Part shown: positions 1 to 64,000 of the stretch, one piece after another
How the letters are laid out: every line of letters begins with the position of its first letter
Position numbering within the stretch: position 1 is the stretch's first letter
IMG/VR virus record: IMGVR_UViG_3300041411_000177
Span: 1-64,000 of that record
Strand: one strand, 5' to 3'
Origin: a virus
Taxonomy: Duplodnaviria > Caudoviricetes
Length of the DNA: 64,000 nucleotides
The notes under the pieces: model-generated
What the model saw: only the letters and a program-made list of their open reading frames with translations
Told to the model about the DNA's origin: nothing
Database searches by the model: none
Position numbers and translations under genes: made by a program

Positions 1-38
1 TTGAAATCAGCAGGTGATGCGGCAAGGGAAATAATCAT
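1..38 (-). CDS. 5' start of a gene running off the window edge (partial)
   Basis: ATG at 38 overlaps the stop of 35..1756 (ATGA coupling); frame is open to position 1. Confidence 0.4.
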   Translation of the reverse strand, partial: MIISLAASPADF

Positions 39-1756
39 GTCACAATAATCTCTTTCGTCGCGGTGACTGTTTCGTGTTGGAGTGTATAGGAAGTTTGCAA
101 CAGGTAAGTGCCGGGAACAGACGCGGTTACAACGCCGAGAACGATAGAAACATTGTCATCGGAACAGAACCACAAGGCGCTTGCTCTGCGTTCGGAACTA
201 TCACTGAATTCGACCAGCGCCTGATAAAGCGTAGGCACCATTGCACGCAGAGTTTCCGGCCCTTCTATACGGGCATGGATTGGGTACGTGCGATTGTCGA
301 TCAGGGTTACGGGCAAACTCGCTTCCAATTCAACACCGCTAATTGACAGCGCGGCGTAAACAGTCAGTTCTGCCGTTTCCATTACCTGCACCGCATGCAA
401 AACTCCCGCATTGGAAATCGACGCGATATGGTTATTGGAAAGCGTCCACTTAGCGGGCAGCACAATGTCTGTACCGTCTGCATAAACAACGTGGAATTTC
501 AGCGACTGATATTCACCGACGTACATTGGCGAGCGCAATTCAATCCACGAACTGACAGGCAGCGTAGTGGACGGCACAACGTCAATTGTTTTGAAGGCCG
601 AAAGATTTTCGTATTGCGCCATAAGATTAACGGGAGTATCCGTTTCAACTTTGGACGCTGCGTAGAATTGGTTGCCGTCATCAAGATGGCCTGCGCTCGT
701 TACCGTGTGGATTTTTGCAACCACGGACTTGCGCGTACCATCGCTGAAAATCAACGTAGTGTAATACTGCACAACCAAACCTTCCCGCACTTTCGACGGG
801 CCTTCGATTTCAATTGCTTCGGCGCGTACAGTTAAACCGACGACGCTCAATTCAATTGAAGCGCTGGTGATAATTCCGTCAAATTCGTAGGTGCCGATAA
901 TCGTGGTTGTTACCACACCTTCGACTGCATCGGCGTTGAACGCGCCGTTTTCGGAAATCGTCCCAGCTAATGGGTTGGTGCTGACCCAGCTTGCTACAAC
1001 CTCATTGTTTTTGCCGTTATCGAAAAGGATATCGAGGCCGAAATTAATCCGCGATCTTTCCATCATGATAGTCGGGCCGATCACAAAAGCCCTGACCGGA
1101 TAAATCGAAGAATCTGCAACCAGAATGTCCATGAAAATCTGGCGCGTTACACCATTCTCTGTGTAAGAGGCAGTGAAGCGTACCATTGCAGAGCCGCGAA
1201 TCTTTTGGAAATGCGCTAATCCCGTGGGGTCGATTGTGGCGACACTCGGGCGACTGGAAACAAAGGTATTTGGCGTTACGACTGCGCTTGAACCATTATC
1301 GTAGTTCGCTGTGACCACGTATGATTCAATTGTGTTTTTCTCCACCTCGTTTTTACCGGCGATGGAAATAGAAATAAGGGCAGGAGGCGTATCAATATCC
1401 CGCACGTAAATAACCACTGTTGCCGTCAGCGTGGAATCCGAACCCGCGTGATAATACCTGCACAAAACCTGAACCGGGCGCGTACCCGTCTGCACAGAAC
1501 CCGCAGTAAATAAACCACTCGCAGTAATCGAGCCGTAATCTTCGGAAGCAACAGACCATTCTGCCTCGACTTCGTGTTGCGAATTGTCGTCAAAAGTAAC
1601 GACCGCACGCATTTGAAAAGTCGAACGCTCCGCTATTGGAGCACCGGGGCCAACCAAATCCAGTTGGATAGGCCACAGTTCCTCAAAGCTAGTATCGGCC
1701 ATGAGAAAATATTCTCCATATTCAACGGAAAAAGCGGGGTGCCCGAAATTGGACAA
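35..1756 (-). CDS. Ig-like (Big_2-type) repeat virion protein, candidate tail fibre/whisker
   Basis: 573 aa of repeated ~95-aa beta-rich units (I.I.GP...V.F.DG......W.S.N...A.I...G); lies downstream of the sheath gene. Confidence 0.75.
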   Translation of the reverse strand: MSNFGHPAFSVEYGEYFLMADTSFEELWPIQLDLVGPGAPIAERSTFQMRAVVTFDDNSQHEVEAEWSVASEDYGSITASGLFTAGSVQTGTRPVQVLCRYYHAGSDSTLTATVVIYVRDIDTPPALISISIAGKNEVEKNTIESYVVTANYDNGSSAVVTPNTFVSSRPSVATIDPTGLAHFQKIRGSAMVRFTASYTENGVTRQIFMDILVADSSIYPVRAFVIGPTIMMERSRINFGLDILFDNGKNNEVVASWVSTNPLAGTISENGAFNADAVEGVVTTTIIGTYEFDGIITSASIELSVVGLTVRAEAIEIEGPSKVREGLVVQYYTTLIFSDGTRKSVVAKIHTVTSAGHLDDGNQFYAASKVETDTPVNLMAQYENLSAFKTIDVVPSTTLPVSSWIELRSPMYVGEYQSLKFHVVYADGTDIVLPAKWTLSNNHIASISNAGVLHAVQVMETAELTVYAALSISGVELEASLPVTLIDNRTYPIHARIEGPETLRAMVPTLYQALVEFSDSSERRASALWFCSDDNVSIVLGVVTASVPGTYLLQTSYTLQHETVTATKEIIVT

Positions 1757-1768
1757 CCCGCCTTCACG

Positions 1769-4096
1769 TTACACGTATTTAATGGAGTATTGGTTTGTGC
1801 GCGGGCTGAACTCAGGGAGAGTCGTTGCCTCACTACGAACAATAATCCACGGACGAACGCCAGTCCCATCGTCAAACTGCACGGTGAGAGTTTTCGGCAA
1901 GTTTGCATCGTAACCCGGCAGACCTTCTTCGTTGCCGATCACATCGTTGCGGTAATTGATACCGTCGAATGTGACGTTGAAAGAGTTCTGCAAGTCCACG
2001 ATAAACGTGTCGCCAGCGCGGGCATCCCACATCAGGTAAACATAATCGTCAACCGTGATTGTGGTTTCGATATTTTTCGCAACGCCATCGGTTTGAATAT
2101 CGACGGTGTTGGTCATGACGCTAGTAACGAAGTCGTCAAGGCCTGTCCAGTGGGTGTACTGACGCCCGCTAGCCGAAGTTTCTTCGGTCACACCGTAATC
2201 GCGTTCTTCTTGAGTAATTTCGCTGGCGATTGGGCCACCAGTAAATTCCTTGTTGGAGAACATCGCTACACCGTAACGAAGTGGCGGAATTGTTACCACG
2301 CCAGTTTCGACAGTGATCGCTTTGGTTGCGTTCAGGTTTACGCCGTCTTCGCTGTGTGTTGCGCGCACGTTAACAGCACCGTCTGCAACGCCGGTCACTT
2401 GGCCTTCTGCGTCAACAGTGGCTTTCGTGTTATCCGAAGTTGTCCACTCGCCCGGAATCTTTTCAACAGTAGAACCGTCCGCGTAAGTCACGGAATAAAC
2501 GTACTGTAGGGTTTCCATTGGTGCGATGGAATTAGGCCCGGTGATTACAGCGGATACAGGCCAGTTTTTCGTGTCGGCAATTGCGATTGTTTTCTTCGCA
2601 GTTACAGTCACGCCGTTTTGCGTGTACGAAACGTTCACTTCAACGGTTTTGCTACCCGGTACAGTGAATGGTTTTGCAGTCAGCAAACCGTTTTGATCAA
2701 TGGTCGCATAAGTACCAGAGGTCAAAGTCCACAGCGCGTTCACATCGGCTTCAGAAGCATCAGTGAAAACAACGTGCGCATTCAGATCAACCGATGCGTC
2801 CTGATCTACGGTATTCGGCCCGGTAATCGTGATCGTTTCCGGATAAACCGTAGGATCTTTGATAACCACGTCCAGCAATGCGTTGCGGGTGATACCGCCG
2901 CTTGCGTAGGTGGCCGTCAGACGGGTAGCAACGTCGCGAATTTGTTGCACACGCGGAGTCAACACGCCGCCGACAAAAGAACCGGCGTTCGAATTGCTGG
3001 AAATAAACGCGTTCGGGGTAACAGTGGCGGTCGAGCCGTCGCTGTAGGTTGCCAAAACGGTGTACGTTCCGATTTCAGATTTCAGGAACTGAGTCGGGCC
3101 AACGATTTCGATGTGATCCAAAAGAATCAACGTCGGATCACCGATAATGGTAATCACGAAATCAACGAAAACAGTGTCGCCACTTTCCGCGTGTTCCCAC
3201 GAAGCACGAACCGTTACCGGTGTGTCGATTGCAACCAGACCAGCGTGGAAAACACCAGTTGCCGGATTAATCGAGCCGAATTCTTCGTTGTTGGTGATAG
3301 TCCACGTTGCTTGCACGCTGAAAAACTTCGTGCCGTCATCCATGGTTACGTCGGCGCGCAGAACGTGATTGGTATTACCGTTCACTTTTTCAGCCGGGCC
3401 AACAACCGCAATCGAAACCGGGCGCGGGCCGAGGTATGCGAATTCGGTAGTCGGTGGAAGCCATTCTGCAATGAAGTTTCCGTCTTCGGTTTCTTCGGTG
3501 ATAAACAGCAAAGTTCCGGGCAGCGGATCGGTGCTAGGCACCAACACGTATTTATCGGAACCATCACCAGCCGAAAGCATGGTACGCGGTACATCGCCGT
3601 GCGAATGCGGCAGCGGTGCCCGTGGGTTGCTCATGCGGATATCGTTATCACCGACGACCACAGGGTCTTCAGGATCGACAATTACCGAACCGCTGGAAAG
3701 CAGGAAACCGCCAAAGCGATCTTTCGACGCCAGCGGCGGACGGAAATCAGGAACTGCACCGAGAATCGGGTCAGCTTCTTTTTTGAAAAACTGTTCTTCG
3801 TTGTAGATTTCTTCCACGGTGGAAAGAACCGACCACGAACCACGGTAATCCTTGTCGTCGTATTTTTCTGCATCAACACGGCGCATCAGGACTTTGTAGT
3901 CTTCGTGATTTGGATCAGCGTTAATCCACGTCACGTTGTACGGAACGGTCAAGGTATCCGGTTCGAGAAGAGAAACGAGGACAACGAATTTCTGCGCGTT
4001 GCCCTCGACAATAATCTCGACCGGGTTGAATTTCGAGAGGCCGCGATAGTTCAAAGCAATCGCGATTTTCTCGTCAACAAACTCGGTCAGCGTCAT
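1769..4096 (-). CDS. Ig-like repeat virion protein with an N-terminal module shared with 4106..4750
   Basis: 775 aa; four Ig-like repeats (e.g. ITGPNSIAP...VTYADGS...WTTSDNTKATVDAEGQVTGVADG); N-terminal ~175 aa align by eye to the next gene. Confidence 0.75.
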   Translation of the reverse strand: MTLTEFVDEKIAIALNYRGLSKFNPVEIIVEGNAQKFVVLVSLLEPDTLTVPYNVTWINADPNHEDYKVLMRRVDAEKYDDKDYRGSWSVLSTVEEIYNEEQFFKKEADPILGAVPDFRPPLASKDRFGGFLLSSGSVIVDPEDPVVVGDNDIRMSNPRAPLPHSHGDVPRTMLSAGDGSDKYVLVPSTDPLPGTLLFITEETEDGNFIAEWLPPTTEFAYLGPRPVSIAVVGPAEKVNGNTNHVLRADVTMDDGTKFFSVQATWTITNNEEFGSINPATGVFHAGLVAIDTPVTVRASWEHAESGDTVFVDFVITIIGDPTLILLDHIEIVGPTQFLKSEIGTYTVLATYSDGSTATVTPNAFISSNSNAGSFVGGVLTPRVQQIRDVATRLTATYASGGITRNALLDVVIKDPTVYPETITITGPNTVDQDASVDLNAHVVFTDASEADVNALWTLTSGTYATIDQNGLLTAKPFTVPGSKTVEVNVSYTQNGVTVTAKKTIAIADTKNWPVSAVITGPNSIAPMETLQYVYSVTYADGSTVEKIPGEWTTSDNTKATVDAEGQVTGVADGAVNVRATHSEDGVNLNATKAITVETGVVTIPPLRYGVAMFSNKEFTGGPIASEITQEERDYGVTEETSASGRQYTHWTGLDDFVTSVMTNTVDIQTDGVAKNIETTITVDDYVYLMWDARAGDTFIVDLQNSFNVTFDGINYRNDVIGNEEGLPGYDANLPKTLTVQFDDGTGVRPWIIVRSEATTLPEFSPRTNQYSIKYV

Positions 4097-4105
4097 GACG
4101 ACTCC

Positions 4106-4750
4106 TTATTTCTGAATGTCGGTAGAAGTCAATTGACGCCATTGGGCGTTGTTGTTTCCGCCGTAAATCAGTGTCGAACCAATTACCGGAGTTGCGCCGC
4201 CGCTAATGCTCACGGTGCCCGATTTGGTTTTCAGCGAAACAGCTGGCTTTTCTTCGTGCGTGTGTTCGGTTGGTTTGCGCGCATCGGTCAGACGCGGATC
4301 ACCTTCGCCCACTGCAATTGGAGCCGATGGAGAAACCGGTGCAACGCTCAAACGTGCAATACCCAACACGTTCGTAGTTGCGCCCGGAATCGGATCAAGC
4401 TGCGCCAAAATTGCCGAATCTTCCGCGTCGTAAAACTGATCGACGTTGAATTGATCCATGGTGTCGATCACTTCCCACGTGTGAACCGTGCCCGCCGAAA
4501 CATCAGCGTTTTTCGATACACGACGGCGCGCAGTGTTGTAATACGCGCCGTGGTTTGGGTTGAAATCGAACCAGATAACGTTCAACGGCAGAATTTCGTT
4601 GTACGGTTCGCGCAGAGCGCACACAACGGTGGTCACACGGCGCACCGTGGAATTCTGGATACGGATCGGAATCGGGTTGGTTTCGTCGAGGTTCTGAATG
4701 TCAGATACGACACGCATTGCCTCACGAATATCTACGAGTTGTTTTTCCAT
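4106..4750 (-). CDS. tail-associated structural protein (fibre-attachment module)
   Basis: 214 aa; GDPRLTDARKPTEHTH motif typical of tail-fibre proteins; directly follows the sheath gene. Confidence 0.55.
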   Translation of the reverse strand: MEKQLVDIREAMRVVSDIQNLDETNPIPIRIQNSTVRRVTTVVCALREPYNEILPLNVIWFDFNPNHGAYYNTARRRVSKNADVSAGTVHTWEVIDTMDQFNVDQFYDAEDSAILAQLDPIPGATTNVLGIARLSVAPVSPSAPIAVGEGDPRLTDARKPTEHTHEEKPAVSLKTKSGTVSISGGATPVIGSTLIYGGNNNAQWRQLTSTDIQK

Positions 4751-4755
4751 TGGAA

Positions 4756-6396
4756 TTAATTCTCTTGGAAGTTGATAGAGGAACCGGCGTTACGGATATC
4801 GGCGGTCAGGGAGGCACGGCTGGCCGGAATGCTTGGGTCGATTACGAAATCGAGGTTGATATCGTTATTCGCGATATCTGCCGGTTTGTTGTTCCGGCTG
4901 TCGCAAATGGTTTCCCATTCGTACAAACCACGACCACGTTTTACCGATGCTGCTTCGGCGTCAACGATGTTTTTCAACTGCTTGCGTTCGTAATCGTCAG
5001 CCGGGTTAAATACCGAAGGCAGAAACGCTTTGCGGATCATTGCCTTGATACCGTTTACCAGACGACGCACGTTCACGTTCTGGAAACCAGACGCGAAATT
5101 CTGCAAAGTCAGCTGTTCCATGATCACGAAACCACGGCCCGGAATCCGACGCACGTAGTTGATTTGCGCCTGTTGCAAAGCATTACGCTCACGCAACGAA
5201 TATTTCTTGGAAAGATCCGTGACTTTTACCTGACCACGATTCAAACCAGCAGGTGCCCAGTAGTAGGCACGAACGCGGTCGGTAAACGCGTATTGCGCGG
5301 CAACCAAACCGGAAATCGGGCAAAAGAATTTCTTGCCGGAAATGTCGTCGGTAATCTGACCACGCGGGCCATACATTGCCGAATAGCTGGACGAAAGGTT
5401 CAGGGTATTTCGACGGTAATTCACTGCACGCGAAACTTCTTCGTATGCGTGCGGCAGGTCGATAATCGAAATCGCATCACCACGGGTTTGAGCCACGGCG
5501 TCCTGACGACGATGAACAACAGGGCTTTCTTGACCGCAACCAACCAGCATTTGAACTGCGTATTGATCGGTGTCGTCGATACCGTCCCATGCGTTAATCA
5601 CTTCGGCTTCGGTAGCACGTGCGCCGTCGGAACCGCCATCGAGGCGCTCGAATGCGGTGGTGCGAATTTCCACAGCCGGGCAAAGTGCGTTGTTTTTCAC
5701 TTTGATATATTGCGAGAAAGCGTTTACACGCGATTCCACAAACATCTGATTGCCTTCGCCATCCAGTTCGTATTTACGCGAACACAGATAGGTTTCAACC
5801 GGAAGGCTGGCGCTGCCCTGATAATTCAGGAAAACTTCCAGATAGAAGTGAGTCGGGTCGTTGTACTCGCCAACCTCAGTACCTTCTGGATTGCCCGGAC
5901 GCACGCGAATGGTAATTGCACCCGCCCATTCACCCGGCGAATTTGCGCAAACGTAAAGCAGTGCGTTTTTAACGCCTGCATCGCTCACATTGAAACCAAG
6001 CACATCGAGCGGGTTGCCCAATACACCTTGGGGTTTGTTGGTGCCGTTATCGAAATTCACCAGCTTCAGAACTGGTTCCGACGCGGCGGTATCGTCAACG
6101 CTCAAATAGGCACCAGCAGTGCGGGCCGTTGCAGCGTTAACAGCACGTTTAATCCACATTGCGGTTTGAGCCAAAACGTGTTCGGCGCAATGCATGCCGT
6201 AACCGTATTTGGAATAGTCTTTCGTACCGAATTTTTCTTTCAGGTCTTGCGCATCGGTAACGTAAACCCATTCCGATGTAGAGCCGCGACCGGCCTCGAT
6301 TACAGCTGCCGCAATAGAGCTAATGACCGGCGAACCGCGTTGACTTACGTCGCGATCCTGATCATAAACCCCGGCGCTGGAGTTAGTAAAAGCCAT
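4756..6396 (-). CDS. contractile tail sheath protein
   Basis: 546 aa; N-terminal SAGVYDQDRD, WAPAGLNRG and NVNVRRLV...VFNP motifs of myovirus sheaths. Confidence 0.9.
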   Translation of the reverse strand: MAFTNSSAGVYDQDRDVSQRGSPVISSIAAAVIEAGRGSTSEWVYVTDAQDLKEKFGTKDYSKYGYGMHCAEHVLAQTAMWIKRAVNAATARTAGAYLSVDDTAASEPVLKLVNFDNGTNKPQGVLGNPLDVLGFNVSDAGVKNALLYVCANSPGEWAGAITIRVRPGNPEGTEVGEYNDPTHFYLEVFLNYQGSASLPVETYLCSRKYELDGEGNQMFVESRVNAFSQYIKVKNNALCPAVEIRTTAFERLDGGSDGARATEAEVINAWDGIDDTDQYAVQMLVGCGQESPVVHRRQDAVAQTRGDAISIIDLPHAYEEVSRAVNYRRNTLNLSSSYSAMYGPRGQITDDISGKKFFCPISGLVAAQYAFTDRVRAYYWAPAGLNRGQVKVTDLSKKYSLRERNALQQAQINYVRRIPGRGFVIMEQLTLQNFASGFQNVNVRRLVNGIKAMIRKAFLPSVFNPADDYERKQLKNIVDAEAASVKRGRGLYEWETICDSRNNKPADIANNDINLDFVIDPSIPASRASLTADIRNAGSSINFQEN

Positions 6397-6461
6397 GGAT
6401 GAAACCCCTTATATGGTTGGAATACGGGAAATAAGAATCGCGATAAACGCATTTCCTGTAT

Positions 6462-6470
6462 TTAAATTAC
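6462..6470 (-). promoter_or_regulatory. putative late promoter GTAATTTAA
   Basis: Same motif lies upstream of structural genes at 28223, 32967 and 55659. Confidence 0.55.
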
Positions 6471-6491
6471 GCAAAGGGGATTTCAGGCAAC

Positions 6492-6516
6492 AAAAAAGGG
6501 GCCATATAGGCCCCCT
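6492..6516 (-). terminator. intrinsic terminator
   Basis: GGGGCC-TATAT-GGCCCC hairpin followed by T6 on the minus strand. Confidence 0.8.
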
Positions 6517-6538
6517 CGTTGTATTGCATTTGTAATGA

Positions 6539-7309
6539 TTAATCCTTGAAGTATTCTTCATCGGATTTTTCATAGTTCTTATTCAATTCCTGTGCGCGGG
6601 CTTCCTCTTTCAGGTAGCGTTTAAACAGAATGATTGCCCACGCTTCATTGCCATCGCGCCATTCGAGGATTGCCGGGGTGAATGGCTTCTGCATTAAGAA
6701 CGCCATATGCCGCAGGATTTGCGAATGCCGTTTGCGAATGAAATCCTCAACGTAATTCGGAATGCGGTGCGGTTCGTGGCGAATGATCAGCAGCTTGGCA
6801 TAGCTGAATACCAATGCTTCCAGATTTTCGTCTTCCATGAATTCGGTTGATTCGTGGAAAATCTCAATGATTAATTGCTTATCAGCGGCGCTGAATCGCA
6901 TGATCTTGTCCGGATGCGAAAGCTGTTTAATCATCCGGTAGAGTTCGTGCATTGCCGGTACAGGATCGGTTGGTTCTTTCTTTGGCTTCGGTTCATTCTC
7001 TTCGAAAAATTCGAGTGCTTCTTCGTCGTCGAATTCCCGGCCTTTATTCGGATCGAAATCGTCTAGGGCACTAATCTTTGCCTGAACAATTGTTCGGCGC
7101 ATATCGTCCGCAGGCAAGTCCATATCTGCTTCGGTTTCTTCGGGAAAATCGGCTTCGTCTTCGTCATCGTCCGTGCCGTCACCAACACCACCGAGAGCGT
7201 GCATACATTTGGCACTAAGCCAGCTGTAGCCATGTTCGAGCATTGCAATGAATCCGGTTAGGTTGGCTTCATCGGTTTTGATTTCGTCGAACTTTTCGAG
7301 TGAGATCAT
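6539..7309 (-). CDS. J-domain-like (DnaJ co-chaperone) protein
   Basis: LYRMIKQLSHPDK = J-domain helix II plus HPD motif; acidic N-terminal half. Confidence 0.55.
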   Translation of the reverse strand: MISLEKFDEIKTDEANLTGFIAMLEHGYSWLSAKCMHALGGVGDGTDDDEDEADFPEETEADMDLPADDMRRTIVQAKISALDDFDPNKGREFDDEEALEFFEENEPKPKKEPTDPVPAMHELYRMIKQLSHPDKIMRFSAADKQLIIEIFHESTEFMEDENLEALVFSYAKLLIIRHEPHRIPNYVEDFIRKRHSQILRHMAFLMQKPFTPAILEWRDGNEAWAIILFKRYLKEEARAQELNKNYEKSDEEYFKD

Positions 7310-8181
7310 AAAATGTCCATCAAGTCGGCTTTATCACTGCGTTTGCTATTGAGCATCAAAGCAAACTGCATTGGCATTCGCATTTTCTCCGCAAAGAAAG
7401 TAACCGGGTCGCACCCGTTCACCACAACGATTCGCGGAATATTGTCGTATTTCTCCAGCAGGTCACGCACCTTTTCCAGCTTATGCGGCGTCGAGTCTGG
7501 CCCAACGTTTGCAATGACCAACATCGACATATTGCGTCGTTGTTTTTCATCGCGTAATTCGTCTTGATATCCACCGAATACCCGGTGCCATATCGGAAGC
7601 ATTTTCCCTTTGTGGGAACCTGAACGCTGCTGATCAATTGCGGCGTCCATAATACTCATTGCCATAAACTTTGCGCGTTCGTCGGTCGCCATCGAACCAA
7701 TGCCGATAATTGGCGAGCCGTGCAACGGATTTGTCAGCATGCGATAACAGGTTTCAATCTGTCGCTTCACACTGGTTTTTGCAATCTGGTAATCCTCGGG
7801 CAACCATTTCGGCACCATCGGAGTAATGGAGACAAGCGCATCATCCAGCAGGAACGGACTACGCATTACCTGCAATGCGGTTCCGTCCACGCCTTGGGAT
7901 TTCAGCAATTTCACGCGATCCGAATCATATCGGAATTTCAGGTGCGGTGCAGGCATCCGTGACGGTGCGCTGACTTTCCCTTTCGGTTTCTTGATGCTGT
8001 TTACTTTCTCCACTACGGCACGTTTGCGCGCTTTCACAGAACTGGTTTTTTGTTCCTGCTCCTTGCTTGCCTCTTCTTCCTCCCGCTCAAATTTTAGTTT
8101 CTTGAGTGGTCTGTCCTCCTTGGACATTTTCAGTTCCGAGGACAACGTGCGCTTCTTGACTGGCTTTAATTCCTTCGCCAT
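7306..8181 (-). CDS. hypothetical protein, possible degenerate P-loop (DnaC/IstB-like) fold with Lys-rich N-terminus
   Basis: 291 aa; alternating alpha/beta C-terminal half (IIGIGS..., MLVIANV, RIVVVNG) without a canonical GKT. Confidence 0.4.
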   Translation of the reverse strand: MAKELKPVKKRTLSSELKMSKEDRPLKKLKFEREEEEASKEQEQKTSSVKARKRAVVEKVNSIKKPKGKVSAPSRMPAPHLKFRYDSDRVKLLKSQGVDGTALQVMRSPFLLDDALVSITPMVPKWLPEDYQIAKTSVKRQIETCYRMLTNPLHGSPIIGIGSMATDERAKFMAMSIMDAAIDQQRSGSHKGKMLPIWHRVFGGYQDELRDEKQRRNMSMLVIANVGPDSTPHKLEKVRDLLEKYDNIPRIVVVNGCDPVTFFAEKMRMPMQFALMLNSKRSDKADLMDIL

Positions 8182-8365
8182 CAGAGTGTCCTGTAGTGTA
8201 GGTGGATGGGTACTGTTTATTTACAGTATTTACGTGTCCCGCTAGGGCTGCACATGCTGGAATTTCAATCGGGTTGGCGAGGCAGTATTCAAGCCACGCG
8301 TCTTCCGCCTGTTGCAGCGGCCAGCCGTTCGGGGGCAGGCTGCACCCACGATTAGGGTTTTGCAT
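8087..8365 (-). CDS. hypothetical protein (uncertain)
   Basis: ATG at 8365 overlaps the end of the upstream gene; the 3' end overlaps the next gene by ~95 nt. Confidence 0.3.
   Translation of the reverse strand: MQNPNRGCSLPPNGWPLQQAEDAWLEYCLANPIEIPACAALAGHVNTVNKQYPSTYTTGHSDGEGIKASQEAHVVLGTENVQGGQTTQETKI
8218..8234 (-). promoter_or_regulatory. tandem (C)TGTAAATA / CGTAAATA promoter motif
   Basis: Minus strand reads CGTAAATACTGTAAATA about 40 nt upstream of the 8181 start. Confidence 0.55.
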
Positions 8366-8693
8366 GGCGCGCCTCCATTTGTTCACGAAGAGATTCTGCA
8401 TATTCTTTGGAAATTTCGTGTTCGTGGCCGTCGCTGTATTTCACCATATACCGTCCACGTTCAGAATTCGGATCGTACCAAATTTCTGTTACGAAATACG
8501 GATCAGGTGCAGCGCCCTGCGAGATTACGATTCCTCCGCCCATTGTGTAATGCACTTCTTCACCGGGGCGCAGCTTGGGAATGTAGCGGGACATTTCCCC
8601 GCGTGGCATTACCTGAACGTAATCAAGTTCGCGCTGTTTGTATTCCCCGTCCACAACCACATTTAACATTTGTGGTGGCTCGTGTTGTTCCAT
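8352..8693 (-). CDS. hypothetical protein
   Basis: 113-aa ORF in operon orientation. Confidence 0.6.
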   Translation of the reverse strand: MEQHEPPQMLNVVVDGEYKQRELDYVQVMPRGEMSRYIPKLRPGEEVHYTMGGGIVISQGAAPDPYFVTEIWYDPNSERGRYMVKYSDGHEHEISKEYAESLREQMEARHAKP

Positions 8694-8928
8694 ACATCAC
8701 CTCATCAAAAGGGTGCGGAATTTCAAAAGTTTTCAGGGCCTGACGCATGCCCGCGTCGAAGCCTGCTGGATCAATACCGCTCGAATCACACTCGGCCCAC
8801 ATACGGTTGTTTTCCATCATGTTGTGTTTGCCGTATTTGCGCAATTCGTCCTGTACATATTTCACACCCGCATCGAAATCTTCTTCGTAGTTGCGAATGC
8901 CTAAAAGTTTACGCAGAATTTCCTTCAT
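8623..8928 (-). CDS. hypothetical protein
   Basis: 101-aa ORF in operon orientation. Confidence 0.6.
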   Translation of the reverse strand: MKEILRKLLGIRNYEEDFDAGVKYVQDELRKYGKHNMMENNRMWAECDSSGIDPAGFDAGMRQALKTFEIPHPFDEVMYGTTRATTNVKCGCGRGIQTART

Positions 8929-9244
8929 CTTTTGGTTTCACTTCGACCATTTGTGGCCGGTTATCAGGGAACGCAGGGTCATCGAGAATTCGAATCATGC
9001 CTGCATCAAGCCAAGTAGACCATTGCCCACATTGACCGCATTTAAACTGGTCATGTTGCGGCGTTGGCGTGTTTGCGTTCATGCCTTCCCAACGGCGGTT
9101 AGGCATATTGGAATCCCACGTCTTGCAATGCGGGCAGCACAGGGTGCTAAAGCGGCCTTCCATATCCGCTTTGCGTTCTTTGTCAGCGGCCCATGTCTTG
9201 AGCCATTTGTAAAAACGCAATCGTTGCGCACGTGAGAAGAACAT
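8909..9244 (-). CDS. zinc-ribbon protein
   Basis: CPHC...CGQC pairs. Confidence 0.6.
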   Translation of the reverse strand: MFFSRAQRLRFYKWLKTWAADKERKADMEGRFSTLCCPHCKTWDSNMPNRRWEGMNANTPTPQHDQFKCGQCGQWSTWLDAGMIRILDDPAFPDNRPQMVEVKPKDEGNSA

Positions 9245-9260
9245 AAATTACCCCTTTGGT

Positions 9261-9497
9261 TTATTTACGGTGTTTCAACGCACGACGTTCGGAACGATTG
9301 AGCTTGCGCCCACGCTGGAACAATTCGTTGGTGTTGACCGGGGCCAAATCAGGATTCAGCATCTTGAGGAATTTCTCCCCAGCTTTGCGATCAACCGCCA
9401 TCAACTGTCGAAGGTTATCCAGCAGAATTTCCTGCTGCTTTTCCTTGGACATTTCCGCGATTTCTTTATCGCTTAGTATTCCTGCTTTTTCTTCCAT
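9261..9497 (-). CDS. hypothetical protein
   Basis: 78-aa ORF; its stop overlaps a CCGTAAATA motif (9262-9270). Confidence 0.55.
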   Translation of the reverse strand: MEEKAGILSDKEIAEMSKEKQQEILLDNLRQLMAVDRKAGEKFLKMLNPDLAPVNTNELFQRGRKLNRSERRALKHRK

Positions 9498-11155
9498 TTC
9501 GATTTTCTCTCAGCCTTATTTTCGTTCTTCTGCTTGCGAATGCCTGCGCCCAACTTAGCAAACATCCCACCAAACATACTTGCGCCGTCATTGTGTGCGA
9601 CTTTGGAAACTTCGACCTGTTCATCAGGCTCGTAGTCTTCGCTGATATCGCGCTTCACATTTCGCAGCCATTTTTTCATCCGCTCTTCTGCAACTTCGGT
9701 CGGCTGGTGTTTAAATTCCAGCGCCTGCTTCCACGTGTTCGCGCAATACTTCAAAGATGCCTGCGCGCCAGTGTCCACAAAGAAACGAATTACGGGTTGG
9801 CGCTTGTCCGGATCAGGCGTCAAGATACGCGAACTTTCCTGTTTCCAGTTTGGTTCGTTATTCATCGGCATGATGTAATACAGACACGACCAAGGCTTGA
9901 TGTTGATACCGCGCTGCAACAGACGGCGGATACCGACAACAACACGAATTTTCCGTTCGCTTGCGAGCTTCTTGATATTGTCGCGATCAATCTTGTTTTT
10001 CTTGCCGCCGCCGCCAACGAAAGCAGCAGCCACTTCGTACCCGACCAAAGTGTTTACGCGTTTCACAATATCGAAAATGTGATCCTTGAAATGGCAGGGA
10101 ATTACGATGCTGTGCCCAGCCTCAAGGTCTTTCAGAATCCACTGGATAATGAAATCATTTCGCTTCTTGTTATTCGCCAGCGATTTACCCAGCTTCACAA
10201 AGCCCGGCTTGCCTTTGAACACGCCTTTCGATTTCATGCCGGTATCGACCGCCAGCATTTTCGCAACCAACTGCGCACGCAGGATCTTGGATTTGACTTC
10301 ACCGATTACCAACGTGGTGATCTTGTCTTTTCCGTCCTTACGTTTTTCCGTACCGGTACAACCGAAACGGTAACGCATTTTCAGATTGTTCATGACGTTT
10401 GCAAACTCGGGTGCGCCCGTTGCCTGCACTTCGTCCACTACCACTGTACCGAATGTTTTATTGCATGCCTTCAGCAGCTTTTTACCATTCTTGCTCAGGA
10501 AACTTTGGTAGGTGATGATCCCGATTTGAATGTCTTCGAGGTCTTCAATATTCTTGATAAATCCGTACAGCTTTTTACCGGTACGTTCTTGCAAGTCCGG
10601 TAGGTTCGTTGACTCTTCGATATCCCCGATGAACTGATTCAGGAAGTCGTATTGGTCGGCCATCAACAGGACTTTATGTCCGAGTTCGATTGCCAATTTC
10701 AGCGCAGTAAGCGATTTACCGGAACGGGGCGGAAGCACGAAAAGGCCGTACTTGGCCTCTTTCATTCGCTTAACGGTTTTGACCTGATAGCTAAACCAGT
10801 CGCGGTCTTCGCCTAAGTTGATTTTTACTTTGTAATCGAAGGGGGCACGTGTACGCTTATCAACGATTTTATAATCGTCGAAATCAATGCGCATTTTTGC
10901 TTCGATGTTTTGCCGGTCGCCTAGTGGCAGGCCGATGTACTCTTTATTCCCGATTACTGCGGGCCGGGCCAGCCGGTACGAACCGTTAAAGTTCTCACAA
11001 CCTTTGCAGGCTGCTACCGGGCGTTCTGGCCGCAACTCGCAAGCTCTACAACCCATGTCGGAAAAGAAGTCATGAGAATATTCCTTCGTGACTAACCTTT
11101 CCTTCAGGTCGAATTTCGGAATGTACATCTTATCCGATACGATTATTTTTCCCAT
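9473..11155 (-). CDS. SF2 DExH helicase, UvsW-like
   Basis: PPRSGKS (Walker A), VVDEVQ, TGT motif III, QRGINIK...QESSRILT; N-terminal CxxC Zn pairs. Confidence 0.85.
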   Translation of the reverse strand: MGKIIVSDKMYIPKFDLKERLVTKEYSHDFFSDMGCRACELRPERPVAACKGCENFNGSYRLARPAVIGNKEYIGLPLGDRQNIEAKMRIDFDDYKIVDKRTRAPFDYKVKINLGEDRDWFSYQVKTVKRMKEAKYGLFVLPPRSGKSLTALKLAIELGHKVLLMADQYDFLNQFIGDIEESTNLPDLQERTGKKLYGFIKNIEDLEDIQIGIITYQSFLSKNGKKLLKACNKTFGTVVVDEVQATGAPEFANVMNNLKMRYRFGCTGTEKRKDGKDKITTLVIGEVKSKILRAQLVAKMLAVDTGMKSKGVFKGKPGFVKLGKSLANNKKRNDFIIQWILKDLEAGHSIVIPCHFKDHIFDIVKRVNTLVGYEVAAAFVGGGGKKNKIDRDNIKKLASERKIRVVVGIRRLLQRGINIKPWSCLYYIMPMNNEPNWKQESSRILTPDPDKRQPVIRFFVDTGAQASLKYCANTWKQALEFKHQPTEVAEERMKKWLRNVKRDISEDYEPDEQVEVSKVAHNDGASMFGGMFAKLGAGIRKQKNENKAERKSKWKKKQEY

Positions 11156-11168
11156 GCACTCACTTCGA

Positions 11169-11600
11169 TTAGAACTTCGGGTAAAGGTGGCGGTATTCCT
11201 CCGTCATACTGAATTCACTGCCGATGTGAATATTGAAGCGGTATTCGTTTTCGGCGGTCATCCTGTTAACGCAGTCGATCAAATCTTTGGCGGGCCAATT
11301 ACGGGCATAAACATTCATGCGGGTACGTGGTGTATTTACAGTCTCCAGCGCCCGCACACAATGCAGGAAAACTTCGTCGAGACTGGTGTATGTCGCAACC
11401 ACGATTGCAGGGCAACCTTTGTACAGAAGTACCGGAACAATCGGATCATCTTCCGAAAACAATTCGTGATGATCACCCGATTTAAATTGCTGCATGTCGG
11501 CGTACAGAGTCCACGATGCTTTCGGGCCGGGCAGTAGCACTACAGGCGGTGGATCATTCGGAAAAGACGGGTTCCGTTCCCATTCAATTTCTTCAGTCAT
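11169..11600 (-). CDS. hypothetical protein
   Basis: 143-aa ORF in operon. Confidence 0.6.
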   Translation of the reverse strand: MTEEIEWERNPSFPNDPPPVVLLPGPKASWTLYADMQQFKSGDHHELFSEDDPIVPVLLYKGCPAIVVATYTSLDEVFLHCVRALETVNTPRTRMNVYARNWPAKDLIDCVNRMTAENEYRFNIHIGSEFSMTEEYRHLYPKF

Positions 11601-11928
11601 TTAAGCGTGGCCCCAGCAGTGGAGAATGCGCCAGCGTAATACGTGGCAGTTCGGTAAACGTGTAGCGTTGGGCTGCACGGATCACGCCGTGATTTGCCAA
11701 CTGCAATTCGAACACGATGAAAGAACCTTCCGGGTACGTGTCAGAAAACTTGTGCATAAGCGGCCACAAATCATTCACGTCATCCAGTTGGTGCTGAAAC
11801 ACTTCGTTGAAACGATTGCGGCAATCGCTGAACATGCTACGCAAACTTTCTGGTGCAGTCATGTGATCGTGAACCACTACCAGAATATTCTTGGGCACTG
11901 CGGTACTGATCGAATCAGGCGTAGTCAT
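11593..11928 (-). CDS. hypothetical protein
   Basis: 111-aa ORF with coupled overlaps. Confidence 0.6.
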   Translation of the reverse strand: MTTPDSISTAVPKNILVVVHDHMTAPESLRSMFSDCRNRFNEVFQHQLDDVNDLWPLMHKFSDTYPEGSFIVFELQLANHGVIRAAQRYTFTELPRITLAHSPLLGPRLND

Positions 11929-12239
11929 TTCAAACCACCAATCATTTTACGTTGATAATCGTCCAGTTCAAAAACCACAGACAGCCCACGTTCCAGCAGC
12001 GCGAAAACAATACTACGAAGCATGCGAAGGTCTTCGGTATAAACCGCGACCAGTGCAGGCTCTTTAGATGCATTCGTGTACTCTGCGATTTCGTCATGAA
12101 ATTGCTGAAGGTCTTCGGTCGAACCTTCGGTGTCCAGCATGATAACGCTGTTGCACCGAGTGATACGCGTGTTGGCGTAATGCTGAAACAGTTCGTCGTT
12201 CGACACTTCTTTTTCTGCGTACACGAATGCAGTCTTCAT
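11925..12239 (-). CDS. hypothetical protein
   Basis: 104-aa ORF with 4-nt overlaps. Confidence 0.6.
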   Translation of the reverse strand: MKTAFVYAEKEVSNDELFQHYANTRITRCNSVIMLDTEGSTEDLQQFHDEIAEYTNASKEPALVAVYTEDLRMLRSIVFALLERGLSVVFELDDYQRKMIGGLK

Positions 12240-12793
12240 AGTATTACTTGCTCCGGTCTGGAAAGGACTTTAATAATCTCGACAAGGTTCTTAAACATAA
12301 AGCCCGCTTTGTCGATATCTTCGATAACAATGCTGGATGCTTTTTCCAGCGTTTTTACTTCGTCGTAGAAATCGTAGAAGTCACGCATGATGGCTTCCAC
12401 AAAAGCCTTACGTTCGCCTTGGGCACCGATGCGCTTCAGAGTGTCCGCATATTCCGCACACAAATAATCACGCAGCTTGGACAAGGTACGTTCCATGGCC
12501 CCACTGATCTTCGTACACTGGCCGAGAATTTCAGCACAGCGCGAACGCGTAGACTGATCTTGCAGCATTGCTTCACAAACTTTTTCAGGGAACGAACGCG
12601 TGCGTTTGCGTTTCAGTTCGCGAGTCAATCGTGTTGTGTGAAGGCGTTGCAATTCTTCGTGAAATTCTTCGAAGTCGATATTGTATGCCGGGTTGCCCCG
12701 GAAGTTTTCGAGGAACTGCTGATAGCGCTGATTCTTTTTAATAACGCGCCGGATTGCCTTCAACTCTTCACGATTACTCATGCACTTTCTCAT
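12236..12793 (-). CDS. all-helical protein, possible UvsY-like recombination mediator
   Basis: C-terminal IDKAGFMFKNLVEIIK resembles the T4 UvsY tail as I recall it; sits near the UvsW-like gene; true start may be 12781. Confidence 0.4.
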   Translation of the reverse strand: MRKCMSNREELKAIRRVIKKNQRYQQFLENFRGNPAYNIDFEEFHEELQRLHTTRLTRELKRKRTRSFPEKVCEAMLQDQSTRSRCAEILGQCTKISGAMERTLSKLRDYLCAEYADTLKRIGAQGERKAFVEAIMRDFYDFYDEVKTLEKASSIVIEDIDKAGFMFKNLVEIIKVLSRPEQVIL

Positions 12794-13157
12794 CGAGAGT
12801 CATGGTGCCGTAATGGCCGGACATGGAAATGCTAAACTCCGCACAACTCAACACGAATTCTTGATTGATTTCGGTCAGGTTGGAGTATTCAGGTTCGCCC
12901 CATGGAAAGATGCGCCAGTTTTCGCGATACCAGATACCGGAATCGAAAGGTGTGGCGTCCTCTTCATCTTCGAACTGCTGACGATGGTCATAAATCATCG
13001 AACACAATTCTTGCAACGCTTCGGAATAGCGCAGGTGGTCAGCGTGGTTCTGCTGATCCCAATGCGGGTAATGCAAAACCCCGCACACTTTGGCGAACGT
13101 GTAGATCATCGAACAGAGCAATTCGCCGTGTTCGAGTTCTTCGAAGTATTTCTTCAT
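12774..13157 (-). CDS. hypothetical protein
   Basis: 127-aa ORF in operon. Confidence 0.6.
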   Translation of the reverse strand: MKKYFEELEHGELLCSMIYTFAKVCGVLHYPHWDQQNHADHLRYSEALQELCSMIYDHRQQFEDEEDATPFDSGIWYRENWRIFPWGEPEYSNLTEINQEFVLSCAEFSISMSGHYGTMTLDEKVHE

Positions 13158-13604
13158 TCAAATGGCCTCTGTCACAAGGTAAGGAGATACGGCATTGCCA
13201 CTGATAGCCAACACCGAACCTGCTGTACTCTTGAATATTAACAGTTTTTGTTTGTAGGTCGTGATCGGGTGTTGCACGTAGTCATAGATTTCTTTTTTAT
13301 TGCAAGAAACCAACAGCTTGTGCGGAGCCAGTTCCACCTTGGACACGTCCGATACAACGAACAGGTGGCCGTAAATGGAACGGCGCTTGTTGATGAAATT
13401 GTACATCTTGCAAAAACGATTTAGCGGTTCCGGATTTTCATAGTCGATCAACATTTCTGTATCGACCAGCTTCCGAAAGAAAAGCCCGATATGGTGGCCG
13501 TCATGGGCCGTACCAAAATCCTCGAACGTATCAACCTGCTGCACGGTGTGGCGGAACGTGTCAGCCAGACTGAATATCGGGCTAATGTTACTTCGCTTCA
13601 TCAT
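13158..13604 (-). CDS. hypothetical protein
   Basis: 148-aa ORF following the clamp gene. Confidence 0.6.
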   Translation of the reverse strand: MMKRSNISPIFSLADTFRHTVQQVDTFEDFGTAHDGHHIGLFFRKLVDTEMLIDYENPEPLNRFCKMYNFINKRRSIYGHLFVVSDVSKVELAPHKLLVSCNKKEIYDYVQHPITTYKQKLLIFKSTAGSVLAISGNAVSPYLVTEAI

Positions 13605-14730
13605 AGGTGCCGACCAGAGTCAGGGTGCCGCCATCGACCTTAGTCACAAGGCGATAGGCCGACATTGCGCCGGGCACCTTGTAGAAATTCATGTCGATTT
13701 CGATACCGGATACTTTGTTGAAAAGATCCATGAATATCCGAGGGTCAACACGAATGTCCATGGGCTTTCCGGTTACGTTGGCTTTGAATTCATCGGATAC
13801 CCGACCACCCTTGCCCTGTACGCTCATTTTCGTTTTGCCTTTCTCGAAAGCGAGCGCCATTTTCGTTTCGCCGTCAGTCAGCACCGCCATGTTTGAAACC
13901 ACATCGACTGCTTTCGTGTCGAATGTCATGGCACTGATAACCTTCATTTCATCCAGTGCTTTGTTGTACTGCACCGCCTGCCCAACTTCACCATAAAGTA
14001 ACTGGCCTTCGGGAATCGACACAGCAAAGTCAGCACCCGCCGCACGGAATCGACCGGAGTCTACCGAGAAACTGATCTTGTCGGATTGGATGAATTTTTC
14101 GATAACGGAAAACGCTTTTGCAGGCAGTGCAGTTTTCAACGGTGTGCTGTTCTTCACTTTCGTTTTGAACAGGGCCACGTGGTGTTCATCGTGGCAATAC
14201 ACGCGCATGATTTTCTCCCCGATTTCAAAGATGATCGGGAGTTCCGACGATCCGTAGAAATCTTGGAGACGCACACGCTTCACCGCATCGCGCAGCTTGG
14301 TCACAACGTCTTTCGGCATTGGATCGGACTTCTTTCCGACCAGCTGGTGTTCCAGCATCTGGATATCGTCAGAGTCGAATTCCGTTACGTTGATCGTCGC
14401 TTTGAAATTGCCTTTCTTTTCCTTGAAAGCGATTTGACCGCCCCCAGTTTTGAACATGCAATCGCCACGGGATTTCAACAGGCCGATCAGGGTTGGTGCG
14501 TCGATCTTTACGGTGCCGGATTTGGTAGCAGTGCCAGAAATCTTTGCACACGCCAGCGCATCCGTGGAAGAACCGATCAGATAAATACCCTTGCCTTTTT
14601 GCGTGGACAATACGAATTTCGCATCGTCCGCTTTGATGTACTGCGTCACGTTGATGATGTTGGAAAGCGTGCTGGCAAATTCCTTACCGTTGCACTCGAA
14701 TTCCAGTTCGTTACCTTCGATCAATTTCAT
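13588..14730 (-). CDS. dnaN: DNA polymerase III beta sliding clamp-like protein
   Basis: 380 aa with a three-domain beta/alpha pattern (DGHR-equivalent DEHHVA; VDPRIFMDLF); two genes from the polymerase. Confidence 0.7.
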   Translation of the reverse strand: MKLIEGNELEFECNGKEFASTLSNIINVTQYIKADDAKFVLSTQKGKGIYLIGSSTDALACAKISGTATKSGTVKIDAPTLIGLLKSRGDCMFKTGGGQIAFKEKKGNFKATINVTEFDSDDIQMLEHQLVGKKSDPMPKDVVTKLRDAVKRVRLQDFYGSSELPIIFEIGEKIMRVYCHDEHHVALFKTKVKNSTPLKTALPAKAFSVIEKFIQSDKISFSVDSGRFRAAGADFAVSIPEGQLLYGEVGQAVQYNKALDEMKVISAMTFDTKAVDVVSNMAVLTDGETKMALAFEKGKTKMSVQGKGGRVSDEFKANVTGKPMDIRVDPRIFMDLFNKVSGIEIDMNFYKVPGAMSAYRLVTKVDGGTLTLVGTYDEAK

Positions 14731-15116
14731 TGTAGGGAGTATCCGAAAATGTCCGCGTAGTCATAGCCAACCAATTCGATCAGCATGCTCAGAGTTTCTG
14801 TTTCTTCGCACACTGCGATTATGCCGTTCCATGCGAAAACCAATTTGAATTTCGTGACGACTTGGGATTCCAAAGTATCCAGCAATTCATCGACGGATTC
14901 CTGCGTTGCGTAAACCGGCATATCGGTATCCACAGCCTGTAACCGGAACACCAACGCTTGCAGGAACTGGCACAGGTCAGCAAGGCGCGGATCGTTTATG
15001 TCCGCACCATGCACCGTTACCGAAAATTCCGTTATGCGATGATTTGTCAGGTCTATGCTTTGGCCGTGATCTTCGTCCCTTGTTTCGCCCAAAACTTCCG
15101 CTGATTCAACGCCCAT
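14727..15116 (-). CDS. hypothetical protein
   Basis: 129-aa ORF between polymerase and clamp; start uncertain. Confidence 0.5.
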   Translation of the reverse strand: MGVESAEVLGETRDEDHGQSIDLTNHRITEFSVTVHGADINDPRLADLCQFLQALVFRLQAVDTDMPVYATQESVDELLDTLESQVVTKFKLVFAWNGIIAVCEETETLSMLIELVGYDYADIFGYSLQ

Positions 15117-18016
15117 TCAGGTGCATCCTCTTTCATGCGTGCCATGATTTGTTTGAACGTAGCGTTCGGATCAAGATCGAAGCCAAGGTCGTCGCGCTGA
15201 CCTTTGAGAGCTTTCATGATCACTTCGTTAAATGCGTATTTATCCTTCGTCTTGAAATCACCAGTCAATGCATAATTCCAACCTTCGCACTTGTCGAGCG
15301 AGTGGCCGAATTCAAAGTCGATTTCCAATTGGATATCAAACTTGAAATCGTGACGTGCGATCATTTCGCGTTCTACGTCGTGAGTCAAACCCTCTTCGAT
15401 CATTTGAATTGCCAACCAAATGTCTTCGTATGCGCAGGAGAATTCAAGGGAGTCGTGTACGCTGTTCGCCTGAATGAAATCAGGATAGTGACCGGTCTTC
15501 TGGTAATGCTCAAACCGGCGACGTTCGATGCAGCGCGCACCCGTCATCATGAAATCAGAACCCATGCCCTGTACTGGACTATTTACAGATTGACGCTCAG
15601 ACCGCGACAGGATGTTGCCGGAGTCTTCGTGCGATTGCGGAGTGATCAGCGCCCACAGGTTGCGGCGACGGCCTACAGGCGATTCCACGTACAGATGCTT
15701 ACGTGCGTGTGCCTTGGCTTTCTCAAACCACTTACCGCCCACAGGGAAGCGTTTAAAGAACTGCGTCGTCAACTCTTCAACCATTTCGACGGTTGCGTTA
15801 ATCGACTTCGCTGTACCCTTCGCACCTTGTTGGTAAATCAATCCGAAAATAACCTGCTTAACGGCTTGACGCATTACCTTGTCAACTTCCTGAATCTTTT
15901 TACGGAAGAAGAACGCGGCGTTGATTTTATGCACGTCACCTTTCAGGTCGATTTCTTGCGCAAGATCCATCGTTGGTTTGCGCTTGAATTTCTCGCGCAG
16001 TTTCAAACCAATCCGGAACGCTTCGGCTACCGCGCTGTCGCCAGAAATCAACGACCAGCATCGTACTTCGTGCGCCGAGTAGTCCACCTTGATAATTATT
16101 CGACCGTTCGGTGCAATGAACAATCGTTTAATCAGTTTACCCATTTCGCTACGTGACGGAATTGTCTGCAACGTAGGATCGCGGGCCGATGTTCGACCAG
16201 TAACCACGTCGAGATAACCGAATCGCGGACGCATGCAGCGGTCGAATCGGAAGTCTTCGTCTTCGCCCCATTTTTTAATGAAGCTCTTCACATAGGCGTT
16301 GTAGAGTTTTTCGATCTTGGTCAGTTCGGTAAACAGCTTAACTTCCGGTACGTCTTCGTATTTCTTTTGGAAGTCCTTGTCGATCTTTCCTTGACCCTTT
16401 TTGTTCATCGTCAGCGGCTTGAGTTTCAGCACTTCGAAGAACAGCAGCTGCTTGTGTTCGTCCTTGTTGATCTTGAACAGCTTCGTTTTCGTTCGACCGA
16501 ACAGGCCCATGGCAGGCACGCCGGTTTTCTTCGCCAACAACTTGTTCGCTTTCGCCACGCCTTCCGATTCGTACAGCGCTTTAATTACGCGGTTTTTCTC
16601 CCGCACAATATGTGAATCTTTCGACTTGAGTTTGAACAGCCAGTCGATATCGACATACGATCCGTTGTACTCAAGATTGGAGAGCGTGTGAATCTGATCG
16701 CTAAGCTGTTCGGTAACGAGCGATTCGTATTTCTTGTAGCCAATTTTCTTGGCCTGTTTCAGCTGCAATTTCTGGATGTGTAGCAGCACAATAACGTCGA
16801 GGGCCATGTACGTCAGCACAGGCCCTTCTAGATCCATGTCCGCGATGAATGCGCGCTGTTCCTTACCGAAGTCGGATTCGTAATAAGCACGACAACCATA
16901 TTGCATGGTGATATTCAGCAGTGAGTAATAGTTCCGCCCGCTGATACCTTGAATCGCTTTGTGGTTTTCATCCTTGGCGAATTCCGCCGAGATAACACAC
17001 CACAGTTTGCATTTGAAGAAACGAACGCCGAGGTCACGACGCGCAGCGATCAGGTCGAACGCGGCGTTTGCGTAGAGGTTGTATTTGTTCTTCGATTTGT
17101 ACTCGAAGTAATCACGCAACTTCTCTTTGATATACGCAAGTTCTTTCGGGAGGAACGGCGTGTCTTTATGCAGGAAAGGCAGAATATAAGCCTTCCCCGT
17201 TTCAGTCGCGAACTGCCACGTCACCGTGTAGTTCTTCCGCCGTTTAAGACTTCGGGCCTCCGTGTCGATTGCCACGATTTCCGCGTTGGTAATGTCCTTC
17301 AACATCTTGTCGAATTTCTTGATCGTATCAACCATCACGATCTTGTAATCCAACTTCGGAACCTTGTACATCAGTTCGCCGTCATTCAGACAGGTCGTCA
17401 GGTTCCGCGCCACGTACCCGGCTGCTGCCATCGAGTCATCGGATTTCTGCAATGAGCGCAACGACAGTGTAGAGACGTGTTTGAATTTATGTGTCTCGCC
17501 CTTCACCGTAACTTTGGCGTCAATCGGCACACCGTAAAAGTGCTGCCACAAAACACCACGTTCGCTTTTGTGCTGCGCGATGAAATCACCGCTGATTGCT
17601 TTCGTCGGGTCAGACCCAAACGTCACAACGGTATCCGGTTTGTAAACCGAGATAATGTATTCCAAACGCTTCTTGAATTCTTGCTGTGCTGTTTCGATGA
17701 AACCCGGCGCACCGCCAACGGTTTTGAAACTGTGATAACTCATGCACAGCCAGTTGTAATCGTCCAACTTGTTCGGCGCTTTGTAATACTCTTCGGCTGC
17801 CCAAAAAAGGTTAGCCATAAGATCGCCGGTCGCCCCATCGAGAATACGCCGCTTACGCAACGCCTCGCCCGGCATGTAGTCCAACACGAACAGAATTTTC
17901 CCACGTGCTTTTTTGGTAACGTGCTTTGCCAACTCGACATTATCGAAGCCTGTAATGTCGTACTGCTTCAGCACCTTGCCATACTTGTGAGAGAATTCTA
18001 CATAATCATACTTCAT
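15053..18016 (-). CDS. polA: family A DNA polymerase with 3'-5' exonuclease and N-terminal UDG-like domain
   Basis: Exo I AIDTE, Exo II NAAFDL, Exo III YMALD; pol motif A KVDYSAHEVR, motif B RQAVKQVIFGLIYQQG, motif C VHDS. Confidence 0.93.
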   Translation of the reverse strand: MKYDYVEFSHKYGKVLKQYDITGFDNVELAKHVTKKARGKILFVLDYMPGEALRKRRILDGATGDLMANLFWAAEEYYKAPNKLDDYNWLCMSYHSFKTVGGAPGFIETAQQEFKKRLEYIISVYKPDTVVTFGSDPTKAISGDFIAQHKSERGVLWQHFYGVPIDAKVTVKGETHKFKHVSTLSLRSLQKSDDSMAAAGYVARNLTTCLNDGELMYKVPKLDYKIVMVDTIKKFDKMLKDITNAEIVAIDTEARSLKRRKNYTVTWQFATETGKAYILPFLHKDTPFLPKELAYIKEKLRDYFEYKSKNKYNLYANAAFDLIAARRDLGVRFFKCKLWCVISAEFAKDENHKAIQGISGRNYYSLLNITMQYGCRAYYESDFGKEQRAFIADMDLEGPVLTYMALDVIVLLHIQKLQLKQAKKIGYKKYESLVTEQLSDQIHTLSNLEYNGSYVDIDWLFKLKSKDSHIVREKNRVIKALYESEGVAKANKLLAKKTGVPAMGLFGRTKTKLFKINKDEHKQLLFFEVLKLKPLTMNKKGQGKIDKDFQKKYEDVPEVKLFTELTKIEKLYNAYVKSFIKKWGEDEDFRFDRCMRPRFGYLDVVTGRTSARDPTLQTIPSRSEMGKLIKRLFIAPNGRIIIKVDYSAHEVRCWSLISGDSAVAEAFRIGLKLREKFKRKPTMDLAQEIDLKGDVHKINAAFFFRKKIQEVDKVMRQAVKQVIFGLIYQQGAKGTAKSINATVEMVEELTTQFFKRFPVGGKWFEKAKAHARKHLYVESPVGRRRNLWALITPQSHEDSGNILSRSERQSVNSPVQGMGSDFMMTGARCIERRRFEHYQKTGHYPDFIQANSVHDSLEFSCAYEDIWLAIQMIEEGLTHDVEREMIARHDFKFDIQLEIDFEFGHSLDKCEGWNYALTGDFKTKDKYAFNEVIMKALKGQRDDLGFDLDPNATFKQIMARMKEDAPEWALNQRKFWAKQGTKITAKA

Positions 18017-18049
18017 AGAATTACCCGTTAGGGGATTAGGCCTACGGTA

Positions 18050-18070
18050 TATTTACAGTTTTGCCCCACA
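18050..18070 (-). promoter_or_regulatory. promoter TGTGGGGCAAAACTGTAAATA upstream of the polymerase gene
   Basis: Near-identical to 61771-61790 (+). Confidence 0.65.
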
Positions 18071-18073
18071 ACG

Positions 18074-18106
18074 AAAAAGCCCCCGAATCCGTTAGGAAAC
18101 GAGGGC
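18074..18106 (-). terminator. intrinsic terminator
   Basis: GCCCTCG...CGGGGGC stem followed by TTTTTCGTT on the minus strand. Confidence 0.7.
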
Positions 18107-18112
18107 CTGCAT

Positions 18113-18628
18113 TCAAAACAGCTTCACCAATCGAAGGATATCCGATAGGCGACTGTCGTATTGCTCGGGCGTTGGGTAGCAGCACCAGCGGCGGCTAAGC
18201 GTGCGTAGCGTGTCGGTTGCCAGCAGCTTGTCACCTAGTTGCGTGTACACTTCCCAATTGATCGGCAGTTCATAAACGCTTTTGTCGCCGCCGCTCAAAA
18301 TAACCATTGGCCGGTGATGCGGTTCCGCGTCAATGAACCCAACGAAGCGCGGAGATTCCCGCCACATCATCAGTGCCCCTTCGGTGTCTGGAATTTCAAC
18401 GGTTGAAACGCCGTCTTCCAAACCTTCGATTCGTGGCCCCCAAAATTCACCAGAACCCAAACCGAAGAAACCGAAAATATCAGACGTTTCGTGACCAGCG
18501 ATCAATTCAGGAAAGTTCGTGGTCAAGATCCGGTAGTGCGTGTTATTGCCTTTGATGTAAGCGTAGTGAAACGCTACGTCACTCTTGTGCATCGTCATCG
18601 GAATTCTCCGATTCTTTCGCCTCGACAA
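18113..18628 (-). CDS. hypothetical protein
   Basis: 171-aa ORF; likely start 18598 (MTMHK). Confidence 0.6.
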   Translation of the reverse strand: MSRRKNRRIPMTMHKSDVAFHYAYIKGNNTHYRILTTNFPELIAGHETSDIFGFFGLGSGEFWGPRIEGLEDGVSTVEIPDTEGALMMWRESPRFVGFIDAEPHHRPMVILSGGDKSVYELPINWEVYTQLGDKLLATDTLRTLSRRWCCYPTPEQYDSRLSDILRLVKLF

Positions 18629-18971
18629 CCGGCTGATTTTTCTGGCCGTGCTGTTTCTGCGGATTGGTTGGAGTTTGAACAGGTGCCGGGGTACGCGTGC
18701 GCGTCTTGATAAGCTCCTGCATCTTTTCCGGAGTCAGGTTGCGATGATTCAGCAACTTTTTATCCCAGTAAAGATCCTTCGGAAGTTTATCGTGCAACGT
18801 GAACGGCAAGCCATTCGATGGGATGCCACGTGCGTATGCATCGTCACATTCGAAAGCACGCTTTGCACGAATGCTGGCGTCACTCCAAATCCCGTCGATT
18901 GCCCCGTTGTAAAAACCGAGGAACGCCAGAACAACCTGTTGCGCCATCAGCTCAACTTTACCAGTTTGCAT
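18579..18971 (-). CDS. peptidoglycan-binding domain (PG_binding_1-like) protein
   Basis: QVVLAFLGFYNGAIDGIWSDASIRAKRAFE matches the Q..L..LG...G.iDG.f...T..A...F pattern. Confidence 0.65.
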   Translation of the reverse strand: MQTGKVELMAQQVVLAFLGFYNGAIDGIWSDASIRAKRAFECDDAYARGIPSNGLPFTLHDKLPKDLYWDKKLLNHRNLTPEKMQELIKTRTRTPAPVQTPTNPQKQHGQKNQPVVEAKESENSDDDAQE

Positions 18972-19015
18972 TATTTTCTCCAGTCACTAATTGGGCCTTC
19001 CTTGGCCCTTACCCA

Positions 19016-22000
19016 TTAGCGTGTTTTATATTTGAAGGTCAGTTCAGACAATTCCTTCAGCGCCTGATCTTTGTTCGAAACGGTGATACCGCTTCGCGCC
19101 ACTTCTGCAACCTTGGCTTTCAGGTCGGTTTTATTCTTCCCGAAATACATCCATTCGCCGTCCGACTTCAACCACTTGGCACCAGCATTCGGAACAGCTT
19201 TGCCGAGGTGCTTAATGATGCCGGGGTTAGTCCGCAAGTCCACGCACAACATCACGTGTTCTTCGGTAAAGATCGGGAATACACGAATGGCACGACGGTT
19301 GCTGCTCATGCGTTTTTGCACGCTGAAGAACGCAGGCAATTCACTTACCGGAGCCAGTTCCAAGCGATACCACAATTTGTGGGTGTTCTTCTGGCCTTCG
19401 TCGAACGCGTTGTTGATCGACATAAACAAGTCGTTCAATTTGTCATTCACTTCGAAGTTTTCGTAAACCCAGTCGTAGATCGCGTGGAATTTCTTCTTGT
19501 TGGAAACATTGATGTACGCGTAGGCCGGAGTAAATTGGAAGCCCAATTTCTTCAGGTTCACGTCGCCAGCTTCTGGCGTTGCTTCCAGCGTTGCAAATCC
19601 GTGGTAGTAGGCAGGGTACAGAGAAACTTCCGGAGTTTCGATTTCTTCGGGGAAGTCTTCCTGTTCCACAATGACGCCGACTTTCGGATTGTCGGTGGCT
19701 TTGAGTTTCTTGCCGCCGCCGATTTTCACCGTACCGCCAGTGTCGTAAATACCCTCGTTGAGCGGGCGACCTTTCTTCTCGTTTTCTTCTCGTTTCTCGC
19801 CGTCTTTCGCTTCTTTCTTGATAACGCGAATTTTGTCCGTCTCTTGTTTCTTCTTGATCCGGTTTTCGCGTTCCTCGGCTTCAGCTTGTTTCTTCTGCTG
19901 TTCTTCCAAACGCTTTTGGCGAGCGGCGTCACGTTTTTCCTCGGTGTCAGTACCAGCCAGCGACACGTCGAAGAAACGTTCTTCCTGTTCAGGCGTTACG
20001 TTTTTCTGCGCGATATAAGCCATGTTCACTTGAACGGTTACGCGCCCGGCCATACCAGCTGGCGGGTTTTTCAAGTTCACAATCAGGCTCGACAATTTAC
20101 CGCCGCGAGTGTTAAAGCCGACAATACGCCCGGTGCCCCATTCCGTAACAACCGGTTTGGTCAGCAAATGTTCACGATAATTCTTGAACATTTCCGGATC
20201 GCGCATCAGAACTTCGATGTTCAGCAAGCCCCAATTGTTATGGTCGGGAATTGGCTGGTTCGCAACAAACGGCACCAGTTCCATACGGGCAGAACCTTCG
20301 ATGTTTGGAGCGGCTTCAATCGGCAACATATCCGCTTTCATCGTGTTACGCATTTCTGCGAACTCTTTCGATTCAACGGCGTTCAACCGACGATAAGCGT
20401 CTTCCATTTCATTGAATGGTTCGTCGTCGAGGCCAGCGGTCGATGCAAGCATGTCCACGCTAAGCGCCAAACGCGGGTCTTCTTTTTCCGTCGGAACAAC
20501 CACGGAAGCCAACAATTCCTGATACAACGGATTCGATGCTTCAGTGATTCGCGCAACACCGAAAGTCTTGGAAATAACGCGTGCCAATTTCGGCACTTCC
20601 ATAGTGTTGTCAGCGAGTACCCAATCCAGATAAACCACGTCACGGGTCAAACCGCCTTCGCCCTTCGCCGCTGCAATTGCGCCCTTAGCATCTGGACGCC
20701 ATACCCGTGCAGCAGTTTGTGCCAATGCACCCGGCCCCCATGGGGCTTCCGCACGAATCATTCGGCTTGCCAATTGAAGGTTGTGGCCTTCGGACATGCC
20801 TTGTTCGTTCGCGATCAGAATTTGTACGCGATCATCAGTTTTGAAGTCGTTGAAAGCCTTCACGCGATCCGGTTCGTCACCGGTGAATTTCACGGCCATC
20901 GCTTTGAAGTTCGGTGGCAGTGCATCGTAAATTGCGCGTGCGCTTGCGTTGTAACGAGTGATAATGATCAGTTTGCCTTTCGGCTCAGGCTTCCAGTAAT
21001 CCGGGGCCTCAACTGGTGTACGACTCAGGATGTTATCGGGAAGTGCAACGCGTGTTTCGCCCGGATTGTATTTCCGTGCGACGTACAGCTGGCCTTCGAA
21101 ATCAACGAGGTCGAGTTCGATATAACGGTTGCCGCGTTTCCACTTTTGCGGGTTGAAGTGCAACGCTGTCAGGTTCGCGATATATTTTGCTTTTCGCGAA
21201 ACAAAACCTTCACCCATGTCACCGAAAACTTCGCCGTATGCTTCGTCTTCCTGCGGGCAGATAATCAGGCGTTCGAAACGCGCAATGTTTTTCTCCCACA
21301 ATTTCTGCGCGATAGCTTCCCCGGAAAAGTCCGAGTCGTTATCCACGGTATCTGCACCGCCACCGCCGCCGTTATCGTCGTCTTCATCGTCGTCACCGTC
21401 TTTATCGGCCAGCGCTTCAGCTTTCGCTTTTTGGCGCAGCAACGGTTCCATTTCTTCCAACGTGCGGTCGAGTACCAAGCGGTACAATTGTTCGTGCAGT
21501 TTTTGCTGTTCGATTTCAACTGCGCTCGTACCATCTGCGCCATCGTAGTCCACCATTGGAACCGGGTGAAAACTTTCGATAGCGGACGGCAGCATGTAAG
21601 CCCAGTCCTTTTTATCTTTCACGATAAACGAAATATAGTGACCGAGTTTATCGACCGCACGTTTACCGTTAAGCGGGGTGAATGTGGTAATTACACGATC
21701 ACCGATTTTGACAAGGCCACTGTCTTTTTCAGCTTCCTGATCAGGCTTGATATTCGCGATATCACCAGCACGGAAAACGTGCGGAGCTTTCAACGCGATT
21801 TGGCCTTCGATATCTTTCGCACGGTCTGGCATGATCGTACCAGTCAACAGGCGCAGCCATTTGACGGTGGTCGAAGAGGTCAGAATTTTCACAGCACGGT
21901 GACGCGCCGATTTGAAAGACTTCAGGTTGTGCGATTCGTCGATTGCCACATAGTTGCAACCGAGGCGACGGATCAACTCAAGGTTTTGCGAGAAGTTAAC

Positions 22001-25000
22001 CTGCGCATTACCGATACAAACGCGAGTGTTCCGGCCCTGAATGAAAGTCATCGAACTGATAAAAATCGTGTTCGGTGGCGCGGTGGTTGCCAAATCGCTC
22101 AGGCGTTTTTCACCAACGGTTTTCATCCAGCGTTGCAGCACATCGGAACTGATCGGGAATGCGTTCCAGTTGGCGCCTTGGAAATATTTCATTTCCTCAC
22201 ACCAAGTGTTGATCAGACCGTTCGGGCAAATAACCAACGGACGTACAACGGTGCCCGCTTCTTTCATGTCGGCCATGAGGCAGGCAATGTCGATAATGCC
22301 TTGACCGGTTTTACCACCACCGGGAGCCAGTGCCAGAATTGCGAAGGTCGGCGGATTCTTTTTACGCAGTGAACTTTGCACGTCTTCTTGGTGCGGGAAA
22401 ATCGCACGGTCTTCACCGATCATGCCGGGGAATTTAATGTCGTCAGAACTGAACGACGGATCAGGTTTAATCGACTCAACCTGTTCCTGCGCTTCTGCGA
22501 AAATGGTTTCCGCGTTTGGCGCATATTTCCCAAGCATTACCGCGAACGGCAGAACGTCTTTGTACAACGTGGCGTTCGGTTGCAGCGTCAGGCTGATCGA
22601 ATATTGCTGACCCGGACGGTCTGGCATTTCACCGAGTTCAACCATTTGCTCGCCAGCGCGGGCGTTTGCAAAGTGTTCGATTTCAACACTGTTAATCGCG
22701 TCCAGAATCTGCTTGAAAACTTGGCCGCCGAAATAACGATACAGGCGAGCAAATTCAGCAGTGGTGCTGATCGTGGTGTTGAAATAGTCCGGATGGTTTT
22801 CCAGTTCGAGCGAGACTTCCGATGCACGCGGAGTTTTATCACCGTTGCGCAAATTCTCGAAAGTTTCATTCCACAGGTGCGTGCCTTGGGCACCGCTCGC
22901 CATGTCCATTGCTGTTTCCAGCAGGCCCAAAATAATCCCACGCACGTTGCCTTTGTGGCGATCAATCAGTGTGCCTTCAGGCGTCAGATATTTGGTGTAA
23001 TCCTGACTGAAGTCGAAGCCCTGTTCGGTCGGCAATTTCTGGTAATTCAGGGCACGCATTGCACTGCCCAACAATTCCGGAAGTTTCGGCACTTTGTTAT
23101 CGACATAGGCAATCCGCATGTAGAGATTTACCAGATTCGTAACGAGGCCGCTTTTTGCAAACTTCAGATGGTCTTCAGCTGCGCCGTAAAGTTCTTCAGC
23201 ACGCTTGTACGCCCATGCGGTGTGTTCGTGGTGACTCAGGGTATACATGGATTGCGCAAAAGAGCGCTTCATTGGTTTCTCGCCGTCGTTGGCAAGGTTA
23301 AAACCAAGCCAGTCAGCGATTGCCAAAGAATCCGGCGTTACCGATCCGACCGAAGTCGAAGTGATGGTGCGGCCCGGTGTGGAAGTCGCCTGAATATTGA
23401 TCCCGAAATCCCAATCGAAACCGAGCGAGCAACCGGCGAAGTTATCCAGTTCTTTTACCAGTGCTTGCATGCGCTCCAAATCTTGCGCATCAACCCACGG
23501 CCATTTCTCGGCGCGGTGATCGTCTTGGAATGCAGCCAACGGAATTTCGTTGCGGCTCAACAATTCCAGAAGTTCTTCGGATGTTTTCTCGAAGTCTTCG
23601 GCCAGCGTGGTTTTTTGCAGCGCGTCGATACTCGGGCGAATCGCCATCGTGCCTTGCGGCGTGATGAACATGTTTTCCGCGTTGCCTTTGGTTTTCTCGA
23701 CGACGTAGCCGAACTGTTCACGCAGTGCCGGGATTTTCTTCAGCGTGGAAGCACTGGTCGCGTAACGCGGGATGTGTTCCATTTTGATTGCGGCGGCGTT
23801 GGAAACTTTGTAAGCCTTGCCGGTGCCGGAAACTTTCGCACGCAGAACCTGCGCGATGTACAGGGAGAACCACGAATTCGCACGGGTCAGCGAAGGGCGT
23901 TCGCTTTCCGGAGTTTGCGAAACAAAATGCGCGATATCCGATTCCAGAGTGAAGCGAATCGAGGTACGCAGCGTGACGTTCAGCAATTCCGATTCGGGAG
24001 TGATCTTCGGATTTTCACCGTTCAACGACTCTTCGATTTTCGCGTTGATCGCAGTCGGGCTCAGTTGCTGTTCACCGAACGACGGACGCGTATTGCGCAG
24101 AGTTTCAGTGAGTTTTTTCACAGCAGCGGACGGCTGTTTGATCACTTCGATTTGCAGAAACTGATCAGCGAAATGGTTGCTCACTACCATGTCGGTAATG
24201 ATTTCGCCAGCGGTTGGCAATTTGATGCCGGTATTTTTAATCCAGATGCGTTCGATATCGCTGAACTTGGTATTCAACGGAACGCCACGGTGGATCATGC
24301 GTTCGCTACTGGCTACGCTGCCCCACAGGAACATGTGGATTTCGCGAGCGGCGGCGAGAATGCGTTCACCGACCGGCGATTGCCACGTACCACGGCGACG
24401 GCCTTCGGTCAGTGGGAAATGATTGTTGGTTTCCAGATATTCGCTGCGACCGAGTTTGAAGTCTTCCACACCGAAATACGGCGCTGGCAAACCTTCTTTT
24501 TCCGGGTCAGCACCGGCACCCATCAGCACAACGTCGAGGCCTTCGTTGTATCGCTTCGAACGATACACGTTGTGGAACGAATGCGCAGTACGACGTGAAG
24601 CACGCATGAAATTCACAACGTCCTGTTCAACCGAACCAGTGGTACGTTTCGATTGGAACACTTGAACGAAAATCGAAGAAACGAGCGCTTCGTTTTGTTC
24701 GTCCGAGTTTTGCGACATGATGTTTGCACGCGACATGCACAGGCGCATGAAACGGAAAAACATGTTGATGTTTGCGGTAACGTCGCTCAGCGATTCCAGA
24801 ATCGGAACCAAGAAGTTACGTTCTTTCTTCGGATAGAAAAAAGATTCGTATTCCATGTTACGCGCAGGATCGAGCGAAATGGTGCGGATGGATTTAACGA
24901 ATTCGGAACTGTCGTCGCCGTCGTCGTCATCGTCGCTGTCTTCACCATTGGCACGGGCATAGGCCGAAAGCTGTTCAGCCAATTCGTCCTGTTGCGCGAG

Positions 25001-25063
25001 TTCCATACGCTTTTTACGCAGAGCGTCAGCGATTGGGTTTACTTCCCATTGTAAACGGTTCAT
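19016..25063 (-). CDS. giant SNF2/SWI2-family ATPase
   Basis: 2015 aa; LAPGGGKT, IDESH, LTGT, SEGHNLQLASRMIRAEAPWGPGALAQTAARVWR (SNF2 motifs V-VI). Confidence 0.85.
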   Translation of the reverse strand: MNRLQWEVNPIADALRKKRMELAQQDELAEQLSAYARANGEDSDDDDDGDDSSEFVKSIRTISLDPARNMEYESFFYPKKERNFLVPILESLSDVTANINMFFRFMRLCMSRANIMSQNSDEQNEALVSSIFVQVFQSKRTTGSVEQDVVNFMRASRRTAHSFHNVYRSKRYNEGLDVVLMGAGADPEKEGLPAPYFGVEDFKLGRSEYLETNNHFPLTEGRRRGTWQSPVGERILAAAREIHMFLWGSVASSERMIHRGVPLNTKFSDIERIWIKNTGIKLPTAGEIITDMVVSNHFADQFLQIEVIKQPSAAVKKLTETLRNTRPSFGEQQLSPTAINAKIEESLNGENPKITPESELLNVTLRTSIRFTLESDIAHFVSQTPESERPSLTRANSWFSLYIAQVLRAKVSGTGKAYKVSNAAAIKMEHIPRYATSASTLKKIPALREQFGYVVEKTKGNAENMFITPQGTMAIRPSIDALQKTTLAEDFEKTSEELLELLSRNEIPLAAFQDDHRAEKWPWVDAQDLERMQALVKELDNFAGCSLGFDWDFGINIQATSTPGRTITSTSVGSVTPDSLAIADWLGFNLANDGEKPMKRSFAQSMYTLSHHEHTAWAYKRAEELYGAAEDHLKFAKSGLVTNLVNLYMRIAYVDNKVPKLPELLGSAMRALNYQKLPTEQGFDFSQDYTKYLTPEGTLIDRHKGNVRGIILGLLETAMDMASGAQGTHLWNETFENLRNGDKTPRASEVSLELENHPDYFNTTISTTAEFARLYRYFGGQVFKQILDAINSVEIEHFANARAGEQMVELGEMPDRPGQQYSISLTLQPNATLYKDVLPFAVMLGKYAPNAETIFAEAQEQVESIKPDPSFSSDDIKFPGMIGEDRAIFPHQEDVQSSLRKKNPPTFAILALAPGGGKTGQGIIDIACLMADMKEAGTVVRPLVICPNGLINTWCEEMKYFQGANWNAFPISSDVLQRWMKTVGEKRLSDLATTAPPNTIFISSMTFIQGRNTRVCIGNAQVNFSQNLELIRRLGCNYVAIDESHNLKSFKSARHRAVKILTSSTTVKWLRLLTGTIMPDRAKDIEGQIALKAPHVFRAGDIANIKPDQEAEKDSGLVKIGDRVITTFTPLNGKRAVDKLGHYISFIVKDKKDWAYMLPSAIESFHPVPMVDYDGADGTSAVEIEQQKLHEQLYRLVLDRTLEEMEPLLRQKAKAEALADKDGDDDEDDDNGGGGGADTVDNDSDFSGEAIAQKLWEKNIARFERLIICPQEDEAYGEVFGDMGEGFVSRKAKYIANLTALHFNPQKWKRGNRYIELDLVDFEGQLYVARKYNPGETRVALPDNILSRTPVEAPDYWKPEPKGKLIIITRYNASARAIYDALPPNFKAMAVKFTGDEPDRVKAFNDFKTDDRVQILIANEQGMSEGHNLQLASRMIRAEAPWGPGALAQTAARVWRPDAKGAIAAAKGEGGLTRDVVYLDWVLADNTMEVPKLARVISKTFGVARITEASNPLYQELLASVVVPTEKEDPRLALSVDMLASTAGLDDEPFNEMEDAYRRLNAVESKEFAEMRNTMKADMLPIEAAPNIEGSARMELVPFVANQPIPDHNNWGLLNIEVLMRDPEMFKNYREHLLTKPVVTEWGTGRIVGFNTRGGKLSSLIVNLKNPPAGMAGRVTVQVNMAYIAQKNVTPEQEERFFDVSLAGTDTEEKRDAARQKRLEEQQKKQAEAEERENRIKKKQETDKIRVIKKEAKDGEKREENEKKGRPLNEGIYDTGGTVKIGGGKKLKATDNPKVGVIVEQEDFPEEIETPEVSLYPAYYHGFATLEATPEAGDVNLKKLGFQFTPAYAYINVSNKKKFHAIYDWVYENFEVNDKLNDLFMSINNAFDEGQKNTHKLWYRLELAPVSELPAFFSVQKRMSSNRRAIRVFPIFTEEHVMLCVDLRTNPGIIKHLGKAVPNAGAKWLKSDGEWMYFGKNKTDLKAKVAEVARSGITVSNKDQALKELSELTFKYKTR

Positions 25064-25476
25064 TCGTCACCCTCGGAAATCACGCCTTCGTTTTGGATGA
25101 TTGCGGCCCACGTAGAATTCGGCTCACGCTTTTGTTCCTGCGCGTACTTCATAAGCGCCATTGCAATTGCGGTGCGAACGTGTGGATCGGGTTCATCACG
25201 GAAGGGCTGCAAATCGTAGTAGCTGTAGAGATTGTTGTAGACCTGTTTGCGGAATGCTTCGAGCAAATCCTTAACTGCCTGATCCATGTCGAATGTAATC
25301 GGCGGCAATTCCGGAACGTATTCGGAATAAGATGTGTCCATCAAATCCTGAATATCATTGCGCGCAACTTCAGCCACACTCAGAATGGCTTTCAGTTTTT
25401 GTTCAGGCGGCGCATCGCCCTTCTTGATAATGGCAAGGATACTTTCGATCCCGTCCAGAGCGGTACTAAGGCTCAT
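25060..25476 (-). CDS. hypothetical protein
   Basis: 138-aa helical ORF with coupled overlaps. Confidence 0.6.
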   Translation of the reverse strand: MSLSTALDGIESILAIIKKGDAPPEQKLKAILSVAEVARNDIQDLMDTSYSEYVPELPPITFDMDQAVKDLLEAFRKQVYNNLYSYYDLQPFRDEPDPHVRTAIAMALMKYAQEQKREPNSTWAAIIQNEGVISEGDE

Positions 25477-26156
25477 TGCAAGTCTCCAATTGAGGCCCTT
25501 CGCCAGACGGCTAAGAGTTCTTTTTCTAATAGCGGGTAATGCGGCATTTCTGTTCGGAAGAAAACCTCATATTTCAAACAGAGGTGATCACCTTTCAGGC
25601 GCGCAATGCTGATTTTCATGTCGCGGTTAATAACCACAACCGTTTCCTGCCAAGGTTTTAGTTGGCGGATTGTACCGGGGCAACGATCAGTCACCACCGT
25701 AACCTTTTCACCGCCGCGCATGGTTGTGCGCCGATCCAATTGCAGAGAGTCCGGCAATTCCTTGAGGACTTTTACCTGCACCATTCGATTCAACAAATAA
25801 TCGAGGGTGAATCGTTGGGCTTTCATTTTCACTTGGCCCACGACTTTAAAACCATGAACAACATTGGTCAGGTCGTCAGAATCGAACACGATTTTAAACG
25901 TGTGCTTTACGGGCTTCAGGTGATACAAAAGAAATTTGGCTGTAAGCGCCGAGTTGAATGCGCTATACAGTTTATTTACAGTAAAGAAATCCTTCAGTGT
26001 GTGGAGCGTTTTGACCTTTACCCCGGCCTGACGCAAAAGAATTCGAAAACCCTCTTTCAAAACTTTCGGATCAAGATTTTTTGTATCGGGTAATTCTAAA
26101 AACGCTTCCCACGAACCGGCAAATTCCGGCTCAATGTCAGGTGGCATCTTTAGCAT
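25473..26156 (-). CDS. hypothetical protein
   Basis: 227-aa ORF; start may be 26147. Confidence 0.6.
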   Translation of the reverse strand: MLKMPPDIEPEFAGSWEAFLELPDTKNLDPKVLKEGFRILLRQAGVKVKTLHTLKDFFTVNKLYSAFNSALTAKFLLYHLKPVKHTFKIVFDSDDLTNVVHGFKVVGQVKMKAQRFTLDYLLNRMVQVKVLKELPDSLQLDRRTTMRGGEKVTVVTDRCPGTIRQLKPWQETVVVINRDMKISIARLKGDHLCLKYEVFFRTEMPHYPLLEKELLAVWRRASIGDLQ

Positions 26157-26490
26157 CTTTTTTCTTCTTCGCTAGGATTAGATGTTTGGAATGTCGGCTG
26201 CTGTGTTGTGCTGCATGGCAGTCGGCGCAAAGGGTACGCAGGTTGTGCATTACGGTTTGCCCGCCAGCACTTGCGGGGCGAATGTGATCGACCTGCAAAT
26301 AAGTTGTGTTCGGGCATTTCGTACATTTGTTTCCGTCACGTGCCAACACCTTTGCACGGATTGCCATCCACGCTGTGCGGTCGCCATAAACGGCGGTAGA
26401 AGTGCGGCGAACTTTAGCCACGACTTTTGCTTTCTTCGGCCCGCTTGCGACACTCTTAACCCGTTTAGGGGCAACACGCGTTGGCCTCAT
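26137..26490 (-). CDS. HNH endonuclease (possibly packaging-associated)
   Basis: RDGNKCTKC...VDHIRP...GG.....NLRTLCADCH. Confidence 0.9.
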   Translation of the reverse strand: MRPTRVAPKRVKSVASGPKKAKVVAKVRRTSTAVYGDRTAWMAIRAKVLARDGNKCTKCPNTTYLQVDHIRPASAGGQTVMHNLRTLCADCHAAQHSSRHSKHLILAKKKKDAKDAT

Positions 26491-27275
26491 AGCAATACCT
26501 TCCTCATGCGATCCAGTGCCTTTGGATATTCTTCAGTCACAGAGGCTGCAACTTCACCCAAAGTGTCTTTCAGTTTTTTATGCACTTCTGCGCGTTCGTC
26601 TTCGTCTTTGATGAACTTGGAAATCGCGCCCATCATGTGGAAGTAAATGTCGGTGAAACCTTGCGCGATCAGTTGCTGATACGGGCGCATCACAATCGCT
26701 TCCAGTTCGGAAACCTGTGCAGAAATATCGCGGGTTGCACGCAGGTCGGCAATCACTTCGCGAATCTGCGAATAGATGGTGTTCAACGCATAAACGTCTT
26801 TGTTGTAAATGCGATCTTCCATCTGTTCTTCGAGACGTTGAGCAGTCTGAATCAATTGCTCAAAAATACGGCGAGTTTCCGCATCGTATTCATCGACCGG
26901 GGCCGGTAGGTGTACATACTCTTCCACCGCTGCAATCGTGGTGGCCTTGCCTTTGGCTTTCTTCTTCAGCGCTACGGTGCCCGCAGGCAACGCGAGTTCA
27001 GTACGCATGGATTTGGAGCCGGGAAGCAATTCCCCTTCCAACGATTTCTTTTTCTTTTTCTTGATCGGATCTTGGCCGACTTTGAAAGTGTTGTCTTCGA
27101 TCACGATTGTTTCGTGTTTTTCGACTTTAACTTTCTTCTTTTTCTTTACGGATGGGCCACGGCCTTCGTCAAGATGTTTATTGCGGAGCTTACCGCGATC
27201 ATCAACACTGATTCCGTCGTCATCGCCTCCCCGCACAGTGCGAACTTTCACACCGGAACTTTTCACCTTAGCCAT
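26487..27275 (-). CDS. Lys-rich helical protein; possible terminase small subunit
   Basis: Poly-K N-terminus and coiled-coil C-terminus; lies next to HNH and head genes; the function call is a guess. Confidence 0.3.
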   Translation of the reverse strand: MAKVKSSGVKVRTVRGGDDDGISVDDRGKLRNKHLDEGRGPSVKKKKKVKVEKHETIVIEDNTFKVGQDPIKKKKKKSLEGELLPGSKSMRTELALPAGTVALKKKAKGKATTIAAVEEYVHLPAPVDEYDAETRRIFEQLIQTAQRLEEQMEDRIYNKDVYALNTIYSQIREVIADLRATRDISAQVSELEAIVMRPYQQLIAQGFTDIYFHMMGAISKFIKDEDERAEVHKKLKDTLGEVAASVTEEYPKALDRMRKVLL

Positions 27276-27305
27276 ACATTCCCCCTAACCGCACCACAAA
27301 CCGAC

Positions 27306-27331
27306 AAAAGGGGGCGCATGGCCCCCTTCTG
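27306..27331 (-). terminator. intrinsic terminator
   Basis: AAGGGGGC...GCCCCCTT hairpin followed by a T run on the minus strand. Confidence 0.75.
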
Positions 27332-27346
27332 AATTTCCAGCTTTTG

Positions 27347-28195
27347 TTAGAAGAAAACGTGAGCGCGAACGCGGGTCATGAATTCTTCGAAGAACGCCGG
27401 ACGACGGGCATAAACGCGGCTGTAGAAAGCAGCGAAACGGTCAACGTCGGCAGCGGATGCAACGGCGATGGAATCTTGAATTTCTTCTTCGCCTTCCAGT
27501 TCCAGCGCGCCAGCGGTAACAACGATCATTTCACGGTGAACGGTTTCGGTCTGGCCGTTCGGACGCACAACGAAAATTTCCGGAGTTGGCGAACCGTCTT
27601 CGTGGTCGATGGAAGCGCAGGCAATACCCATCTGCATGTCGCAGGATTGCTGCGAAACGTAGGTGATCAAATCACCACCTTCAACCATGGCGCGATCCTG
27701 CGAGGATTGCAGGTGCAGGTTTTTGTTGTTGAAGTCGTTCAGGTCGGTTTTTGCAACGGCCAGCAATTGTTGCATTACCAGCGTGTCGTCGGCGCAAATG
27801 GATTTAACCATTACTTCACCGGTTGCGGTTTTGCGCAGAGTCCACAGATTTTCTTCTGCGTCCATGTACATGTTGGCCGCGACGGCTTTGTAGTTCGGGC
27901 GATTGCCTTCGTTCACAACAACGCGTTCCGAAACGACGCCGACGATACCTTCGAAGTGGTGCAGGGTCGGTTCAGCAGCGAGCGAAACGAACGAACCGTG
28001 AATCGGAGTAACGCCTTTGAATTGCGCTTTGATACCGGCGTAAACTTGTTCAGCAGTTGCGCCAGCAGAAGCAACGGCGACGATGCGCATGAAACGGTCG
28101 TCGATTGGGAATGCTTCGCGAATTTCCACTTTGGTTACTGCGGTCTTGCCGGAAGTAACCAGAGCATCACGGGCTTTGGTAGCATTGAAAGTCAT
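27347..28195 (-). CDS. putative virion (head) structural protein
   Basis: 282 aa with highly biased codons; flanked by its own late motif and terminator; contains AVAS motifs. Confidence 0.55.
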   Translation of the reverse strand: MTFNATKARDALVTSGKTAVTKVEIREAFPIDDRFMRIVAVASAGATAEQVYAGIKAQFKGVTPIHGSFVSLAAEPTLHHFEGIVGVVSERVVVNEGNRPNYKAVAANMYMDAEENLWTLRKTATGEVMVKSICADDTLVMQQLLAVAKTDLNDFNNKNLHLQSSQDRAMVEGGDLITYVSQQSCDMQMGIACASIDHEDGSPTPEIFVVRPNGQTETVHREMIVVTAGALELEGEEEIQDSIAVASAADVDRFAAFYSRVYARRPAFFEEFMTRVRAHVFF

Positions 28196-28222
28196 GTTGG
28201 TGTATCTCCAGAGGATGTATGA

Positions 28223-28231
28223 TTAAATTAC
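28223..28231 (-). promoter_or_regulatory. putative late promoter GTAATTTAA
   Basis: About 28 nt upstream of the 28195 start; overlaps the upstream stop codon. Confidence 0.55.
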
Positions 28232-28660
28232 GAATTGTTTGAGTTCATCGTTCCAGAACTCTTTGAATGCGTCGTGAAGCACAAAGATAACTTTACCTTT
28301 GGTTTCTTCGCTACTGTCTTTCAAATGCGGCGTCATGAAACCATCGGTAATAAGATCACAACCCAGCGCCTTTCCGAGTTTGCCATCGAGGGCCAAATCG
28401 TAGTTGGTGATTGGATCGAGAATATTGGCCCAAGCAGCGGAACCGATAATCGTCGCCCATGCCGAATTGTGCAGCAGCATGTATTTGGATTTCGCCAAAA
28501 GCTGCATGGAAAGATTCAGATTGTTTTCGAGAATGTTTTCGTCCATGAAAACCCCATGCTCCACTGCCTCGGCAAGCCGATTGAAGTAGTAAGAAGTTTT
28601 CAGGGAGTCGCCATCTTTAATACGCTCCAAATTCGCTTCCAAAATATCTTTAACAGTCAT
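28223..28660 (-). CDS. 145-aa protein resembling a fragment of the major capsid protein
   Basis: Likely start ATG 28660 (MTVKDIL); WANILDPITNYDLALDGKLGKALGCDLITDGF resembles, from recall, the MCP segment of this phage group. Confidence 0.45.
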   Translation of the reverse strand: MTVKDILEANLERIKDGDSLKTSYYFNRLAEAVEHGVFMDENILENNLNLSMQLLAKSKYMLLHNSAWATIIGSAAWANILDPITNYDLALDGKLGKALGCDLITDGFMTPHLKDSSEETKGKVIFVLHDAFKEFWNDELKQFVI

Positions 28661-28679
28661 CTTTATGCCCCACGTCACG

Positions 28680-29897
28680 TTAAAAGAAATTGCGGAAGAA
28701 TCCGCCTGTCGATCCACGCCCCGGATACCCCGGTATGCGCGTAAGCGCTGTATTCGAAACCCCAAGGATACCGAACGCACGACTTGAATCAATGAAACCA
28801 CCGCCCACACTACCATCGCCGCCCAATGCACCGGCACGGCCCAGCAGTTTTTTCAGCGGTTTTACTTGGCTTTCGATTTGCGCATCAATACGGCCCAATG
28901 CACTTTCGATTGCCGGAGTTCGGTCAACGTTTAAGCTGACAGTTTGTCCACCGAAATCAAACGCCAAACTACCCTCGGCCAAGTTCTGCGAACCCAGCGC
29001 GTAAATACAGGAACAGGTCAACCATGCATCGAGCAAAGGCCCTTGCATGTTGGTGCCTGTGAAGTTTGTGATATTCGGTTGCAGCCCGTTAAAGAAACTC
29101 AATCCACGACTGAGATATTCCATGATATCGGATTGCGTATATTCCAGTTCAGGAATGATGTTCGCAACCCGCGCACGGTTGATATAGTCCTCAAGCTGTC
29201 GGCTAGCCGTCAGGATTTGCGGAGTAATCGCCCACACTTTGTAAGTCATGGTGGTTTTAGCGATCTTACGGGCTGGGGTGTGATCCACAAGCATCGTTAG
29301 AGGGAACATTTGCGGACTACCCACGATTGCAGGCATGTCGATAACGGTGCGTTGCTTCTGACGTTCGACTTTAATTGCTTTGTCTTCAACGTCCCAATCT
29401 GCAAAAACTGTTTTGTTGTTGTAGTACAAAGAAACAGTCAGCAAATCGCCTTCTTTTCCTTTCTTCGCGGTAATGCCAGCAGCCAAGTCCGCTTTCTTCG
29501 CGGCGACCGGTGGTTTGTACGCAACAGGCACACTCAATTGCATGCGCGTGTCACGTCCGCAAATAATCACTACGTCAGATTCACGCCCAATGCTCGCCGG
29601 TTCAACCGTGATTTTAGAACGTGCCTGATATTGCCCGGTATCGCTTTCGAATGTCCAGCGCGCAACCAGTTCAACCGATTCGCGCAGGTTCATATTCGGG
29701 ATTGGTAGATCCGCGATCCAATGGCCGGGCATGCTTTGATACGGCTTTGCATAAACCTCTGCAATTACCGATTTGTCTACGTCGAATAATCGAACGAGCG
29801 GTGCCGGAGTATTTTCCGTGGGAATTACCGGATCGTCAAAGTCATCGAAAAACTCTTCGGTGATTGTGCAGGTTGAGCCTTCGTGAACGGTACTCAT
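28680..29897 (-). CDS. putative head-tail adaptor/neck protein
   Basis: 405 aa; C-terminal helical domain with FDFGGQTVSLNVDR; structural-gene context. Confidence 0.5.
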   Translation of the reverse strand: MSTVHEGSTCTITEEFFDDFDDPVIPTENTPAPLVRLFDVDKSVIAEVYAKPYQSMPGHWIADLPIPNMNLRESVELVARWTFESDTGQYQARSKITVEPASIGRESDVVIICGRDTRMQLSVPVAYKPPVAAKKADLAAGITAKKGKEGDLLTVSLYYNNKTVFADWDVEDKAIKVERQKQRTVIDMPAIVGSPQMFPLTMLVDHTPARKIAKTTMTYKVWAITPQILTASRQLEDYINRARVANIIPELEYTQSDIMEYLSRGLSFFNGLQPNITNFTGTNMQGPLLDAWLTCSCIYALGSQNLAEGSLAFDFGGQTVSLNVDRTPAIESALGRIDAQIESQVKPLKKLLGRAGALGGDGSVGGGFIDSSRAFGILGVSNTALTRIPGYPGRGSTGGFFRNFF

Positions 29898-30799
29898 TCC
29901 ACAACCCCTTGAGACAGTTTTACAACCAGCGTCTCAATATCTTGCAATGCGGATTCTTCCAAAGGCAGCAGCGCGGCTAGGCCAGCTTCCTCGGGTTCGA
30001 TTTGGTTTTGCACATAACGCAGAATGAATTCGCGGATTTGATCCTGCGCTTCACCTTCGTACTGTGCGTAATACTTACTGCGTCGGCGCATTGGCAAATT
30101 CGGTGCAATAAAGCGGACGTAATATTCGATGAATTTCGGCGTCCATTCTACGTGCAGCAAATCTGGCATTCGCTTCCAGAAATCCAGAACGTATTTCCAA
30201 TCCTCCATCGCCGTATAAAACATGGCGCGAGGAATATTCTGGTACAGGAGTTTTCCAGCAGTTGATTCAACACCACCCGTGTAACCGTTCATTTGCCGGA
30301 TAATCGCTTTCGTGTATCCGCCTGCAATGTCGTACAAAAACCGTTGATCACGTTCCATCATTTGCTGCATGCGCGCACGTGTCAGAATATGCAACGGTAT
30401 CGAAATGCTAATGAAATCTGCGGACTGATTATCAGCGGTTCCCCAAATGGCGGTGTAGCCACGCATCCACGTCGAATGCTTGACGGTTTTCACGTCAGCA
30501 TTATTCCGTAGCGTCCGGGCGAACGTGAACACTAGGCCAGTGCGCCGGACTTCCTGCGGGGGATAATCGACAAGCCCCACGCTCATGTTGTTGTACATCG
30601 ACCAGATGTTCACCAACGTAAACGAGGTTTTAAAGATGAACGCCATCGGCGTTTTCTTCAGTGATTCTTCGACATAATCGAGAACCATTTTAATGTCGAT
30701 CAAATAACGGTCGGTGTTGTAGGTGGTGATGTAGTTATCGCCGCCACGGGGCCAAGCCGAAAGACGAAAATCTAACGGCTTGGAAATGAAGTAGTGCAA
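29894..30799 (-). CDS. hypothetical (probably structural) protein
   Basis: 301-aa ORF in a late-motif operon. Confidence 0.55.
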   Translation of the reverse strand: MHYFISKPLDFRLSAWPRGGDNYITTYNTDRYLIDIKMVLDYVEESLKKTPMAFIFKTSFTLVNIWSMYNNMSVGLVDYPPQEVRRTGLVFTFARTLRNNADVKTVKHSTWMRGYTAIWGTADNQSADFISISIPLHILTRARMQQMMERDQRFLYDIAGGYTKAIIRQMNGYTGGVESTAGKLLYQNIPRAMFYTAMEDWKYVLDFWKRMPDLLHVEWTPKFIEYYVRFIAPNLPMRRRSKYYAQYEGEAQDQIREFILRYVQNQIEPEEAGLAALLPLEESALQDIETLVVKLSQGVVE

Positions 30800-31936
30800 T
30801 TACTTCAGCGTCAGGCTGTAGGAATGCACGTTCTGATCAATGCTACGCAGCGACCGAACGTAACCCTTTTTCAACAGCGCTTTAATCCCAGGAATGCTGT
30901 CGAAGATTCGGATAACCTGCGCCTGAATCTCACGATCATTGTCAGGGAATTCCAGAATAACTTCGTTGCCTTCCACGGTAACGCCGGACACACCTTCGAT
31001 TGCGGAAAGGCGTGTGGTGACTTCGGTCGCATCGAGGTCGAGGTCTGCTTTTGCAGCAAACATCACAACGTCATGGCGAGCGATTTCACGGTCGATATCT
31101 TTCGCGAAGTTCTTCGCAATTGCCGCCGTGTTTTCGCCTTTGATTTCGGTGCCGAGGTTGTACAGATACGGCAGCGCCACGCGATCCAGAATGTTCACGT
31201 AGGTGCGAATGGCGAATGCGCTTTCGGTTGGTTCGAGTCGTGCAGTAATCACGACGACCAGCGCTTTGTGGAAACCTTCGCTGAAATTGCGCCAGTGCGT
31301 TACGTCGCAGTTCAGTACGAAATCAATCGAGCCATCTTTCGAACCGATGTTGAGGTAGTAGGCAAGTTCGTCTTCCGCTTCGTCACCTTCAGCACGATTT
31401 TCAACGTGGGTTTTTTCCACACCGTCGAAATACTTCTGAATGCGTTTGAACAGGTCGCCCACTTCGTCAGGAATTGCGCTGTCGGACATTTCGGACATTG
31501 CGTGCAGCGCTTCGGCGTAGACTTCAGCCAGCGCGTTACGGTTTTTGATCATGTCTTTTACAAGCGCTTTCATGCCTGCGTTTTCGGTGGCACTGCACTT
31601 GTCGATAATGGCATCGAGTTCGTCAATGGAACCGCGCATTTCCAACGCATCGAGGTTCTTTTGCAGCTGGCGCGGGCCGGGCACCTTGACCTTTTGAACA
31701 GTCAGGCCGAAGCCAGTAGAACCTGCGCCTTTGCCGCCATCAGAACCGCCGCGCACTTCACGGACTTTAACCGATGATGCCGTGGCGACGTTCGAGCGAA
31801 AAGCCTTGCCGAAGAAAATACGCAACAGGCTGGTGAATTTCGACAGCAGACGGCGGTAGGAACTTTTCCGTTTGTTGTAGTATTTCGCAGCCTGTTCCGG
31901 CGTCATACGCTGGATGAAACTCAGGTCTTGGTTCAT
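30800..31936 (-). CDS. putative virion structural protein
   Basis: 378 aa in a late operon; N-terminal VATAS motif. Confidence 0.55.
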   Translation of the reverse strand: MNQDLSFIQRMTPEQAAKYYNKRKSSYRRLLSKFTSLLRIFFGKAFRSNVATASSVKVREVRGGSDGGKGAGSTGFGLTVQKVKVPGPRQLQKNLDALEMRGSIDELDAIIDKCSATENAGMKALVKDMIKNRNALAEVYAEALHAMSEMSDSAIPDEVGDLFKRIQKYFDGVEKTHVENRAEGDEAEDELAYYLNIGSKDGSIDFVLNCDVTHWRNFSEGFHKALVVVITARLEPTESAFAIRTYVNILDRVALPYLYNLGTEIKGENTAAIAKNFAKDIDREIARHDVVMFAAKADLDLDATEVTTRLSAIEGVSGVTVEGNEVILEFPDNDREIQAQVIRIFDSIPGIKALLKKGYVRSLRSIDQNVHSYSLTLK

Positions 31937-32935
31937 TTAGGATTCCATGATTGTGTTGAGTTTGTCTTTTTCTGTTTTGCCGACGTTCAGCAATTTCGTC
32001 AGCTTGTTCAGGGATCGCACATCGTAGATTTTCCGCTTACCTACGATAAAGGAAATCATGAAATTGTTTCCGTACTGCGACACGCGGTGGATGATATCAG
32101 TATTCGGCAAATCAACCGCACGCTTGAGGTACGGTAGAACCTGCGTCAGAAACTTATTGATATCTTCCGGCTTCACAAATGGTTTCAACACGACGTTTAA
32201 GCGGTCGTCGGTTACATCAACGCTTTTCACCAGTTTGGAAGCGAGCAATTTATCGTCTTTCGGCACCGGTTTGTCGATGTATTCGAAATCAGAAAGATTG
32301 CCCTTGATAAACGTCTGCACATCCTTTGCCGAATCAACGGCGGTTTCTTCGGACAATACAAACGGGGTATCTGGAATAGCGATACGGTACTGGCCGCCGT
32401 ACATTGTGAGCTTGACGGTGATAGGGCCAGAAACAAAACCGTTTTTATCCTGCACGCCATTGTCTGTCCGGAAACAAATCATTTGATAGCCCGGCAAACG
32501 AATATGCAGCTGCGTGGTGTGGCTGATCTTTGAAAGGAAACTATAAACAATTTCCGATAGGTAATTCAGATGCTTGTCCATTCGCGGGGAACAAACACTA
32601 TCAATCAAATCCATCAGTGTTTTCTGGAAGGCGCGAATGGTCTGTTGTTGCACGGCAATCATGTGGAAACAGCGATCACGTTTCGAATCGCTGAACTCTT
32701 GCGCAACCGAACGCGCACAACGGAGTTCCACTAATGAATCGACGCAGAATGTCAGAGCTTCCACACCATCGGATACTTTGAGGAATGACAGCTTCTTTTG
32801 GTTAAATTTCGAAACCAAAACGCTGGTAGCCGTGTTGATCCGGGTTAATACCGTTACGACTTCGTTAGCGTTTCGGGCATTTTTCAAATCAATGATATTT
32901 GGGTTATCATCAATGTATTTTGATTGTATTTGCAA
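31937..32935 (-). CDS. putative virion structural protein
   Basis: 332 aa; first gene after the ATAATTTAA motif. Confidence 0.55.
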   Translation of the reverse strand: MQIQSKYIDDNPNIIDLKNARNANEVVTVLTRINTATSVLVSKFNQKKLSFLKVSDGVEALTFCVDSLVELRCARSVAQEFSDSKRDRCFHMIAVQQQTIRAFQKTLMDLIDSVCSPRMDKHLNYLSEIVYSFLSKISHTTQLHIRLPGYQMICFRTDNGVQDKNGFVSGPITVKLTMYGGQYRIAIPDTPFVLSEETAVDSAKDVQTFIKGNLSDFEYIDKPVPKDDKLLASKLVKSVDVTDDRLNVVLKPFVKPEDINKFLTQVLPYLKRAVDLPNTDIIHRVSQYGNNFMISFIVGKRKIYDVRSLNKLTKLLNVGKTEKDKLNTIMES

Positions 32936-32966
32936 TGCACGTACACCCGAATGTGTGGATATACAA

Positions 32967-32975
32967 TTAAATTAT
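32967..32975 (-). promoter_or_regulatory. putative late promoter ATAATTTAA
   Basis: About 32 nt upstream of the 32935 start. Confidence 0.55.
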
Positions 32976-32986
32976 GGTCTAGATAG

Positions 32987-33028
32987 CAAAAAACCCGCCA
33001 CTCCTTTTACAGAGAGACGGGTTTTTTG
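32987..33028. terminator. intrinsic terminator (symmetric A/T tracts)
   Basis: CAAAAAACCCG...CGGGTTTTTTG inverted repeat just downstream of the H1-like gene. Confidence 0.8.
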
Positions 33029-33053
33029 TTTGAATCAAACTACGAATCGCTTA

Positions 33054-34454
33054 TTAGGCGAAACGAGCTTTTGGTACTGCGCCACCGGTTTTCTTGGCCG
33101 GTTTAGCAGCGGCGGCTTTGGCGCTAGGCGCTTTAGCTGCTGGTTTTTTCGCGGCTGCTTTAGCTGCTGGTTTTTTGGCAGCCGGTTTAGCGGCGGCTTT
33201 CTTTTCAGCGGCTTTTGCAGGTGCGGCTTCAGCTTTTGCCTTTGCAGGGCGACCGCGTTTCTTCGGTGCTACTGCTGGTGCAGCTTCGGCTTTCGCTTTA
33301 GCTGGACGACCACGTTTTTTCGGAGCATCAGCGGCTGGTGCGGCTGGTGCTTCTTTTTTCGCGGCGGCTTTTTTGCTTGGAGCTTTCTTCGCCGGAGCGG
33401 CTTCAGCTTTCGGCTTGTTTTTCACGCCAGCCGGACGACCGCGTTTTTTCGCTGGTGCTGCTTCAGCGGCTGCTTCTTTTGCTTTGGCAGGACGACCGCG
33501 CTTTTTCGGAGCGGTTGCAGCCGGTGCAGCTTCAGCAGGTTTTGCTTTTGCAGGACGACCGCGTTTCTTCGGAGCAGTGGCCGGGGCAGCTTCAGCGGCA
33601 GCAGGTTTTGCTTTAGCTGGACGACCACGTTTTTTCGGTGCAGGTGCTTCAGCGGCTGCTTCTTTCACCTTGGCCGGACGACCACGTTTCTTTGGAGCGG
33701 CAGCAGGGGCAGCGGCAGGCGCGGCAGCAGCTGGTGCTTTAGGTGCCTTTTTGGAAACACCACCGGCTGCTTTTTTGGCTGCTGGTTTTGCATTACCGAA
33801 ATGCTTGGCTGCGATGCGTGCAACACCTTCTTTTGCCGCTTTCGCGCCGATATCAACCAGACGTTTGCCTTGGGTGCTGATCGGTTTGGCTTTGAAGTTG
33901 CTGATCAGGGACTTCAGGGAGAATTTACCCTTTGGTTTGATTTTCGCCATGGCCTTTTTGTGGTTGGCAGCAGCTTTGGTACGCTCACCGGCGAGGTTCT
34001 TACGCTCGTTGGCGTAGCGGCTTTTTTCTGCTTGACGCATCGCGGCGCGTTTGGCTGGCGGCACTTTTGCAGAACGAATCTTGCTCAGTGCTTTCTGGTG
34101 CGATGCTTGCAGACCCAGCGATTTTTTCCGGATTTGTTCACGGATTTGACGCTGTGCAGCAGTCACTTCGCGCTTCTGACCAGCAGCGTGCGAACCGGCT
34201 TGGCGATGCTTGCGGCGTTTTTTCCACGCCATTACCACTTTCTTCGCTTCGGCTTCAGTTGCACCGTGGCGCATGGCCTTGGTGAAAATCTGGCGAGCGT
34301 GGAACTTCAGCTTTTCAGCCGGAGTCATGGTTTTGTAACGCTGCTTAGCAGCCTTGTTCAGCTTGTGTTTGTTCTTCCGGCGATAGACCTTGCTTTCTTT
34401 CCGAGCTTTCAAAGCCTCGGGGCCTTTCGCCTTCTGGACGGTTTTCATGACCAT
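33054..34454 (-). CDS. histone H1-like, AT-hook repeat DNA-binding protein
   Basis: 466 aa, extremely K/A/P/R-rich; seven (P/A)KKRGRPA repeats; AAKKPAAK tail. Confidence 0.8.
   Translation of the reverse strand: MVMKTVQKAKGPEALKARKESKVYRRKNKHKLNKAAKQRYKTMTPAEKLKFHARQIFTKAMRHGATEAEAKKVVMAWKKRRKHRQAGSHAAGQKREVTAAQRQIREQIRKKSLGLQASHQKALSKIRSAKVPPAKRAAMRQAEKSRYANERKNLAGERTKAAANHKKAMAKIKPKGKFSLKSLISNFKAKPISTQGKRLVDIGAKAAKEGVARIAAKHFGNAKPAAKKAAGGVSKKAPKAPAAAAPAAAPAAAPKKRGRPAKVKEAAAEAPAPKKRGRPAKAKPAAAEAAPATAPKKRGRPAKAKPAEAAPAATAPKKRGRPAKAKEAAAEAAPAKKRGRPAGVKNKPKAEAAPAKKAPSKKAAAKKEAPAAPAADAPKKRGRPAKAKAEAAPAVAPKKRGRPAKAKAEAAPAKAAEKKAAAKPAAKKPAAKAAAKKPAAKAPSAKAAAAKPAKKTGGAVPKARFA
33240..33700 (-). repeat. 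coding tandem repeat: seven KKRGRPA units with Ala/Pro/Glu spacers
   Basis: Degenerate GGACGACC(A/G)CG(T/C)TT repeats visible on the plus strand. Confidence 0.85.
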
Positions 34455-34566
34455 CGTAGGAATCCTCGATTAAGATGTGTGTAGTTGGCTTAATCGTAGC
34501 GCCACGATGCGTACCAACTAAGAATAAATTAGTATTATCGGAATTAATTAAAAATTCCGGTACACG

Positions 34567-35616
34567 TCAGGAGAACCCAAGGGCATTTTTGGCTGCCTTT
34601 ACCTCTTTCATCGTCCATTTGATTTCTTTTAAATCCAAACCTTCTGCACCGAGAAATGCTTCCAATCCGAATTCAGGGTCAATATCCGCCCGTTCGATTT
34701 TAATTGTTTCTATTTCCGAATTATCAATGGCTTTACCGCCAGTCCAGTGAATGCCCCCGGTAATGTTCGGGTATTGCAGCATTAGGTCGGCAGGCATTGG
34801 CACTTCAGGATCGAAATGCAGCTTATAACGGATATTCGAATCGTGCTTCAGTTTCTTCAGGTCATTGAGGTCATTAATTGCGAGATTAATCAGGGTAAAT
34901 CCCGGTTTATTCTCGACGAATTTATGTTCCACTTCGACCTTATCCCCAACCAATGAGACACGTGCATGCACGAACCCTTTAGGCAGAGCTTCACCGAAAT
35001 TCTTTTGAAACGGATTACCGCAATAAACCGCCCGCTTCGCTTTCATGTATTGGTATTGATGTATATGTCCGCTGATCGTGAAATCGTTTTTATGCGAAAC
35101 CAATTCATGCTTTGTTTTCAGCGTGCGCCCGTTGTCACCGATTGCCCCAGTATATTCCACGTGAGCAACGTTCAACGCACCCTGTTTCTTCGACAGGGTT
35201 TTCAGGCACGGGTAAGGCAGCAGATTGACCGGCACACCTTCGATTTCAATGCGCTCTGCTTTCAATACGATTTTGAGGTTTTTGAATGCGCGAGTCTTGC
35301 TCAGACGATACATGAAATTCATCGACATTTTCTCGACGTTTTCAAAGTCGTGATTGCCCGCCACGTAAATGATGGTCAGCAGCTTGTCGTATTTGTAGAA
35401 CAGATTAAATAGTTTGGTGTAGGTATCGAATGGCAGATCCGGATTATCGGTAATGTCGCCCGGAATAATCAGGTATTTAATACCGTTATTCAAAGCGTAC
35501 TGCATGATCTTTTCACCCTCGGCCAGAATGCGATCATCGCCATCCGAGAAATGTTTATTCAGGCCGGTCAGGTGCCAGTCGCTGGTGAATACCGCATCGA
35601 ACGAAGGATTTGCCAC
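34567..35616 (-). CDS. sbcD: SbcD/Mre11/gp47-like metallophosphoesterase nuclease
   Basis: SDWH, GDITD, GNHD and GHIH motifs. Confidence 0.9.
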   Translation of the reverse strand: MANPSFDAVFTSDWHLTGLNKHFSDGDDRILAEGEKIMQYALNNGIKYLIIPGDITDNPDLPFDTYTKLFNLFYKYDKLLTIIYVAGNHDFENVEKMSMNFMYRLSKTRAFKNLKIVLKAERIEIEGVPVNLLPYPCLKTLSKKQGALNVAHVEYTGAIGDNGRTLKTKHELVSHKNDFTISGHIHQYQYMKAKRAVYCGNPFQKNFGEALPKGFVHARVSLVGDKVEVEHKFVENKPGFTLINLAINDLNDLKKLKHDSNIRYKLHFDPEVPMPADLMLQYPNITGGIHWTGGKAIDNSEIETIKIERADIDPEFGLEAFLGAEGLDLKEIKWTMKEVKAAKNALGFS

Positions 35617-35625
35617 GGGTTATTC

Positions 35626-35931
35626 CTATTTACGTTTCCACGACAGGTCTAATTCGTATCCGAGTTTGGCAGCAATCCCGATTAACACATCGAGGTCAGC
35701 CTCTGCCAATTTATCGCATTCATCTTCGGGAACAGAGTCGTGAAAATATGGAGTGAGTTCGCGATTTAATGGGCCGCCCATACGCAGGTACTGGCCTTGC
35801 ACAAACAATTTGATTCGTGCGCGTTTTTTGTGGTGCGGAATGCCCTTGAGCATGGGCCGTGCCTGCCGCTCTAATTCGTTGAGAATAATAGCGCACAGTT
35901 CGCGTCTCATCTTATTTACAGTATGGTGCAT
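35626..35931 (-). CDS. hypothetical protein
   Basis: 101-aa ORF; alternative start 35910. Confidence 0.55.
   Translation of the reverse strand: MHHTVNKMRRELCAIILNELERQARPMLKGIPHHKKRARIKLFVQGQYLRMGGPLNRELTPYFHDSVPEDECDKLAEADLDVLIGIAAKLGYELDLSWKRK
35913..35921 (-). promoter_or_regulatory. CTGTAAATA promoter motif
   Basis: Exact motif upstream of the sbcD-like transcription unit. Confidence 0.5.
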
Positions 35932-35937
35932 GGCGGC

Positions 35938-36327
35938 TTAATCCAGTTTGACCGTGAATTGAATACGCCGGGCGGGCATGCTGTACAATTCCAATTCCGT
36001 ATACAGCACACCGATTTCACGGCGACCGATTTTGTGAGCCTTACGGCGACCGCTGATAATCTTGTCGAAAATGCGATTGCCTGTCGCATCGTTGAGGCGC
36101 ACAACACATTGATTTTTAATATCGTGAATCGTATAGGACGCAACCTGTGCAGTGTGGTGATCATACACGCCGCGACTCGATTTGATTTCGTCGAGATATT
36201 TATCAAGGCGCATACCCAAATCCTCACTGGTCAGCTTGGAATTCAGATTGTGGCCCACAAGTTCGGTCAGTTGTTCCTGAATGTGTTTCAGCAGATGGTG
36301 GGCATTGATATTGTCGAGGGGAGTCAT
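35938..36327 (-). CDS. stand-alone tail-sheath C-terminal-domain paralog
   Basis: NINAHHLL..I / LDKYLDEIKSSRGVYD / PARRIQFTV align with sheath NVNVRRLV..I / VDAEAASVKRGRGLYE / PASRASLTA; start ATG 36327 is coupled to the LysM gene. Confidence 0.65.
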   Translation of the reverse strand: MTPLDNINAHHLLKHIQEQLTELVGHNLNSKLTSEDLGMRLDKYLDEIKSSRGVYDHHTAQVASYTIHDIKNQCVVRLNDATGNRIFDKIISGRRKAHKIGRREIGVLYTELELYSMPARRIQFTVKLD

Positions 36328-36641
36328 GAGCGCTCCTTGTGGCGCAGACGCAGGCAAGAACCGAAGTAAATGATTTTCGGATCGGCAATGTTGTTGATGA
36401 ACGCCAGCCGGTCAACTTCCACACCGAAACGCGGCGCAATTTCTGCTAGCGTGTCGTTGGTTTTGATGTGGTAAATATTGAAGTCGTCACCGAGCTTGCG
36501 TTCGTACTGGATATCGTCGAAGCATTCTTGCGGCGGGGTATACACGCAGCGCTTACGGAACATGTGGTGATCCAGCGGGTTCAGCTGTTCAGCCAGCATT
36601 TCGATTAGTTCTTCGCGATCCATTTCAACAACTGCATTCAT
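36324..36641 (-). CDS. LysM domain protein
   Basis: YHIKTNDTLAEIAPRFGVEVDRLAFINNIADPKIIYFGSCLRL. Confidence 0.88.
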   Translation of the reverse strand: MNAVVEMDREELIEMLAEQLNPLDHHMFRKRCVYTPPQECFDDIQYERKLGDDFNIYHIKTNDTLAEIAPRFGVEVDRLAFINNIADPKIIYFGSCLRLRHKERS

Positions 36642-36991
36642 TCCGAAACCTCTGCGATTTTATGAACGTCTTCCCAATCCACACACGGGGGATTTTCCGG
36701 ATCGAATTCGTACAGGCCTTCGTGTCCTTCGATGCTGGAAATGGTGATCGTGCGATTACCGCCGCGACTGCCGGCTTCCCAAACTTCGCAAAAGAAAAAC
36801 GTAGTCAAAACGTCTTCCAAAGTCGGGAAGCGATCTTTGATTTCTTCCCAGCTTTCACCTTCGATCATTTCCGTGACAAATACCCACGCTGAATCCTCAT
36901 CCGCGCGCAGTACGCAATGGATTGGCTCAGAGCCACGGATTCGCACTTCCTCGAACGACAGTTTCAGTTTCAGTGTTTCGTGCATTGGCAT
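36638..36991 (-). CDS. hypothetical protein
   Basis: 117-aa ORF with coupled overlap. Confidence 0.6.
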   Translation of the reverse strand: MPMHETLKLKLSFEEVRIRGSEPIHCVLRADEDSAWVFVTEMIEGESWEEIKDRFPTLEDVLTTFFFCEVWEAGSRGGNRTITISSIEGHEGLYEFDPENPPCVDWEDVHKIAEVSE

Positions 36992-37223
36992 TTGGTTTTT
37001 CTCGTTTGATTAATTCCATTCCCTTTTCAGTAATCCAGCCACTGTCAAGGCTTACACCGCATTCGATCAGTCCGTGATCGTAAGCACGTTCCATCGCACG
37101 CCAACAAACCTTTTCGGGTTCGCCTGTCGTTTGCTTCAGAAAAGCTAGCGGACGTATTCCTAATTCCCGTCCCCAATTATAGGCATCTACTACCATACGA
37201 TCGGTCACGTCTTTGCGGGCCAT
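36927..37223 (-). CDS. small winged-helix-like protein
   Basis: Likely start ATG 37223; RAMERAYDHGLIECG...WITEKG pattern. Confidence 0.5.
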   Translation of the reverse strand: MARKDVTDRMVVDAYNWGRELGIRPLAFLKQTTGEPEKVCWRAMERAYDHGLIECGVSLDSGWITEKGMELIKREKPNANARNTETETVVRGSANPWL

Positions 37224-37224
37224 T

Positions 37225-37566
37225 TTATTCCCCGGTATTTGGTTTCCAAAGTTTCGCATATTTCAAAACATTCGGTACGTTGTCGCTGTAAACGGGCATC
37301 ACCACAAGGCAAGAAGGTTCCCCGTTACAGATTGTGTTTTCGTGGCCTTGGTGGCAGGCCAGAGTCCCACGGATTTTGTCGAACTCACGACGATTCACGC
37401 GCAGGGTTACTTTGCGGAAAGAGTTGTGCAGCCAGTCGTGATAAATGCCGTTCGTTTCAAACTTTTGATGCGCAGTCAGGATGGAATGCGCGACCAGTGT
37501 AGGCACCATGTAATCAGGTGCTTCGTCGAGAACGGCGATGTACATTTTGCTGTAGAGGTCGATCAT
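37225..37566 (-). CDS. peptidyl-tRNA hydrolase type 2 (Pth2)-like protein
   Basis: KMYIAV...VAHS...WL...FRKVTLRV...CLVVMP...LKYAKLW follows the Pth2 secondary-structure pattern. Confidence 0.6.
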   Translation of the reverse strand: MIDLYSKMYIAVLDEAPDYMVPTLVAHSILTAHQKFETNGIYHDWLHNSFRKVTLRVNRREFDKIRGTLACHQGHENTICNGEPSCLVVMPVYSDNVPNVLKYAKLWKPNTGE

Positions 37567-37961
37567 TTTTCCATCACTTCCATCATCAGGCGATCAACGC
37601 TCAGGCCGATACGCTTACACATACCGGTCAACTGGTCGCGGCTCAGGCGATCAATGCGGCCCTGCAAAATATCGTCGAGGCGATTATTGGTAATGTTCAG
37701 GTGTTGGCAAATCGTTTCCGGATTTTGACCGAGACGTTTGATTTCACGACCGAGGGCGCGAAGCAGGTACGAACGAATACGCATGGCGAGTGATTCTTCC
37801 GGGTTGTCGCAAATCGCATCCCACACACTTTCGAAACATTGGCGGCGGGTTTCTTCGGCCACGGGCGACACTACAATATCCAGCGCCAGATTGTTTTCTT
37901 CGACCATTTGCGGAGGGTTATTCGTTTCGTCGCAAATGGTAATCCATTCGTGCCTTTTCAT
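37563..37961 (-). CDS. XRE/HigA-like helix-turn-helix protein
   Basis: ETICQHLNITNNRLDDILQGRIDRLSRDQLTGMCKRIG. Confidence 0.7.
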   Translation of the reverse strand: MKRHEWITICDETNNPPQMVEENNLALDIVVSPVAEETRRQCFESVWDAICDNPEESLAMRIRSYLLRALGREIKRLGQNPETICQHLNITNNRLDDILQGRIDRLSRDQLTGMCKRIGLSVDRLMMEVMEK

Positions 37962-38449
37962 TTTCTATTTGGCCGGTAGTAGTGGTGTTCAGGAATGCAG
38001 TGCTGCTTCATTGCAACACGTGCGGCGCGAGCGCTTCGGTATTTGTATAGGTGATGCACGTTTGCTACGCCGCGCTCAAATACATACACCTCAACGCCGC
38101 GCTTCGTGTGCTTGGGAATGAAATAGTATTTGGTTTGCAGCATGGGTTCGCGGAATGCATCGGTGTGAATTTCAATATCCCACATCGTGCCGATTTGCCC
38201 AGTCAGGACGGGTTTCATATCGACTGGTTGTTTCTCGATCTTTTCTTCCACGCCGTCCGTAACTTTCACACAATCACGTTGAGGCAAATCAAATGCGTAG
38301 GAAGCTGGAAAAGTCCACAGCGTCCACCGGCCAGCTTTTGGCAAATGCCCACCAAACGGACACGGCTCAACCGGTTTATGTGGTGTGGAAACCGAAAGGA
38401 TCTTGTCGGAAAGATCGAGCATTTTCCAACCTTTCGTGTCGATTGTCAT
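37958..38449 (-). CDS. hypothetical protein
   Basis: 163-aa ORF with coupled overlaps. Confidence 0.6.
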   Translation of the reverse strand: MTIDTKGWKMLDLSDKILSVSTPHKPVEPCPFGGHLPKAGRWTLWTFPASYAFDLPQRDCVKVTDGVEEKIEKQPVDMKPVLTGQIGTMWDIEIHTDAFREPMLQTKYYFIPKHTKRGVEVYVFERGVANVHHLYKYRSARAARVAMKQHCIPEHHYYRPNRK

Positions 38450-38850
38450 GGCGCCACCGGATCAATCTGAGACTTGAGGGTTTTGAACTTGGTGCTTTTA
38501 ATCTGCGCTTTGAAAGCGATGCGGGCCTTACGCAGCGAGCGGAAACGCACACCGAACAGCATTGCGCCGCCGGGCACCGCACGACAGAACAAACGTGGCG
38601 ACATAATGCGTTTGTATGTACGCTCGAACGCCTTGCGCATGGCTTCAGAATGCAGATTCGATACACGCAGGCGATTGTTCATCGACGCTTCGAAAAATGA
38701 AACATCAACATCGCAGCGGCTGGTCAGGAATTCTTCGGAAATCCCCAACGCTTCCATTCGTTGTTTCGTGAGCCATTGGATGTTTTCATGGGTAAGGCAA
38801 CCGCGTTCAGTACCGGCAGGCGGCATCCAGAGTTCTACTTGTTCGGTCAC
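38446..38850 (-). CDS. hypothetical protein
   Basis: 134-aa ORF with coupled overlaps. Confidence 0.6.
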   Translation of the reverse strand: MTEQVELWMPPAGTERGCLTHENIQWLTKQRMEALGISEEFLTSRCDVDVSFFEASMNNRLRVSNLHSEAMRKAFERTYKRIMSPRLFCRAVPGGAMLFGVRFRSLRKARIAFKAQIKSTKFKTLKSQIDPVAP

Positions 38851-38996
38851 GGCGCACTTCCTAAAACGTGAATGATTTTATTGCAGCGCTTACACCGCCA
38901 GCACGCCCACTTGCAACGGTCGGACGAATTGGCCCAGCGGTGTTTAAAGATGCACAGCAACTTGAATTTTTGTTTCTCGCCATCAACATTTTTCAC
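38847..38996 (-). CDS. 49-aa Cys-rich small protein absent from the ORF track
   Basis: MKNVDGEKQKFKLLCIFKHRWANSSDRCKWACWRCKRCNKIIHVLGSAP; GTGA overlaps at both ends. Confidence 0.65.
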   Translation of the reverse strand: MKNVDGEKQKFKLLCIFKHRWANSSDRCKWACWRCKRCNKIIHVLGSAP

Positions 38997-39718
38997 GGAT
39001 CTACCAACGCTTCAGCAGCGCCCCGGTTGATTGCACGGATGTAACGCATTTCGTAGGCACTGATTTTCAGTTTCATTGCCACATCGTCTTCGTCGCCTTC
39101 CATTTGCAGGCCTTCGCGGTAAATCGCCACCACATCAGAACTAAGCAACGCAATCAGGCGTTCGACTTGTTTGTCAGTCAGATAAACACCCTTACGCAGC
39201 TTGTCGATTCGGTTATTCAGTTGGCGATAAGTTTCGGTAGAGGCCAGCCACTTGCACGCGAGTTGACGCACCGGGAGTTGGTGCGATTCTTTCGGCATGC
39301 TGTAGATAAACGTCATGAAATTTGTGAAGAATGTTTGCTGCGACGACGCGTGTTTCTTTGCAACTGTCACCATGTCGAATTTGCGACGTGCCCCGGTGAC
39401 TTGTTTTACGGTTGGTAGGCTTTTGAATTCCGTGAGCGTGTAACCGTCCACGTGAAAGTCTTCGGCGGCCTTGTAATCGGCAGGGATAAGGTCGAACGGC
39501 GCAAGGGAAATCGGATCATCGCAGACATAGCAAATGCAGTTCGCTTTTTCTGCAAGATCACGACCGGCTTCAAAACATGCAGCATCAATAAAAATCAGGT
39601 GCTTGCGTGCTTCGAAATCATGGCCGAGCATCGCGATTTGTGCGCGGGGCACCCCGAGTCCTCGAAGATGCACCAAAACTTTATCCGGCGCTGTGTGCGC
39701 GAAGCCGTAGACGATCAT
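38993..39718 (-). CDS. hypothetical protein
   Basis: 241-aa ORF. Confidence 0.6.
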   Translation of the reverse strand: MIVYGFAHTAPDKVLVHLRGLGVPRAQIAMLGHDFEARKHLIFIDAACFEAGRDLAEKANCICYVCDDPISLAPFDLIPADYKAAEDFHVDGYTLTEFKSLPTVKQVTGARRKFDMVTVAKKHASSQQTFFTNFMTFIYSMPKESHQLPVRQLACKWLASTETYRQLNNRIDKLRKGVYLTDKQVERLIALLSSDVVAIYREGLQMEGDEDDVAMKLKISAYEMRYIRAINRGAAEALVDP

Positions 39719-39852
39719 TTGCCGACTTTTTTCGTCAGCTGTTTTTTCAGCGAAGCTGTCATGCCCATGGCGTCCGAATGGAACTTGAGGGCGGCACGGT
39801 GAAAGCTGTACACGTTCTGGAATTTCAGGGTACGCAAGTCAGCATTGTTCAT
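39715..39852 (-). CDS. 45-aa small protein absent from the ORF track
   Basis: MNNADLRTLKFQNVYSFHRAALKFHSDAMGMTASLKKQLTKKVGK; ATGA overlaps at both ends. Confidence 0.6.
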   Translation of the reverse strand: MNNADLRTLKFQNVYSFHRAALKFHSDAMGMTASLKKQLTKKVGK

Positions 39853-40121
39853 TTCGTTTCTTCCTGTGCAGGTTGAGTTTCATCGAGTGCGTCTTTGTGA
39901 TTTTCTTCGATCAGTTGCAGTACGCGTGCCTTTTCTACTTCGATAGCTTCTGCCATCTGACGGATAATGTCAGGCAGCATCTGCGTCGTGTATTCTTGCT
40001 TCGGCAAATCCACTTCACAACGGACGCCGATACCGTGAACCATTTGCAGCGCTTGAATCCACCAGTGTGTCGGATGCGGTATACACATCCAATGCGCTTG
40101 GGTATTTCGTTGGTCGATCAT
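39849..40121 (-). CDS. hypothetical protein
   Basis: 90-aa ORF. Confidence 0.6.
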   Translation of the reverse strand: MIDQRNTQAHWMCIPHPTHWWIQALQMVHGIGVRCEVDLPKQEYTTQMLPDIIRQMAEAIEVEKARVLQLIEENHKDALDETQPAQEETK

Positions 40122-40441
40122 TTCACATCCCCAAGTTTAGCCCCGCGCAAAACGAGGCCGTAGGTAAGGTCGGAAAGGTTTTGAATATCGAGGGCGAACA
40201 GTACGGACACTTCAGCCACGCCAACCCACCGCACACCCAGCACGCAAGGAAACGTGCGGGGCATGTCTTGAGGATTCCGAATATTCGGCTGCGAATTGTA
40301 GTGGTCGAGTGCGTTGTCGTCTTCGTCGATATAAATCCTGTTCAGAAATTCTTCGACTTCGCGTTGATCGGAAACGATACAGGCCATGACGTTTTCAGGA
40401 AGCATCGTAGCGAACATTCGAAACTCCTTTGTATTTCTCAA
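40118..40441 (-). CDS. hypothetical protein
   Basis: 107-aa ORF. Confidence 0.55.
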   Translation of the reverse strand: MRNTKEFRMFATMLPENVMACIVSDQREVEEFLNRIYIDEDDNALDHYNSQPNIRNPQDMPRTFPCVLGVRWVGVAEVSVLFALDIQNLSDLTYGLVLRGAKLGDVK

Positions 40442-42701
40442 CCGTCACGTAGGAACATTCCGGGTGCATGTGCTTGCCTTTCTGCGTGATGATAAACACG
40501 TTGGGCACCAGCTTGCGCAGGAATGGCACGTAGCGTTCCACGAACAGGCTTGTGGTGGCCGCGTCCATGTGTGCATCGGGTTCGTCGAGGATTGCCAGAT
40601 TAACCCGGCGATCATCTTTCGCCATGATCACACACGCAAGGAAATGCAGCAGACGGAAACTATCAGATTCGGCACCGGACAATTCGCGCACGTCACTGAC
40701 GTTGCCTTGGCCCCGGTCAACGATGATATGCACGCCGTCTTCTTTGGCTTCCACTTTGAACTTGAAATTCTCTGCGAAAATCAGTTGTGCATATTTGTTG
40801 TAGTTCTGTTCGAGGCCGTACACAATTTCGTGCATGGCGTGCAGCTTCAGCCCTTTGTTGCTGTAGGCTTTCACCAGAACTTTGAAGCGTTTCAGTTTCT
40901 TGATCAGAGGTTTGTATTCCTCGACCTTGAGACTGGCTTCTTCGCGCTGCTTCGACAGCAGTTTCCATTCGGCCCGCAACGAGCTATAACGCACGGTTAT
41001 TTTATGCGCTTTGGAATACTTTTTCTCGACCTTAGCCAACTTAGTTTCTACTGCGGCCAGACGCTTGAGAATGTTGTCGTCTTCCGGCACTTCTTCGAAC
41101 TCGGCCAGTCGCGCTTTCAGGCGGCGGGCTTCGTCGATCATTTCAACCTGCTGTTCGATTTTCTCAACCGAGATAATCGGTTCCTGCTTCGGACGCTTCG
41201 GCTTTTTCAGTTCCTGCATTTGCCCGGTGATTTCGTCGAAGCGCACAGAGTTTTCCATCTGGTCTTCGAGTTTTTCCAGCTCCGCACGCAGCGCTTTGAT
41301 TTTCTTGCGCGCAGCGTAGAACGAGCGTTCATCAAACTTCAGATGCTTGATGATTTCCGTGTTTTCCTGCTTCGTGATTCGCAGTTCCAACGCATGGATC
41401 ATCGAGTGTGCTTTGCCTTTGCGCTTCTTGGCTTGGGCAATGGTTTTTTCCAAATCTTTGAGGTTGATTTTCTGCATACACGTCGGGCAATTGCCGTCGT
41501 CATGATCGTGCAGCAGGTCAGCCAACTTCATTGTCGTTTTTGCCGTGGTGTACTCTTCTTTGAGAGCTTCCATCGGATCGACTTTTTCTTTGTTGCACTG
41601 CGTCAGGAATTTACGCAGGTCAGGGTCAACATGGTCGTCCAAGTTTTCCAGTTCACGAACAGCCGCGTCGTGCTTGTCCCGAACTTTCTCAAGGCGTTTG
41701 TCTTCCGCTTCGAGTCCGTCCAGTTCTTTCCGGATTTCCTTGATACGTTTCTTCAGTGTTTTGCTGTCGCCACCGTCGCCCAATTCGTCGAGCTTTTTCA
41801 CCAGCTTTTTACAGCGGCGATCATACTCGGCATTATCCTCTTCGAATTTCTCCATCGCTTCGTGTAGCTGGTATTGCTCTTTCAGCGTTGGTTTATCAAA
41901 ACGGATTTTGCTTTGTAGTTTCTTCAGCTTGTCGTTGGTGGTCGTGTAGAACTCAACCTGCTTCGACAGGCTTTTCAGTTCCTGCCGCTGCGACTGCAAT
42001 TTCGTCACTTTCTTGGATTGGGTTTTGACGATTTCTTTCGCTTCGTCAAGTTCCTTTTCCAGCTTCTTGCTCCAGCCGTTTTTATTCAGGCCGTCGTTGA
42101 TGTTCATCAGCTGGTGGCTGAACGCATCGGATTTGTTCTGTGCGACTTTTACTTCGTCGATTTTCTTTTCGAAGAACCGACGCAGCACGTCGAACTGATC
42201 GAGACGCCACACCTCACTGATATACGTCATCCGTGCGCGTGGCGTGCCGTACAGGAATTCCAGTTTCTTTTGCGATTGCAAATGAACATAGGAATACCAT
42301 TCGTCTTGCGTAATCGGAATGATTTGCTCAATTTGCGCACGCTGATTAGCTTGACCCCGAACTTTCAGGTCTTCCCCATCGCGCCAGATTTGATAGCCAC
42401 CGGCTTGCTGGCGGATCGTCCACTTGTGCCCGAGGTTGTTAACGTCGAACTCGATAAACGATCCTTTGGAATGGATGCGGTTTTTCTTGCGGGTATCTGC
42501 CAACGGCGTCTGTTCAAAACGCACGTTAGGCAGCATAGAAAACAGCAGGGATTTACCGGCACCGTTGTTTTGGTCTTTGGAGATTTGCGAGTCGCGGTTA
42601 TGCCCGCTAACCGTGGTCAGTCCACAGTTGTTAGTGAAATCAAATTCACCCTTTTTGTACGAAACGATACCGCCAAAACGGCTACCGGTAATCTCGATCA
42701 T
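40395..42701 (-). CDS. sbcC: SbcC/Rad50/gp46-like SMC ATPase
   Basis: NGAGKS Walker A, central CPTC zinc hook within coiled coils, LSGAE signature, ILDEPDAH Walker B. Confidence 0.92.
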   Translation of the reverse strand: MIEITGSRFGGIVSYKKGEFDFTNNCGLTTVSGHNRDSQISKDQNNGAGKSLLFSMLPNVRFEQTPLADTRKKNRIHSKGSFIEFDVNNLGHKWTIRQQAGGYQIWRDGEDLKVRGQANQRAQIEQIIPITQDEWYSYVHLQSQKKLEFLYGTPRARMTYISEVWRLDQFDVLRRFFEKKIDEVKVAQNKSDAFSHQLMNINDGLNKNGWSKKLEKELDEAKEIVKTQSKKVTKLQSQRQELKSLSKQVEFYTTTNDKLKKLQSKIRFDKPTLKEQYQLHEAMEKFEEDNAEYDRRCKKLVKKLDELGDGGDSKTLKKRIKEIRKELDGLEAEDKRLEKVRDKHDAAVRELENLDDHVDPDLRKFLTQCNKEKVDPMEALKEEYTTAKTTMKLADLLHDHDDGNCPTCMQKINLKDLEKTIAQAKKRKGKAHSMIHALELRITKQENTEIIKHLKFDERSFYAARKKIKALRAELEKLEDQMENSVRFDEITGQMQELKKPKRPKQEPIISVEKIEQQVEMIDEARRLKARLAEFEEVPEDDNILKRLAAVETKLAKVEKKYSKAHKITVRYSSLRAEWKLLSKQREEASLKVEEYKPLIKKLKRFKVLVKAYSNKGLKLHAMHEIVYGLEQNYNKYAQLIFAENFKFKVEAKEDGVHIIVDRGQGNVSDVRELSGAESDSFRLLHFLACVIMAKDDRRVNLAILDEPDAHMDAATTSLFVERYVPFLRKLVPNVFIITQKGKHMHPECSYVTVEKYKGVSNVRYDAS

Positions 42702-44863
42702 TACGGTTCCAGATATTTTCGGATTTCGTGGAGTTGGTCAGCCGTCGTGCCTTGATGTTCAAAGCGCAGACGTTCTTCCAACATTTTCAGGGTCAGTAAC
42801 CATTGCGGGTCTGGTGGGAAGCGACCGAACGATTCCATACCTTCATTTACAGATACGCCGGGACTCAACAACCGCTCACCGTAGTGACCAGTTTTCTCGC
42901 TAGGGCCATTCGGGCCTTTGACGCTTTCCGGGCCATCGGCAGGATCGCGCAGCAAGTCGTTTTCTATTTCAGAAAGCGGACAATCATCAGCGTGTTGAGC
43001 AACACCGAAAACTTTGCAGAAATCGCACGTGCATTCCGTGATTGGAACCTGCAATTCGTCAGCCAGTTCATGACTCATGAATACAGTGGACGGCGACATA
43101 CCGGCTTCGAGAATTGCATCACGCAATACACCGATTTTTTCCAGCTTGTCTTCTTCAGAATCAACGATAAGATCCAGCGCGTCTTTCATCAGTAAAGACA
43201 CGTCACCGGAATGGCCGCGTGCTTTCTGCTGCAAAGCAGATTCGCTTGGTACGGTTTCAGGCAATGATGGATCGAGGTCGAGCAAGGTGGTTACACGACC
43301 TTCCTGCGCTGGCGTATCGTTACAGCCTTTCAGGAATACCCATTCCACACCGGCCACATCGGTAAGCTCTGCAACGCCGGTCAGCGTCAGAACTTCAACG
43401 ATATGTTTTTTGTCGTCCGGATGCAGATTGAATTTGCGAATGAAAACGTCGAGCTTCACACCACCGTCGAGGAAATCAGAAATATCCTTCGGGTTGAGGT
43501 TTTCAATCAGCGCGTAACTGATCAGCGGAGTATCGCGATCCGCTTTCGGTTTGAACGGTTTGTATTCCTTACCCTGATACCCGGATTTCACAGGGTAGGT
43601 TCCAGCTTTCGGTGGGAAGGTTCCGGCCTTTGGACTGGCGCTAACGGCAGTCTTTTGCGAGTAGGCCACATCGGTGGTGTGTGGGCCTTTCACGATGCAA
43701 TTCAGGTCGGTCAGGTCGTAGTCGAAATCAACCAGATACCGCGCCACATCTGCGTGGTGAATGTGCGTCGTTTCCACGATATCGAAAAGTTTGTAAGGCG
43801 CTCGAATGTTTTCGCAATATTCGTCCATGATTGCGATTGCGTCAGTTGGTTCGGTTTTACGCAACACAATGTACTGACTGCCCGGAACGTATTCCAATTC
43901 CGGGTCGAGGAATTCGCCATTGTCCCAGCACATCAGGTCGCCGCTGCATGCCACGTCTTCAAAGATTTCCATAAAACGATCTTTGTCGATGTAGTGGGAT
44001 TCTGCGAAATCCAGCATGATTTCGGTGGCGGTGAATGCGCTACGCTTTTTCAGAATGTGATTCTGAAGTTCACCGGAGAAAAGCGTAGGCAGATTGCCGC
44101 GTGGTTTTTCTTCGTGTGCTTCGGCTGCGAATTCCACCAGCGGCTGCGGCACATCTTTTTCCAAAACCGCAATCAGGCGTGCTGCCAAATCGTCGTCGGC
44201 TTCAGATTCTTCGGCCACTGCCACAACAGGCTCTTCGGTTTCCTGCGCAACTTCTTCGACGGGCTTACGGATAATTTCCGCCAACGCAGTCTGTTGCTCC
44301 ACAACCTTTTCCACGGTGATAGGTTCAGCTTTGGGCAGGGCTGCTTCCTTTTTGCTCAGCGTGTAAAACAGACCATCTTTCAGAACGGCACCATCAGCCA
44401 TGAGCATACGCATTTGCTGACCAATCACAGTTCCTTTCGAGTGTCCGTAATGCTGCGCGATATTACCAGCAGAGCGTGCCACACCATCCGCCAGCAATTC
44501 GACAATCATTTCCCGCGTAATTTTCATACCGGCCTCATAAACGGGTGCCGGTTCAGTTTTCAAAACCGGTTGGGCTTCTGGTACGTCAACGACTGGCGCA
44601 AGTTCCACAACCTCAACAACGGTTTCAGGTTCCGGATCAGGTTCGGGTGCAGCCTGTTGACGTTGTTGGAAAGCATCGGAAATGTACAGGCGATTGTTTT
44701 CGCTCGCCTGTACATAACCGGCGAGTTTCAGACGTTCGAGCGTCCGCGTCAGTTGGGTGTAATGCTTGCGTAGCTCATCCCCGTAAAAGGTCAGGGTGCG
44801 TCCTTGGTCATTCTTGATTGCGTACAGCAGTTCTACCTCATTCGCGGACAGGTCTGTCATCAC
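42701..44863 (-). CDS. large acidic protein with several winged-helix-like segments
   Basis: 720 aa; e.g. IVELLADGVARSAGNIAQHYG...MRMLMADGAV. Confidence 0.5.
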   Translation of the reverse strand: MMTDLSANEVELLYAIKNDQGRTLTFYGDELRKHYTQLTRTLERLKLAGYVQASENNRLYISDAFQQRQQAAPEPDPEPETVVEVVELAPVVDVPEAQPVLKTEPAPVYEAGMKITREMIVELLADGVARSAGNIAQHYGHSKGTVIGQQMRMLMADGAVLKDGLFYTLSKKEAALPKAEPITVEKVVEQQTALAEIIRKPVEEVAQETEEPVVAVAEESEADDDLAARLIAVLEKDVPQPLVEFAAEAHEEKPRGNLPTLFSGELQNHILKKRSAFTATEIMLDFAESHYIDKDRFMEIFEDVACSGDLMCWDNGEFLDPELEYVPGSQYIVLRKTEPTDAIAIMDEYCENIRAPYKLFDIVETTHIHHADVARYLVDFDYDLTDLNCIVKGPHTTDVAYSQKTAVSASPKAGTFPPKAGTYPVKSGYQGKEYKPFKPKADRDTPLISYALIENLNPKDISDFLDGGVKLDVFIRKFNLHPDDKKHIVEVLTLTGVAELTDVAGVEWVFLKGCNDTPAQEGRVTTLLDLDPSLPETVPSESALQQKARGHSGDVSLLMKDALDLIVDSEEDKLEKIGVLRDAILEAGMSPSTVFMSHELADELQVPITECTCDFCKVFGVAQHADDCPLSEIENDLLRDPADGPESVKGPNGPSEKTGHYGERLLSPGVSVNEGMESFGRFPPDPQWLLTLKMLEERLRFEHQGTTADQLHEIRKYLEP

Positions 44864-45996
44864 TCATTCTCGGATAAAAACGCACCAACACTGGAATAGA
44901 ACACAACCGTTTCATCAAGGGTCGCGGTATTCAATTTGAGTTCAATTTCACACAGCAGATTTTGCAGTTGCACCAGACCTTTAATTCCGGTCTTGATTTT
45001 GTGCTGCTTTGCCAAAGCGTCGAACAGCTTGCCGTTATACGGGGCATATTTGTTCATGCCGGTGTGAATGCCGATTCGGTATTCGATCAGCCAGCGGGTT
45101 TTGTTCAACAGGCCACGCACACCGCCGCACACCTTGGCAGCTTGCACCATCTTGACGTAATCGCGCTGGAATACAGCAGCCAAGAAATGTGCAGAAGTTT
45201 CGTCCAAATCCGCTTCGATATCGACAAACGAACTGAGGTCGTTCGGATCGTATTTCTTGCCCGTAGCGAGGATAGAAAGAAAAATATCCAGCTTCGACAC
45301 TGCTTCACGCATAGAGCCGTTACTGGATTCTGCAATCGTGGTCAACGCTTTCACCGCGTCTTTTTTGATCTTGTGGCCTTCCGCTTCAGCGATCACTTTC
45401 ATGCGATCAACCAGCGTGCCGATTTCAATCTGCTTGAGTCGGAAATGCGTACAACGGCTGACCAAAGTTTTATGAACAGCTTCCGGATTCGTGGTACACA
45501 AAATCCAGATTGTATTCGGTGCCGGGTTTTCAGTTGCGGTCAGTAGCGCCTTTTCAGACGGGCCACGCAGGGCGTGTACTTCGTCGAGGATAAATACGCG
45601 CTTACGGGTAGCCGGGGCGTTTTGTGCAGCAGCAATCAGATTTCGAATGCTGGCAATCGAACCATCAACCGCGCAGTCGTAGTAGGAAACGTCCGGGTGT
45701 TTCTTGAACTGGCAGCTGAAGCATTTGCCGCACAGGTTCAGTTTTTCGCAGTTTACTTGCCGACTGAAAATCAGCGCGAACGTGGTTTTACCACAACCGT
45801 ATTGGCCGCTGAACATCAATGCAGCCGGAACCTTTTGACGTTTGAACATGCCTTCGATTGCGGTCAACGTGTGGTCTTGTCCAACCACGTCTTCCAGTTT
45901 GTGCGGGCGATATTCGTTCGCCAGTTGCGAAGTTTCCAGCGTCAGTTTCTCGCCTGAACTTTTCTTAACTTTTTTCACTTTCTTTTCGGTTGCCAT
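44860..45996 (-). CDS. dnaX: clamp loader AAA+ subunit (DNA Pol III gamma/tau-like)
   Basis: YRPHKLEDVVGQ, GQYGCGKTT, C4 zinc motif, FILDEVH, SRC, GSMREA. Confidence 0.9.
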   Translation of the reverse strand: MATEKKVKKVKKSSGEKLTLETSQLANEYRPHKLEDVVGQDHTLTAIEGMFKRQKVPAALMFSGQYGCGKTTFALIFSRQVNCEKLNLCGKCFSCQFKKHPDVSYYDCAVDGSIASIRNLIAAAQNAPATRKRVFILDEVHALRGPSEKALLTATENPAPNTIWILCTTNPEAVHKTLVSRCTHFRLKQIEIGTLVDRMKVIAEAEGHKIKKDAVKALTTIAESSNGSMREAVSKLDIFLSILATGKKYDPNDLSSFVDIEADLDETSAHFLAAVFQRDYVKMVQAAKVCGGVRGLLNKTRWLIEYRIGIHTGMNKYAPYNGKLFDALAKQHKIKTGIKGLVQLQNLLCEIELKLNTATLDETVVFYSSVGAFLSENE

Positions 45997-46027
45997 GTCA
46001 CGGCCTTCAGTCTGAGGGTATGGGTTA

Positions 46028-46036
46028 TATTTACAG
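46028..46036 (-). promoter_or_regulatory. CTGTAAATA promoter motif
   Basis: About 32 nt upstream of the dnaX-like start. Confidence 0.6.
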
Positions 46037-46285
46037 TATCGTGGGCCGACGTGCTACATAGGTGCTAACGGCTTTCCGTGCTTCGTGTTCCGATGCCCCC
46101 GCATCAATTGCACGACGGAAAATCTCACGTTCCATTTTACGCTGACGCCGACTCTTCTTTTTCTTGGCTTTCTTCGTCTGCGTTGGCTTCGGCAAAGGCC
46201 GGTAGATAACCAACGTAAACACGCAGAACAAAACTACAGCGGCCACCGGCTGGAAAAGAATTTCAAACCATTGGTAGGCCGTCAT
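46031..46285 (-). CDS. small membrane-anchored basic protein
   Basis: N-terminal hydrophobic helix followed by a K/R-rich tail. Confidence 0.55.
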   Translation of the reverse strand: MTAYQWFEILFQPVAAVVLFCVFTLVIYRPLPKPTQTKKAKKKKSRRQRKMEREIFRRAIDAGASEHEARKAVSTYVARRPTIL

Positions 46286-46536
46286 TCGTTTTTACCCACG
46301 GGATAATTCTTGAGCAACAACATAATGGGATCGGTTGCGCCCGTGTAATAGATCGGATAATCCCGACCGTTCGGCCCTTTCAAAACGTGGCGTTTGTAGA
46401 CCCATGCGTTAACGGCGAGTGGATCGGGATCAGCAGTGAATTCATTGCGCACCAATACCTGCGGCGCATCCTCCAACACTTCCCGCCACTCGCCATCCGC
46501 TGGCCCACCGAAGAACATCGCGTTTTCGGTATCCAT
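46282..46536 (-). CDS. hypothetical protein
   Basis: 84 aa; FFGGPADG N-terminus, common in small phage proteins. Confidence 0.6.
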   Translation of the reverse strand: MDTENAMFFGGPADGEWREVLEDAPQVLVRNEFTADPDPLAVNAWVYKRHVLKGPNGRDYPIYYTGATDPIMLLLKNYPVGKNE

Positions 46537-46546
46537 TTATACAACC

Positions 46547-47794
46547 TTATTCGGCCATGGCCGCCTTGAGGGTTTTATCCAGAAGTTTCTTCACAGTCTT
46601 CGGAATAGTTTTGCCAGTGAGGTCGAGTGCGAAGGCTTCAGCGAACATTTCCTGTACGTTGGTGCCTGCGTATTCGCCCATCAACGCCGTCACGGAATCC
46701 GTGTTGGAGAACGAAGCGGAAGTCGGCCAGATTTCAGCCAGCACTTTGCTGTTTTGGTTCAACAATACGTTCGCGTCTTCAGGCGACATTTTGTGAACTT
46801 TCTTCAGATACGAAAGTGCTTCTTTGAACAGGGCCAGTTCGTCTTCTTCGAGGTCGCGTTGGAATTCGCGAATGCTCATTTGAGAATTGACCAGCGACTG
46901 ACACAGCGATTCCAAATCGGATTTCTTGGCCTTGGAAACTTTGGTCATTTGGTTGTACTGTTCCAGCCACAACGCACGAATCTTTTCAGGCACGAAGCGA
47001 TACCAGATGCCGTGGCCGATTTCGTGAACGAAAATGTATTGGTTGTAGATTTGGTCTTCCAGAATTTTCGGGAAGAGTTTAATCAGGTCAACCGCTTCGC
47101 CGGTTTTGAAGTTGACGCTGTAGGTGCCCGCCCACTTGCCTTTCGGATTGTGGACTTCGATACGGCTGATCGGGAACACGTTGTCCAGACCGATATCAAC
47201 GATTTTCTTGTGGGCTTTTTTCACACCGATACGGATTGCTTCTTTCTCGGCGTCGGATACTTTGCGGTAGAAGTGCATCGGGCCGATTGGCGTGTCGATT
47301 TCACCAAGGTGCGGCATGATTTCCACACCGAAAACTTTACCCGGCTTTGGATCTTTGCCGAGGTTGGCGATCAGGGTATTGGCGTCGTACTCAATGGCGA
47401 CAGGCTCATTGGTATTCAGCGTTTCTTCCAGATAGCCTGTGTTGCGTTTCGGGCTGTGCGCGAACACCAGTTTATTTTTCTTGCCGATTTGGACAATGAT
47501 GTAATCGTCCTGCTCGACCGGCAGTTGCACACGGGTGATTTCCGTGGCCGCCACTTCGGTTTTCTTTTTCTTCTTCGGCTTGTCGTCGCCTGCGAGGGTG
47601 CCGGTAACGTCACGCCCCAAGTTTTTCATTTTCTTCGGCTTGAGGTCGAGGCCTGTGCTGGCGACCAGACCTTTCTTTTTCTTCTTTTTCTTGACCGGTG
47701 CATCGTCCTCAACAACGACTTTCTTTTTCTTCTTAACCGGTGCATCTTCTGCACTGGATTTCTTTTTCTTCTTTTTCTTCAGGTCATCACTCAT
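46547..47794 (-). CDS. zincin-like metallopeptidase with poly-Lys N-terminus
   Basis: HEIGH followed by Y...NVQEMFAEAFA. Confidence 0.65.
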   Translation of the reverse strand: MSDDLKKKKKKKSSAEDAPVKKKKKVVVEDDAPVKKKKKKKGLVASTGLDLKPKKMKNLGRDVTGTLAGDDKPKKKKKTEVAATEITRVQLPVEQDDYIIVQIGKKNKLVFAHSPKRNTGYLEETLNTNEPVAIEYDANTLIANLGKDPKPGKVFGVEIMPHLGEIDTPIGPMHFYRKVSDAEKEAIRIGVKKAHKKIVDIGLDNVFPISRIEVHNPKGKWAGTYSVNFKTGEAVDLIKLFPKILEDQIYNQYIFVHEIGHGIWYRFVPEKIRALWLEQYNQMTKVSKAKKSDLESLCQSLVNSQMSIREFQRDLEEDELALFKEALSYLKKVHKMSPEDANVLLNQNSKVLAEIWPTSASFSNTDSVTALMGEYAGTNVQEMFAEAFALDLTGKTIPKTVKKLLDKTLKAAMAE

Positions 47795-48078
47795 GGGGTT
47801 TCTCCAGTAATTACAGGGTCGTAAGGCAGACCCGTTTTAGCGTGAAAGAATTTCGCGTTTGGATCGGGGTTATTCAGCAGTGGGTGACTGTAGAAAACAT
47901 CACCGTCTTGAATAGGCCGGGAAACAATACCGCTCTCGAATTCCAGTGTGCGGGTTTCGATAATGGCGTGTGGATTATTTTTCCACTCGGTTGTTTTCCA
48001 GCGTTCGCCTACGATCCAACCGCCTGCGAATTTTACAGGTTCGTTTTTCGCGTGATACGAATTCCGCCACACTTTCAT
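47791..48078 (-). CDS. hypothetical protein, paralog of 48364..48687
   Basis: Shared KVWRNS, F.GGWI.G..WK...W and AKFF.A.T..PYD. Confidence 0.65.
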   Translation of the reverse strand: MKVWRNSYHAKNEPVKFAGGWIVGERWKTTEWKNNPHAIIETRTLEFESGIVSRPIQDGDVFYSHPLLNNPDPNAKFFHAKTGLPYDPVITGETP

Positions 48079-48374
48079 GGCATAAGCCAGTGTTTAGGTT
48101 GGTGGATAGAGAACCATTTTTCGTCCCGCTCTTCACTCACGGAAAACAGCTGTGAGCCGTCTTCCATGTCCGTGATGTTGATACGGTGGCCGAATAGATC
48201 GCTACTCAAAACTTCGTTGTGAGTTGGCACCACATCGAAAGGCTGCATGTTTTTATGCTTGAACATAAATTCAATGTCTTTCGAATCGGTATAGACCGCG
48301 ACGGACTTGAAACCGTACTGCGTCAGGACGCCCGAATCAGCGTCAAGCAGTTTGATCAGAGGCTTAGTCGTCAT
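48075..48374 (-). CDS. hypothetical protein
   Basis: Likely start ATG 48374 (MTTKPL). Confidence 0.55.
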   Translation of the reverse strand: MTTKPLIKLLDADSGVLTQYGFKSVAVYTDSKDIEFMFKHKNMQPFDVVPTHNEVLSSDLFGHRINITDMEDGSQLFSVSEERDEKWFSIHQPKHWLMP

Positions 48375-48687
48375 CGCGTGCTTCCTCGGTGTAATTGACA
48401 GGGCCGTCGTAAGGTTCCTGCGTCGTCGCGTAAAAGAATTTCGCGCTTTCGTAGGATTTACGCAAAGACAATCGGTGCGCCTCGATATACACATTGCCAT
48501 TTGCAAACGAGGCGCTGTGAAAAGCAGTACCCGGAATCGTGCGGCACTCTACAATCGTATCGCGTGAGGCCCACTGCTGTTTCTTCCAGCCGTCGCCCAT
48601 AATCCAGCCACCGCTGAATGTAGGCTCTTTGCCGGGAGCCTGAAACGAATTGCGCCAGACCTTCACGCCGTTGAATGGTTTGCTCAT
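48364..48687 (-). CDS. hypothetical protein, paralog of 47791..48078
   Basis: Shared KVWRNS, F.GGWI.G..WK...W and AKFF.A.T..PYD. Confidence 0.65.
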   Translation of the reverse strand: MSKPFNGVKVWRNSFQAPGKEPTFSGGWIMGDGWKKQQWASRDTIVECRTIPGTAFHSASFANGNVYIEAHRLSLRKSYESAKFFYATTQEPYDGPVNYTEEARDDD

Positions 48688-49235
48688 GATTTCGGTTCCA
48701 TGCTTGCGAAATCAGGATGGAATTCAAAAGCGAATTGCGTTGTACCGTTGTACTGGTATTCGCTGATCGTGCCGTAATGCGCTTGGGCTGCGTGCGACGT
48801 GATCACATTCACATCGGGGTACGTGCGGAATTGAATTGCTTCGAATTCCTTGCACGTGATCATCAACCACGGACTAACGCCGCCATCAGGTTCTGGACGC
48901 TTAACCAGATAAATCGTTTTGCGTTCTTTACCTTTCAGATGTTTGCGGTCACGATCCTGATCGGCGTGCTGCTTTGCAATCCAATGGCGCGGGTCGAATG
49001 CAGTGTCTTCCTGAATTTCGCACTGAATGCGCTGTGCCTGATAATGAGACGGATGCGAACCCGAAATGTAGGTCAGGATTTCGTTGTATTTCTTTTCGTC
49101 GATGGTTTCCCACGCGCCCCATCCGCTTTGGATTTGGACGTTGGAGAATTCCCGGCTACCGTTGCCGTAATAGACATTGCTGTCCCATGTCCGGTAGCGG
49201 TACGAATAGAAAATTTCAGTCTTCTGTTTGGTCAT
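48684..49235 (-). CDS. hypothetical protein
   Basis: 183-aa ORF. Confidence 0.6.
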   Translation of the reverse strand: MTKQKTEIFYSYRYRTWDSNVYYGNGSREFSNVQIQSGWGAWETIDEKKYNEILTYISGSHPSHYQAQRIQCEIQEDTAFDPRHWIAKQHADQDRDRKHLKGKERKTIYLVKRPEPDGGVSPWLMITCKEFEAIQFRTYPDVNVITSHAAQAHYGTISEYQYNGTTQFAFEFHPDFASMEPKS

Positions 49236-49956
49236 TGTCCGAATCCGTGACAGGTGCGGTGGCGGTTGCCATCAACAGGCCGAGGTCTTTCGTCAGCCAG
49301 CCATTTACGATTTGGTCATTTTCTACAATGCCCAAATATTTGAAACCGGCGTCGGCGTTGAATTGGAATTTGCCGCCAGCGATCATGGTTTCGTTAAAGC
49401 GTTTTACGGTCTTGCTCCACGTCTTGCCGTTCTGGCCGACATAATGCACCAGCAACGGATATTCATCGCGCTTGTCGTCGCGGGAACTTTCGTTGGTGAA
49501 ACCATAAACGAGATACGAAATGTTATTTGTGTGGTGCGTGTAAATCCCGCACAACGCAGGCAGAGTTTCTTCGCCGGTCAACGACAGGTCAACGTAGCGG
49601 CGCAGGGTATCAGACAGTGCCGGATACATGTCCGTACCTTGTCTACCGATCAAATCTGGAAGTTCGATTGGCGTATCAGTGACCGGAGGCTTATCAATGA
49701 TCGACAGACTGCCCAATTCATGCGGATAAAACAGTTTGGTTTCGCCGGTTGCTACATGCACACCAACCATTACCGTATCGTCGGCGGCAGTCACATTAAA
49801 GACTTCGCCACGATCCACGATTTGGTGCTGGTGTGGAATACACGAACGATAGCGCAATTGCCCGTTCTTCACGTGCGGTCGGTATACCGGGCCACTACTT
49901 CGCAGGGCCAGCAGCTGTTCGAGAAAATCGTTTACTTGGGATTCGGAATAATTCAC
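49216..49956 (-). CDS. hypothetical protein
   Basis: 246-aa ORF. Confidence 0.6.
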   Translation of the reverse strand: MNYSESQVNDFLEQLLALRSSGPVYRPHVKNGQLRYRSCIPHQHQIVDRGEVFNVTAADDTVMVGVHVATGETKLFYPHELGSLSIIDKPPVTDTPIELPDLIGRQGTDMYPALSDTLRRYVDLSLTGEETLPALCGIYTHHTNNISYLVYGFTNESSRDDKRDEYPLLVHYVGQNGKTWSKTVKRFNETMIAGGKFQFNADAGFKYLGIVENDQIVNGWLTKDLGLLMATATAPVTDSDNDQTED

Positions 49957-49959
49957 TTT

Positions 49960-50586
49960 TTACATACCTTGAATTTTGTTTTGCAGTAGAAGAACCATCG
50001 CGTATCCATGGGCCGCTACGTGCTGGCCGGAATCGCAGGTTCCACGATACGCGTTACTGATTACCACCACAGGGTCAAAGTCGAGCGGCAATTCTGCTGC
50101 TTCACAAATTCCCAAAAGTTTTTCGATTAATTCTGGCATTACCGTAATCGGCATGGGCCGCATCGGCGTTTGCAGCCGAAGTGTTGGGTCTTTCAAACTG
50201 ATACGACCGCGCACGTCCGAGAATTGAACGTAAACGCGATCATTGGCAACCAGCACCCGGACTTTTTTCCAGATATCGCTGGTGTCGCCGCTGATCATTA
50301 CGGACTCGACGAAGTTATCGAAATTATTCCGCACGTAATTAATCAGCGTACTTTCGGTGTTTACCCGTTCCAGTTCTGCCACAAGTTCGGCACTGCATTT
50401 CGATTTGGTGCCACTTGGACGCCAGTATCCCAAACCGTTTGGAATCGTGTACGGGCGCTTTTCTTTAAAGCCGACGGCGGTGCCATTTTCGAAATAGTAG
50501 AGACTGTTATCGTGAAGGCAGAACCCATCGGCAATAGCGCGGCACGAATTTACAAACGGTCTATCAAAGATACTGACCTCAAGCAT
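49960..50586 (-). CDS. hypothetical protein
   Basis: 208-aa ORF. Confidence 0.6.
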   Translation of the reverse strand: MLEVSIFDRPFVNSCRAIADGFCLHDNSLYYFENGTAVGFKEKRPYTIPNGLGYWRPSGTKSKCSAELVAELERVNTESTLINYVRNNFDNFVESVMISGDTSDIWKKVRVLVANDRVYVQFSDVRGRISLKDPTLRLQTPMRPMPITVMPELIEKLLGICEAAELPLDFDPVVVISNAYRGTCDSGQHVAAHGYAMVLLLQNKIQGM

Positions 50587-50606
50587 ATGTTGTTCCTAGA
50601 AATGGT

Positions 50607-51602
50607 TTACTTCTTATTAGATTTTACAGTATTTGCCCCGGTCGATTTGGCAGGATCTTTCTTTAAAGCGGGTTTCCGTGTTTTCTTTTCGGGCGTGTAA
50701 TAGAACGCAGTCAGCACGGCTGCGATTTCAGCACCAACCTTTTTGGTTGTGCATTTCTCGGCCAGCCCGTTGATCATCACAGAATCCAACGCAGGCCGTA
50801 CAGCGGCTTCCCGGTGACGCATTTGCATTACGCCCACTTCGATATAATGCAAAAGTTCAGGTACGCCATTGCGCTGGTGAAATTGAATATCACCGGGCGT
50901 GCAGGGGTTTTGGTAAACGATTTGGCGAGCCAGTTGCAGAGCTTCAACCGCTGCCAACACCACAGCCTGCGAACGCTCGGCCTTATTGAACAGGTCGAAT
51001 TTGTTATAGATTTTCAGCAGGTTTATTTTGGATTCAACCCGATCTTGTTCTGTGTAGGCCCGCATGTTTTTAGCATATTCCATTTTCATGCGGTTGGTAT
51101 TGCGCTGCATGACCGTGCCGTATTTAAGTGCCTTGAATTCGGTGCCACCACCGGCAATCGCTAGGCCGGAATCGCCTTTGGTATTATCGAGATAAAGCAG
51201 GATACCGAAATCATGTTTTGGCTCTTTGATTTTATGCTTAACCCACGTCCGGCTGTACCAGCGATCACCGTTCAACACGTACTCGGTGCCGTTGATGAAA
51301 GCCACTTGTGAATACAGGCCCCGCATAATATGGCGAATGGCGAGAAAATCCGGATACGATTTGATGGTGAATCGCTCAATGATTTCCTTTGCGATTTCAA
51401 AGCAGGGTTCAATATATTTATCGGGAATGTTCTTGGTGGTTTCTGGCAGCAGGTCATGCATTTTCCCTTTGCCGTCGGTGATCACCAGTAATTCCAGACA
51501 CTGCATAATGAGCATGGAATGCAGGCCCATTAATTGGACGGCATCGCACAGCCCGCGTCTCGAATCGGACAGGCCGAATTCGGGTAGGTAAACGGTAGGC
51601 AT
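50607..51602 (-). CDS. hypothetical protein with Lys-rich C-terminus
   Basis: 331-aa ORF with AAGGA RBS; first gene after the long non-coding region. Confidence 0.7.
   Translation of the reverse strand: MPTVYLPEFGLSDSRRGLCDAVQLMGLHSMLIMQCLELLVITDGKGKMHDLLPETTKNIPDKYIEPCFEIAKEIIERFTIKSYPDFLAIRHIMRGLYSQVAFINGTEYVLNGDRWYSRTWVKHKIKEPKHDFGILLYLDNTKGDSGLAIAGGGTEFKALKYGTVMQRNTNRMKMEYAKNMRAYTEQDRVESKINLLKIYNKFDLFNKAERSQAVVLAAVEALQLARQIVYQNPCTPGDIQFHQRNGVPELLHYIEVGVMQMRHREAAVRPALDSVMINGLAEKCTTKKVGAEIAAVLTAFYYTPEKKTRKPALKKDPAKSTGANTVKSNKK
50621..50639 (-). promoter_or_regulatory. variant promoter GGGGCAAATACTGTAAAAT
   Basis: Resembles the extended motif at 18050 and 61771; about 35 nt upstream of the 50586 start. 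Confidence 0.45.
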
Positions 51603-52069
51603 TGGTATTCCTTTTAATCGAATGTTTCGGTTGGGTGGCCGGGCGGCTGGCCGGTGGGAAGGGGGGCTGCGGAATGGGGGATGGGCGCCTTCGGCGCAGT
51701 TATGGTTCCCATAACGAGCATTAGACCGAAGGCCTATTGTATTGTCGCAAGATCAATACAACGCAGGCAGAACTATCCTTAAAAGTTCAATCATTCATGC
51801 AACGCTTCCTGCTCTGCTTTCGCTCGGGATGCTGGGTGAGGGGATTTGCCGGACGCTTTCTCATTCCGGGGAACCTTCGGTTCCCGCTCCTCACGCTTCG
51901 CGTTCGTCGCTATCGTTCGCTTCGCTCCCTGTTTGTCTTTCTCGCACGTTCAGTGCGATGCGACGTTCTGGTACTCAAGCAATTCCTTTCTCAGGCTCAC
52001 TCTGTTCGCAATCGTTCCAAACGATAAATCGTTCTGTCTCTCAATTATTCCGCAACCACACTCATCCAC
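51603..52069. other. non-coding hairpin-rich region (candidate replication origin or structured RNA)
   Basis: No credible ORF; at least eight inverted repeats, five with GAA triloops on the minus strand; G-run cluster 51656-51685. Confidence 0.5.
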
Positions 52070-52087
52070 CATTTACAGTTTTGGGGT
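52070..52087 (-). promoter_or_regulatory. promoter motif ACCCCAAAACTGTAAATG
   Basis: Matches the CAAAACTGTAAAT core; points into the non-coding region. Confidence 0.55.
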
Positions 52088-52168
52088 TGGTGATTTTTTG
52101 ATCAATTCCCTGTACCCATTGGGCCAAACGCCGGGATACCATTCGAATCATTTGAATAAAAAGGCAAT

Positions 52169-52197
52169 AAAAAAGGGGAACCTTTCGGCTCCCCTTT
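52169..52197 (-). terminator. intrinsic terminator
   Basis: AAAGGGGA...TCCCCTTT stem; T tract on the minus strand. Confidence 0.75.
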
Positions 52198-52215
52198 GGG
52201 TGTAAATACGGCTAT

Positions 52216-53073
52216 TTAGAGGCTGGATGCGGTCAATTTGTCGTAAAGTTCAAGGATGTTTGCGTTGAAATCAAACCCTTTCAAACCATGCAAACAAACT
52301 TTGCAATCAGGCCAATCATGTTCGGCACAATTGGTGGGCATTGCCATCATGCGCGGTGGAAGTGGGCACGGGTCAGCGCCCATTAGCAGACGTTCGCAAA
52401 CCAGCTTTACAACCTTGACCATTTGTTCGCCGGTCAGCATGTAGTTTTCACCGGTTTGACCAGTGCTGATTTGCACCGTTGCTTGTGGTTCTTCAACCAC
52501 ACCACAATCGACCACTGGGTTTGCAATGGGAGTTTCACACGGTTGAGCCAGCAATTCTGGTGGCGGTGGATTTGGAATAACTTGTTGGAATGTGCCATTT
52601 TCTGGCACGCCTTCCATCATGGTATTTCCATTAACAGAAATGCGAATTTTCCGTGGGCCGTAAGTCTGAATGCAAACCGATGTACCACCGTCACGCTGAA
52701 ATGTGGTCACGTCTGCATAAGTCGGTTCCATGTTGGCGGGTGTGGATTCCGCTTCACCCGTGCCGTGCATGGCGTTCCACTCGCTACGGGTAATGTCGCC
52801 CATGGATGCAGTCGCCATGTGCATTTCGTTTGGAATAAAATCCGGGGCCGCTCGTTTCTTTTCCAGCGTGGCCGCCAGTTCGGGTTTCATCTGCTGCCAC
52901 AAATTGCTGAATTCACGCGAGTTATGATTCTCGATGCAGTCCGCCAATTTATCCGCCGACGCTTTGGAAAACAGCGGCATGATCATTCGCAGCATCAGGC
53001 TACGCTTTTGCTTCAGCGTCTGCGCGTTGCGTGCCATCGTGATCATGTTGGAAGCAATGGTTAATTCTTTCAT
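52216..53073 (-). CDS. hypothetical protein
   Basis: Likely start ATG 53073 (coupled); MATAS motif; C-terminal CxxC. Confidence 0.6.
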   Translation of the reverse strand: MKELTIASNMITMARNAQTLKQKRSLMLRMIMPLFSKASADKLADCIENHNSREFSNLWQQMKPELAATLEKKRAAPDFIPNEMHMATASMGDITRSEWNAMHGTGEAESTPANMEPTYADVTTFQRDGGTSVCIQTYGPRKIRISVNGNTMMEGVPENGTFQQVIPNPPPPELLAQPCETPIANPVVDCGVVEEPQATVQISTGQTGENYMLTGEQMVKVVKLVCERLLMGADPCPLPPRMMAMPTNCAEHDWPDCKVCLHGLKGFDFNANILELYDKLTASSL

Positions 53074-53882
53074 TTGTCCTCCCACACAATAGGGCCGTGC
53101 AAGCCTTCATAAGTCCGGGTCGAATTCTCCAACGCAGTTTTCAAATCCGGGTGCAGTTCTTCACGGGTAACGCCCGACAAACGAATAGAGCGAACCGACC
53201 GCCCACGAACCGAATACGCAGATTCTTTCACGTTGTTAATCCACAGCGTGCGGCCATCATGGCCTTCCGGGCCTTCGTTGAAATCAGCAGCACGCACAAC
53301 CACATCGAACCAATTTGGTTCTGCATCTTTGGCCGTCTTTTTCTGTTTCACGGTACGCACCACAACAATTTCGTTTTCGTCAGTGTGCAGCACCTTTTCG
53401 ACCGTGGAATCAATCCATTTGTTGGTCACGACGACGGCACCAACAGGATCTTTGTTTGCATCCATGAACATGTCGAGAATTGCCTGCATGTCTTCGATGG
53501 TTGGCGTCCAGTTATTGGAACCTGCTTTGACATGCAGAATGCGTTTCAGCGTGTTCAGCGTGTAACCGTCTTCGAAAACGTCTTGAGGGCTGAACGATTC
53601 GTGGCCGTTGGAATAGCGTACAAAATAACCGCCAGTGTGAACCGCGTTGCGTTCCATGTAATCGTCGCCAACCACCGCAACGAATTCGCCAGTCTTATCG
53701 ACCAAAACATATTCGGTTTTGCATGCGGTCGGCATCGATTCCATCGTTCCACCTTCGCGGGGAATCATCATGTATTGCTGGGCCGGAATCGTGTCGCTGT
53801 GTGTGCCTTCCTGCTGCGCGGTGATGTGCGCGATTTGAAACGCTTCGACTTGTTTGTGGCAATTGTAGATTGGGAAATTCAT
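53070..53882 (-). CDS. mosaic protein: GYFVRY..G.ESFSP..VFE.GY domain plus a portal-like segment
   Basis: 270 aa; first domain is a common phage module; RILHVKAG...DPVGAVVVT resembles, from recall, a portal segment of this phage group. Confidence 0.45.
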   Translation of the reverse strand: MNFPIYNCHKQVEAFQIAHITAQQEGTHSDTIPAQQYMMIPREGGTMESMPTACKTEYVLVDKTGEFVAVVGDDYMERNAVHTGGYFVRYSNGHESFSPQDVFEDGYTLNTLKRILHVKAGSNNWTPTIEDMQAILDMFMDANKDPVGAVVVTNKWIDSTVEKVLHTDENEIVVVRTVKQKKTAKDAEPNWFDVVVRAADFNEGPEGHDGRTLWINNVKESAYSVRGRSVRSIRLSGVTREELHPDLKTALENSTRTYEGLHGPIVWEDK

Positions 53883-54046
53883 TCGTAAACCTCGACCTTT
53901 GGAGTTCCGCGACAGCCCAAGTGTGGGCGTTGACCATTAGTGGAATCGTGATGATACCAATCGGAATATTGGGGTTCATGCATCCAGTATTCCCACCGGC
54001 CACCGATCAGGCGACGATACCATTTAAAATTCTTGAAAATATTCAT
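53879..54046 (-). CDS. small Trp/His-rich protein
   Basis: Likely start ATG 54046 (MNIFKNFKWYRRLIGGRW). Confidence 0.5.
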   Translation of the reverse strand: MNIFKNFKWYRRLIGGRWEYWMHEPQYSDWYHHDSTNGQRPHLGCRGTPKVEVYE

Positions 54047-54083
54047 GTGATCCCAGCTGGTCAGGATATGGGGACGGCTTGAA

Positions 54084-54557
54084 TTACTTGAGTTTAAAAC
54101 CGTAGTGAATAGAACCACCGTTAGGCTCGCCACGACTCACGTAGCCACCACGCAATTCGAATACGTCCTGTGCATTGTTGATAATCCGCGACCACTCTTC
54201 TTCGATTTGGGTCTGGTTGAATGACAGGCGTGCGCAATTGTCCGGACGATCAAAGATCAGGAACACGGACTCGGAAGCCATGGCGACTTTCAACAGTTCC
54301 GGGTAAACAGTCCACGGTTTCCACGCACTCAACGACAGGAATTGTTTGTGGATTTCTGCACGGATACTGGCAGTCGCCACGATAAGCGCATCCTGCAATT
54401 CCGCTTCGATGAAATTGTTCGAGTTGTTGGTGATTTGCCCCACCGATTGCCCGCGTACTGCGTGGTGTGCATCGTCGTCGTTTTTGACGATTAGCTGGCC
54501 GTCGATAGGTGCCACGTTGGTGTTGTCGTCAGTGAGGATAAGGTGAACGTATTTCAT
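54084..54557 (-). CDS. hypothetical protein
   Basis: Likely start ATG 54557, coupled to the upstream stop; VATAS motif. Confidence 0.6.
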   Translation of the reverse strand: MKYVHLILTDDNTNVAPIDGQLIVKNDDDAHHAVRGQSVGQITNNSNNFIEAELQDALIVATASIRAEIHKQFLSLSAWKPWTVYPELLKVAMASESVFLIFDRPDNCARLSFNQTQIEEEWSRIINNAQDVFELRGGYVSRGEPNGGSIHYGFKLK

Positions 54558-55639
54558 TGGAGTTTGTACCCTTTTGCAATTGTCCGGAGGGGTTCGGTAG
54601 GTTGCAGCACACGCGCAGAACATACCCATTCGAGACGGGCCTGATCCTGCATGATTTTGCGTTCTTTATCGCGGATTTTCAGAAACAGATTTCGCGCCGG
54701 GATACACACGATATCGCCTTCGTTTACGTCGCTGACTTCTGGCCCCAAGACAATTGGAATATCGCCCATGGTTTGCAGACGGTCGTAATCGAGTACGGTA
54801 GTTTCGCCACCGATGTTCGCGTTAATCTTTTCGATACCCATGTCGAATTCGAAAGCCATGTGCGTGAAGCGCTCAACCCGCACATAAATCTCGATGGTCT
54901 GGCCTTCGTACCGACGCAAATCTGCGACCGTGATTGCTTTGCCATCTTTGCGTTGTGGACGCTCCCGCAAAACATACGTGTCTTCGCGAATGCTGTAGAT
55001 TACCGATTTAAAATACTTCGGCACCAGAACTTCGAACATGACGTAACCGTCTTGCGATTCCCGCTGGAACGCATGCGGCGCACTGGTCGAATCCATATGC
55101 ACGCCATCAATCCCGGCGTAATCGTAGTGCGTATAAATCTTGCGCTGCATGCCGTAGGCTTTGTAACCGGGCTGGCGCATGGCGCGATAACAGATACCAC
55201 AATTCACCGAACCCTGACCCATGGAATCCTCGAAGTTTTCCGTTTCGATTCCCTTGAGTCCCTGACTAGATTCTTCTGGCTGCATGCCGGACACGTCGCG
55301 GACTTCTACGTCGTTGAACATCCGATCCATTTCCGTACCGAAAATATCGTCGTCTTGGAATTCAATCCCGATATTATCCGAAGAGCGATCACGTTGTGGA
55401 ATGGTAGGCGTCACGTTGGAACTGGTGGGGGCTTCGACATTGGTTTTGCAGCATGAACATGGCCGCCCAACCTGCCGGTCGATTTGGTAAAGAACAATTT
55501 GCACCGCGTTAACGGCCAAGCTGTTCGAAACCTGATGATTGTAAGCTGTAACCGTTTCATCCATTCGGGCTTGCGCCTGTTTCTGAATGAAATTGCGTGC
55601 GTGGTTACGTCGCACATTAGATGGCCCGCGTTTGATCAT
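54554..55639 (-). CDS. putative head-closure/neck structural protein
   Basis: 361 aa; CSCC and CGIC motifs, beta-rich C-terminus; preceded by the late motif. Confidence 0.45.
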   Translation of the reverse strand: MIKRGPSNVRRNHARNFIQKQAQARMDETVTAYNHQVSNSLAVNAVQIVLYQIDRQVGRPCSCCKTNVEAPTSSNVTPTIPQRDRSSDNIGIEFQDDDIFGTEMDRMFNDVEVRDVSGMQPEESSQGLKGIETENFEDSMGQGSVNCGICYRAMRQPGYKAYGMQRKIYTHYDYAGIDGVHMDSTSAPHAFQRESQDGYVMFEVLVPKYFKSVIYSIREDTYVLRERPQRKDGKAITVADLRRYEGQTIEIYVRVERFTHMAFEFDMGIEKINANIGGETTVLDYDRLQTMGDIPIVLGPEVSDVNEGDIVCIPARNLFLKIRDKERKIMQDQARLEWVCSARVLQPTEPLRTIAKGYKLQ

Positions 55640-55658
55640 GATTGATCCTCCATTCCCT

Positions 55659-55667
55659 TTAAATTAC
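55659..55667 (-). promoter_or_regulatory. putative late promoter GTAATTTAA
   Basis: 20 nt upstream of the 55639 start, with GGAGG RBS between. Confidence 0.55.
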
Positions 55668-55723
55668 TGGCCCAAAACCGACGACATGAATTGTAATTCA
55701 GTAGTATGAGGAAGGAGCATCCC

Positions 55724-56359
55724 ATGGCCCGTAAGCGTAAGGCGAAAGCCAAACCAATAAAAATTGAATTGCCTGTGCCGACCAAGAAGCGTATTCGCGT
55801 AATGGGCGAAGACATGGGCACAAAAAACTACGCTGTTACGCAGATTGAAGCGTGGGTAAAGGAAGAAGCTGGAAACCGTCGCATGTGTTTTAAAATCATC
55901 GGTACAAAGATGATGGAACACATGATCCACGACGTAAAGATTGCACAACTTGAATGCGGTGCGTTCGTTGAAGAATACAAGCAATTGCCGCCAGTTGATT
56001 ACATTGCAGCGGAACGCTTCCAAGCCCGGCCCGGACGTGGTGCGGGAACCACTGTTGAAGCCATTTCGATGATGCTTGGCGTAATGATGATCCTGCGCCC
56101 GGACGTTCCAACGGAATTCTTGACCGCTGCAACGTGGAAGAACGAATTCAATCGAACCCCAGCCGATTTGAAAGAAATGTACGAAGACCTGAAGGTCAAA
56201 TACAAAGGCCAAGGGATCGTGATTCACCAACTGGATTCGTTCCTTATCGCGCTTTACCACGCGGCGAAATTGCTTCGTGTAAAACCCTATGATTTCATTC
56301 ATTCCCACACCGACGAAAGCCGACTTTTCAATGTGTTGGCAAAGGCCCCATCCCTTTAA
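55724..56359 (+). CDS. RuvC-like Holliday junction resolvase
   Basis: RVMGEDMGTKNYA, IAAERFQ and HQLDSFLIA acidic motifs; AAGGAG RBS before ATG 55724. Confidence 0.75.
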   Translation: MARKRKAKAKPIKIELPVPTKKRIRVMGEDMGTKNYAVTQIEAWVKEEAGNRRMCFKIIGTKMMEHMIHDVKIAQLECGAFVEEYKQLPPVDYIAAERFQARPGRGAGTTVEAISMMLGVMMILRPDVPTEFLTAATWKNEFNRTPADLKEMYEDLKVKYKGQGIVIHQLDSFLIALYHAAKLLRVKPYDFIHSHTDESRLFNVLAKAPSL

Positions 56360-56363
56360 ATAA

Positions 56364-56372
56364 TGTAAATAC
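56364..56372 (+). promoter_or_regulatory. TGTAAATAC promoter motif
   Basis: About 40 nt upstream of 56410. Confidence 0.5.
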
Positions 56373-56409
56373 AGGGTATGATTTCGAATACCAAAAAAGG
56401 GAATGGGGA

Positions 56410-56861
56410 ATGAAAACTGAAATGAACAACGCCGTTAGTGCAACCGTAGATTTCCAGCTTTTTCGGGCTGGTTTTTCCATCGGATCGTATCCGGATAAAG
56501 ACGCTTTTCCGCAAAACTTTATCGAGAATGTGAAGTACGCACACCTCGATGTTGATCGTTTGCAGGAAGACGACCGGACGCGCCCGCATCAAATCGCAAT
56601 TGGTGTTGCGGAACGTGGTCAGAATGTTCAGTACATTTACGACCTCGTTTTGGGCAAGATCGAACCGCCAAAAGAAATCTGGCTGTACAGCGAATTGAAA
56701 TCTGAGCGTGTGATTGCAAAGCGCATCCTGACCGAAATCAAATGCGCAGCAGCAATACCAGCTACTCGAATTTGCCGGGTGGCGAGCGGGAACTGTTGGT
56801 GCATCGTCTGGTGTTCAATTGCTTCCTGTTCGACGCGGAATATCCAAAGATCAATGTCTAA
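56410..56861 (+). CDS. hypothetical protein with an apparent frameshift near 56740
   Basis: The -1 frame gives ...LPGGERELLVHRLVFNCFLFDAEYPKINV* with a stop overlapping the next ATG; the ORF-track frame reads as an implausible Cys/Trp-rich linker. Confidence 0.45.
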
Positions 56862-57393
56862 CGAATGCCCACTGAGCCACTATGCGTTTAAAACGAAATG
56901 CCGTGTGACCACTTGCAAATACTACACGGAACAAACGCACCGTCGCTGTATGGCTCTCGATGCTGTGTTCGCCTCAACGAAAGGCGATCAAGAACAAGGT
57001 AAGAAAAAGAAAAAGAAAGACCAGCCAAAAGGTCTGTCGGATGTGGAATTGCGATTGCTGAAATTGCCGCATCTGACAAAGCGTGACGTGTTGATTCACC
57101 GCAAGGCCTCATGCGAACGTGTGTGGGCCGTTGTCGCCCTGTATCACGCGGCACAAGAAGCAGCCAGCTACCACAGTGACGACTTCGCGGAAGAAACACC
57201 GGTCACGAAAAAGATTGCGGAACATCCATTGTTTCAAGATCCAGATTTGAAACTGGAACCGTGGATGATTCCGATGCTGCTGGACAAAGAGCATATGTCG
57301 AAATATGGCAGTCCAAAAATTCACCTGTTGTTCGACGTTACCGACAAGGAACTAGAACAAACCTACCCTAGCGACGGAGTTACAAACCAATGA
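56854..57393 (+). CDS. Cys-rich putative zinc-binding protein
   Basis: ATG 56854; CPLSH...C...C..Y......C N-terminus; internal K6 tract. Confidence 0.55.
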   Translation: MSNECPLSHYAFKTKCRVTTCKYYTEQTHRRCMALDAVFASTKGDQEQGKKKKKKDQPKGLSDVELRLLKLPHLTKRDVLIHRKASCERVWAVVALYHAAQEAASYHSDDFAEETPVTKKIAEHPLFQDPDLKLEPWMIPMLLDKEHMSKYGSPKIHLLFDVTDKELEQTYPSDGVTNQ

Positions 57394-58031
57394 GCGTTAA
57401 GCCACAATCGAAAGCCCTGATGCGTCCTCTGACCGTGACCCAAGCACTGGTCGAGCGCAAAGACGACCTCGCCCTGTACGTGATGAACCGCACCAAACCA
57501 GCAGGCAATATTAACCTGACTGTGTTGGGTGAAGACGGTACTTCGCAATCCATCGTGATTCCGAAAACCTTCGTGCCTATCGACATGACGCTTTTCGCAC
57601 CGCGTGACAATCTGCTGAAAAACAAACATTTCCGTCAGCTGTGCCAACTGGGCGAAATCGCAATCGCACACCCGGACGACGCGGAAACCGCAATCCAGAA
57701 CAGCCCGAAAGCGAAGCAAGAAATCCAGCGCGTTCTGACCATGAACGCCGGTTCCGATTCCGCAGCCATGCCTGAATATCTGGAAATGCGTACCGACGTT
57801 GCGGCCCCGGTTCAGCAACAGGCCCCGATCCACAACGAAGAAACCTACAGCCCGACGCCGTTCGTTGCTGGTATCGTCAACCGTGCGTTGAACGAAGGCG
57901 AAGACATGGCCGACCTGATGGACGACATTTCGATGCGTCAGGACGAACTGTCTTTCGAAGACATGACGTACATTGCCAACAACGTCGAAGATCAGACCCT
58001 GAAGCAATTCATCGCTGATCTGCTTCCGTAA
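57390..58031 (+). CDS. hypothetical protein (strongly biased codons)
   Basis: 213-aa ORF followed by a terminator. Confidence 0.7.
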   Translation: MSVKPQSKALMRPLTVTQALVERKDDLALYVMNRTKPAGNINLTVLGEDGTSQSIVIPKTFVPIDMTLFAPRDNLLKNKHFRQLCQLGEIAIAHPDDAETAIQNSPKAKQEIQRVLTMNAGSDSAAMPEYLEMRTDVAAPVQQQAPIHNEETYSPTPFVAGIVNRALNEGEDMADLMDDISMRQDELSFEDMTYIANNVEDQTLKQFIADLLP

Positions 58032-58051
58032 TTTTACGGATTTCAGGCAAT

Positions 58052-58092
58052 AAAAAAGGCCGCTCTCCATTTCGGGATTGCGGCCTTTTTTT
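58052..58092. terminator. bidirectional intrinsic terminator
   Basis: AAAAAAGGCCGC...GCGGCCTTTTTT between convergent genes. Confidence 0.85.
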
Positions 58093-58107
58093 GGTTCTGT
58101 TGCAGGT

Positions 58108-58410
58108 TTATTCGGGCACTTCAATGTCACGGATTTGTTGGCAGATATCCAACACGGTATTCGTGATGGAATTATTACGTAGTGCTTTCAGCAGGCCGAC
58201 GTTACGCACCAGCCCTTCGTGAATCGACTTGATCATGTCGAGTGCGAAAGTTTCGGTTACGTCTTCGAGAAAACCTACGAACTGTGCAGGCTTGTGACCG
58301 TACCCAAATTCTTCGTACAGTTTGCGACTTACCAGCGCATGTTTTTCCATGGCAGCCGTGAGTTCGAGGCGTGTTGCTTCACTGACGATTCGTTGTTGTG
58401 GTTCAGCCAT
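58108..58410 (-). CDS. hypothetical protein
   Basis: 100-aa ORF. Confidence 0.6.
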   Translation of the reverse strand: MAEPQQRIVSEATRLELTAAMEKHALVSRKLYEEFGYGHKPAQFVGFLEDVTETFALDMIKSIHEGLVRNVGLLKALRNNSITNTVLDICQQIRDIEVPE

Positions 58411-58724
58411 TACAAGTTCCCCGCCGTTGCGGCCTTCACACGGGCCACGATTGTCAGTGTGCGATTTTTCAATTCGCCTTGACGCAACGATTCAAGATGT
58501 TCAAGTTTCTTGTTGATGCTTTTCTCACATGCTTTGGCCCACAAGAAAACATTGGACAGCAGAAGAGGCCCGCCGGGCAACCCGCTGGCACCAGCGCCCC
58601 ACTTACCTACGCCGAATTCAGAATACAACGCCTTGTCGATTTTGTCTTCAAGGGAGTACAGGCTTTGCAGAGCGTCCATCGTTTCTTTATCAGCGTGATA
58701 CTTTTCGTTTGGTTGGTTCGACAT
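58410..58724 (-). CDS. hypothetical protein
   Basis: 104-aa ORF. Confidence 0.6.
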   Translation of the reverse strand: MSNQPNEKYHADKETMDALQSLYSLEDKIDKALYSEFGVGKWGAGASGLPGGPLLLSNVFLWAKACEKSINKKLEHLESLRQGELKNRTLTIVARVKAATAGNL

Positions 58725-59832
58725 TTTTCGTCAGCCTCTTAGGTTTCTTTTCCATGGATAGCTTCGGGAATTCCTGTGTGGTTTTCTCGATAGCCTTTTT
58801 CTTTTTCGGCACTTCGACAGCCTTCACCTTTTTCTTCGGCTTGGGCTTATCATCTTGCCCGTATGCGTAGACGATTTCTTTTACCTTTTCGATCAGCTTC
58901 TGAGGGGCAGCGTCCGGATCGAGTTTGATCAGATTACCTTCGTCGTCATATTTGCATGGCAATTTCAGTTCTTCGAAATCCAAATGACCTTCGCAATATC
59001 CCTCGACCAATCGCGCCATCTGCTTACCGGCTTTGTCATTATCCGTCAGCGTGTAAACCTTCGTAATGCCGAGGCCTTGCAGCAGCATCAATTTACGTGG
59101 GCCGAACATTTTCGAACCGAGGATTGCACAGGCCGGGATTTTATTCAGCACCAGACGCAGCCAGTCACGCGGGCCTTCACATAGCACCACTGCATGACAA
59201 CCGAACAAATCGTGCTTGCGAATAAAATCGTAACCGAGCAAACCGTAGTCCATTACCCAATCACCTTTGGTGTTGATATAGGACAATCCGGTTTCCTGTT
59301 TTTCCATCAACGCCTTCACGCCGCCCTTATACCGACCATTAATGTAAATAGGTAAGGCAAGCATCACATCGTCCCGCGTATCCTCACTGAACATGTGACC
59401 GTTAACGCGTTCAATCATTGTGCCGGGATATCCACGCCATTCCTTTTCCTTGGGCCACGGAATTACTGAGCCGCCCAATTCTTCGTAGAGTCGTCCAATG
59501 GAACGGTTATTCGTATTTTCTCTTTCTTTCTTTTTCCGGTTGAATCTTGCACGGTCGCCAGCAGTCGTTCCCTCGAAGAACTGCCATTGCTTGATTTGTT
59601 GTAGGCCCAATTTCTCCGCAAGTTTATTCCACGGCCCGGACGTTTGACATGACCAGCAGTTGAACGTCCCGACAGGCACCCGCGCTTCTAGGCTTATGTT
59701 AATGCCAAGCGATGGGTTGCTGTCTTCGTGGAACGGACAAACGATTTCGAACGTGGTTGCTTTGAATCGCGTTGGCCCTTGTATTTTTTCTAGTTCAGCC
59801 ATGATGACCGTATAGGCATCATCGAGTTTCAT
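58690..59832 (-). CDS. DNA primase (zinc finger + TOPRIM)
   Basis: CPFH...CWSC zinc-binding domain; CEGPRD and LTDND TOPRIM motifs; Lys-rich tail. Confidence 0.88.
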   Translation of the reverse strand: MKLDDAYTVIMAELEKIQGPTRFKATTFEIVCPFHEDSNPSLGINISLEARVPVGTFNCWSCQTSGPWNKLAEKLGLQQIKQWQFFEGTTAGDRARFNRKKKERENTNNRSIGRLYEELGGSVIPWPKEKEWRGYPGTMIERVNGHMFSEDTRDDVMLALPIYINGRYKGGVKALMEKQETGLSYINTKGDWVMDYGLLGYDFIRKHDLFGCHAVVLCEGPRDWLRLVLNKIPACAILGSKMFGPRKLMLLQGLGITKVYTLTDNDKAGKQMARLVEGYCEGHLDFEELKLPCKYDDEGNLIKLDPDAAPQKLIEKVKEIVYAYGQDDKPKPKKKVKAVEVPKKKKAIEKTTQEFPKLSMEKKPKRLTKNVEPTKRKVSR

Positions 59833-59852
59833 GGAATCGACCTCATGAATAC

Positions 59853-59875
59853 CAATTTAATAGTATCATTTACAG
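59853..59875. promoter_or_regulatory. back-to-back promoter motifs: CAATTTAATA (+) and CTGTAAATG (-)
   Basis: Both lie in the 52-bp divergent gap between the primase and nuclease genes. Confidence 0.45.
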
Positions 59876-59884
59876 TTACTGGAT

Positions 59885-61045
59885 GTGCCCGTGTTTAAGG
59901 ACATTGCAAGCCGTATCAAGAAAGATCGGCGGTTGGTGCATATCGAATCGCACTTAGGTGAAGTCTATGCGCAGATAATGGATAGCTCTATTATCACGCC
60001 GAATGGACGTGGCCCTGAATACCGACCGTCTTCCTTTCCAATCTGCCCAATTCTGGTTCACATGCAATTTTTGCAAGCGGCAGAAAAAGGTTTTTATCAA
60101 TCGAACATGGCAGCAGGCGGTGGTTATTTCACATCCGTAGGAACTGCCGCTCACGAAAACATTCAGTATTACATGGGGCAGACACGAAAAGTTTTCGGTG
60201 ATTGGAAATGCCGAAACAACAAGTGTCAGAAGCATCACGACGCCCGCGATCTTTACGACGAAAAAGGCGTGATGTATCGCAAAGGTAAACTGACGACAAA
60301 AAACACCACGAACAACCTGTGCCCGGATTGCGGCATTGCTTGTGAGTACGTGGAAAAATGCATCGACTATTTTGGTCTGAAAGGCCACATCGACTGCATT
60401 TATGAAATGCCCGATGGCACTTACTGGGTTCTCGATTACAAGACGACCACGAAAGGCCTGATGAACGGAAACAAATTGCCGAAGCGCGAACACCTGATGC
60501 AGGTTCCGACTTACTGCTACGTGTTGGAAAAGAAATACAAAATGAAAATCTCCGGATTCTCGTTGCTGTACCTGAGCCGCGACAACCCGTATGAATTCAA
60601 AGAGAAAGCCGAACGCTGGGGCGAGCGCCGCCGCAATGAAACGAAAGCTCTGATTATCCAGCAGAAGAAAATCTACCGTTCTGCTGTGAACAGCTTTATC
60701 CAGAACAAACCGGAACTCGCGATCAAGTGCAAACCCTGCAAAGCACCTGATGATTATGAACGCCTCATGCCCGCGTATGAGCCGTGTCCGATGGAAAAAG
60801 TTTGCTTCAGTAAACGCGACCTGAAAGACAACATGCTGCATGCGCTGAAGCCTGAGCAACTGATCAAGGTACTCAATATCACGAACAACATGGAAAACTA
60901 TGTTGAAGAAGACGTGATGGAACCACTCAAGAAAATCCGCGACAAGCAAAAGAAATTGAAAGCGTCTTCCTCCGACCTCAAACTGCCGTCGGCCAAGGCG
61001 AAAAAGAAAAAGACTTCTAAACCTTTGAGGCTGACCAAGAAATGA
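59885..61045 (+). CDS. Cas4/AddB-like PD-(D/E)XK exonuclease
   Basis: PSSFPICP, GTAAHE, GHID, LDYKTT, Q..TY; C-terminal CKPC...CPMEKVC (possible Fe-S ligands). Confidence 0.8.
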   Translation: MPVFKDIASRIKKDRRLVHIESHLGEVYAQIMDSSIITPNGRGPEYRPSSFPICPILVHMQFLQAAEKGFYQSNMAAGGGYFTSVGTAAHENIQYYMGQTRKVFGDWKCRNNKCQKHHDARDLYDEKGVMYRKGKLTTKNTTNNLCPDCGIACEYVEKCIDYFGLKGHIDCIYEMPDGTYWVLDYKTTTKGLMNGNKLPKREHLMQVPTYCYVLEKKYKMKISGFSLLYLSRDNPYEFKEKAERWGERRRNETKALIIQQKKIYRSAVNSFIQNKPELAIKCKPCKAPDDYERLMPAYEPCPMEKVCFSKRDLKDNMLHALKPEQLIKVLNITNNMENYVEEDVMEPLKKIRDKQKKLKASSSDLKLPSAKAKKKKTSKPLRLTKK

Positions 61046-61725
61046 AAATCTCCATTCGCTTGAAACCGCAACAGGTTGCAACTGCTGCCGGTGCATACAG
61101 CGCGCCGGATATGGGTGCAGCCGAACAGCTGCAATACTCTGACGACGAACTGGCCGAACGCGACAAGGAAGAAAAAGCCCGTCAGGAAGTAGCGGATGCA
61201 GAAGAGCGCAAGAAGGCCGCCGAGAAACAGAAAAAGGACGCGGCAAAAGCTCCGCAAACTCCGAAGGAAAGCGGCGAAGATGCTGGCGATAAATCTGACG
61301 ACGACGAAGAGGGCGACGAATCTGAAGAGGATGAAGAATCCGACGAATCGGGCGATGACTCTGAAGAATCCGACGATGATTCCGACGATGATTCCGACGA
61401 CAGCGACGACATGGATGATGAAGGCGACGAAGAGGCAACCGCCGCTTCGAAACTCCCGTATCCAGAAGCGCAATCGAAACGTAAAGCATCGGATTTGATT
61501 CCAGCCGAAACCATGGAAAAGGTTGTCGATCCTGAAGTCCAAAAGGAAGAGGACGAAAAGAAAGAAACTGAAGCGGCGCAGGCCCGGCCATTGAGCAAAG
61601 AAGATCCGAACAACAAAAACTCGCAAGGTAAAAAGCTGGATAAAGAAAACGGGAATACTTTGGTGGCGACCGCTGCCTCTGTTTCCGGGCTTCCTTATCC
61701 TGATGTGAAACTCCGCAATCGTTAA
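61042..61725 (+). CDS. acidic low-complexity protein with repeated ATAAS-x-LPYP motifs
   Basis: Long D/E/S tract; EATAASKLPYP and VATAASVSGLPYP. Confidence 0.65.
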   Translation: MKISIRLKPQQVATAAGAYSAPDMGAAEQLQYSDDELAERDKEEKARQEVADAEERKKAAEKQKKDAAKAPQTPKESGEDAGDKSDDDEEGDESEEDEESDESGDDSEESDDDSDDDSDDSDDMDDEGDEEATAASKLPYPEAQSKRKASDLIPAETMEKVVDPEVQKEEDEKKETEAAQARPLSKEDPNNKNSQGKKLDKENGNTLVATAASVSGLPYPDVKLRNR

Positions 61726-61732
61726 ACGAATG

Positions 61733-61768
61733 GCCGTGATTAGGGATTCCCTTTTCGCGGCTTTTTCG
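61733..61768 (+). terminator. intrinsic terminator
   Basis: GCCGTGA...TCGCGGC stem followed by TTTTTCG. Confidence 0.7.
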
Positions 61769-61770
61769 TT

Positions 61771-61790
61771 TGTGGGCAAAACTGTAAATA
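61771..61790 (+). promoter_or_regulatory. promoter TGTGGGCAAAACTGTAAATA
   Basis: Near-identical to 18050-18070 (-); about 31 nt before ATG 61822. Confidence 0.65.
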
Positions 61791-61821
61791 CAGAGCATAC
61801 CAGTACACGTATGGTGCCTGC

Positions 61822-62340
61822 ATGGCTTACTTCACCGAATACCATTTGATTAAAGATCATTACGGCGACCGCGTAGCCGAACGCAGTGGCGTGCCTCTGA
61901 TGCAACACATCGACGAAGGCCTTTTGATTCTGAATTGGCTGGATGCAGCGGACTACATTAAAGGCGCGTTCTGCCTGCACCCGCTGATTCAAAACGACAA
62001 CGACTATCGCGAAAACATTAATGCCCTTATGTCTAACGAACGTATGGGCATTTCTGCGTTTCAGCTGGCTTTGGCCTACCGCAAACAGGCGAACGCCTAT
62101 CTGTGCAAACCGTCAACCGATGATTGGGGCCAGTGCGAAATTGCGGAAGCGGTTGGCCCACTTTTCGAAGACATGCGCTTTATGCTGATCGCGGACAAAG
62201 TGCAGAACAAAAAAGATTTCATGCTTTACCACCACGGTTCCCATGCGCGCTCTGATCAGTTGTTGCGCTATTTTGATCAGTGGATGGAATATTTGGATTT
62301 CAATTACGAAGTGGGCAGGGGGATTCTCAATGCTGGCTGA
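61822..62340 (+). CDS. HD-domain-like hypothetical protein
   Basis: HIDEG...AFCLHP...LIADKVQN. Confidence 0.5.
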   Translation: MAYFTEYHLIKDHYGDRVAERSGVPLMQHIDEGLLILNWLDAADYIKGAFCLHPLIQNDNDYRENINALMSNERMGISAFQLALAYRKQANAYLCKPSTDDWGQCEIAEAVGPLFEDMRFMLIADKVQNKKDFMLYHHGSHARSDQLLRYFDQWMEYLDFNYEVGRGILNAG

Positions 62341-62704
62341 TTTGATTAGCGGTGACGATTTGCTGGGTAACAATCACACCCGCCGTAAATTCCAAAACAC
62401 GGTGGCCGAATTCAAGCGTGACACACGCAAGGCCACCACATCTGGTTTTTATTACCAGCACCACTACGTCGTCGAACTGCACGCCGGGCGCTGGCTGATT
62501 TGTGTCAAAACCGAAAGCGGTGACGCTCTGCTTTTCGAGGCAGACGCGGACGGCACAAATCAGGTTGTGGTTGCCGATGGTAATTACAAAGAATATCAAG
62601 GCATGTTGAACGAAGCGCGGGCGCACCTGCGTTGCCACATTTCGGCAAAGGCCACACGCAGCCGACAAGCCGCCGAGCGCAAAAAGAAAAAGGCGAAAGC
62701 GTGA
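62330..62704 (+). CDS. hypothetical protein
   Basis: Likely start ATG 62330, overlapping the upstream gene end. Confidence 0.55.
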   Translation: MLADLISGDDLLGNNHTRRKFQNTVAEFKRDTRKATTSGFYYQHHYVVELHAGRWLICVKTESGDALLFEADADGTNQVVVADGNYKEYQGMLNEARAHLRCHISAKATRSRQAAERKKKKAKA

Positions 62705-62961
62705 TGAGGGTCATTCTGAAATCCCCATGTGGCCGGGAATTCAAAATTGCGCCGCTGACCCGTGAAGAATTCGAAAAGCTGGGCAGTGATGCACCTTACA
62801 CCGCGCCTAACCGCGCCTGCCTGCACAGCACCATGCCGCGCTCTGCTTACGACCACTACAAATTTTCACGCGGTTATCACGAATGGAAAGATTTCAGCAT
62901 CGAGTGGCTGAATGAAATGCAAATCGTGATAACCGCAACAGAAGAAGAATTCCTCAATTAG
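62704..62961 (+). CDS. hypothetical protein
   Basis: Likely start ATG 62704 (TGATG coupling). Confidence 0.55.
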   Translation: MRVILKSPCGREFKIAPLTREEFEKLGSDAPYTAPNRACLHSTMPRSAYDHYKFSRGYHEWKDFSIEWLNEMQIVITATEEEFLN

Positions 62962-62974
62962 GTAGCAACCGACA

Positions 62975-64000
62975 ATGGCTGAAAAGAAAGTGAAACCCAA
63001 GGCGAAGGCTGATCCAGCCATCGAAGGGAAAAAGCTCAAGAAAACGAAAGTTGCTGAAGGTGTGGAAAAAACCACCAAGAAAAAGAAATCAGCATCGCAG
63101 GAAGACTTCACGATTCACGAAGGTCTGGCCGGTATCCGTGCAAAACCTTCCATGTACCTTGGCGAGCAAGGCGCACCGATGGCGTACCGCTGCCTGAAAG
63201 AAGGCGTGGATAACTGCTACGACGAACACATTGCCGGTCGCAACAAAGTAATCGAAGTTATTCTGGATTACGACACCGGTTGCTACATCGTGGCCGACCA
63301 AGCTGGCGGCATTCCCACCGATTTCATGAAACTGAAATCTGGCGAGAAAATTTCGATCATGACTGCCGCGTACACCAAAACGCACGCAGGCGCAAAATTC
63401 AACGACAAGGCCTACAAAACTTCGGCGGGTACTCACGGTATCGGTATGTCCGCAGTTAACGCCGTGTCCGAGCGCATGCGTGTGTGGACAACGTATAACG
63501 GCAAGCTGGCGACACAAACATACAGCAAAGGCGAAATCGTTCCGGGGCCGAAGAAAGACCTGCACCCGTACATCGTGAAAGCGGTGGACAAGGATGTAAT
63601 GGGCCACCTGAAAGACAAGCTGAAAAAATACGGTACGATTGTCGCAATCGAACTGGATCAGACCGTCGTTTCTGAAGACGCGAAAGCCGGTAAACTTCCG
63701 AAGAGTTTCAAAGTCGCAGAACCGAACTCGGCTGAAGTCGGAATGTGGCTGAATAATGTTGCGATGTTGAACCCCGGTCTGGAAATTCGGTTCTCGACAA
63801 TTCGCAAGGGCAAGCGCAAAGACGAACTCTATCTGAACAAAAAGGATTTGGCGTTCGTTCCGAAAAACATGTGCGACCTGCGCGACCTCACACCGCAAGG
63901 CAAGACGTTCATTTTCAAAAGCGACAACATCACGTGTGCGCTGGTCTGGTCTGATCACACCGACGCCGATAACTTCCTGACATTCGTAAACACTTCGCCA
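62975..64000 (+). CDS. gyrB: type IIA topoisomerase B subunit (GyrB/ParE-like), 3' truncated by the window; absent from the ORF track
   Basis: EGLAGIRAKPSMYLG, KEGVDNCYDE, VADQAGGIP, HAGAKF...YKTSAGTHGIGMSAVNAVS (GHKL ATPase motifs). Confidence 0.92.
   Translation, partial: MAEKKVKPKAKADPAIEGKKLKKTKVAEGVEKTTKKKKSASQEDFTIHEGLAGIRAKPSMYLGEQGAPMAYRCLKEGVDNCYDEHIAGRNKVIEVILDYDTGCYIVADQAGGIPTDFMKLKSGEKISIMTAAYTKTHAGAKFNDKAYKTSAGTHGIGMSAVNAVSERMRVWTTYNGKLATQTYSKGEIVPGPKKDLHPYIVKAVDKDVMGHLKDKLKKYGTIVAIELDQTVVSEDAKAGKLPKSFKVAEPNSAEVGMWLNNVAMLNPGLEIRFSTIRKGKRKDELYLNKKDLAFVPKNMCDLRDLTPQGKTFIFKSDNITCALVWSDHTDADNFLTFVNTSP

Follow-up and report, generated by a model that had tools for sequence, protein, structure and literature searches.

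At least five small accessory genes in the window carry fragments of the virion proteins of a phage group (MCP, portal and sheath). The window, which is the whole 64,000-nucleotide stretch of DNA analysed here, is a stretch of a Lu11/HRDY3-like jumbo Pseudomonas phage, and the MCP and portal proteins of Lu11, HRDY3 and PaBG served as stand-ins for this phage's own. A preliminary description had named a capsid-like, a portal-like and a sheath-like gene, and all three ORFs are present on the minus strand. The fragment set is larger than first noted, with two further genes at 37563-37961(-) and 37958-38449(-). We are highly confident that these genes are real, selected fragment paralogues. The features are as follows.

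28223..28660, minus strand: capsid-like gene, a stand-alone paralogue of MCP A-domain size, 145 aa; core patch residues 56-117 (window 28310-28495).
53070..53882, minus strand: portal-patch three-module protein, 270 aa; patch residues 112-158 (window 53409-53549).
35938..36327, minus strand: sheath-like gene, a diverged stand-alone Phage_sheath_1C-like domain with a basic insertion, 129 aa; best match residues 3-58 (window 36154-36321).
37563..37961, minus strand: fusion of a sheath patch and HTH_37, 132 aa; patch residues 4-39 (window 37845-37952), HTH_37 residues 56-123.
37958..38449, minus strand: MCP-patch protein, 163 aa; 25-residue patch, residues 81-105, VLTGQIGTMWDIEIHTDAFREPMLQ (window 38135-38209).
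4756..6396, minus strand: tail sheath paralogue, 546 aa, the in-window parent-type protein of the sheath patches; Pfam Phage_sheath_1 E 1e-8, Phage_sheath_1C E 2e-4.
35914..35922, minus strand: core of the Lu11 'putative middle/late promoter' motif, ACTGTAAAT, just downstream of the sheath-like gene.

The capsid-like match proposed in the preliminary description was borne out by profile comparisons in both directions. The ORF matched the PHROG 'major head protein' (E 2e-5) and, by tblastn, the true MCPs of HRDY3 and PaBG. The profile of its family (A2) found the true MCP in HRDY3, Lu11 and PaBG with E values of about 1e-18, and hhalign aligned A2 with the MCP over 60 columns (probability 99.3, E 2.5e-20; MCP residues 245-304 of 368). 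Reciprocally, a profile of 24 diverse MCPs retrieved the capsid-like ORF with an E value of 2.5e-17 among 4,688 ORFs. The MCP family was itself linked to phage G gp27 (PDB 6WKK, E 1.6e-7), and the capsid-like protein is homologous to the conserved A-domain segment of this HK97-fold family (Lu11/PaBG/phage G type), retaining in its patch the parent's invariant residues W, IGS, DPIT, LxG, TD.F and P. A MAFFT alignment was compatible with homology over about MCP residues 215-355 with a deletion of about 25 aa, and on this looser alignment the protein would span roughly the whole MCP A-domain. A local alignment of the second of the two copies in Lu11 gp106 spans MCP residues 186-312. The 145-aa protein has no counterpart of MCP residues 1-214 and is not a full subunit of about 365 aa. 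Its AF2 model was poor (pLDDT 40), and PDB sequence searches with it gave nothing usable.

The capsid-like profile matched 96 representative clusters, about half of which are proteins of 107-200 aa; about ten of these small matches resemble incomplete MCP gene calls. The family to which the window's gene belongs is a clade of 23 rows, or about 21 clusters when grouped at 50% identity, made up solely of small or tandem-copy proteins. Relatives of 112-119 aa have up to four conserved cysteines of their own and a VIFVPR-type end, and the one distant contig long enough to judge has thymidylate-synthase-type neighbours.

For the portal-like gene, the proposed homology stood, but what had been taken for a portal domain turned out to be a 47-aa patch within an unrelated three-module protein, which consists of a small beta-barrel (residues 1-110), the portal patch (112-158) and an alpha/beta domain (190-270). 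The protein matched phrog_11049 (E 4e-38) and the 'portal' phrog_16240 over 45 aa (E 8e-11). The family profile (A1) found the portal ORFs of about 650 aa in five phages (E 1e-9 to 1e-14), and hhalign placed only 47 residues on portal residues 286-333 of 660 (probability 98.2, E 4e-14). The patch retains the invariant residues W.PT, DP.GA and T. The true portals of the group are ORFs of 636-686 aa, such as Lu11 gp191, which lies near TerL gp188, and the RHEph12 ORF that follows TerL; a true portal is a subunit of about 650 aa with wing, stem, clip and crown, encoded near the large terminase, and the 270-aa protein, which matches it over residues 112-158 only, is no such subunit. Its AF2 model had a pLDDT of 76, low across the patch, and Foldseek and VIA searches with the model returned generic small beta-barrels for residues 1-110 only and nothing portal-like; the barrel in the predicted model is similar to phage L Dec (Z 6.5). 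PDB sequence searches gave nothing usable for this protein either. The patch could not be placed on a solved portal by PDB profile search, Pfam or hhalign against T4-type gp20, and the Lu11-type portals matched no solved structure or Pfam family. From its position before the 'ALGISEAFL...long helix' motif in the portal alignment (A5), we infer only that the patch is a putative clip region. Each module of the 270-aa protein can be present in or missing from its homologues irrespective of the others.

The sheath-like match is the weakest of the three, but it is reciprocal. The family profile (A3) found the C-termini of T4-like (Aeromonas phage 65 gp18) and Peetri-like sheaths in the same register with E values of about 2e-6, thus matching two unrelated sheath lineages in the correct register, and a sheath C-terminal profile found the sheath-like ORF in return (E 1.2e-5). 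These reciprocal profile matches (E 1e-5 to 2e-6) confirm the sheath C-terminal domain proposed at 35938..36327, and the in-window support that had been claimed for it is the sheath paralogue at 4756-6396(-). BLAST alone is blind to this similarity, as tblastn with the sheath-like ORF found no paralogue in the window. PF17482 (Phage_sheath_1C) matched two of the six family members, with a best E value of 0.005 that is below the curated cut-off, and did not match the window's 129-aa protein. The best hhalign placement of the family on the phage's own sheaths was the homologous helix (E 0.01-0.05). Single-sequence scans against Pfam and PHROG, a PDB sequence search and ESM Atlas gave nothing usable for this ORF, and its structure model was poor. 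We considered whether the gene encodes a gp25/TssE sheath initiator and rejected this, because a GPW_gp25-type ORF is present separately in each of Lu11, HRDY3 and PaBG. Because the relatives hold this canonical gp25-like gene elsewhere, the sheath-like gene is not needed as an initiator. GPW_gp25 (PF04965) gave no Pfam match to the protein or its family, and the neighbouring genes are LysM and SbcD, not baseplate genes.

The two further genes carry shorter patches. The product of 37563-37961(-) matched residues 492-527 of the in-window sheath by BLASTP (42% identity, E 1e-8) and was also found by the sheath C-terminal profile (E 1.2e-7), while its C-terminal domain is Pfam HTH_37 (E 1e-9). 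The fused sheath patch of 36 aa is retained in the relative L066 and is gone from the HRDY3 orthologue. No toxin gene was identified among the genes adjoining this fusion. The profile of 24 diverse MCPs found 37958-38449(-) with an E value of 2.4e-5 among the same 4,688 ORFs, at MCP profile positions 279-303.

The nucleotide identity between the fragments and their parent genes is 48-62%, and only 31-47% at third codon positions, which marks them as ancient paralogous families whose divergence is saturated. The preliminary description had spoken of dispersed truncated copies; virion-protein fragments do lie outside the structural modules, but with such third positions they are not recent truncations of the phage's own genes. 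The genes are under purifying selection and evolve faster than their neighbours: dN/dS is 0.14-0.27 (0.25 for the capsid-like, 0.26 for the portal-like and 0.27 for the sheath-like gene, and 0.14 for the HTH fusion) against 0.075-0.17 in the neighbours, about 2-3 times the value of most core neighbours. Two other origins were rejected. A silent cassette or gene-conversion donor does not agree with 48-62% identity to the parents and near-random third positions, and pseudogenes or debris do not agree with these dN/dS values and with intact reading frames in several relatives.

The content of the slots differs among relatives. The capsid-like slot is empty of the capsid-like gene in HRDY3, holds an endolysin in PaBG and two fused copies in Lu11. 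PaBG is without all three of the originally named genes and keeps only the N-terminal barrel of the portal-like protein, without its patch. P0024 and P0026 lack the portal patch, BcepSaruman gp209 has it twice, and in HRDY3 the sheath patch is on another ORF. These comparisons show that the fragment genes were gained, lost, duplicated and reshuffled module by module and independently. Because of this independent gain and loss (HRDY3 without the capsid-like gene, PaBG without all three), the word 'system' in the preliminary description was an overstatement; each gene evolves separately as part of a shared strategy, and together they are not one operon-like system.

The fragment genes occupy variable slots, dispersed between genes for replication, repair and lysis and apart from the structural modules, and their surroundings in the window include SbcCD, a clamp loader, LysM and endolysin pieces. 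The ATG codons of the sheath-like (36327) and portal-like (53882) ORFs overlap the upstream stop codon, and the capsid-like ORF starts (28660) 19 nt past the upstream gene. This upstream gene is labelled 'head-tail connector', a label without Pfam support. The genes beside the fragment genes include none identified as defence or anti-defence. The ACTGTAAAT motif occurs nine times in the window against 0.29 expected, and Lu11 has an annotated promoter, AACTGTAAATAGATAG, at the spot syntenic to 35914-35922(-). The next copy upstream on the same strand is at 46029-46037, and promoter motifs of this type also lie upstream of replication genes. Scans for sigma-70 promoters and terminators showed no excess over shuffled sequences.

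How the fragments act can be read in several ways, and our tentative preference, held with less than even confidence, is that they act by mimicry of, or competition with, their parent proteins. This reading was drawn from the sequences because the parent's most conserved segment and invariant residues are kept and proteins of different layout share the same short peptides. Each fragment would present the conserved surface of its parent to whatever usually binds that surface and would compete with the parent for this binder. Candidates for the binder are host sensors as well as phage assembly partners or chaperones; where the patch is fused to an HTH, binding by mimicry would be coupled to DNA binding. 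Taken separately, a decoy for host sensors and a role in assembly control or feedback are both unlikely, and to the same degree. A wider and doubtful proposal is that jumbo phages of this group have a self-mimic toolkit, with peptides and domains taken from their own capsid, portal and sheath, which would titrate the binders of conserved surfaces and so blind host pattern-recognition immunity or, through HTH fusions, report free partner or chaperone to transcription. Such feedback would resemble FlgM/sigma-28 or sigma-32/chaperone titration. The fragment proteins are probably not virion components. Fold stability alone could account for the conserved patch residues, and the families may have new functions unrelated to their parents.

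The strongest competitor to mimicry, possible although we would not bet on it, is that old copies of conserved virion genes were kept as stable folding units whose functions are now unrelated to capsid, portal or sheath partners. The ancient, saturated divergence fits it, as do the deep and diverse capsid-like clade with features of its own and the portal patch, one module amid unrelated domains; other stand-alone domain copies in the jumbo genomes of this group, namely a VgrG3-like_C domain and N-terminal domains of tail proteins, are in keeping with it as well. However, a patch of 25-47 residues falls short of the length needed to fold independently, and yet the patches keep the parent's invariant residues and serve again in differing contexts across three phages. 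A scan with profiles of 102 large conserved proteins also speaks against general scrap: with split genes and antisense shadow ORFs set aside, the fragment matches traced to proteins of virion type (MCP, portal, both sheaths, tail and spike) or from proteins without an identified function, and the same scan gave no such matches from identified replication enzymes. It is rather unlikely that the fragments are host-immunity decoys, the idea of the preliminary description, which would be produced earlier than or together with the virion proteins and occupy capsid, portal or tail sensors without triggering them. They are accessory, fast-evolving and duplicated genes in variable slots that retain conserved cores, and for Avs-type sensors, recognition of conserved core folds in the MCP, the portal and several tail proteins has been reported (10.64898/2026.01.04.697583). 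Activation of Avs by truncated target proteins was, however, quantified in the same preprint (10.64898/2026.01.04.697583), and fragments that still hold the sensed fold might activate host sensors rather than block them. The fusion of HTH and sheath patch is left unexplained by a pure decoy and fits it poorly, the fragment genes have no identified defence or anti-defence genes beside them, and searches of the literature on phage decoys or truncated capsid proteins found no precedent.

Ordinary assembly or virion parts are improbable: the sheath-like protein would be a gp25-style initiator or terminator of sheath polymerisation, the capsid-like protein a decoration or capsomer-centre protein, and the portal-patch protein a vertex accessory. 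The small proteins of the gp25/TssE type are akin to the handshake domain of the sheath, in Lu11 and HRDY3 the true gp25-like ORFs fall just under threshold with the sheath C-terminal profile, and the capsid-like gene follows the 'connector'-labelled gene. Set against this are the canonical GPW_gp25 gene elsewhere, the absence of the fragment genes from close relatives, their location among SbcCD, clamp-loader and lysis genes, the missing Pfam support for the 'connector' label, and the dN/dS elevated over core neighbours. The two matches at risk in the preliminary description held, and the genes do not resemble stoichiometric virion components. We regard as very improbable that the fragments are weapons against co-infecting relatives or host tailocins and T6SS, in which non-polymerising subunits would poison foreign capsid, portal or sheath assembly. 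Interface-rich conserved segments are kept while the rest of the subunit is missing, and the distribution among relatives is patchy, but the parents are highly conserved in the group (the MCPs of HRDY3 and Lu11 are 86% identical), and therefore a poison should strike the phage's own assembly.

Several annotated proteins belong to the same small families as the window genes, namely Lu11 gp106 ('major head protein') and HRDY3 XDJ15160 and BcepSaruman gp209 (both 'portal protein'). They are not capsid or portal subunits, because they are 154-287 aa long and the actual MCP and portal are encoded at other places in these genomes; the labels were carried over from the short shared patch. Naming proteins from a patch of about 50 aa misleads genome annotation and any mapping of triggers and targets built on it, and the capsid-like family extends over dozens of uncultivated phage lineages. 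It is hard to credit to chance that the most conserved peptides of three virion proteins turn up again in at least five selected genes, in one of them fused to an HTH DNA-binding domain. If mimicry is true, the fragments would amount to counter-defence of a new class, directed at structural-protein sensors, or to a new coupling of assembly to expression, and both readings are directly testable in Lu11, which can be cultivated on Pseudomonas putida and whose genes of this kind include gp106, gp113, gp115 and one for a 196-aa portal-patch protein.

Among known systems, gp25/TssE (GPW_gp25) is similar to the sheath-like gene in its size of about 130 aa, its kinship to the inner handshake domain of the sheath and a gene apart from the sheath gene, but the 129-aa protein matches sheath C-terminal profiles and not GPW_gp25, and its gene lies among lysis and repair genes. 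HigA2-type antitoxins have a C-terminal HTH_37 and a short N-terminal partner-binding segment. The product of 37563-37961(-) has the same layout, but its N-terminal segment is a copy of a sheath motif and its gene has no identified toxin gene as a neighbour. Anti-defence by mimicry or competition is exemplified by DSAD1, which blocks DSR2. Mimic or competitor anti-defence proteins, such as Ocr-type DNA mimics and the ICP1 antitoxin mimic (PMC13728456), are likewise small, accessory and variable, and by analogy the window proteins could occupy a binding site; unlike the window fragments, none was found that derives from a sensed structural protein of the phage itself. Full-length structural paralogues, such as T4 gp24 and gp23 or the two sheath proteins of the Lu11/PaBG group (PMC7412058), are likewise duplications of virion genes within a phage lineage. 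Those paralogues are full-length and in the particle, whereas the window genes carry a domain or a patch of 25-50 aa in small proteins encoded outside the structural modules.

The window was 75-78% identical in nucleotides to the Pseudomonas jumbo phages HRDY3 (314 kb) and Lu11 (281 kb), with synteny reaching as far as PaBG, and the complete Lu11 and HRDY3 records were used as stand-ins for the phage's own virion genes. From ~6.4 to 55.6 kb, the majority of genes lie on the minus strand and include those for a helicase, DNA polymerase, SNF2-type helicase, SbcCD, clamp loader, primase and lysis pieces. The preliminary description had claimed dispersed truncated copies of sheath, capsid and portal. 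Small partial copies of all three were borne out, with profile matches in both directions for the capsid-like and sheath-like genes, and the sheath it had in mind was found within the window. In the features below, a patch is the segment matching a full-length virion protein (its parent), and MCP is the major capsid protein.

4756-6396, minus strand: tail sheath paralogue
28223-28660, minus strand: capsid-like gene, 145 aa, partial MCP paralogue
35938-36327, minus strand: sheath-like gene, 129 aa, diverged sheath C-terminal domain
37563-37961, minus strand: 132 aa, N-terminal sheath patch 'HEWITICDETNNPPQMVEENNLALDIVVSP', then an HTH_37 domain
37958-38449, minus strand: 163 aa, directly upstream of the preceding gene, containing the MCP patch 'VLTGQIGTMWDIEIHTDAFREPMLQ'
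53070-53882, minus strand: portal-like gene, 270 aa, member of phrog_11049 (unknown function, E 4e-38)

The capsid-like ORF had a short match to the PHROGs 'major head protein' family (E 2e-5), and tblastn connected it to the genuine MCPs in HRDY3 and PaBG (53% identity/53 aa; 43%/72 aa). A profile built from six small homologues (A2) matched the true MCP ORFs of HRDY3, Lu11 and PaBG with E ~1e-18, and hhalign of A2 against the MCP alignment covered 60 columns at MCP residues 245-304 of 368 (probability 99.3, E 2.5e-20); reciprocally, a profile of 24 diverse MCPs recovered the ORF at E 2.5e-17. The joint alignment allowed weaker flanking similarity ('KVIFVLHDAFKE' against 'EIYVVAAPEYH', and 'FWNDELKQFVI' against 'GWMLSEAFSFVL'), compatible with a protein that would span MCP ~215-355, minus ~25 aa. 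The MCP family connects to phage G gp27 (6WKK), onto which the region would, by linear mapping, fall approximately on the A-domain; the AF2 model of the capsid-like protein was unusable (pLDDT 40).

The gene occupies a variable insertion slot between conserved 405-aa and 282-aa genes (window slot 28661-28679), as it also does in the relatives L064 and L066. The Lu11 slot (L009 8878-9741) holds a fused double copy, gp106 (287 aa), whose second copy covers MCP 186-312 at 37% identity in a separate local alignment. The HRDY3 slot (L001 11941-12001) is a 60-bp gap with no gene, and the PaBG slot (L073 6957-7397) contains a 146-aa endolysin instead. When 1.84 billion representative proteins were searched, A2 matched 96 clusters, ~41 being full-length MCPs and ~39 proteins of 107-200 aa, ~10 of which resemble partial MCP gene calls. 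In a poorly resolved tree of the 61-column core, the window family formed a 23-row clade (~21 clusters) exclusively of small or tandem-copy proteins. The single distant-member contig long enough to judge (two others were <2 kb) showed a non-structural neighbourhood. Distant members of 112-119 aa (protein records P0040, P0046, P0049, P0051 and related ones) share up to four conserved cysteines (C.YFT,.C..S, GC, FC.P), which may form a metal site or disulfide pair; the MCPs are without them.

For the sheath-like ORF, single-sequence tools gave no match. A profile of six family members (A3) reached, at E ~2e-6, the C-terminal ends of two sheaths, that of Aeromonas phage 65 (gp18 residues 565-622 of 678) and that of P. 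putida phage Peetri, in the same register counted from the C-terminus. In the other direction, a profile of seven sheath C-termini recovered the ORF at E 1.2e-5 among 4,688 ORFs. PF17482 was touched by two of the six members (best E 0.005), and in both sheath paralogues of the phage itself the best hhalign placement was the homologous 'NVNVRRL...GLY' helix (E 0.01-0.05). The sequence alignment suggests that the full 1C domain is present, plus a ~25-aa basic insertion. A canonical sheath initiator was ruled out, because a separate ORF of the GPW_gp25 type is present in each of Lu11, HRDY3 and PaBG. The C-terminal half of A3 also aligned weakly, perhaps by chance, with the N-terminal region, upstream of region 2, of the phage sigma factor Lu11 gp174 (L031 3288-4298; hhalign E 2e-4, probability 45%; 'GRRKAHKIGRREIGVLYTEL' against 'DRYASQVGRCERGNLYVAL').

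In the 132-aa protein, the N-terminal patch is a copy of residues 492-527 of the sheath (42% identity, E 1e-8; E 1.2e-7 with the sheath profile). The patch in its 163-aa neighbour is the MCP patch core (E 2.4e-5). The arrangement of sheath patch and HTH domain differs among relatives: Lu11 gp115 carries both in one protein, and HRDY3 has the patch on a 182-aa ORF adjoining a patch-less 96-aa HTH ORF.

The 'portal' PHROG match of the portal-like protein was restricted to residues 113-157 (E 8e-11). An alignment of 20 homologues resolved three modules (residues 1-110, ~110-175 and 190-270) that come and go independently, the third being absent from 182-aa forms and the middle one from P0024 and P0026. 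The family profile (A1) found one ORF of 636-686 aa each in Lu11, HRDY3, PaBG, BcepSaruman and Rhizobium phage RHEph12 (E 3e-14 to 2e-9). These are true portals, annotated or evident by position: Lu11 gp191 lies near TerL gp188, and the RHEph12 ORF directly follows TerL. By hhalign, the patch covered 47 columns at portal residues 286-333 of 660 (probability 98.2, E 4e-14), immediately preceding an 'ALGISEAFL' motif and then a long helix-like stretch. We infer a stem/clip position from sequence only, because Lu11-type portals had no counterpart among solved structures or Pfam models. BcepSaruman gp209 (154 aa) consists of two tandem patches without the barrel predicted for module 1. In the AF2 model (pLDDT 76), modules 1 and 3 were confident and the patch poor, and module 1 was predicted as a small beta-barrel (top match phage L Dec, Z 6.5). 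Module 1 (53553-53882, minus strand) carries an invariant GGYFV.Y..G..SFSP motif and occurs as ~85-aa stand-alone forms in many phages, including Ralstonia, Escherichia, Salmonella and Burkholderia phages; a 'PGDYG protein' was among its weak BFVD fold matches.

We compared profiles of 102 large conserved proteins with all small ORFs. The parents with clear fragment matches were the MCP, the portal, both sheaths, a spike/peptidase protein (VgrG3-like_C), tail proteins and several proteins without assigned function; the remainder traced back to split genes and to antisense shadow ORFs. The stand-alone VgrG3-like_C protein (201 aa) shares 47% identity with the central part of the 843-aa tail spike/peptidase of the same genome (fragment and spike at HRDY3 260430-261035 and 237892-240423; Lu11 12137-12745 and 26679-30185), and is one more virion-protein fragment gene, outside the window.

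Several other features were recorded. The endolysin seems split in the window lineage (36324-37566, minus strand): ORF 37225-37566 and LysM ORF 36324-36641 correspond to residues 3-115 and C-terminal 146-211 of the 211-aa HRDY3 and Lu11 endolysins, with two unrelated small ORFs between them and an identical layout in L066. ORFs 40445-40615 (56 aa) and 40118-40441 (107 aa), both minus, jointly match a single 164-aa ORF in HRDY3 and Lu11, and could be divided in the window by a frameshift, stop codon or sequencing error. AT-hook repeats (Pfam AT_hook, E 6e-9) were recognised in the 466-aa protein at 33054-34454 (minus), and a short 26-aa piece of that protein's HRDY3 orthologue recurs, at 69% identity, in an 82-aa HRDY3 ORF. 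The 214-aa ORF 4106-4750 (minus) is paralogous to the N-terminal stretch (180 residues) of the neighbouring 775-aa tail protein, which also has an Ig-like domain (28% identity, E 7e-16; region 1769-4750, minus).

Patches and parents shared 37-57% protein identity and 48-62% nucleotide identity. Since only 31-47% of third codon positions match, with nucleotide identity so low, the copies are ancient and are not being sustained by gene conversion. The dN/dS values, computed against close metagenomic relatives, were 0.25 (capsid-like), 0.27 (sheath-like), 0.26 (portal-like) and 0.14 (HTH fusion), compared with 0.075-0.17 for neighbouring genes; the fragment genes are genuinely protein-coding and evolve at a higher rate than the core.

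The motif ACTGTAAAT, the core of the 'putative middle/late promoter' AACTGTAAATAGATAG annotated in Lu11, occurs nine times in the window against 0.29 expected by chance, eight copies being on the coding minus strand.

Minus strand: 8219, 11334, 18051, 25974, 35914, 46029, 52071, 59868
Plus strand: 61781

By position only, the sheath-like and HTH genes come downstream of both the copy at 46029 and the genes for the clamp loader and SbcC, and the capsid-like gene comes downstream of both the copy at 35914 and SbcD. The motif cannot distinguish the timing of the fragment genes from that of virion genes, because in Lu11 it is annotated beside the portal gene too.

The fragment genes occupy variable, non-structural slots, and a virion role for their products is unlikely. 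The preliminary description had read them as a set, perhaps of decoys or poisons; the fragments are real, but each comes and goes among relatives independently of the others, so they do not make up one system. Members of these families carry wrong labels in public records. The peptides most conserved in the parents are retained, in lengths down to 25-47 residues, and re-used across different protein contexts, one a DNA-binding protein, which points to selection on the peptides themselves. On the simplest reading, the fragments would mimic a conserved surface of the parent towards a shared binder, which might belong to the host (a sensor) or to the phage (an assembly factor), or be found among the neighbours of the parent itself. 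Nearly equal in standing is the explanation that they are exapted building blocks whose functions are no longer tied to the parents. The description of the genes, for which the literature searched gives no precedent, as small, selected and ancient partial paralogues of virion proteins is on solid ground.

Follow-up and report, generated by a model that had tools for sequence, protein, structure and literature searches.

The locus considered here raises the question of what a small protein resembling the end of a contractile tail sheath is doing among genes of DNA metabolism. We examined a window of 64,000 nucleotides of viral DNA (the whole stretch that was analysed), which belongs to a phage related to HRDY3 and Lu11, jumbo phages of Pseudomonas. 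In a search of sequencing runs, the best DNA match was a rhizosphere metagenome, from which the window may derive, and no RNA run was listed. All coordinates given below for features of the window refer to the minus strand. Positions 35938..36327 hold the coding sequence of a 129-amino-acid protein (P0001), with a TAA stop codon at 35938-35940 included in these coordinates. The start, read from the sequence, is the ATG at 36327, and a Shine-Dalgarno motif (AAGGAG, 36333..36338) lies 5 nt upstream of it, within the end of the preceding gene. That gene (36324..36641) encodes a LysM protein of 105 amino acids (Pfam LysM E 9.9e-8), and its TGA stop shares four nucleotides (ATGA) with the P0001 start. 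This overlap, together with an adjacency that recurs in relatives, bears out the coupling to a LysM gene described in a first-pass annotation of this DNA.

Six nucleotides past P0001 begins a conserved ORF of 101 amino acids (35626..35931), which is 52% identical to an ORF of HRDY3 and is also present in contigs L052-L054. It is followed by a gene for an SbcD/Mre11-like nuclease (34567..35616), 78-83% identical to the SbcD-like genes of HRDY3 and Lu11; SbcD is a fixed downstream neighbour in Lu11-like phages. Scans for sigma-70 promoters and for terminators across the LysM, P0001, 101-amino-acid ORF and SbcD genes gave nothing above background. The sequence GTAAATAG occurs at 35626-35633, just upstream of the SbcD start, and is a core match to the ‘middle/late promoter’ annotated at the equivalent place in Lu11, CTGTAAATAGATAGAA; it occurs only three times in the window, which is too few for defining transcription units. 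In Lu11, the annotated ‘middle/late’ promoter able to drive the P0001 homologue sits upstream of a clamp-loader-like gene, and a second annotated promoter stands immediately before SbcD.

The surrounding genes have features of their own. The 466-amino-acid protein encoded after SbcD (33054-34454) contains AT-hook motifs (Pfam AT_hook E 6.3e-9), and its 440-amino-acid orthologue has a 26-residue stretch in common, at 69% identity, with a 94-amino-acid ORF of HRDY3 (172272-172553). On the other side of P0001, an ORF of 113 amino acids (37225-37566) corresponds to the N-terminal domain of the protein annotated as ‘endolysin’ in Lu11 and HRDY3 (67-69% identity). In those phages this domain and LysM form a single protein; in the window they are two genes (37225-37566 and 36324-36641) with two unknown ORFs between them. 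The 113-amino-acid ORF gave a weak PTH2-like Pfam match only (E 0.0076) and no lysin domain, and the endolysin label in Lu11 and HRDY3 may rest on LysM alone. The tail sheath gene of this phage (P0002, 4756..6396, 546 amino acids; phrog_23 E 2.8e-59, PF04984 and PF17482) is 30 kb from P0001, so that the distance from tail genes noted in the first-pass annotation holds as regards the sheath. Downstream of the sheath, three genes (35-1756, 1769-4096 and 4106-4750) are mutual paralogs with 28-30% identity over 170-330 residues, and the 214-amino-acid paralog is the positional counterpart of the PaBG ‘structural tail protein’ gp214.

To single-sequence methods, the relation between P0001 and the sheath of the same phage is invisible: BLASTP gave no match between the two (E 44), and Smith-Waterman alignment of P0001 with the sheath C-terminus yielded a z of 1.2-1.5, a score that was reached by 88-129 of 1000 shuffles. 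Comparison of profiles gave a different result. When the P0001 family (16 sequences) was compared by hhalign with an alignment of the own-sheath family (14 sequences), residues 4-129 of P0001 were paired with sheath residues 438-535 over 95 columns, with a probability of 95.6%, an E of 1.3e-8 and a score of 62.7; the single gap lies opposite P0001 residues 79-103. Control scores were far lower, at 14.9 and 16.6 for reversed alignments and 21.8 for the best of 30 column shuffles. The alignment reported in the first-pass annotation is thus significant between families and insignificant between the two sequences by themselves, and the three motif pairs quoted there are precisely the columns that hhalign aligned.

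Wider searches led to sheaths as well. A tblastn search of P0001 against 50,697 phage records found its orthologues in HRDY3 (E 1e-8) and Lu11 (E 8e-6) and about 90 weak matches (E 0.01-0.8) at residues 2-58; among the matches listed, every one that is not an orthologue falls in an annotated sheath gene (of Aeromonas T4-like, P. putida and Thermus phages). With the family profile, sheaths came out on top of the PDB sequences (9ev2_S1, E 0.0088; gp18, 9mkb, E 0.036), with T4 gp18, Afp2 and another sheath as further matches, always at the start of the C-terminal domain, and a whole-genome search of PaBG matched the C-terminus of its sheath, gp213 (E 3.1e-4). The sheath-invariant residues R444, D499, N503, P524, A525 and R527 are mostly retained in the P0001 family. 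At the level of motifs, P0001 has a collinear series in common with PF17482, the T4 gp18 C-terminal domain and domain II of A-1(L) gp9, namely the NxNVRRL helix, the RGxY turn, the xCDxxNN hairpin and the PAxR strand. The gathering score of PF17482 (26.9 bits) was not reached: P0001 itself gave no match, and two of eight family members did, the best at E 0.005. Otherwise, Pfam and PHROGs returned only chance-level matches for P0001 (THP2; an exonuclease PHROG at E 0.035).

Two full-length sheath paralogs are typical of this phage group (PMC7412058), and we confirmed their presence. The P0001 profile matched both lineages at full length, the P0002 type somewhat better (E 4e-7) than sheath-2 (E 2.3e-5), and these matches do not decide from which of them it came. 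From these sequence comparisons we conclude that P0001 is remotely homologous to the final ~100 residues of its own phage's sheath. It is a diverged, free-standing copy of the contractile-sheath C-terminal inner domain, and its relatives constitute a new small family that is a variant of a known domain.

A predicted structure is consistent with this assignment. The AlphaFold2 model of P0001 is of moderate confidence (pLDDT 71.7, pTM 0.57), and when it was compared with 48,161 PDB representatives, the best match was the phi812 sheath (5li2_A; Z 8.0, rmsd 3.0, 84 residues), followed by an Anabaena CIS chain (7b5h_AO, Z 7.3) and the Mu sheath (9khy_a, Z 6.8). All three matches cover the C-terminal ~90 residues of their chains, and sheath chains occupy ranks 1, 2, 3, 7, 13, 34, 37 and 46 of the 48,161. 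Two proteins that are not sheaths, both under the top sheath matches, were IraD (6od1; rank 4, Z 6.5, 84 residues) and a 121-residue chain of a T6SS baseplate (6gj1; rank 8, Z 6.1). According to the model, P0001 has the fold of the sheath C-domain, with two helices, a beta-hairpin and a C-terminal strand. With its sheath relatives leading both the profile comparison, with clean controls, and the structural search, the stand-alone paralog that the first-pass annotation had described is well founded. Foldseek searches with the model found nothing below E 0.001 in the PDB, and the sole matches in BFVD were the relatives in Lu11 and PaBG. The ESM Atlas, whose model of the protein is poor, gave no information. 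OB-fold-like rows (LysRS N-domain, HIN, SSB) and uS17 (E 0.13) appeared in some searches and are treated as chance, since they were not reproduced with a larger profile.

Mapped onto the gene, the alignment divides P0001 into four segments. Residues 1-56 (36160..36327) correspond to sheath residues 438-491 and form two helices (3-25 and 34-49 in the AlphaFold2 model) with the motifs NINxRRL..I and RGVYD, an assignment on which hhalign and the PDB profile matches agree. Residues 57-78 (36094..36159) are the highly conserved first hairpin strand, in which SYTIHDxKN is equivalent by the alignments and hhalign to ICDxRNN of the sheath, and they are modelled with a pLDDT of ~90. The last segment, residues 104-129 (35941..36018), contains the second hairpin strand and the PARRIQF strand, which hhalign aligns with DP.IPA.R of the sheath; it ends 11 residues short of the equivalent of the sheath C-terminus. 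Between the two hairpin strands, residues 79-103 (36019..36093) constitute an insertion of ~25 residues that has no sheath counterpart in hhalign and takes the place of the sheath hairpin loop. It is predicted to comprise a beta-hairpin and a basic helix, GRRKAHKIGRR (AlphaFold2 strands 73-79 and 85-91, helix 94-104). Its net charge of +5 and the hhalign gap opposite it agree with the basic insertion of the first-pass annotation, and the pI across the family is ~9. An AbrB-type swapped hairpin was considered for the insertion and rejected, as there was no SpoVT_AbrB match at E up to 10 and the spacing differs.

The distribution of conserved residues over these segments is uneven. R94, R95, A97 and R102 are invariant in the family and C74, V76, G101 and G106 are nearly so, and all of them lie in or beside the insertion, which is the best-conserved part of the protein; conservation is lowest in the sheath-like helices, parts of which are missing from distant members. 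Sheath residues 1-437 and 536-546 have no equivalent in P0001, so that the PF04984 core is absent, as are the sites of the sheath-invariant residues S7, G9, Y11, G538, F543 and E545. In sheath proteins generally, the N- and C-terminal ends are the linker arms that join subunits to one another. In comparison with a sheath, then, P0001 is free-standing and only 129 amino acids long, lacks the N-terminal 437 and the last 11 residues, carries an additional ~25 residues and is encoded amid DNA-metabolism genes. Its dN/dS relative to two relatives is 0.27-0.37; with the invariant motifs and the number of clusters in the family, this marks P0001 as a real gene under purifying selection.

A profile search of 1.84 billion representative proteins returned 12 clusters, of which 11 are real; the other, a 780-amino-acid protein (P0018), is a repeat-protein false positive and was excluded. 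The family is confined to Lu11/HRDY3/PaBG-like jumbo phages. In all nine contigs examined, each of which contains a family member (the window, HRDY3, Lu11, L005, L006, L007, L052, L053 and L054), the gene order is SbcC, about ten small genes, the P0001 homologue, zero to two small ORFs and SbcD. Among the small genes that follow SbcC are one for an HTH_37 regulator and one or two for LysM proteins. In Lu11-like phages the homologue usually overlaps a LysM gene; a LysM ORF lies immediately upstream of it in the window, L005, L006, L052, L053 and L054, and in L005 and L006 the homologue overlaps the SbcD start. The first-pass annotation had placed the gene in an accessory island; its position between SbcC and SbcD is kept in all Lu11-like relatives examined, and this conserved position and a dN/dS of ~0.3 mark it as a gene of the clade and not as island cargo.

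Farther afield, the pattern loosens. The PaBG homologue (PaBG_00050, E 2.4e-8) is 110 kb from SbcD, so the link to SbcD is not universal. It adjoins a gene annotated as DprA-like, for which Pfam gave no confirmation, and a muramidase is ~3 kb off. The gene beside it, PaBG_00051 (gp51; L017 7946-8359), contains a beta-beta-basic-helix segment like the insertion of P0001 (strands followed by RRFRKRRIAKKY; hhalign E 0.002), and in BFVD further proteins of PaBG are predicted to fold similarly (S5VV27, TM 0.68). This may be a local paralog cluster. We found no family member in NCTB or Erwinia Y3, and in Dickeya JA13 the family search weakly matched only a 658-amino-acid ORF that is probably a sheath; these three phages also have two sheaths. 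No P0001-like ORF adjoins SbcD in PaBG, NCTB, Y3 or JA13.

Since sheath initiators resemble the sheath inner domain, P0001 has to be compared with gp25, an alternative that the first-pass annotation had raised. T4 gp25, TssE and gpW (PF04965) are, like P0001, small single-domain proteins of ~130 amino acids, and P0001 may have their fold (6gj1 at Z 6.1 and IraD at Z 6.5, both lower than the sheath matches); unlike them, P0001 has no match to PF04965 and is nearer in sequence to the sheath itself. None of eight family members matched PF04965 at E up to 10, and hhalign found no match between the P0001 profile and the gp25 proteins of HRDY3 and Lu11 (E 0.096). A canonical GPW_gp25 is encoded elsewhere, ~90 kb away, in both HRDY3, where it scores above the threshold (28.6 bits), and Lu11 (19.2 bits); inside the 64-kb window there is none. 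The presence of a canonical gp25 elsewhere in HRDY3 and Lu11 argues that P0001 is not the gp25 equivalent, and the suggestion that it is the essential baseplate protein of that type falls away.

Initiators are nevertheless instructive for what P0001 could do. In A-1(L), the sheath initiator is folded like sheath domain II, and both the N-tail and the C-tail of first-ring sheath subunits are bound by it (PMC10966104). By analogy with gp25 and TssE, P0001 could accept sheath linker strands (PMC10966104). The reading that we prefer, to which we give a probability of roughly 0.4, is that P0001 mimics the sheath inner domain as a soluble protein that does not polymerise. The segments missing from it, sheath residues 1-437 and 536-546, are those that would carry the linker arms joining subunits. 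Without these arms, P0001 could accept linker strands of the sheath type, and perhaps contact the tube, as a sheath subunit or an initiator does, and it could not extend the polymer; accepting strands without propagating a polymer is what would make it a cap, holder or interferer. In such a mechanism, P0001 would be produced from a middle/late DNA-metabolism operon along with the LysM protein and would act on sheath or tube subunits by capping, holding or redirecting them, whether they belong to its own phage or to a rival contractile machine, and the basic helix would provide a new, family-specific contact. In favour of a mimic are the homology and fold described above, the retained sheath-invariant residues, a second sheath-derived protein in the operon (see below) and the two full sheath paralogs of this phage group. 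Several observations tell against it: conservation favours the insertion over the sheath-like helices, a pattern that fits neofunctionalisation away from the tail; the gene travels with DNA-metabolism genes and not with those for sheath, tube or baseplate; it went undetected in NCTB, Erwinia Y3 and Dickeya JA13 despite their two sheaths; and the model is of moderate confidence, with no significant Foldseek match in the PDB. Overall, what the first-pass annotation observed is confirmed, and its interpretation is partly supported.

The company that P0001 keeps is more easily accommodated by the main rival, which we consider somewhat less probable: the sheath fold would serve only as a frame on which the basic helix and small beta-sheet bind a new partner, in DNA metabolism or regulation unrelated to tails. 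Nucleic acid, the SbcCD nuclease and the coupled LysM protein, through its acidic N-terminus, would be candidate partners. The site of conservation and the neighbours favour such an exaptation. The invariant residues of the family (R94, R95, A97 and R102) fall in an insertion with a net charge of +5, in proteins with a pI of ~9, and the operon to which the gene belongs also includes SbcC, a clamp-loader-like gene and an HTH regulator; the gene lies directly before SbcD, whose start it overlaps in L005 and L006. The PaBG homologue, for its part, is beside the gene annotated as DprA-like and beside gp51 with its similar beta-beta-basic-helix module. There is also a structural precedent, in that IraD is among the best structural matches (Z 6.5). 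IraD, the anti-adaptor of RssB in E. coli, belongs to the GpW/gp25 family in UniProt. It is a small protein of this fold acting outside tails, and as such a precedent for regulatory exaptation; unlike P0001, it is a host protein, it has no sequence relation to P0001, and no counterpart of its response-regulator partner was seen here. What weakens this rival is the lack of a nucleic-acid signature and the context in PaBG: no nucleic-acid-binding family or fold was found (nothing in Pfam, and uS17 and OB-like matches at chance level), the PaBG gene is 110 kb from SbcD, and its DprA-like neighbour has that annotation without confirmation from Pfam. In addition, several sheath-invariant residues are still present in P0001.

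The LysM neighbour points in another direction, towards a part of the virion. P0001 could be an adaptor or an additional sheath initiator that sits in the baseplate or neck and acts jointly with the small LysM protein, perhaps as a requirement of a two-component sheath, a proposal that we regard as unlikely. It may share its fold with initiators of the gp25/TssE type, and the LysM gene is translationally coupled to it. Two sheath-initiator subunits of A-1(L) enclose gp16, which is a small LysM protein, and a LysM domain is present in T4 gp53 too (PMC10966104). Genes of virion type, such as the HRDY3 head-tail connector, start a few kilobases downstream of SbcD, and the giant SNF2 protein encoded downstream of SbcD is a candidate homolog of a 221-kDa virion protein of PaBG, a phage whose proteome is limited to 14 gel bands. 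Against a place in the virion stand the canonical gp25 found elsewhere in HRDY3 and Lu11, the lack of baseplate, sheath or tube genes nearby in any genome seen, and the absence of P0001, or its undetectability, in other two-sheath phages; the LysM domain, moreover, has the sequence of a generic peptidoglycan binder.

P0001 is not the only protein here that resembles a piece of the virion. In the same operon, P0050 (37563..37961, 132 amino acids) combines a sheath hairpin (hhalign E 1.2e-9) with an HTH_37 domain (E 1.1e-9) and is thus a second sheath derivative. When its family was compared with the own-sheath family by hhalign, residues 4-44 were equivalent to the hairpin at sheath residues 492-532, and for this protein the relation can be seen in single sequences, with 42% identity to the own sheath over 36 residues (492-527; tblastn and blastp E 7e-5 and 8e-6) and a match to the tail sheath family phrog_10581 (E 4.8e-5). 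The hairpin motif, ICDxTNNxP, is invariant in ten relatives; it occurs in Lu11_0114, is in an ORF separate from the HTH in HRDY3 and is also present in the unrelated PaBG_00291. P0050 may have a regulatory role, sensing sheath subunits or docking to them, and its location in the P0001 operon indicates that sheath-derived surfaces are reused here.

Elsewhere in the window, a small ORF at 28223-28660 contains a piece resembling the major head protein: its residues 61-114 match part of the HRDY3 protein at 52% identity (E 3e-14) and part of Lu11_0065. Lu11 has a tandem-duplicated copy, and HRDY3 seems to be without the small gene. A 270-amino-acid protein (53070-53882) similarly matches the HRDY3 portal over its residues 113-158, with 59% identity (E 2e-11), and Lu11_0185; this protein has orthologues in both HRDY3 and Lu11.

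Such fragments bear on another role that the first-pass annotation had considered for P0001, that of an immune decoy: by its likeness to the sheath inner domain it would occupy a host sensor that recognises this domain, and it would be one of a set of small proteins carrying pieces of capsid, portal and sheath. The major head (52%, E 3e-14) and portal (59%, E 2e-11) fragments in small ORFs, the sheath hairpin embedded in an HTH protein and a transcription unit shared with replication and repair genes are in keeping with a decoy. To our knowledge, however, no defence system that senses the tail sheath has been described; no anti-defence family was matched in Pfam or PHROGs; and the gene is conserved and syntenic, not variable, unlike most counter-defence genes. 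We therefore hold a decoy to be quite improbable.

That P0001 is an unrelated small alpha/beta protein and its resemblance to sheaths a matter of chance is hardly credible: the pairwise alignment is insignificant, Foldseek found nothing in the PDB below E 0.001 and a VIA Z of 8 is at the level where common arrangements can match, but the profile-profile comparison (E 1.3e-8) scored 62.7 against a maximum of 21.8 among 32 controls, the same region was matched in four unrelated sheath lineages, and many sheath chains are within the top 50 of 48,161 structures.

Taken together with the hairpin-HTH protein and the genes with capsid and portal fragments, P0001 points to a reuse of virion surfaces in the non-structural genes of jumbo phages. 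We found no description of such reuse in the literature searched, and a literature search on HRDY3 found nothing. On a speculative reading that we think rather unlikely, this clade of jumbo phages would make small ‘virion-part mimics’, among them P0001, the hairpin-HTH protein and the capsid- and portal-segment proteins, that control or report the state of virion assembly or blind host sensors of structural proteins; an example would be a transcription factor that sheath subunits sequester as they accumulate. On the same reading, sheath-domain genes standing alone among replication genes may recur in unrelated myophages, as a class not yet described.

Contractile machines, whether phage tails, tailocins, eCIS or T6SS, polymerise and begin to polymerise through the sheath inner domain. 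A conserved, soluble copy that lacks the arms and has gained a basic helix is thus an obvious candidate for regulating or inhibiting the assembly of sheaths; otherwise, P0001 would follow IraD as a second clear example of the fold serving another purpose. As a small and easily expressed protein, P0001 offers a means of testing whether sheath polymerisation can be capped in trans.
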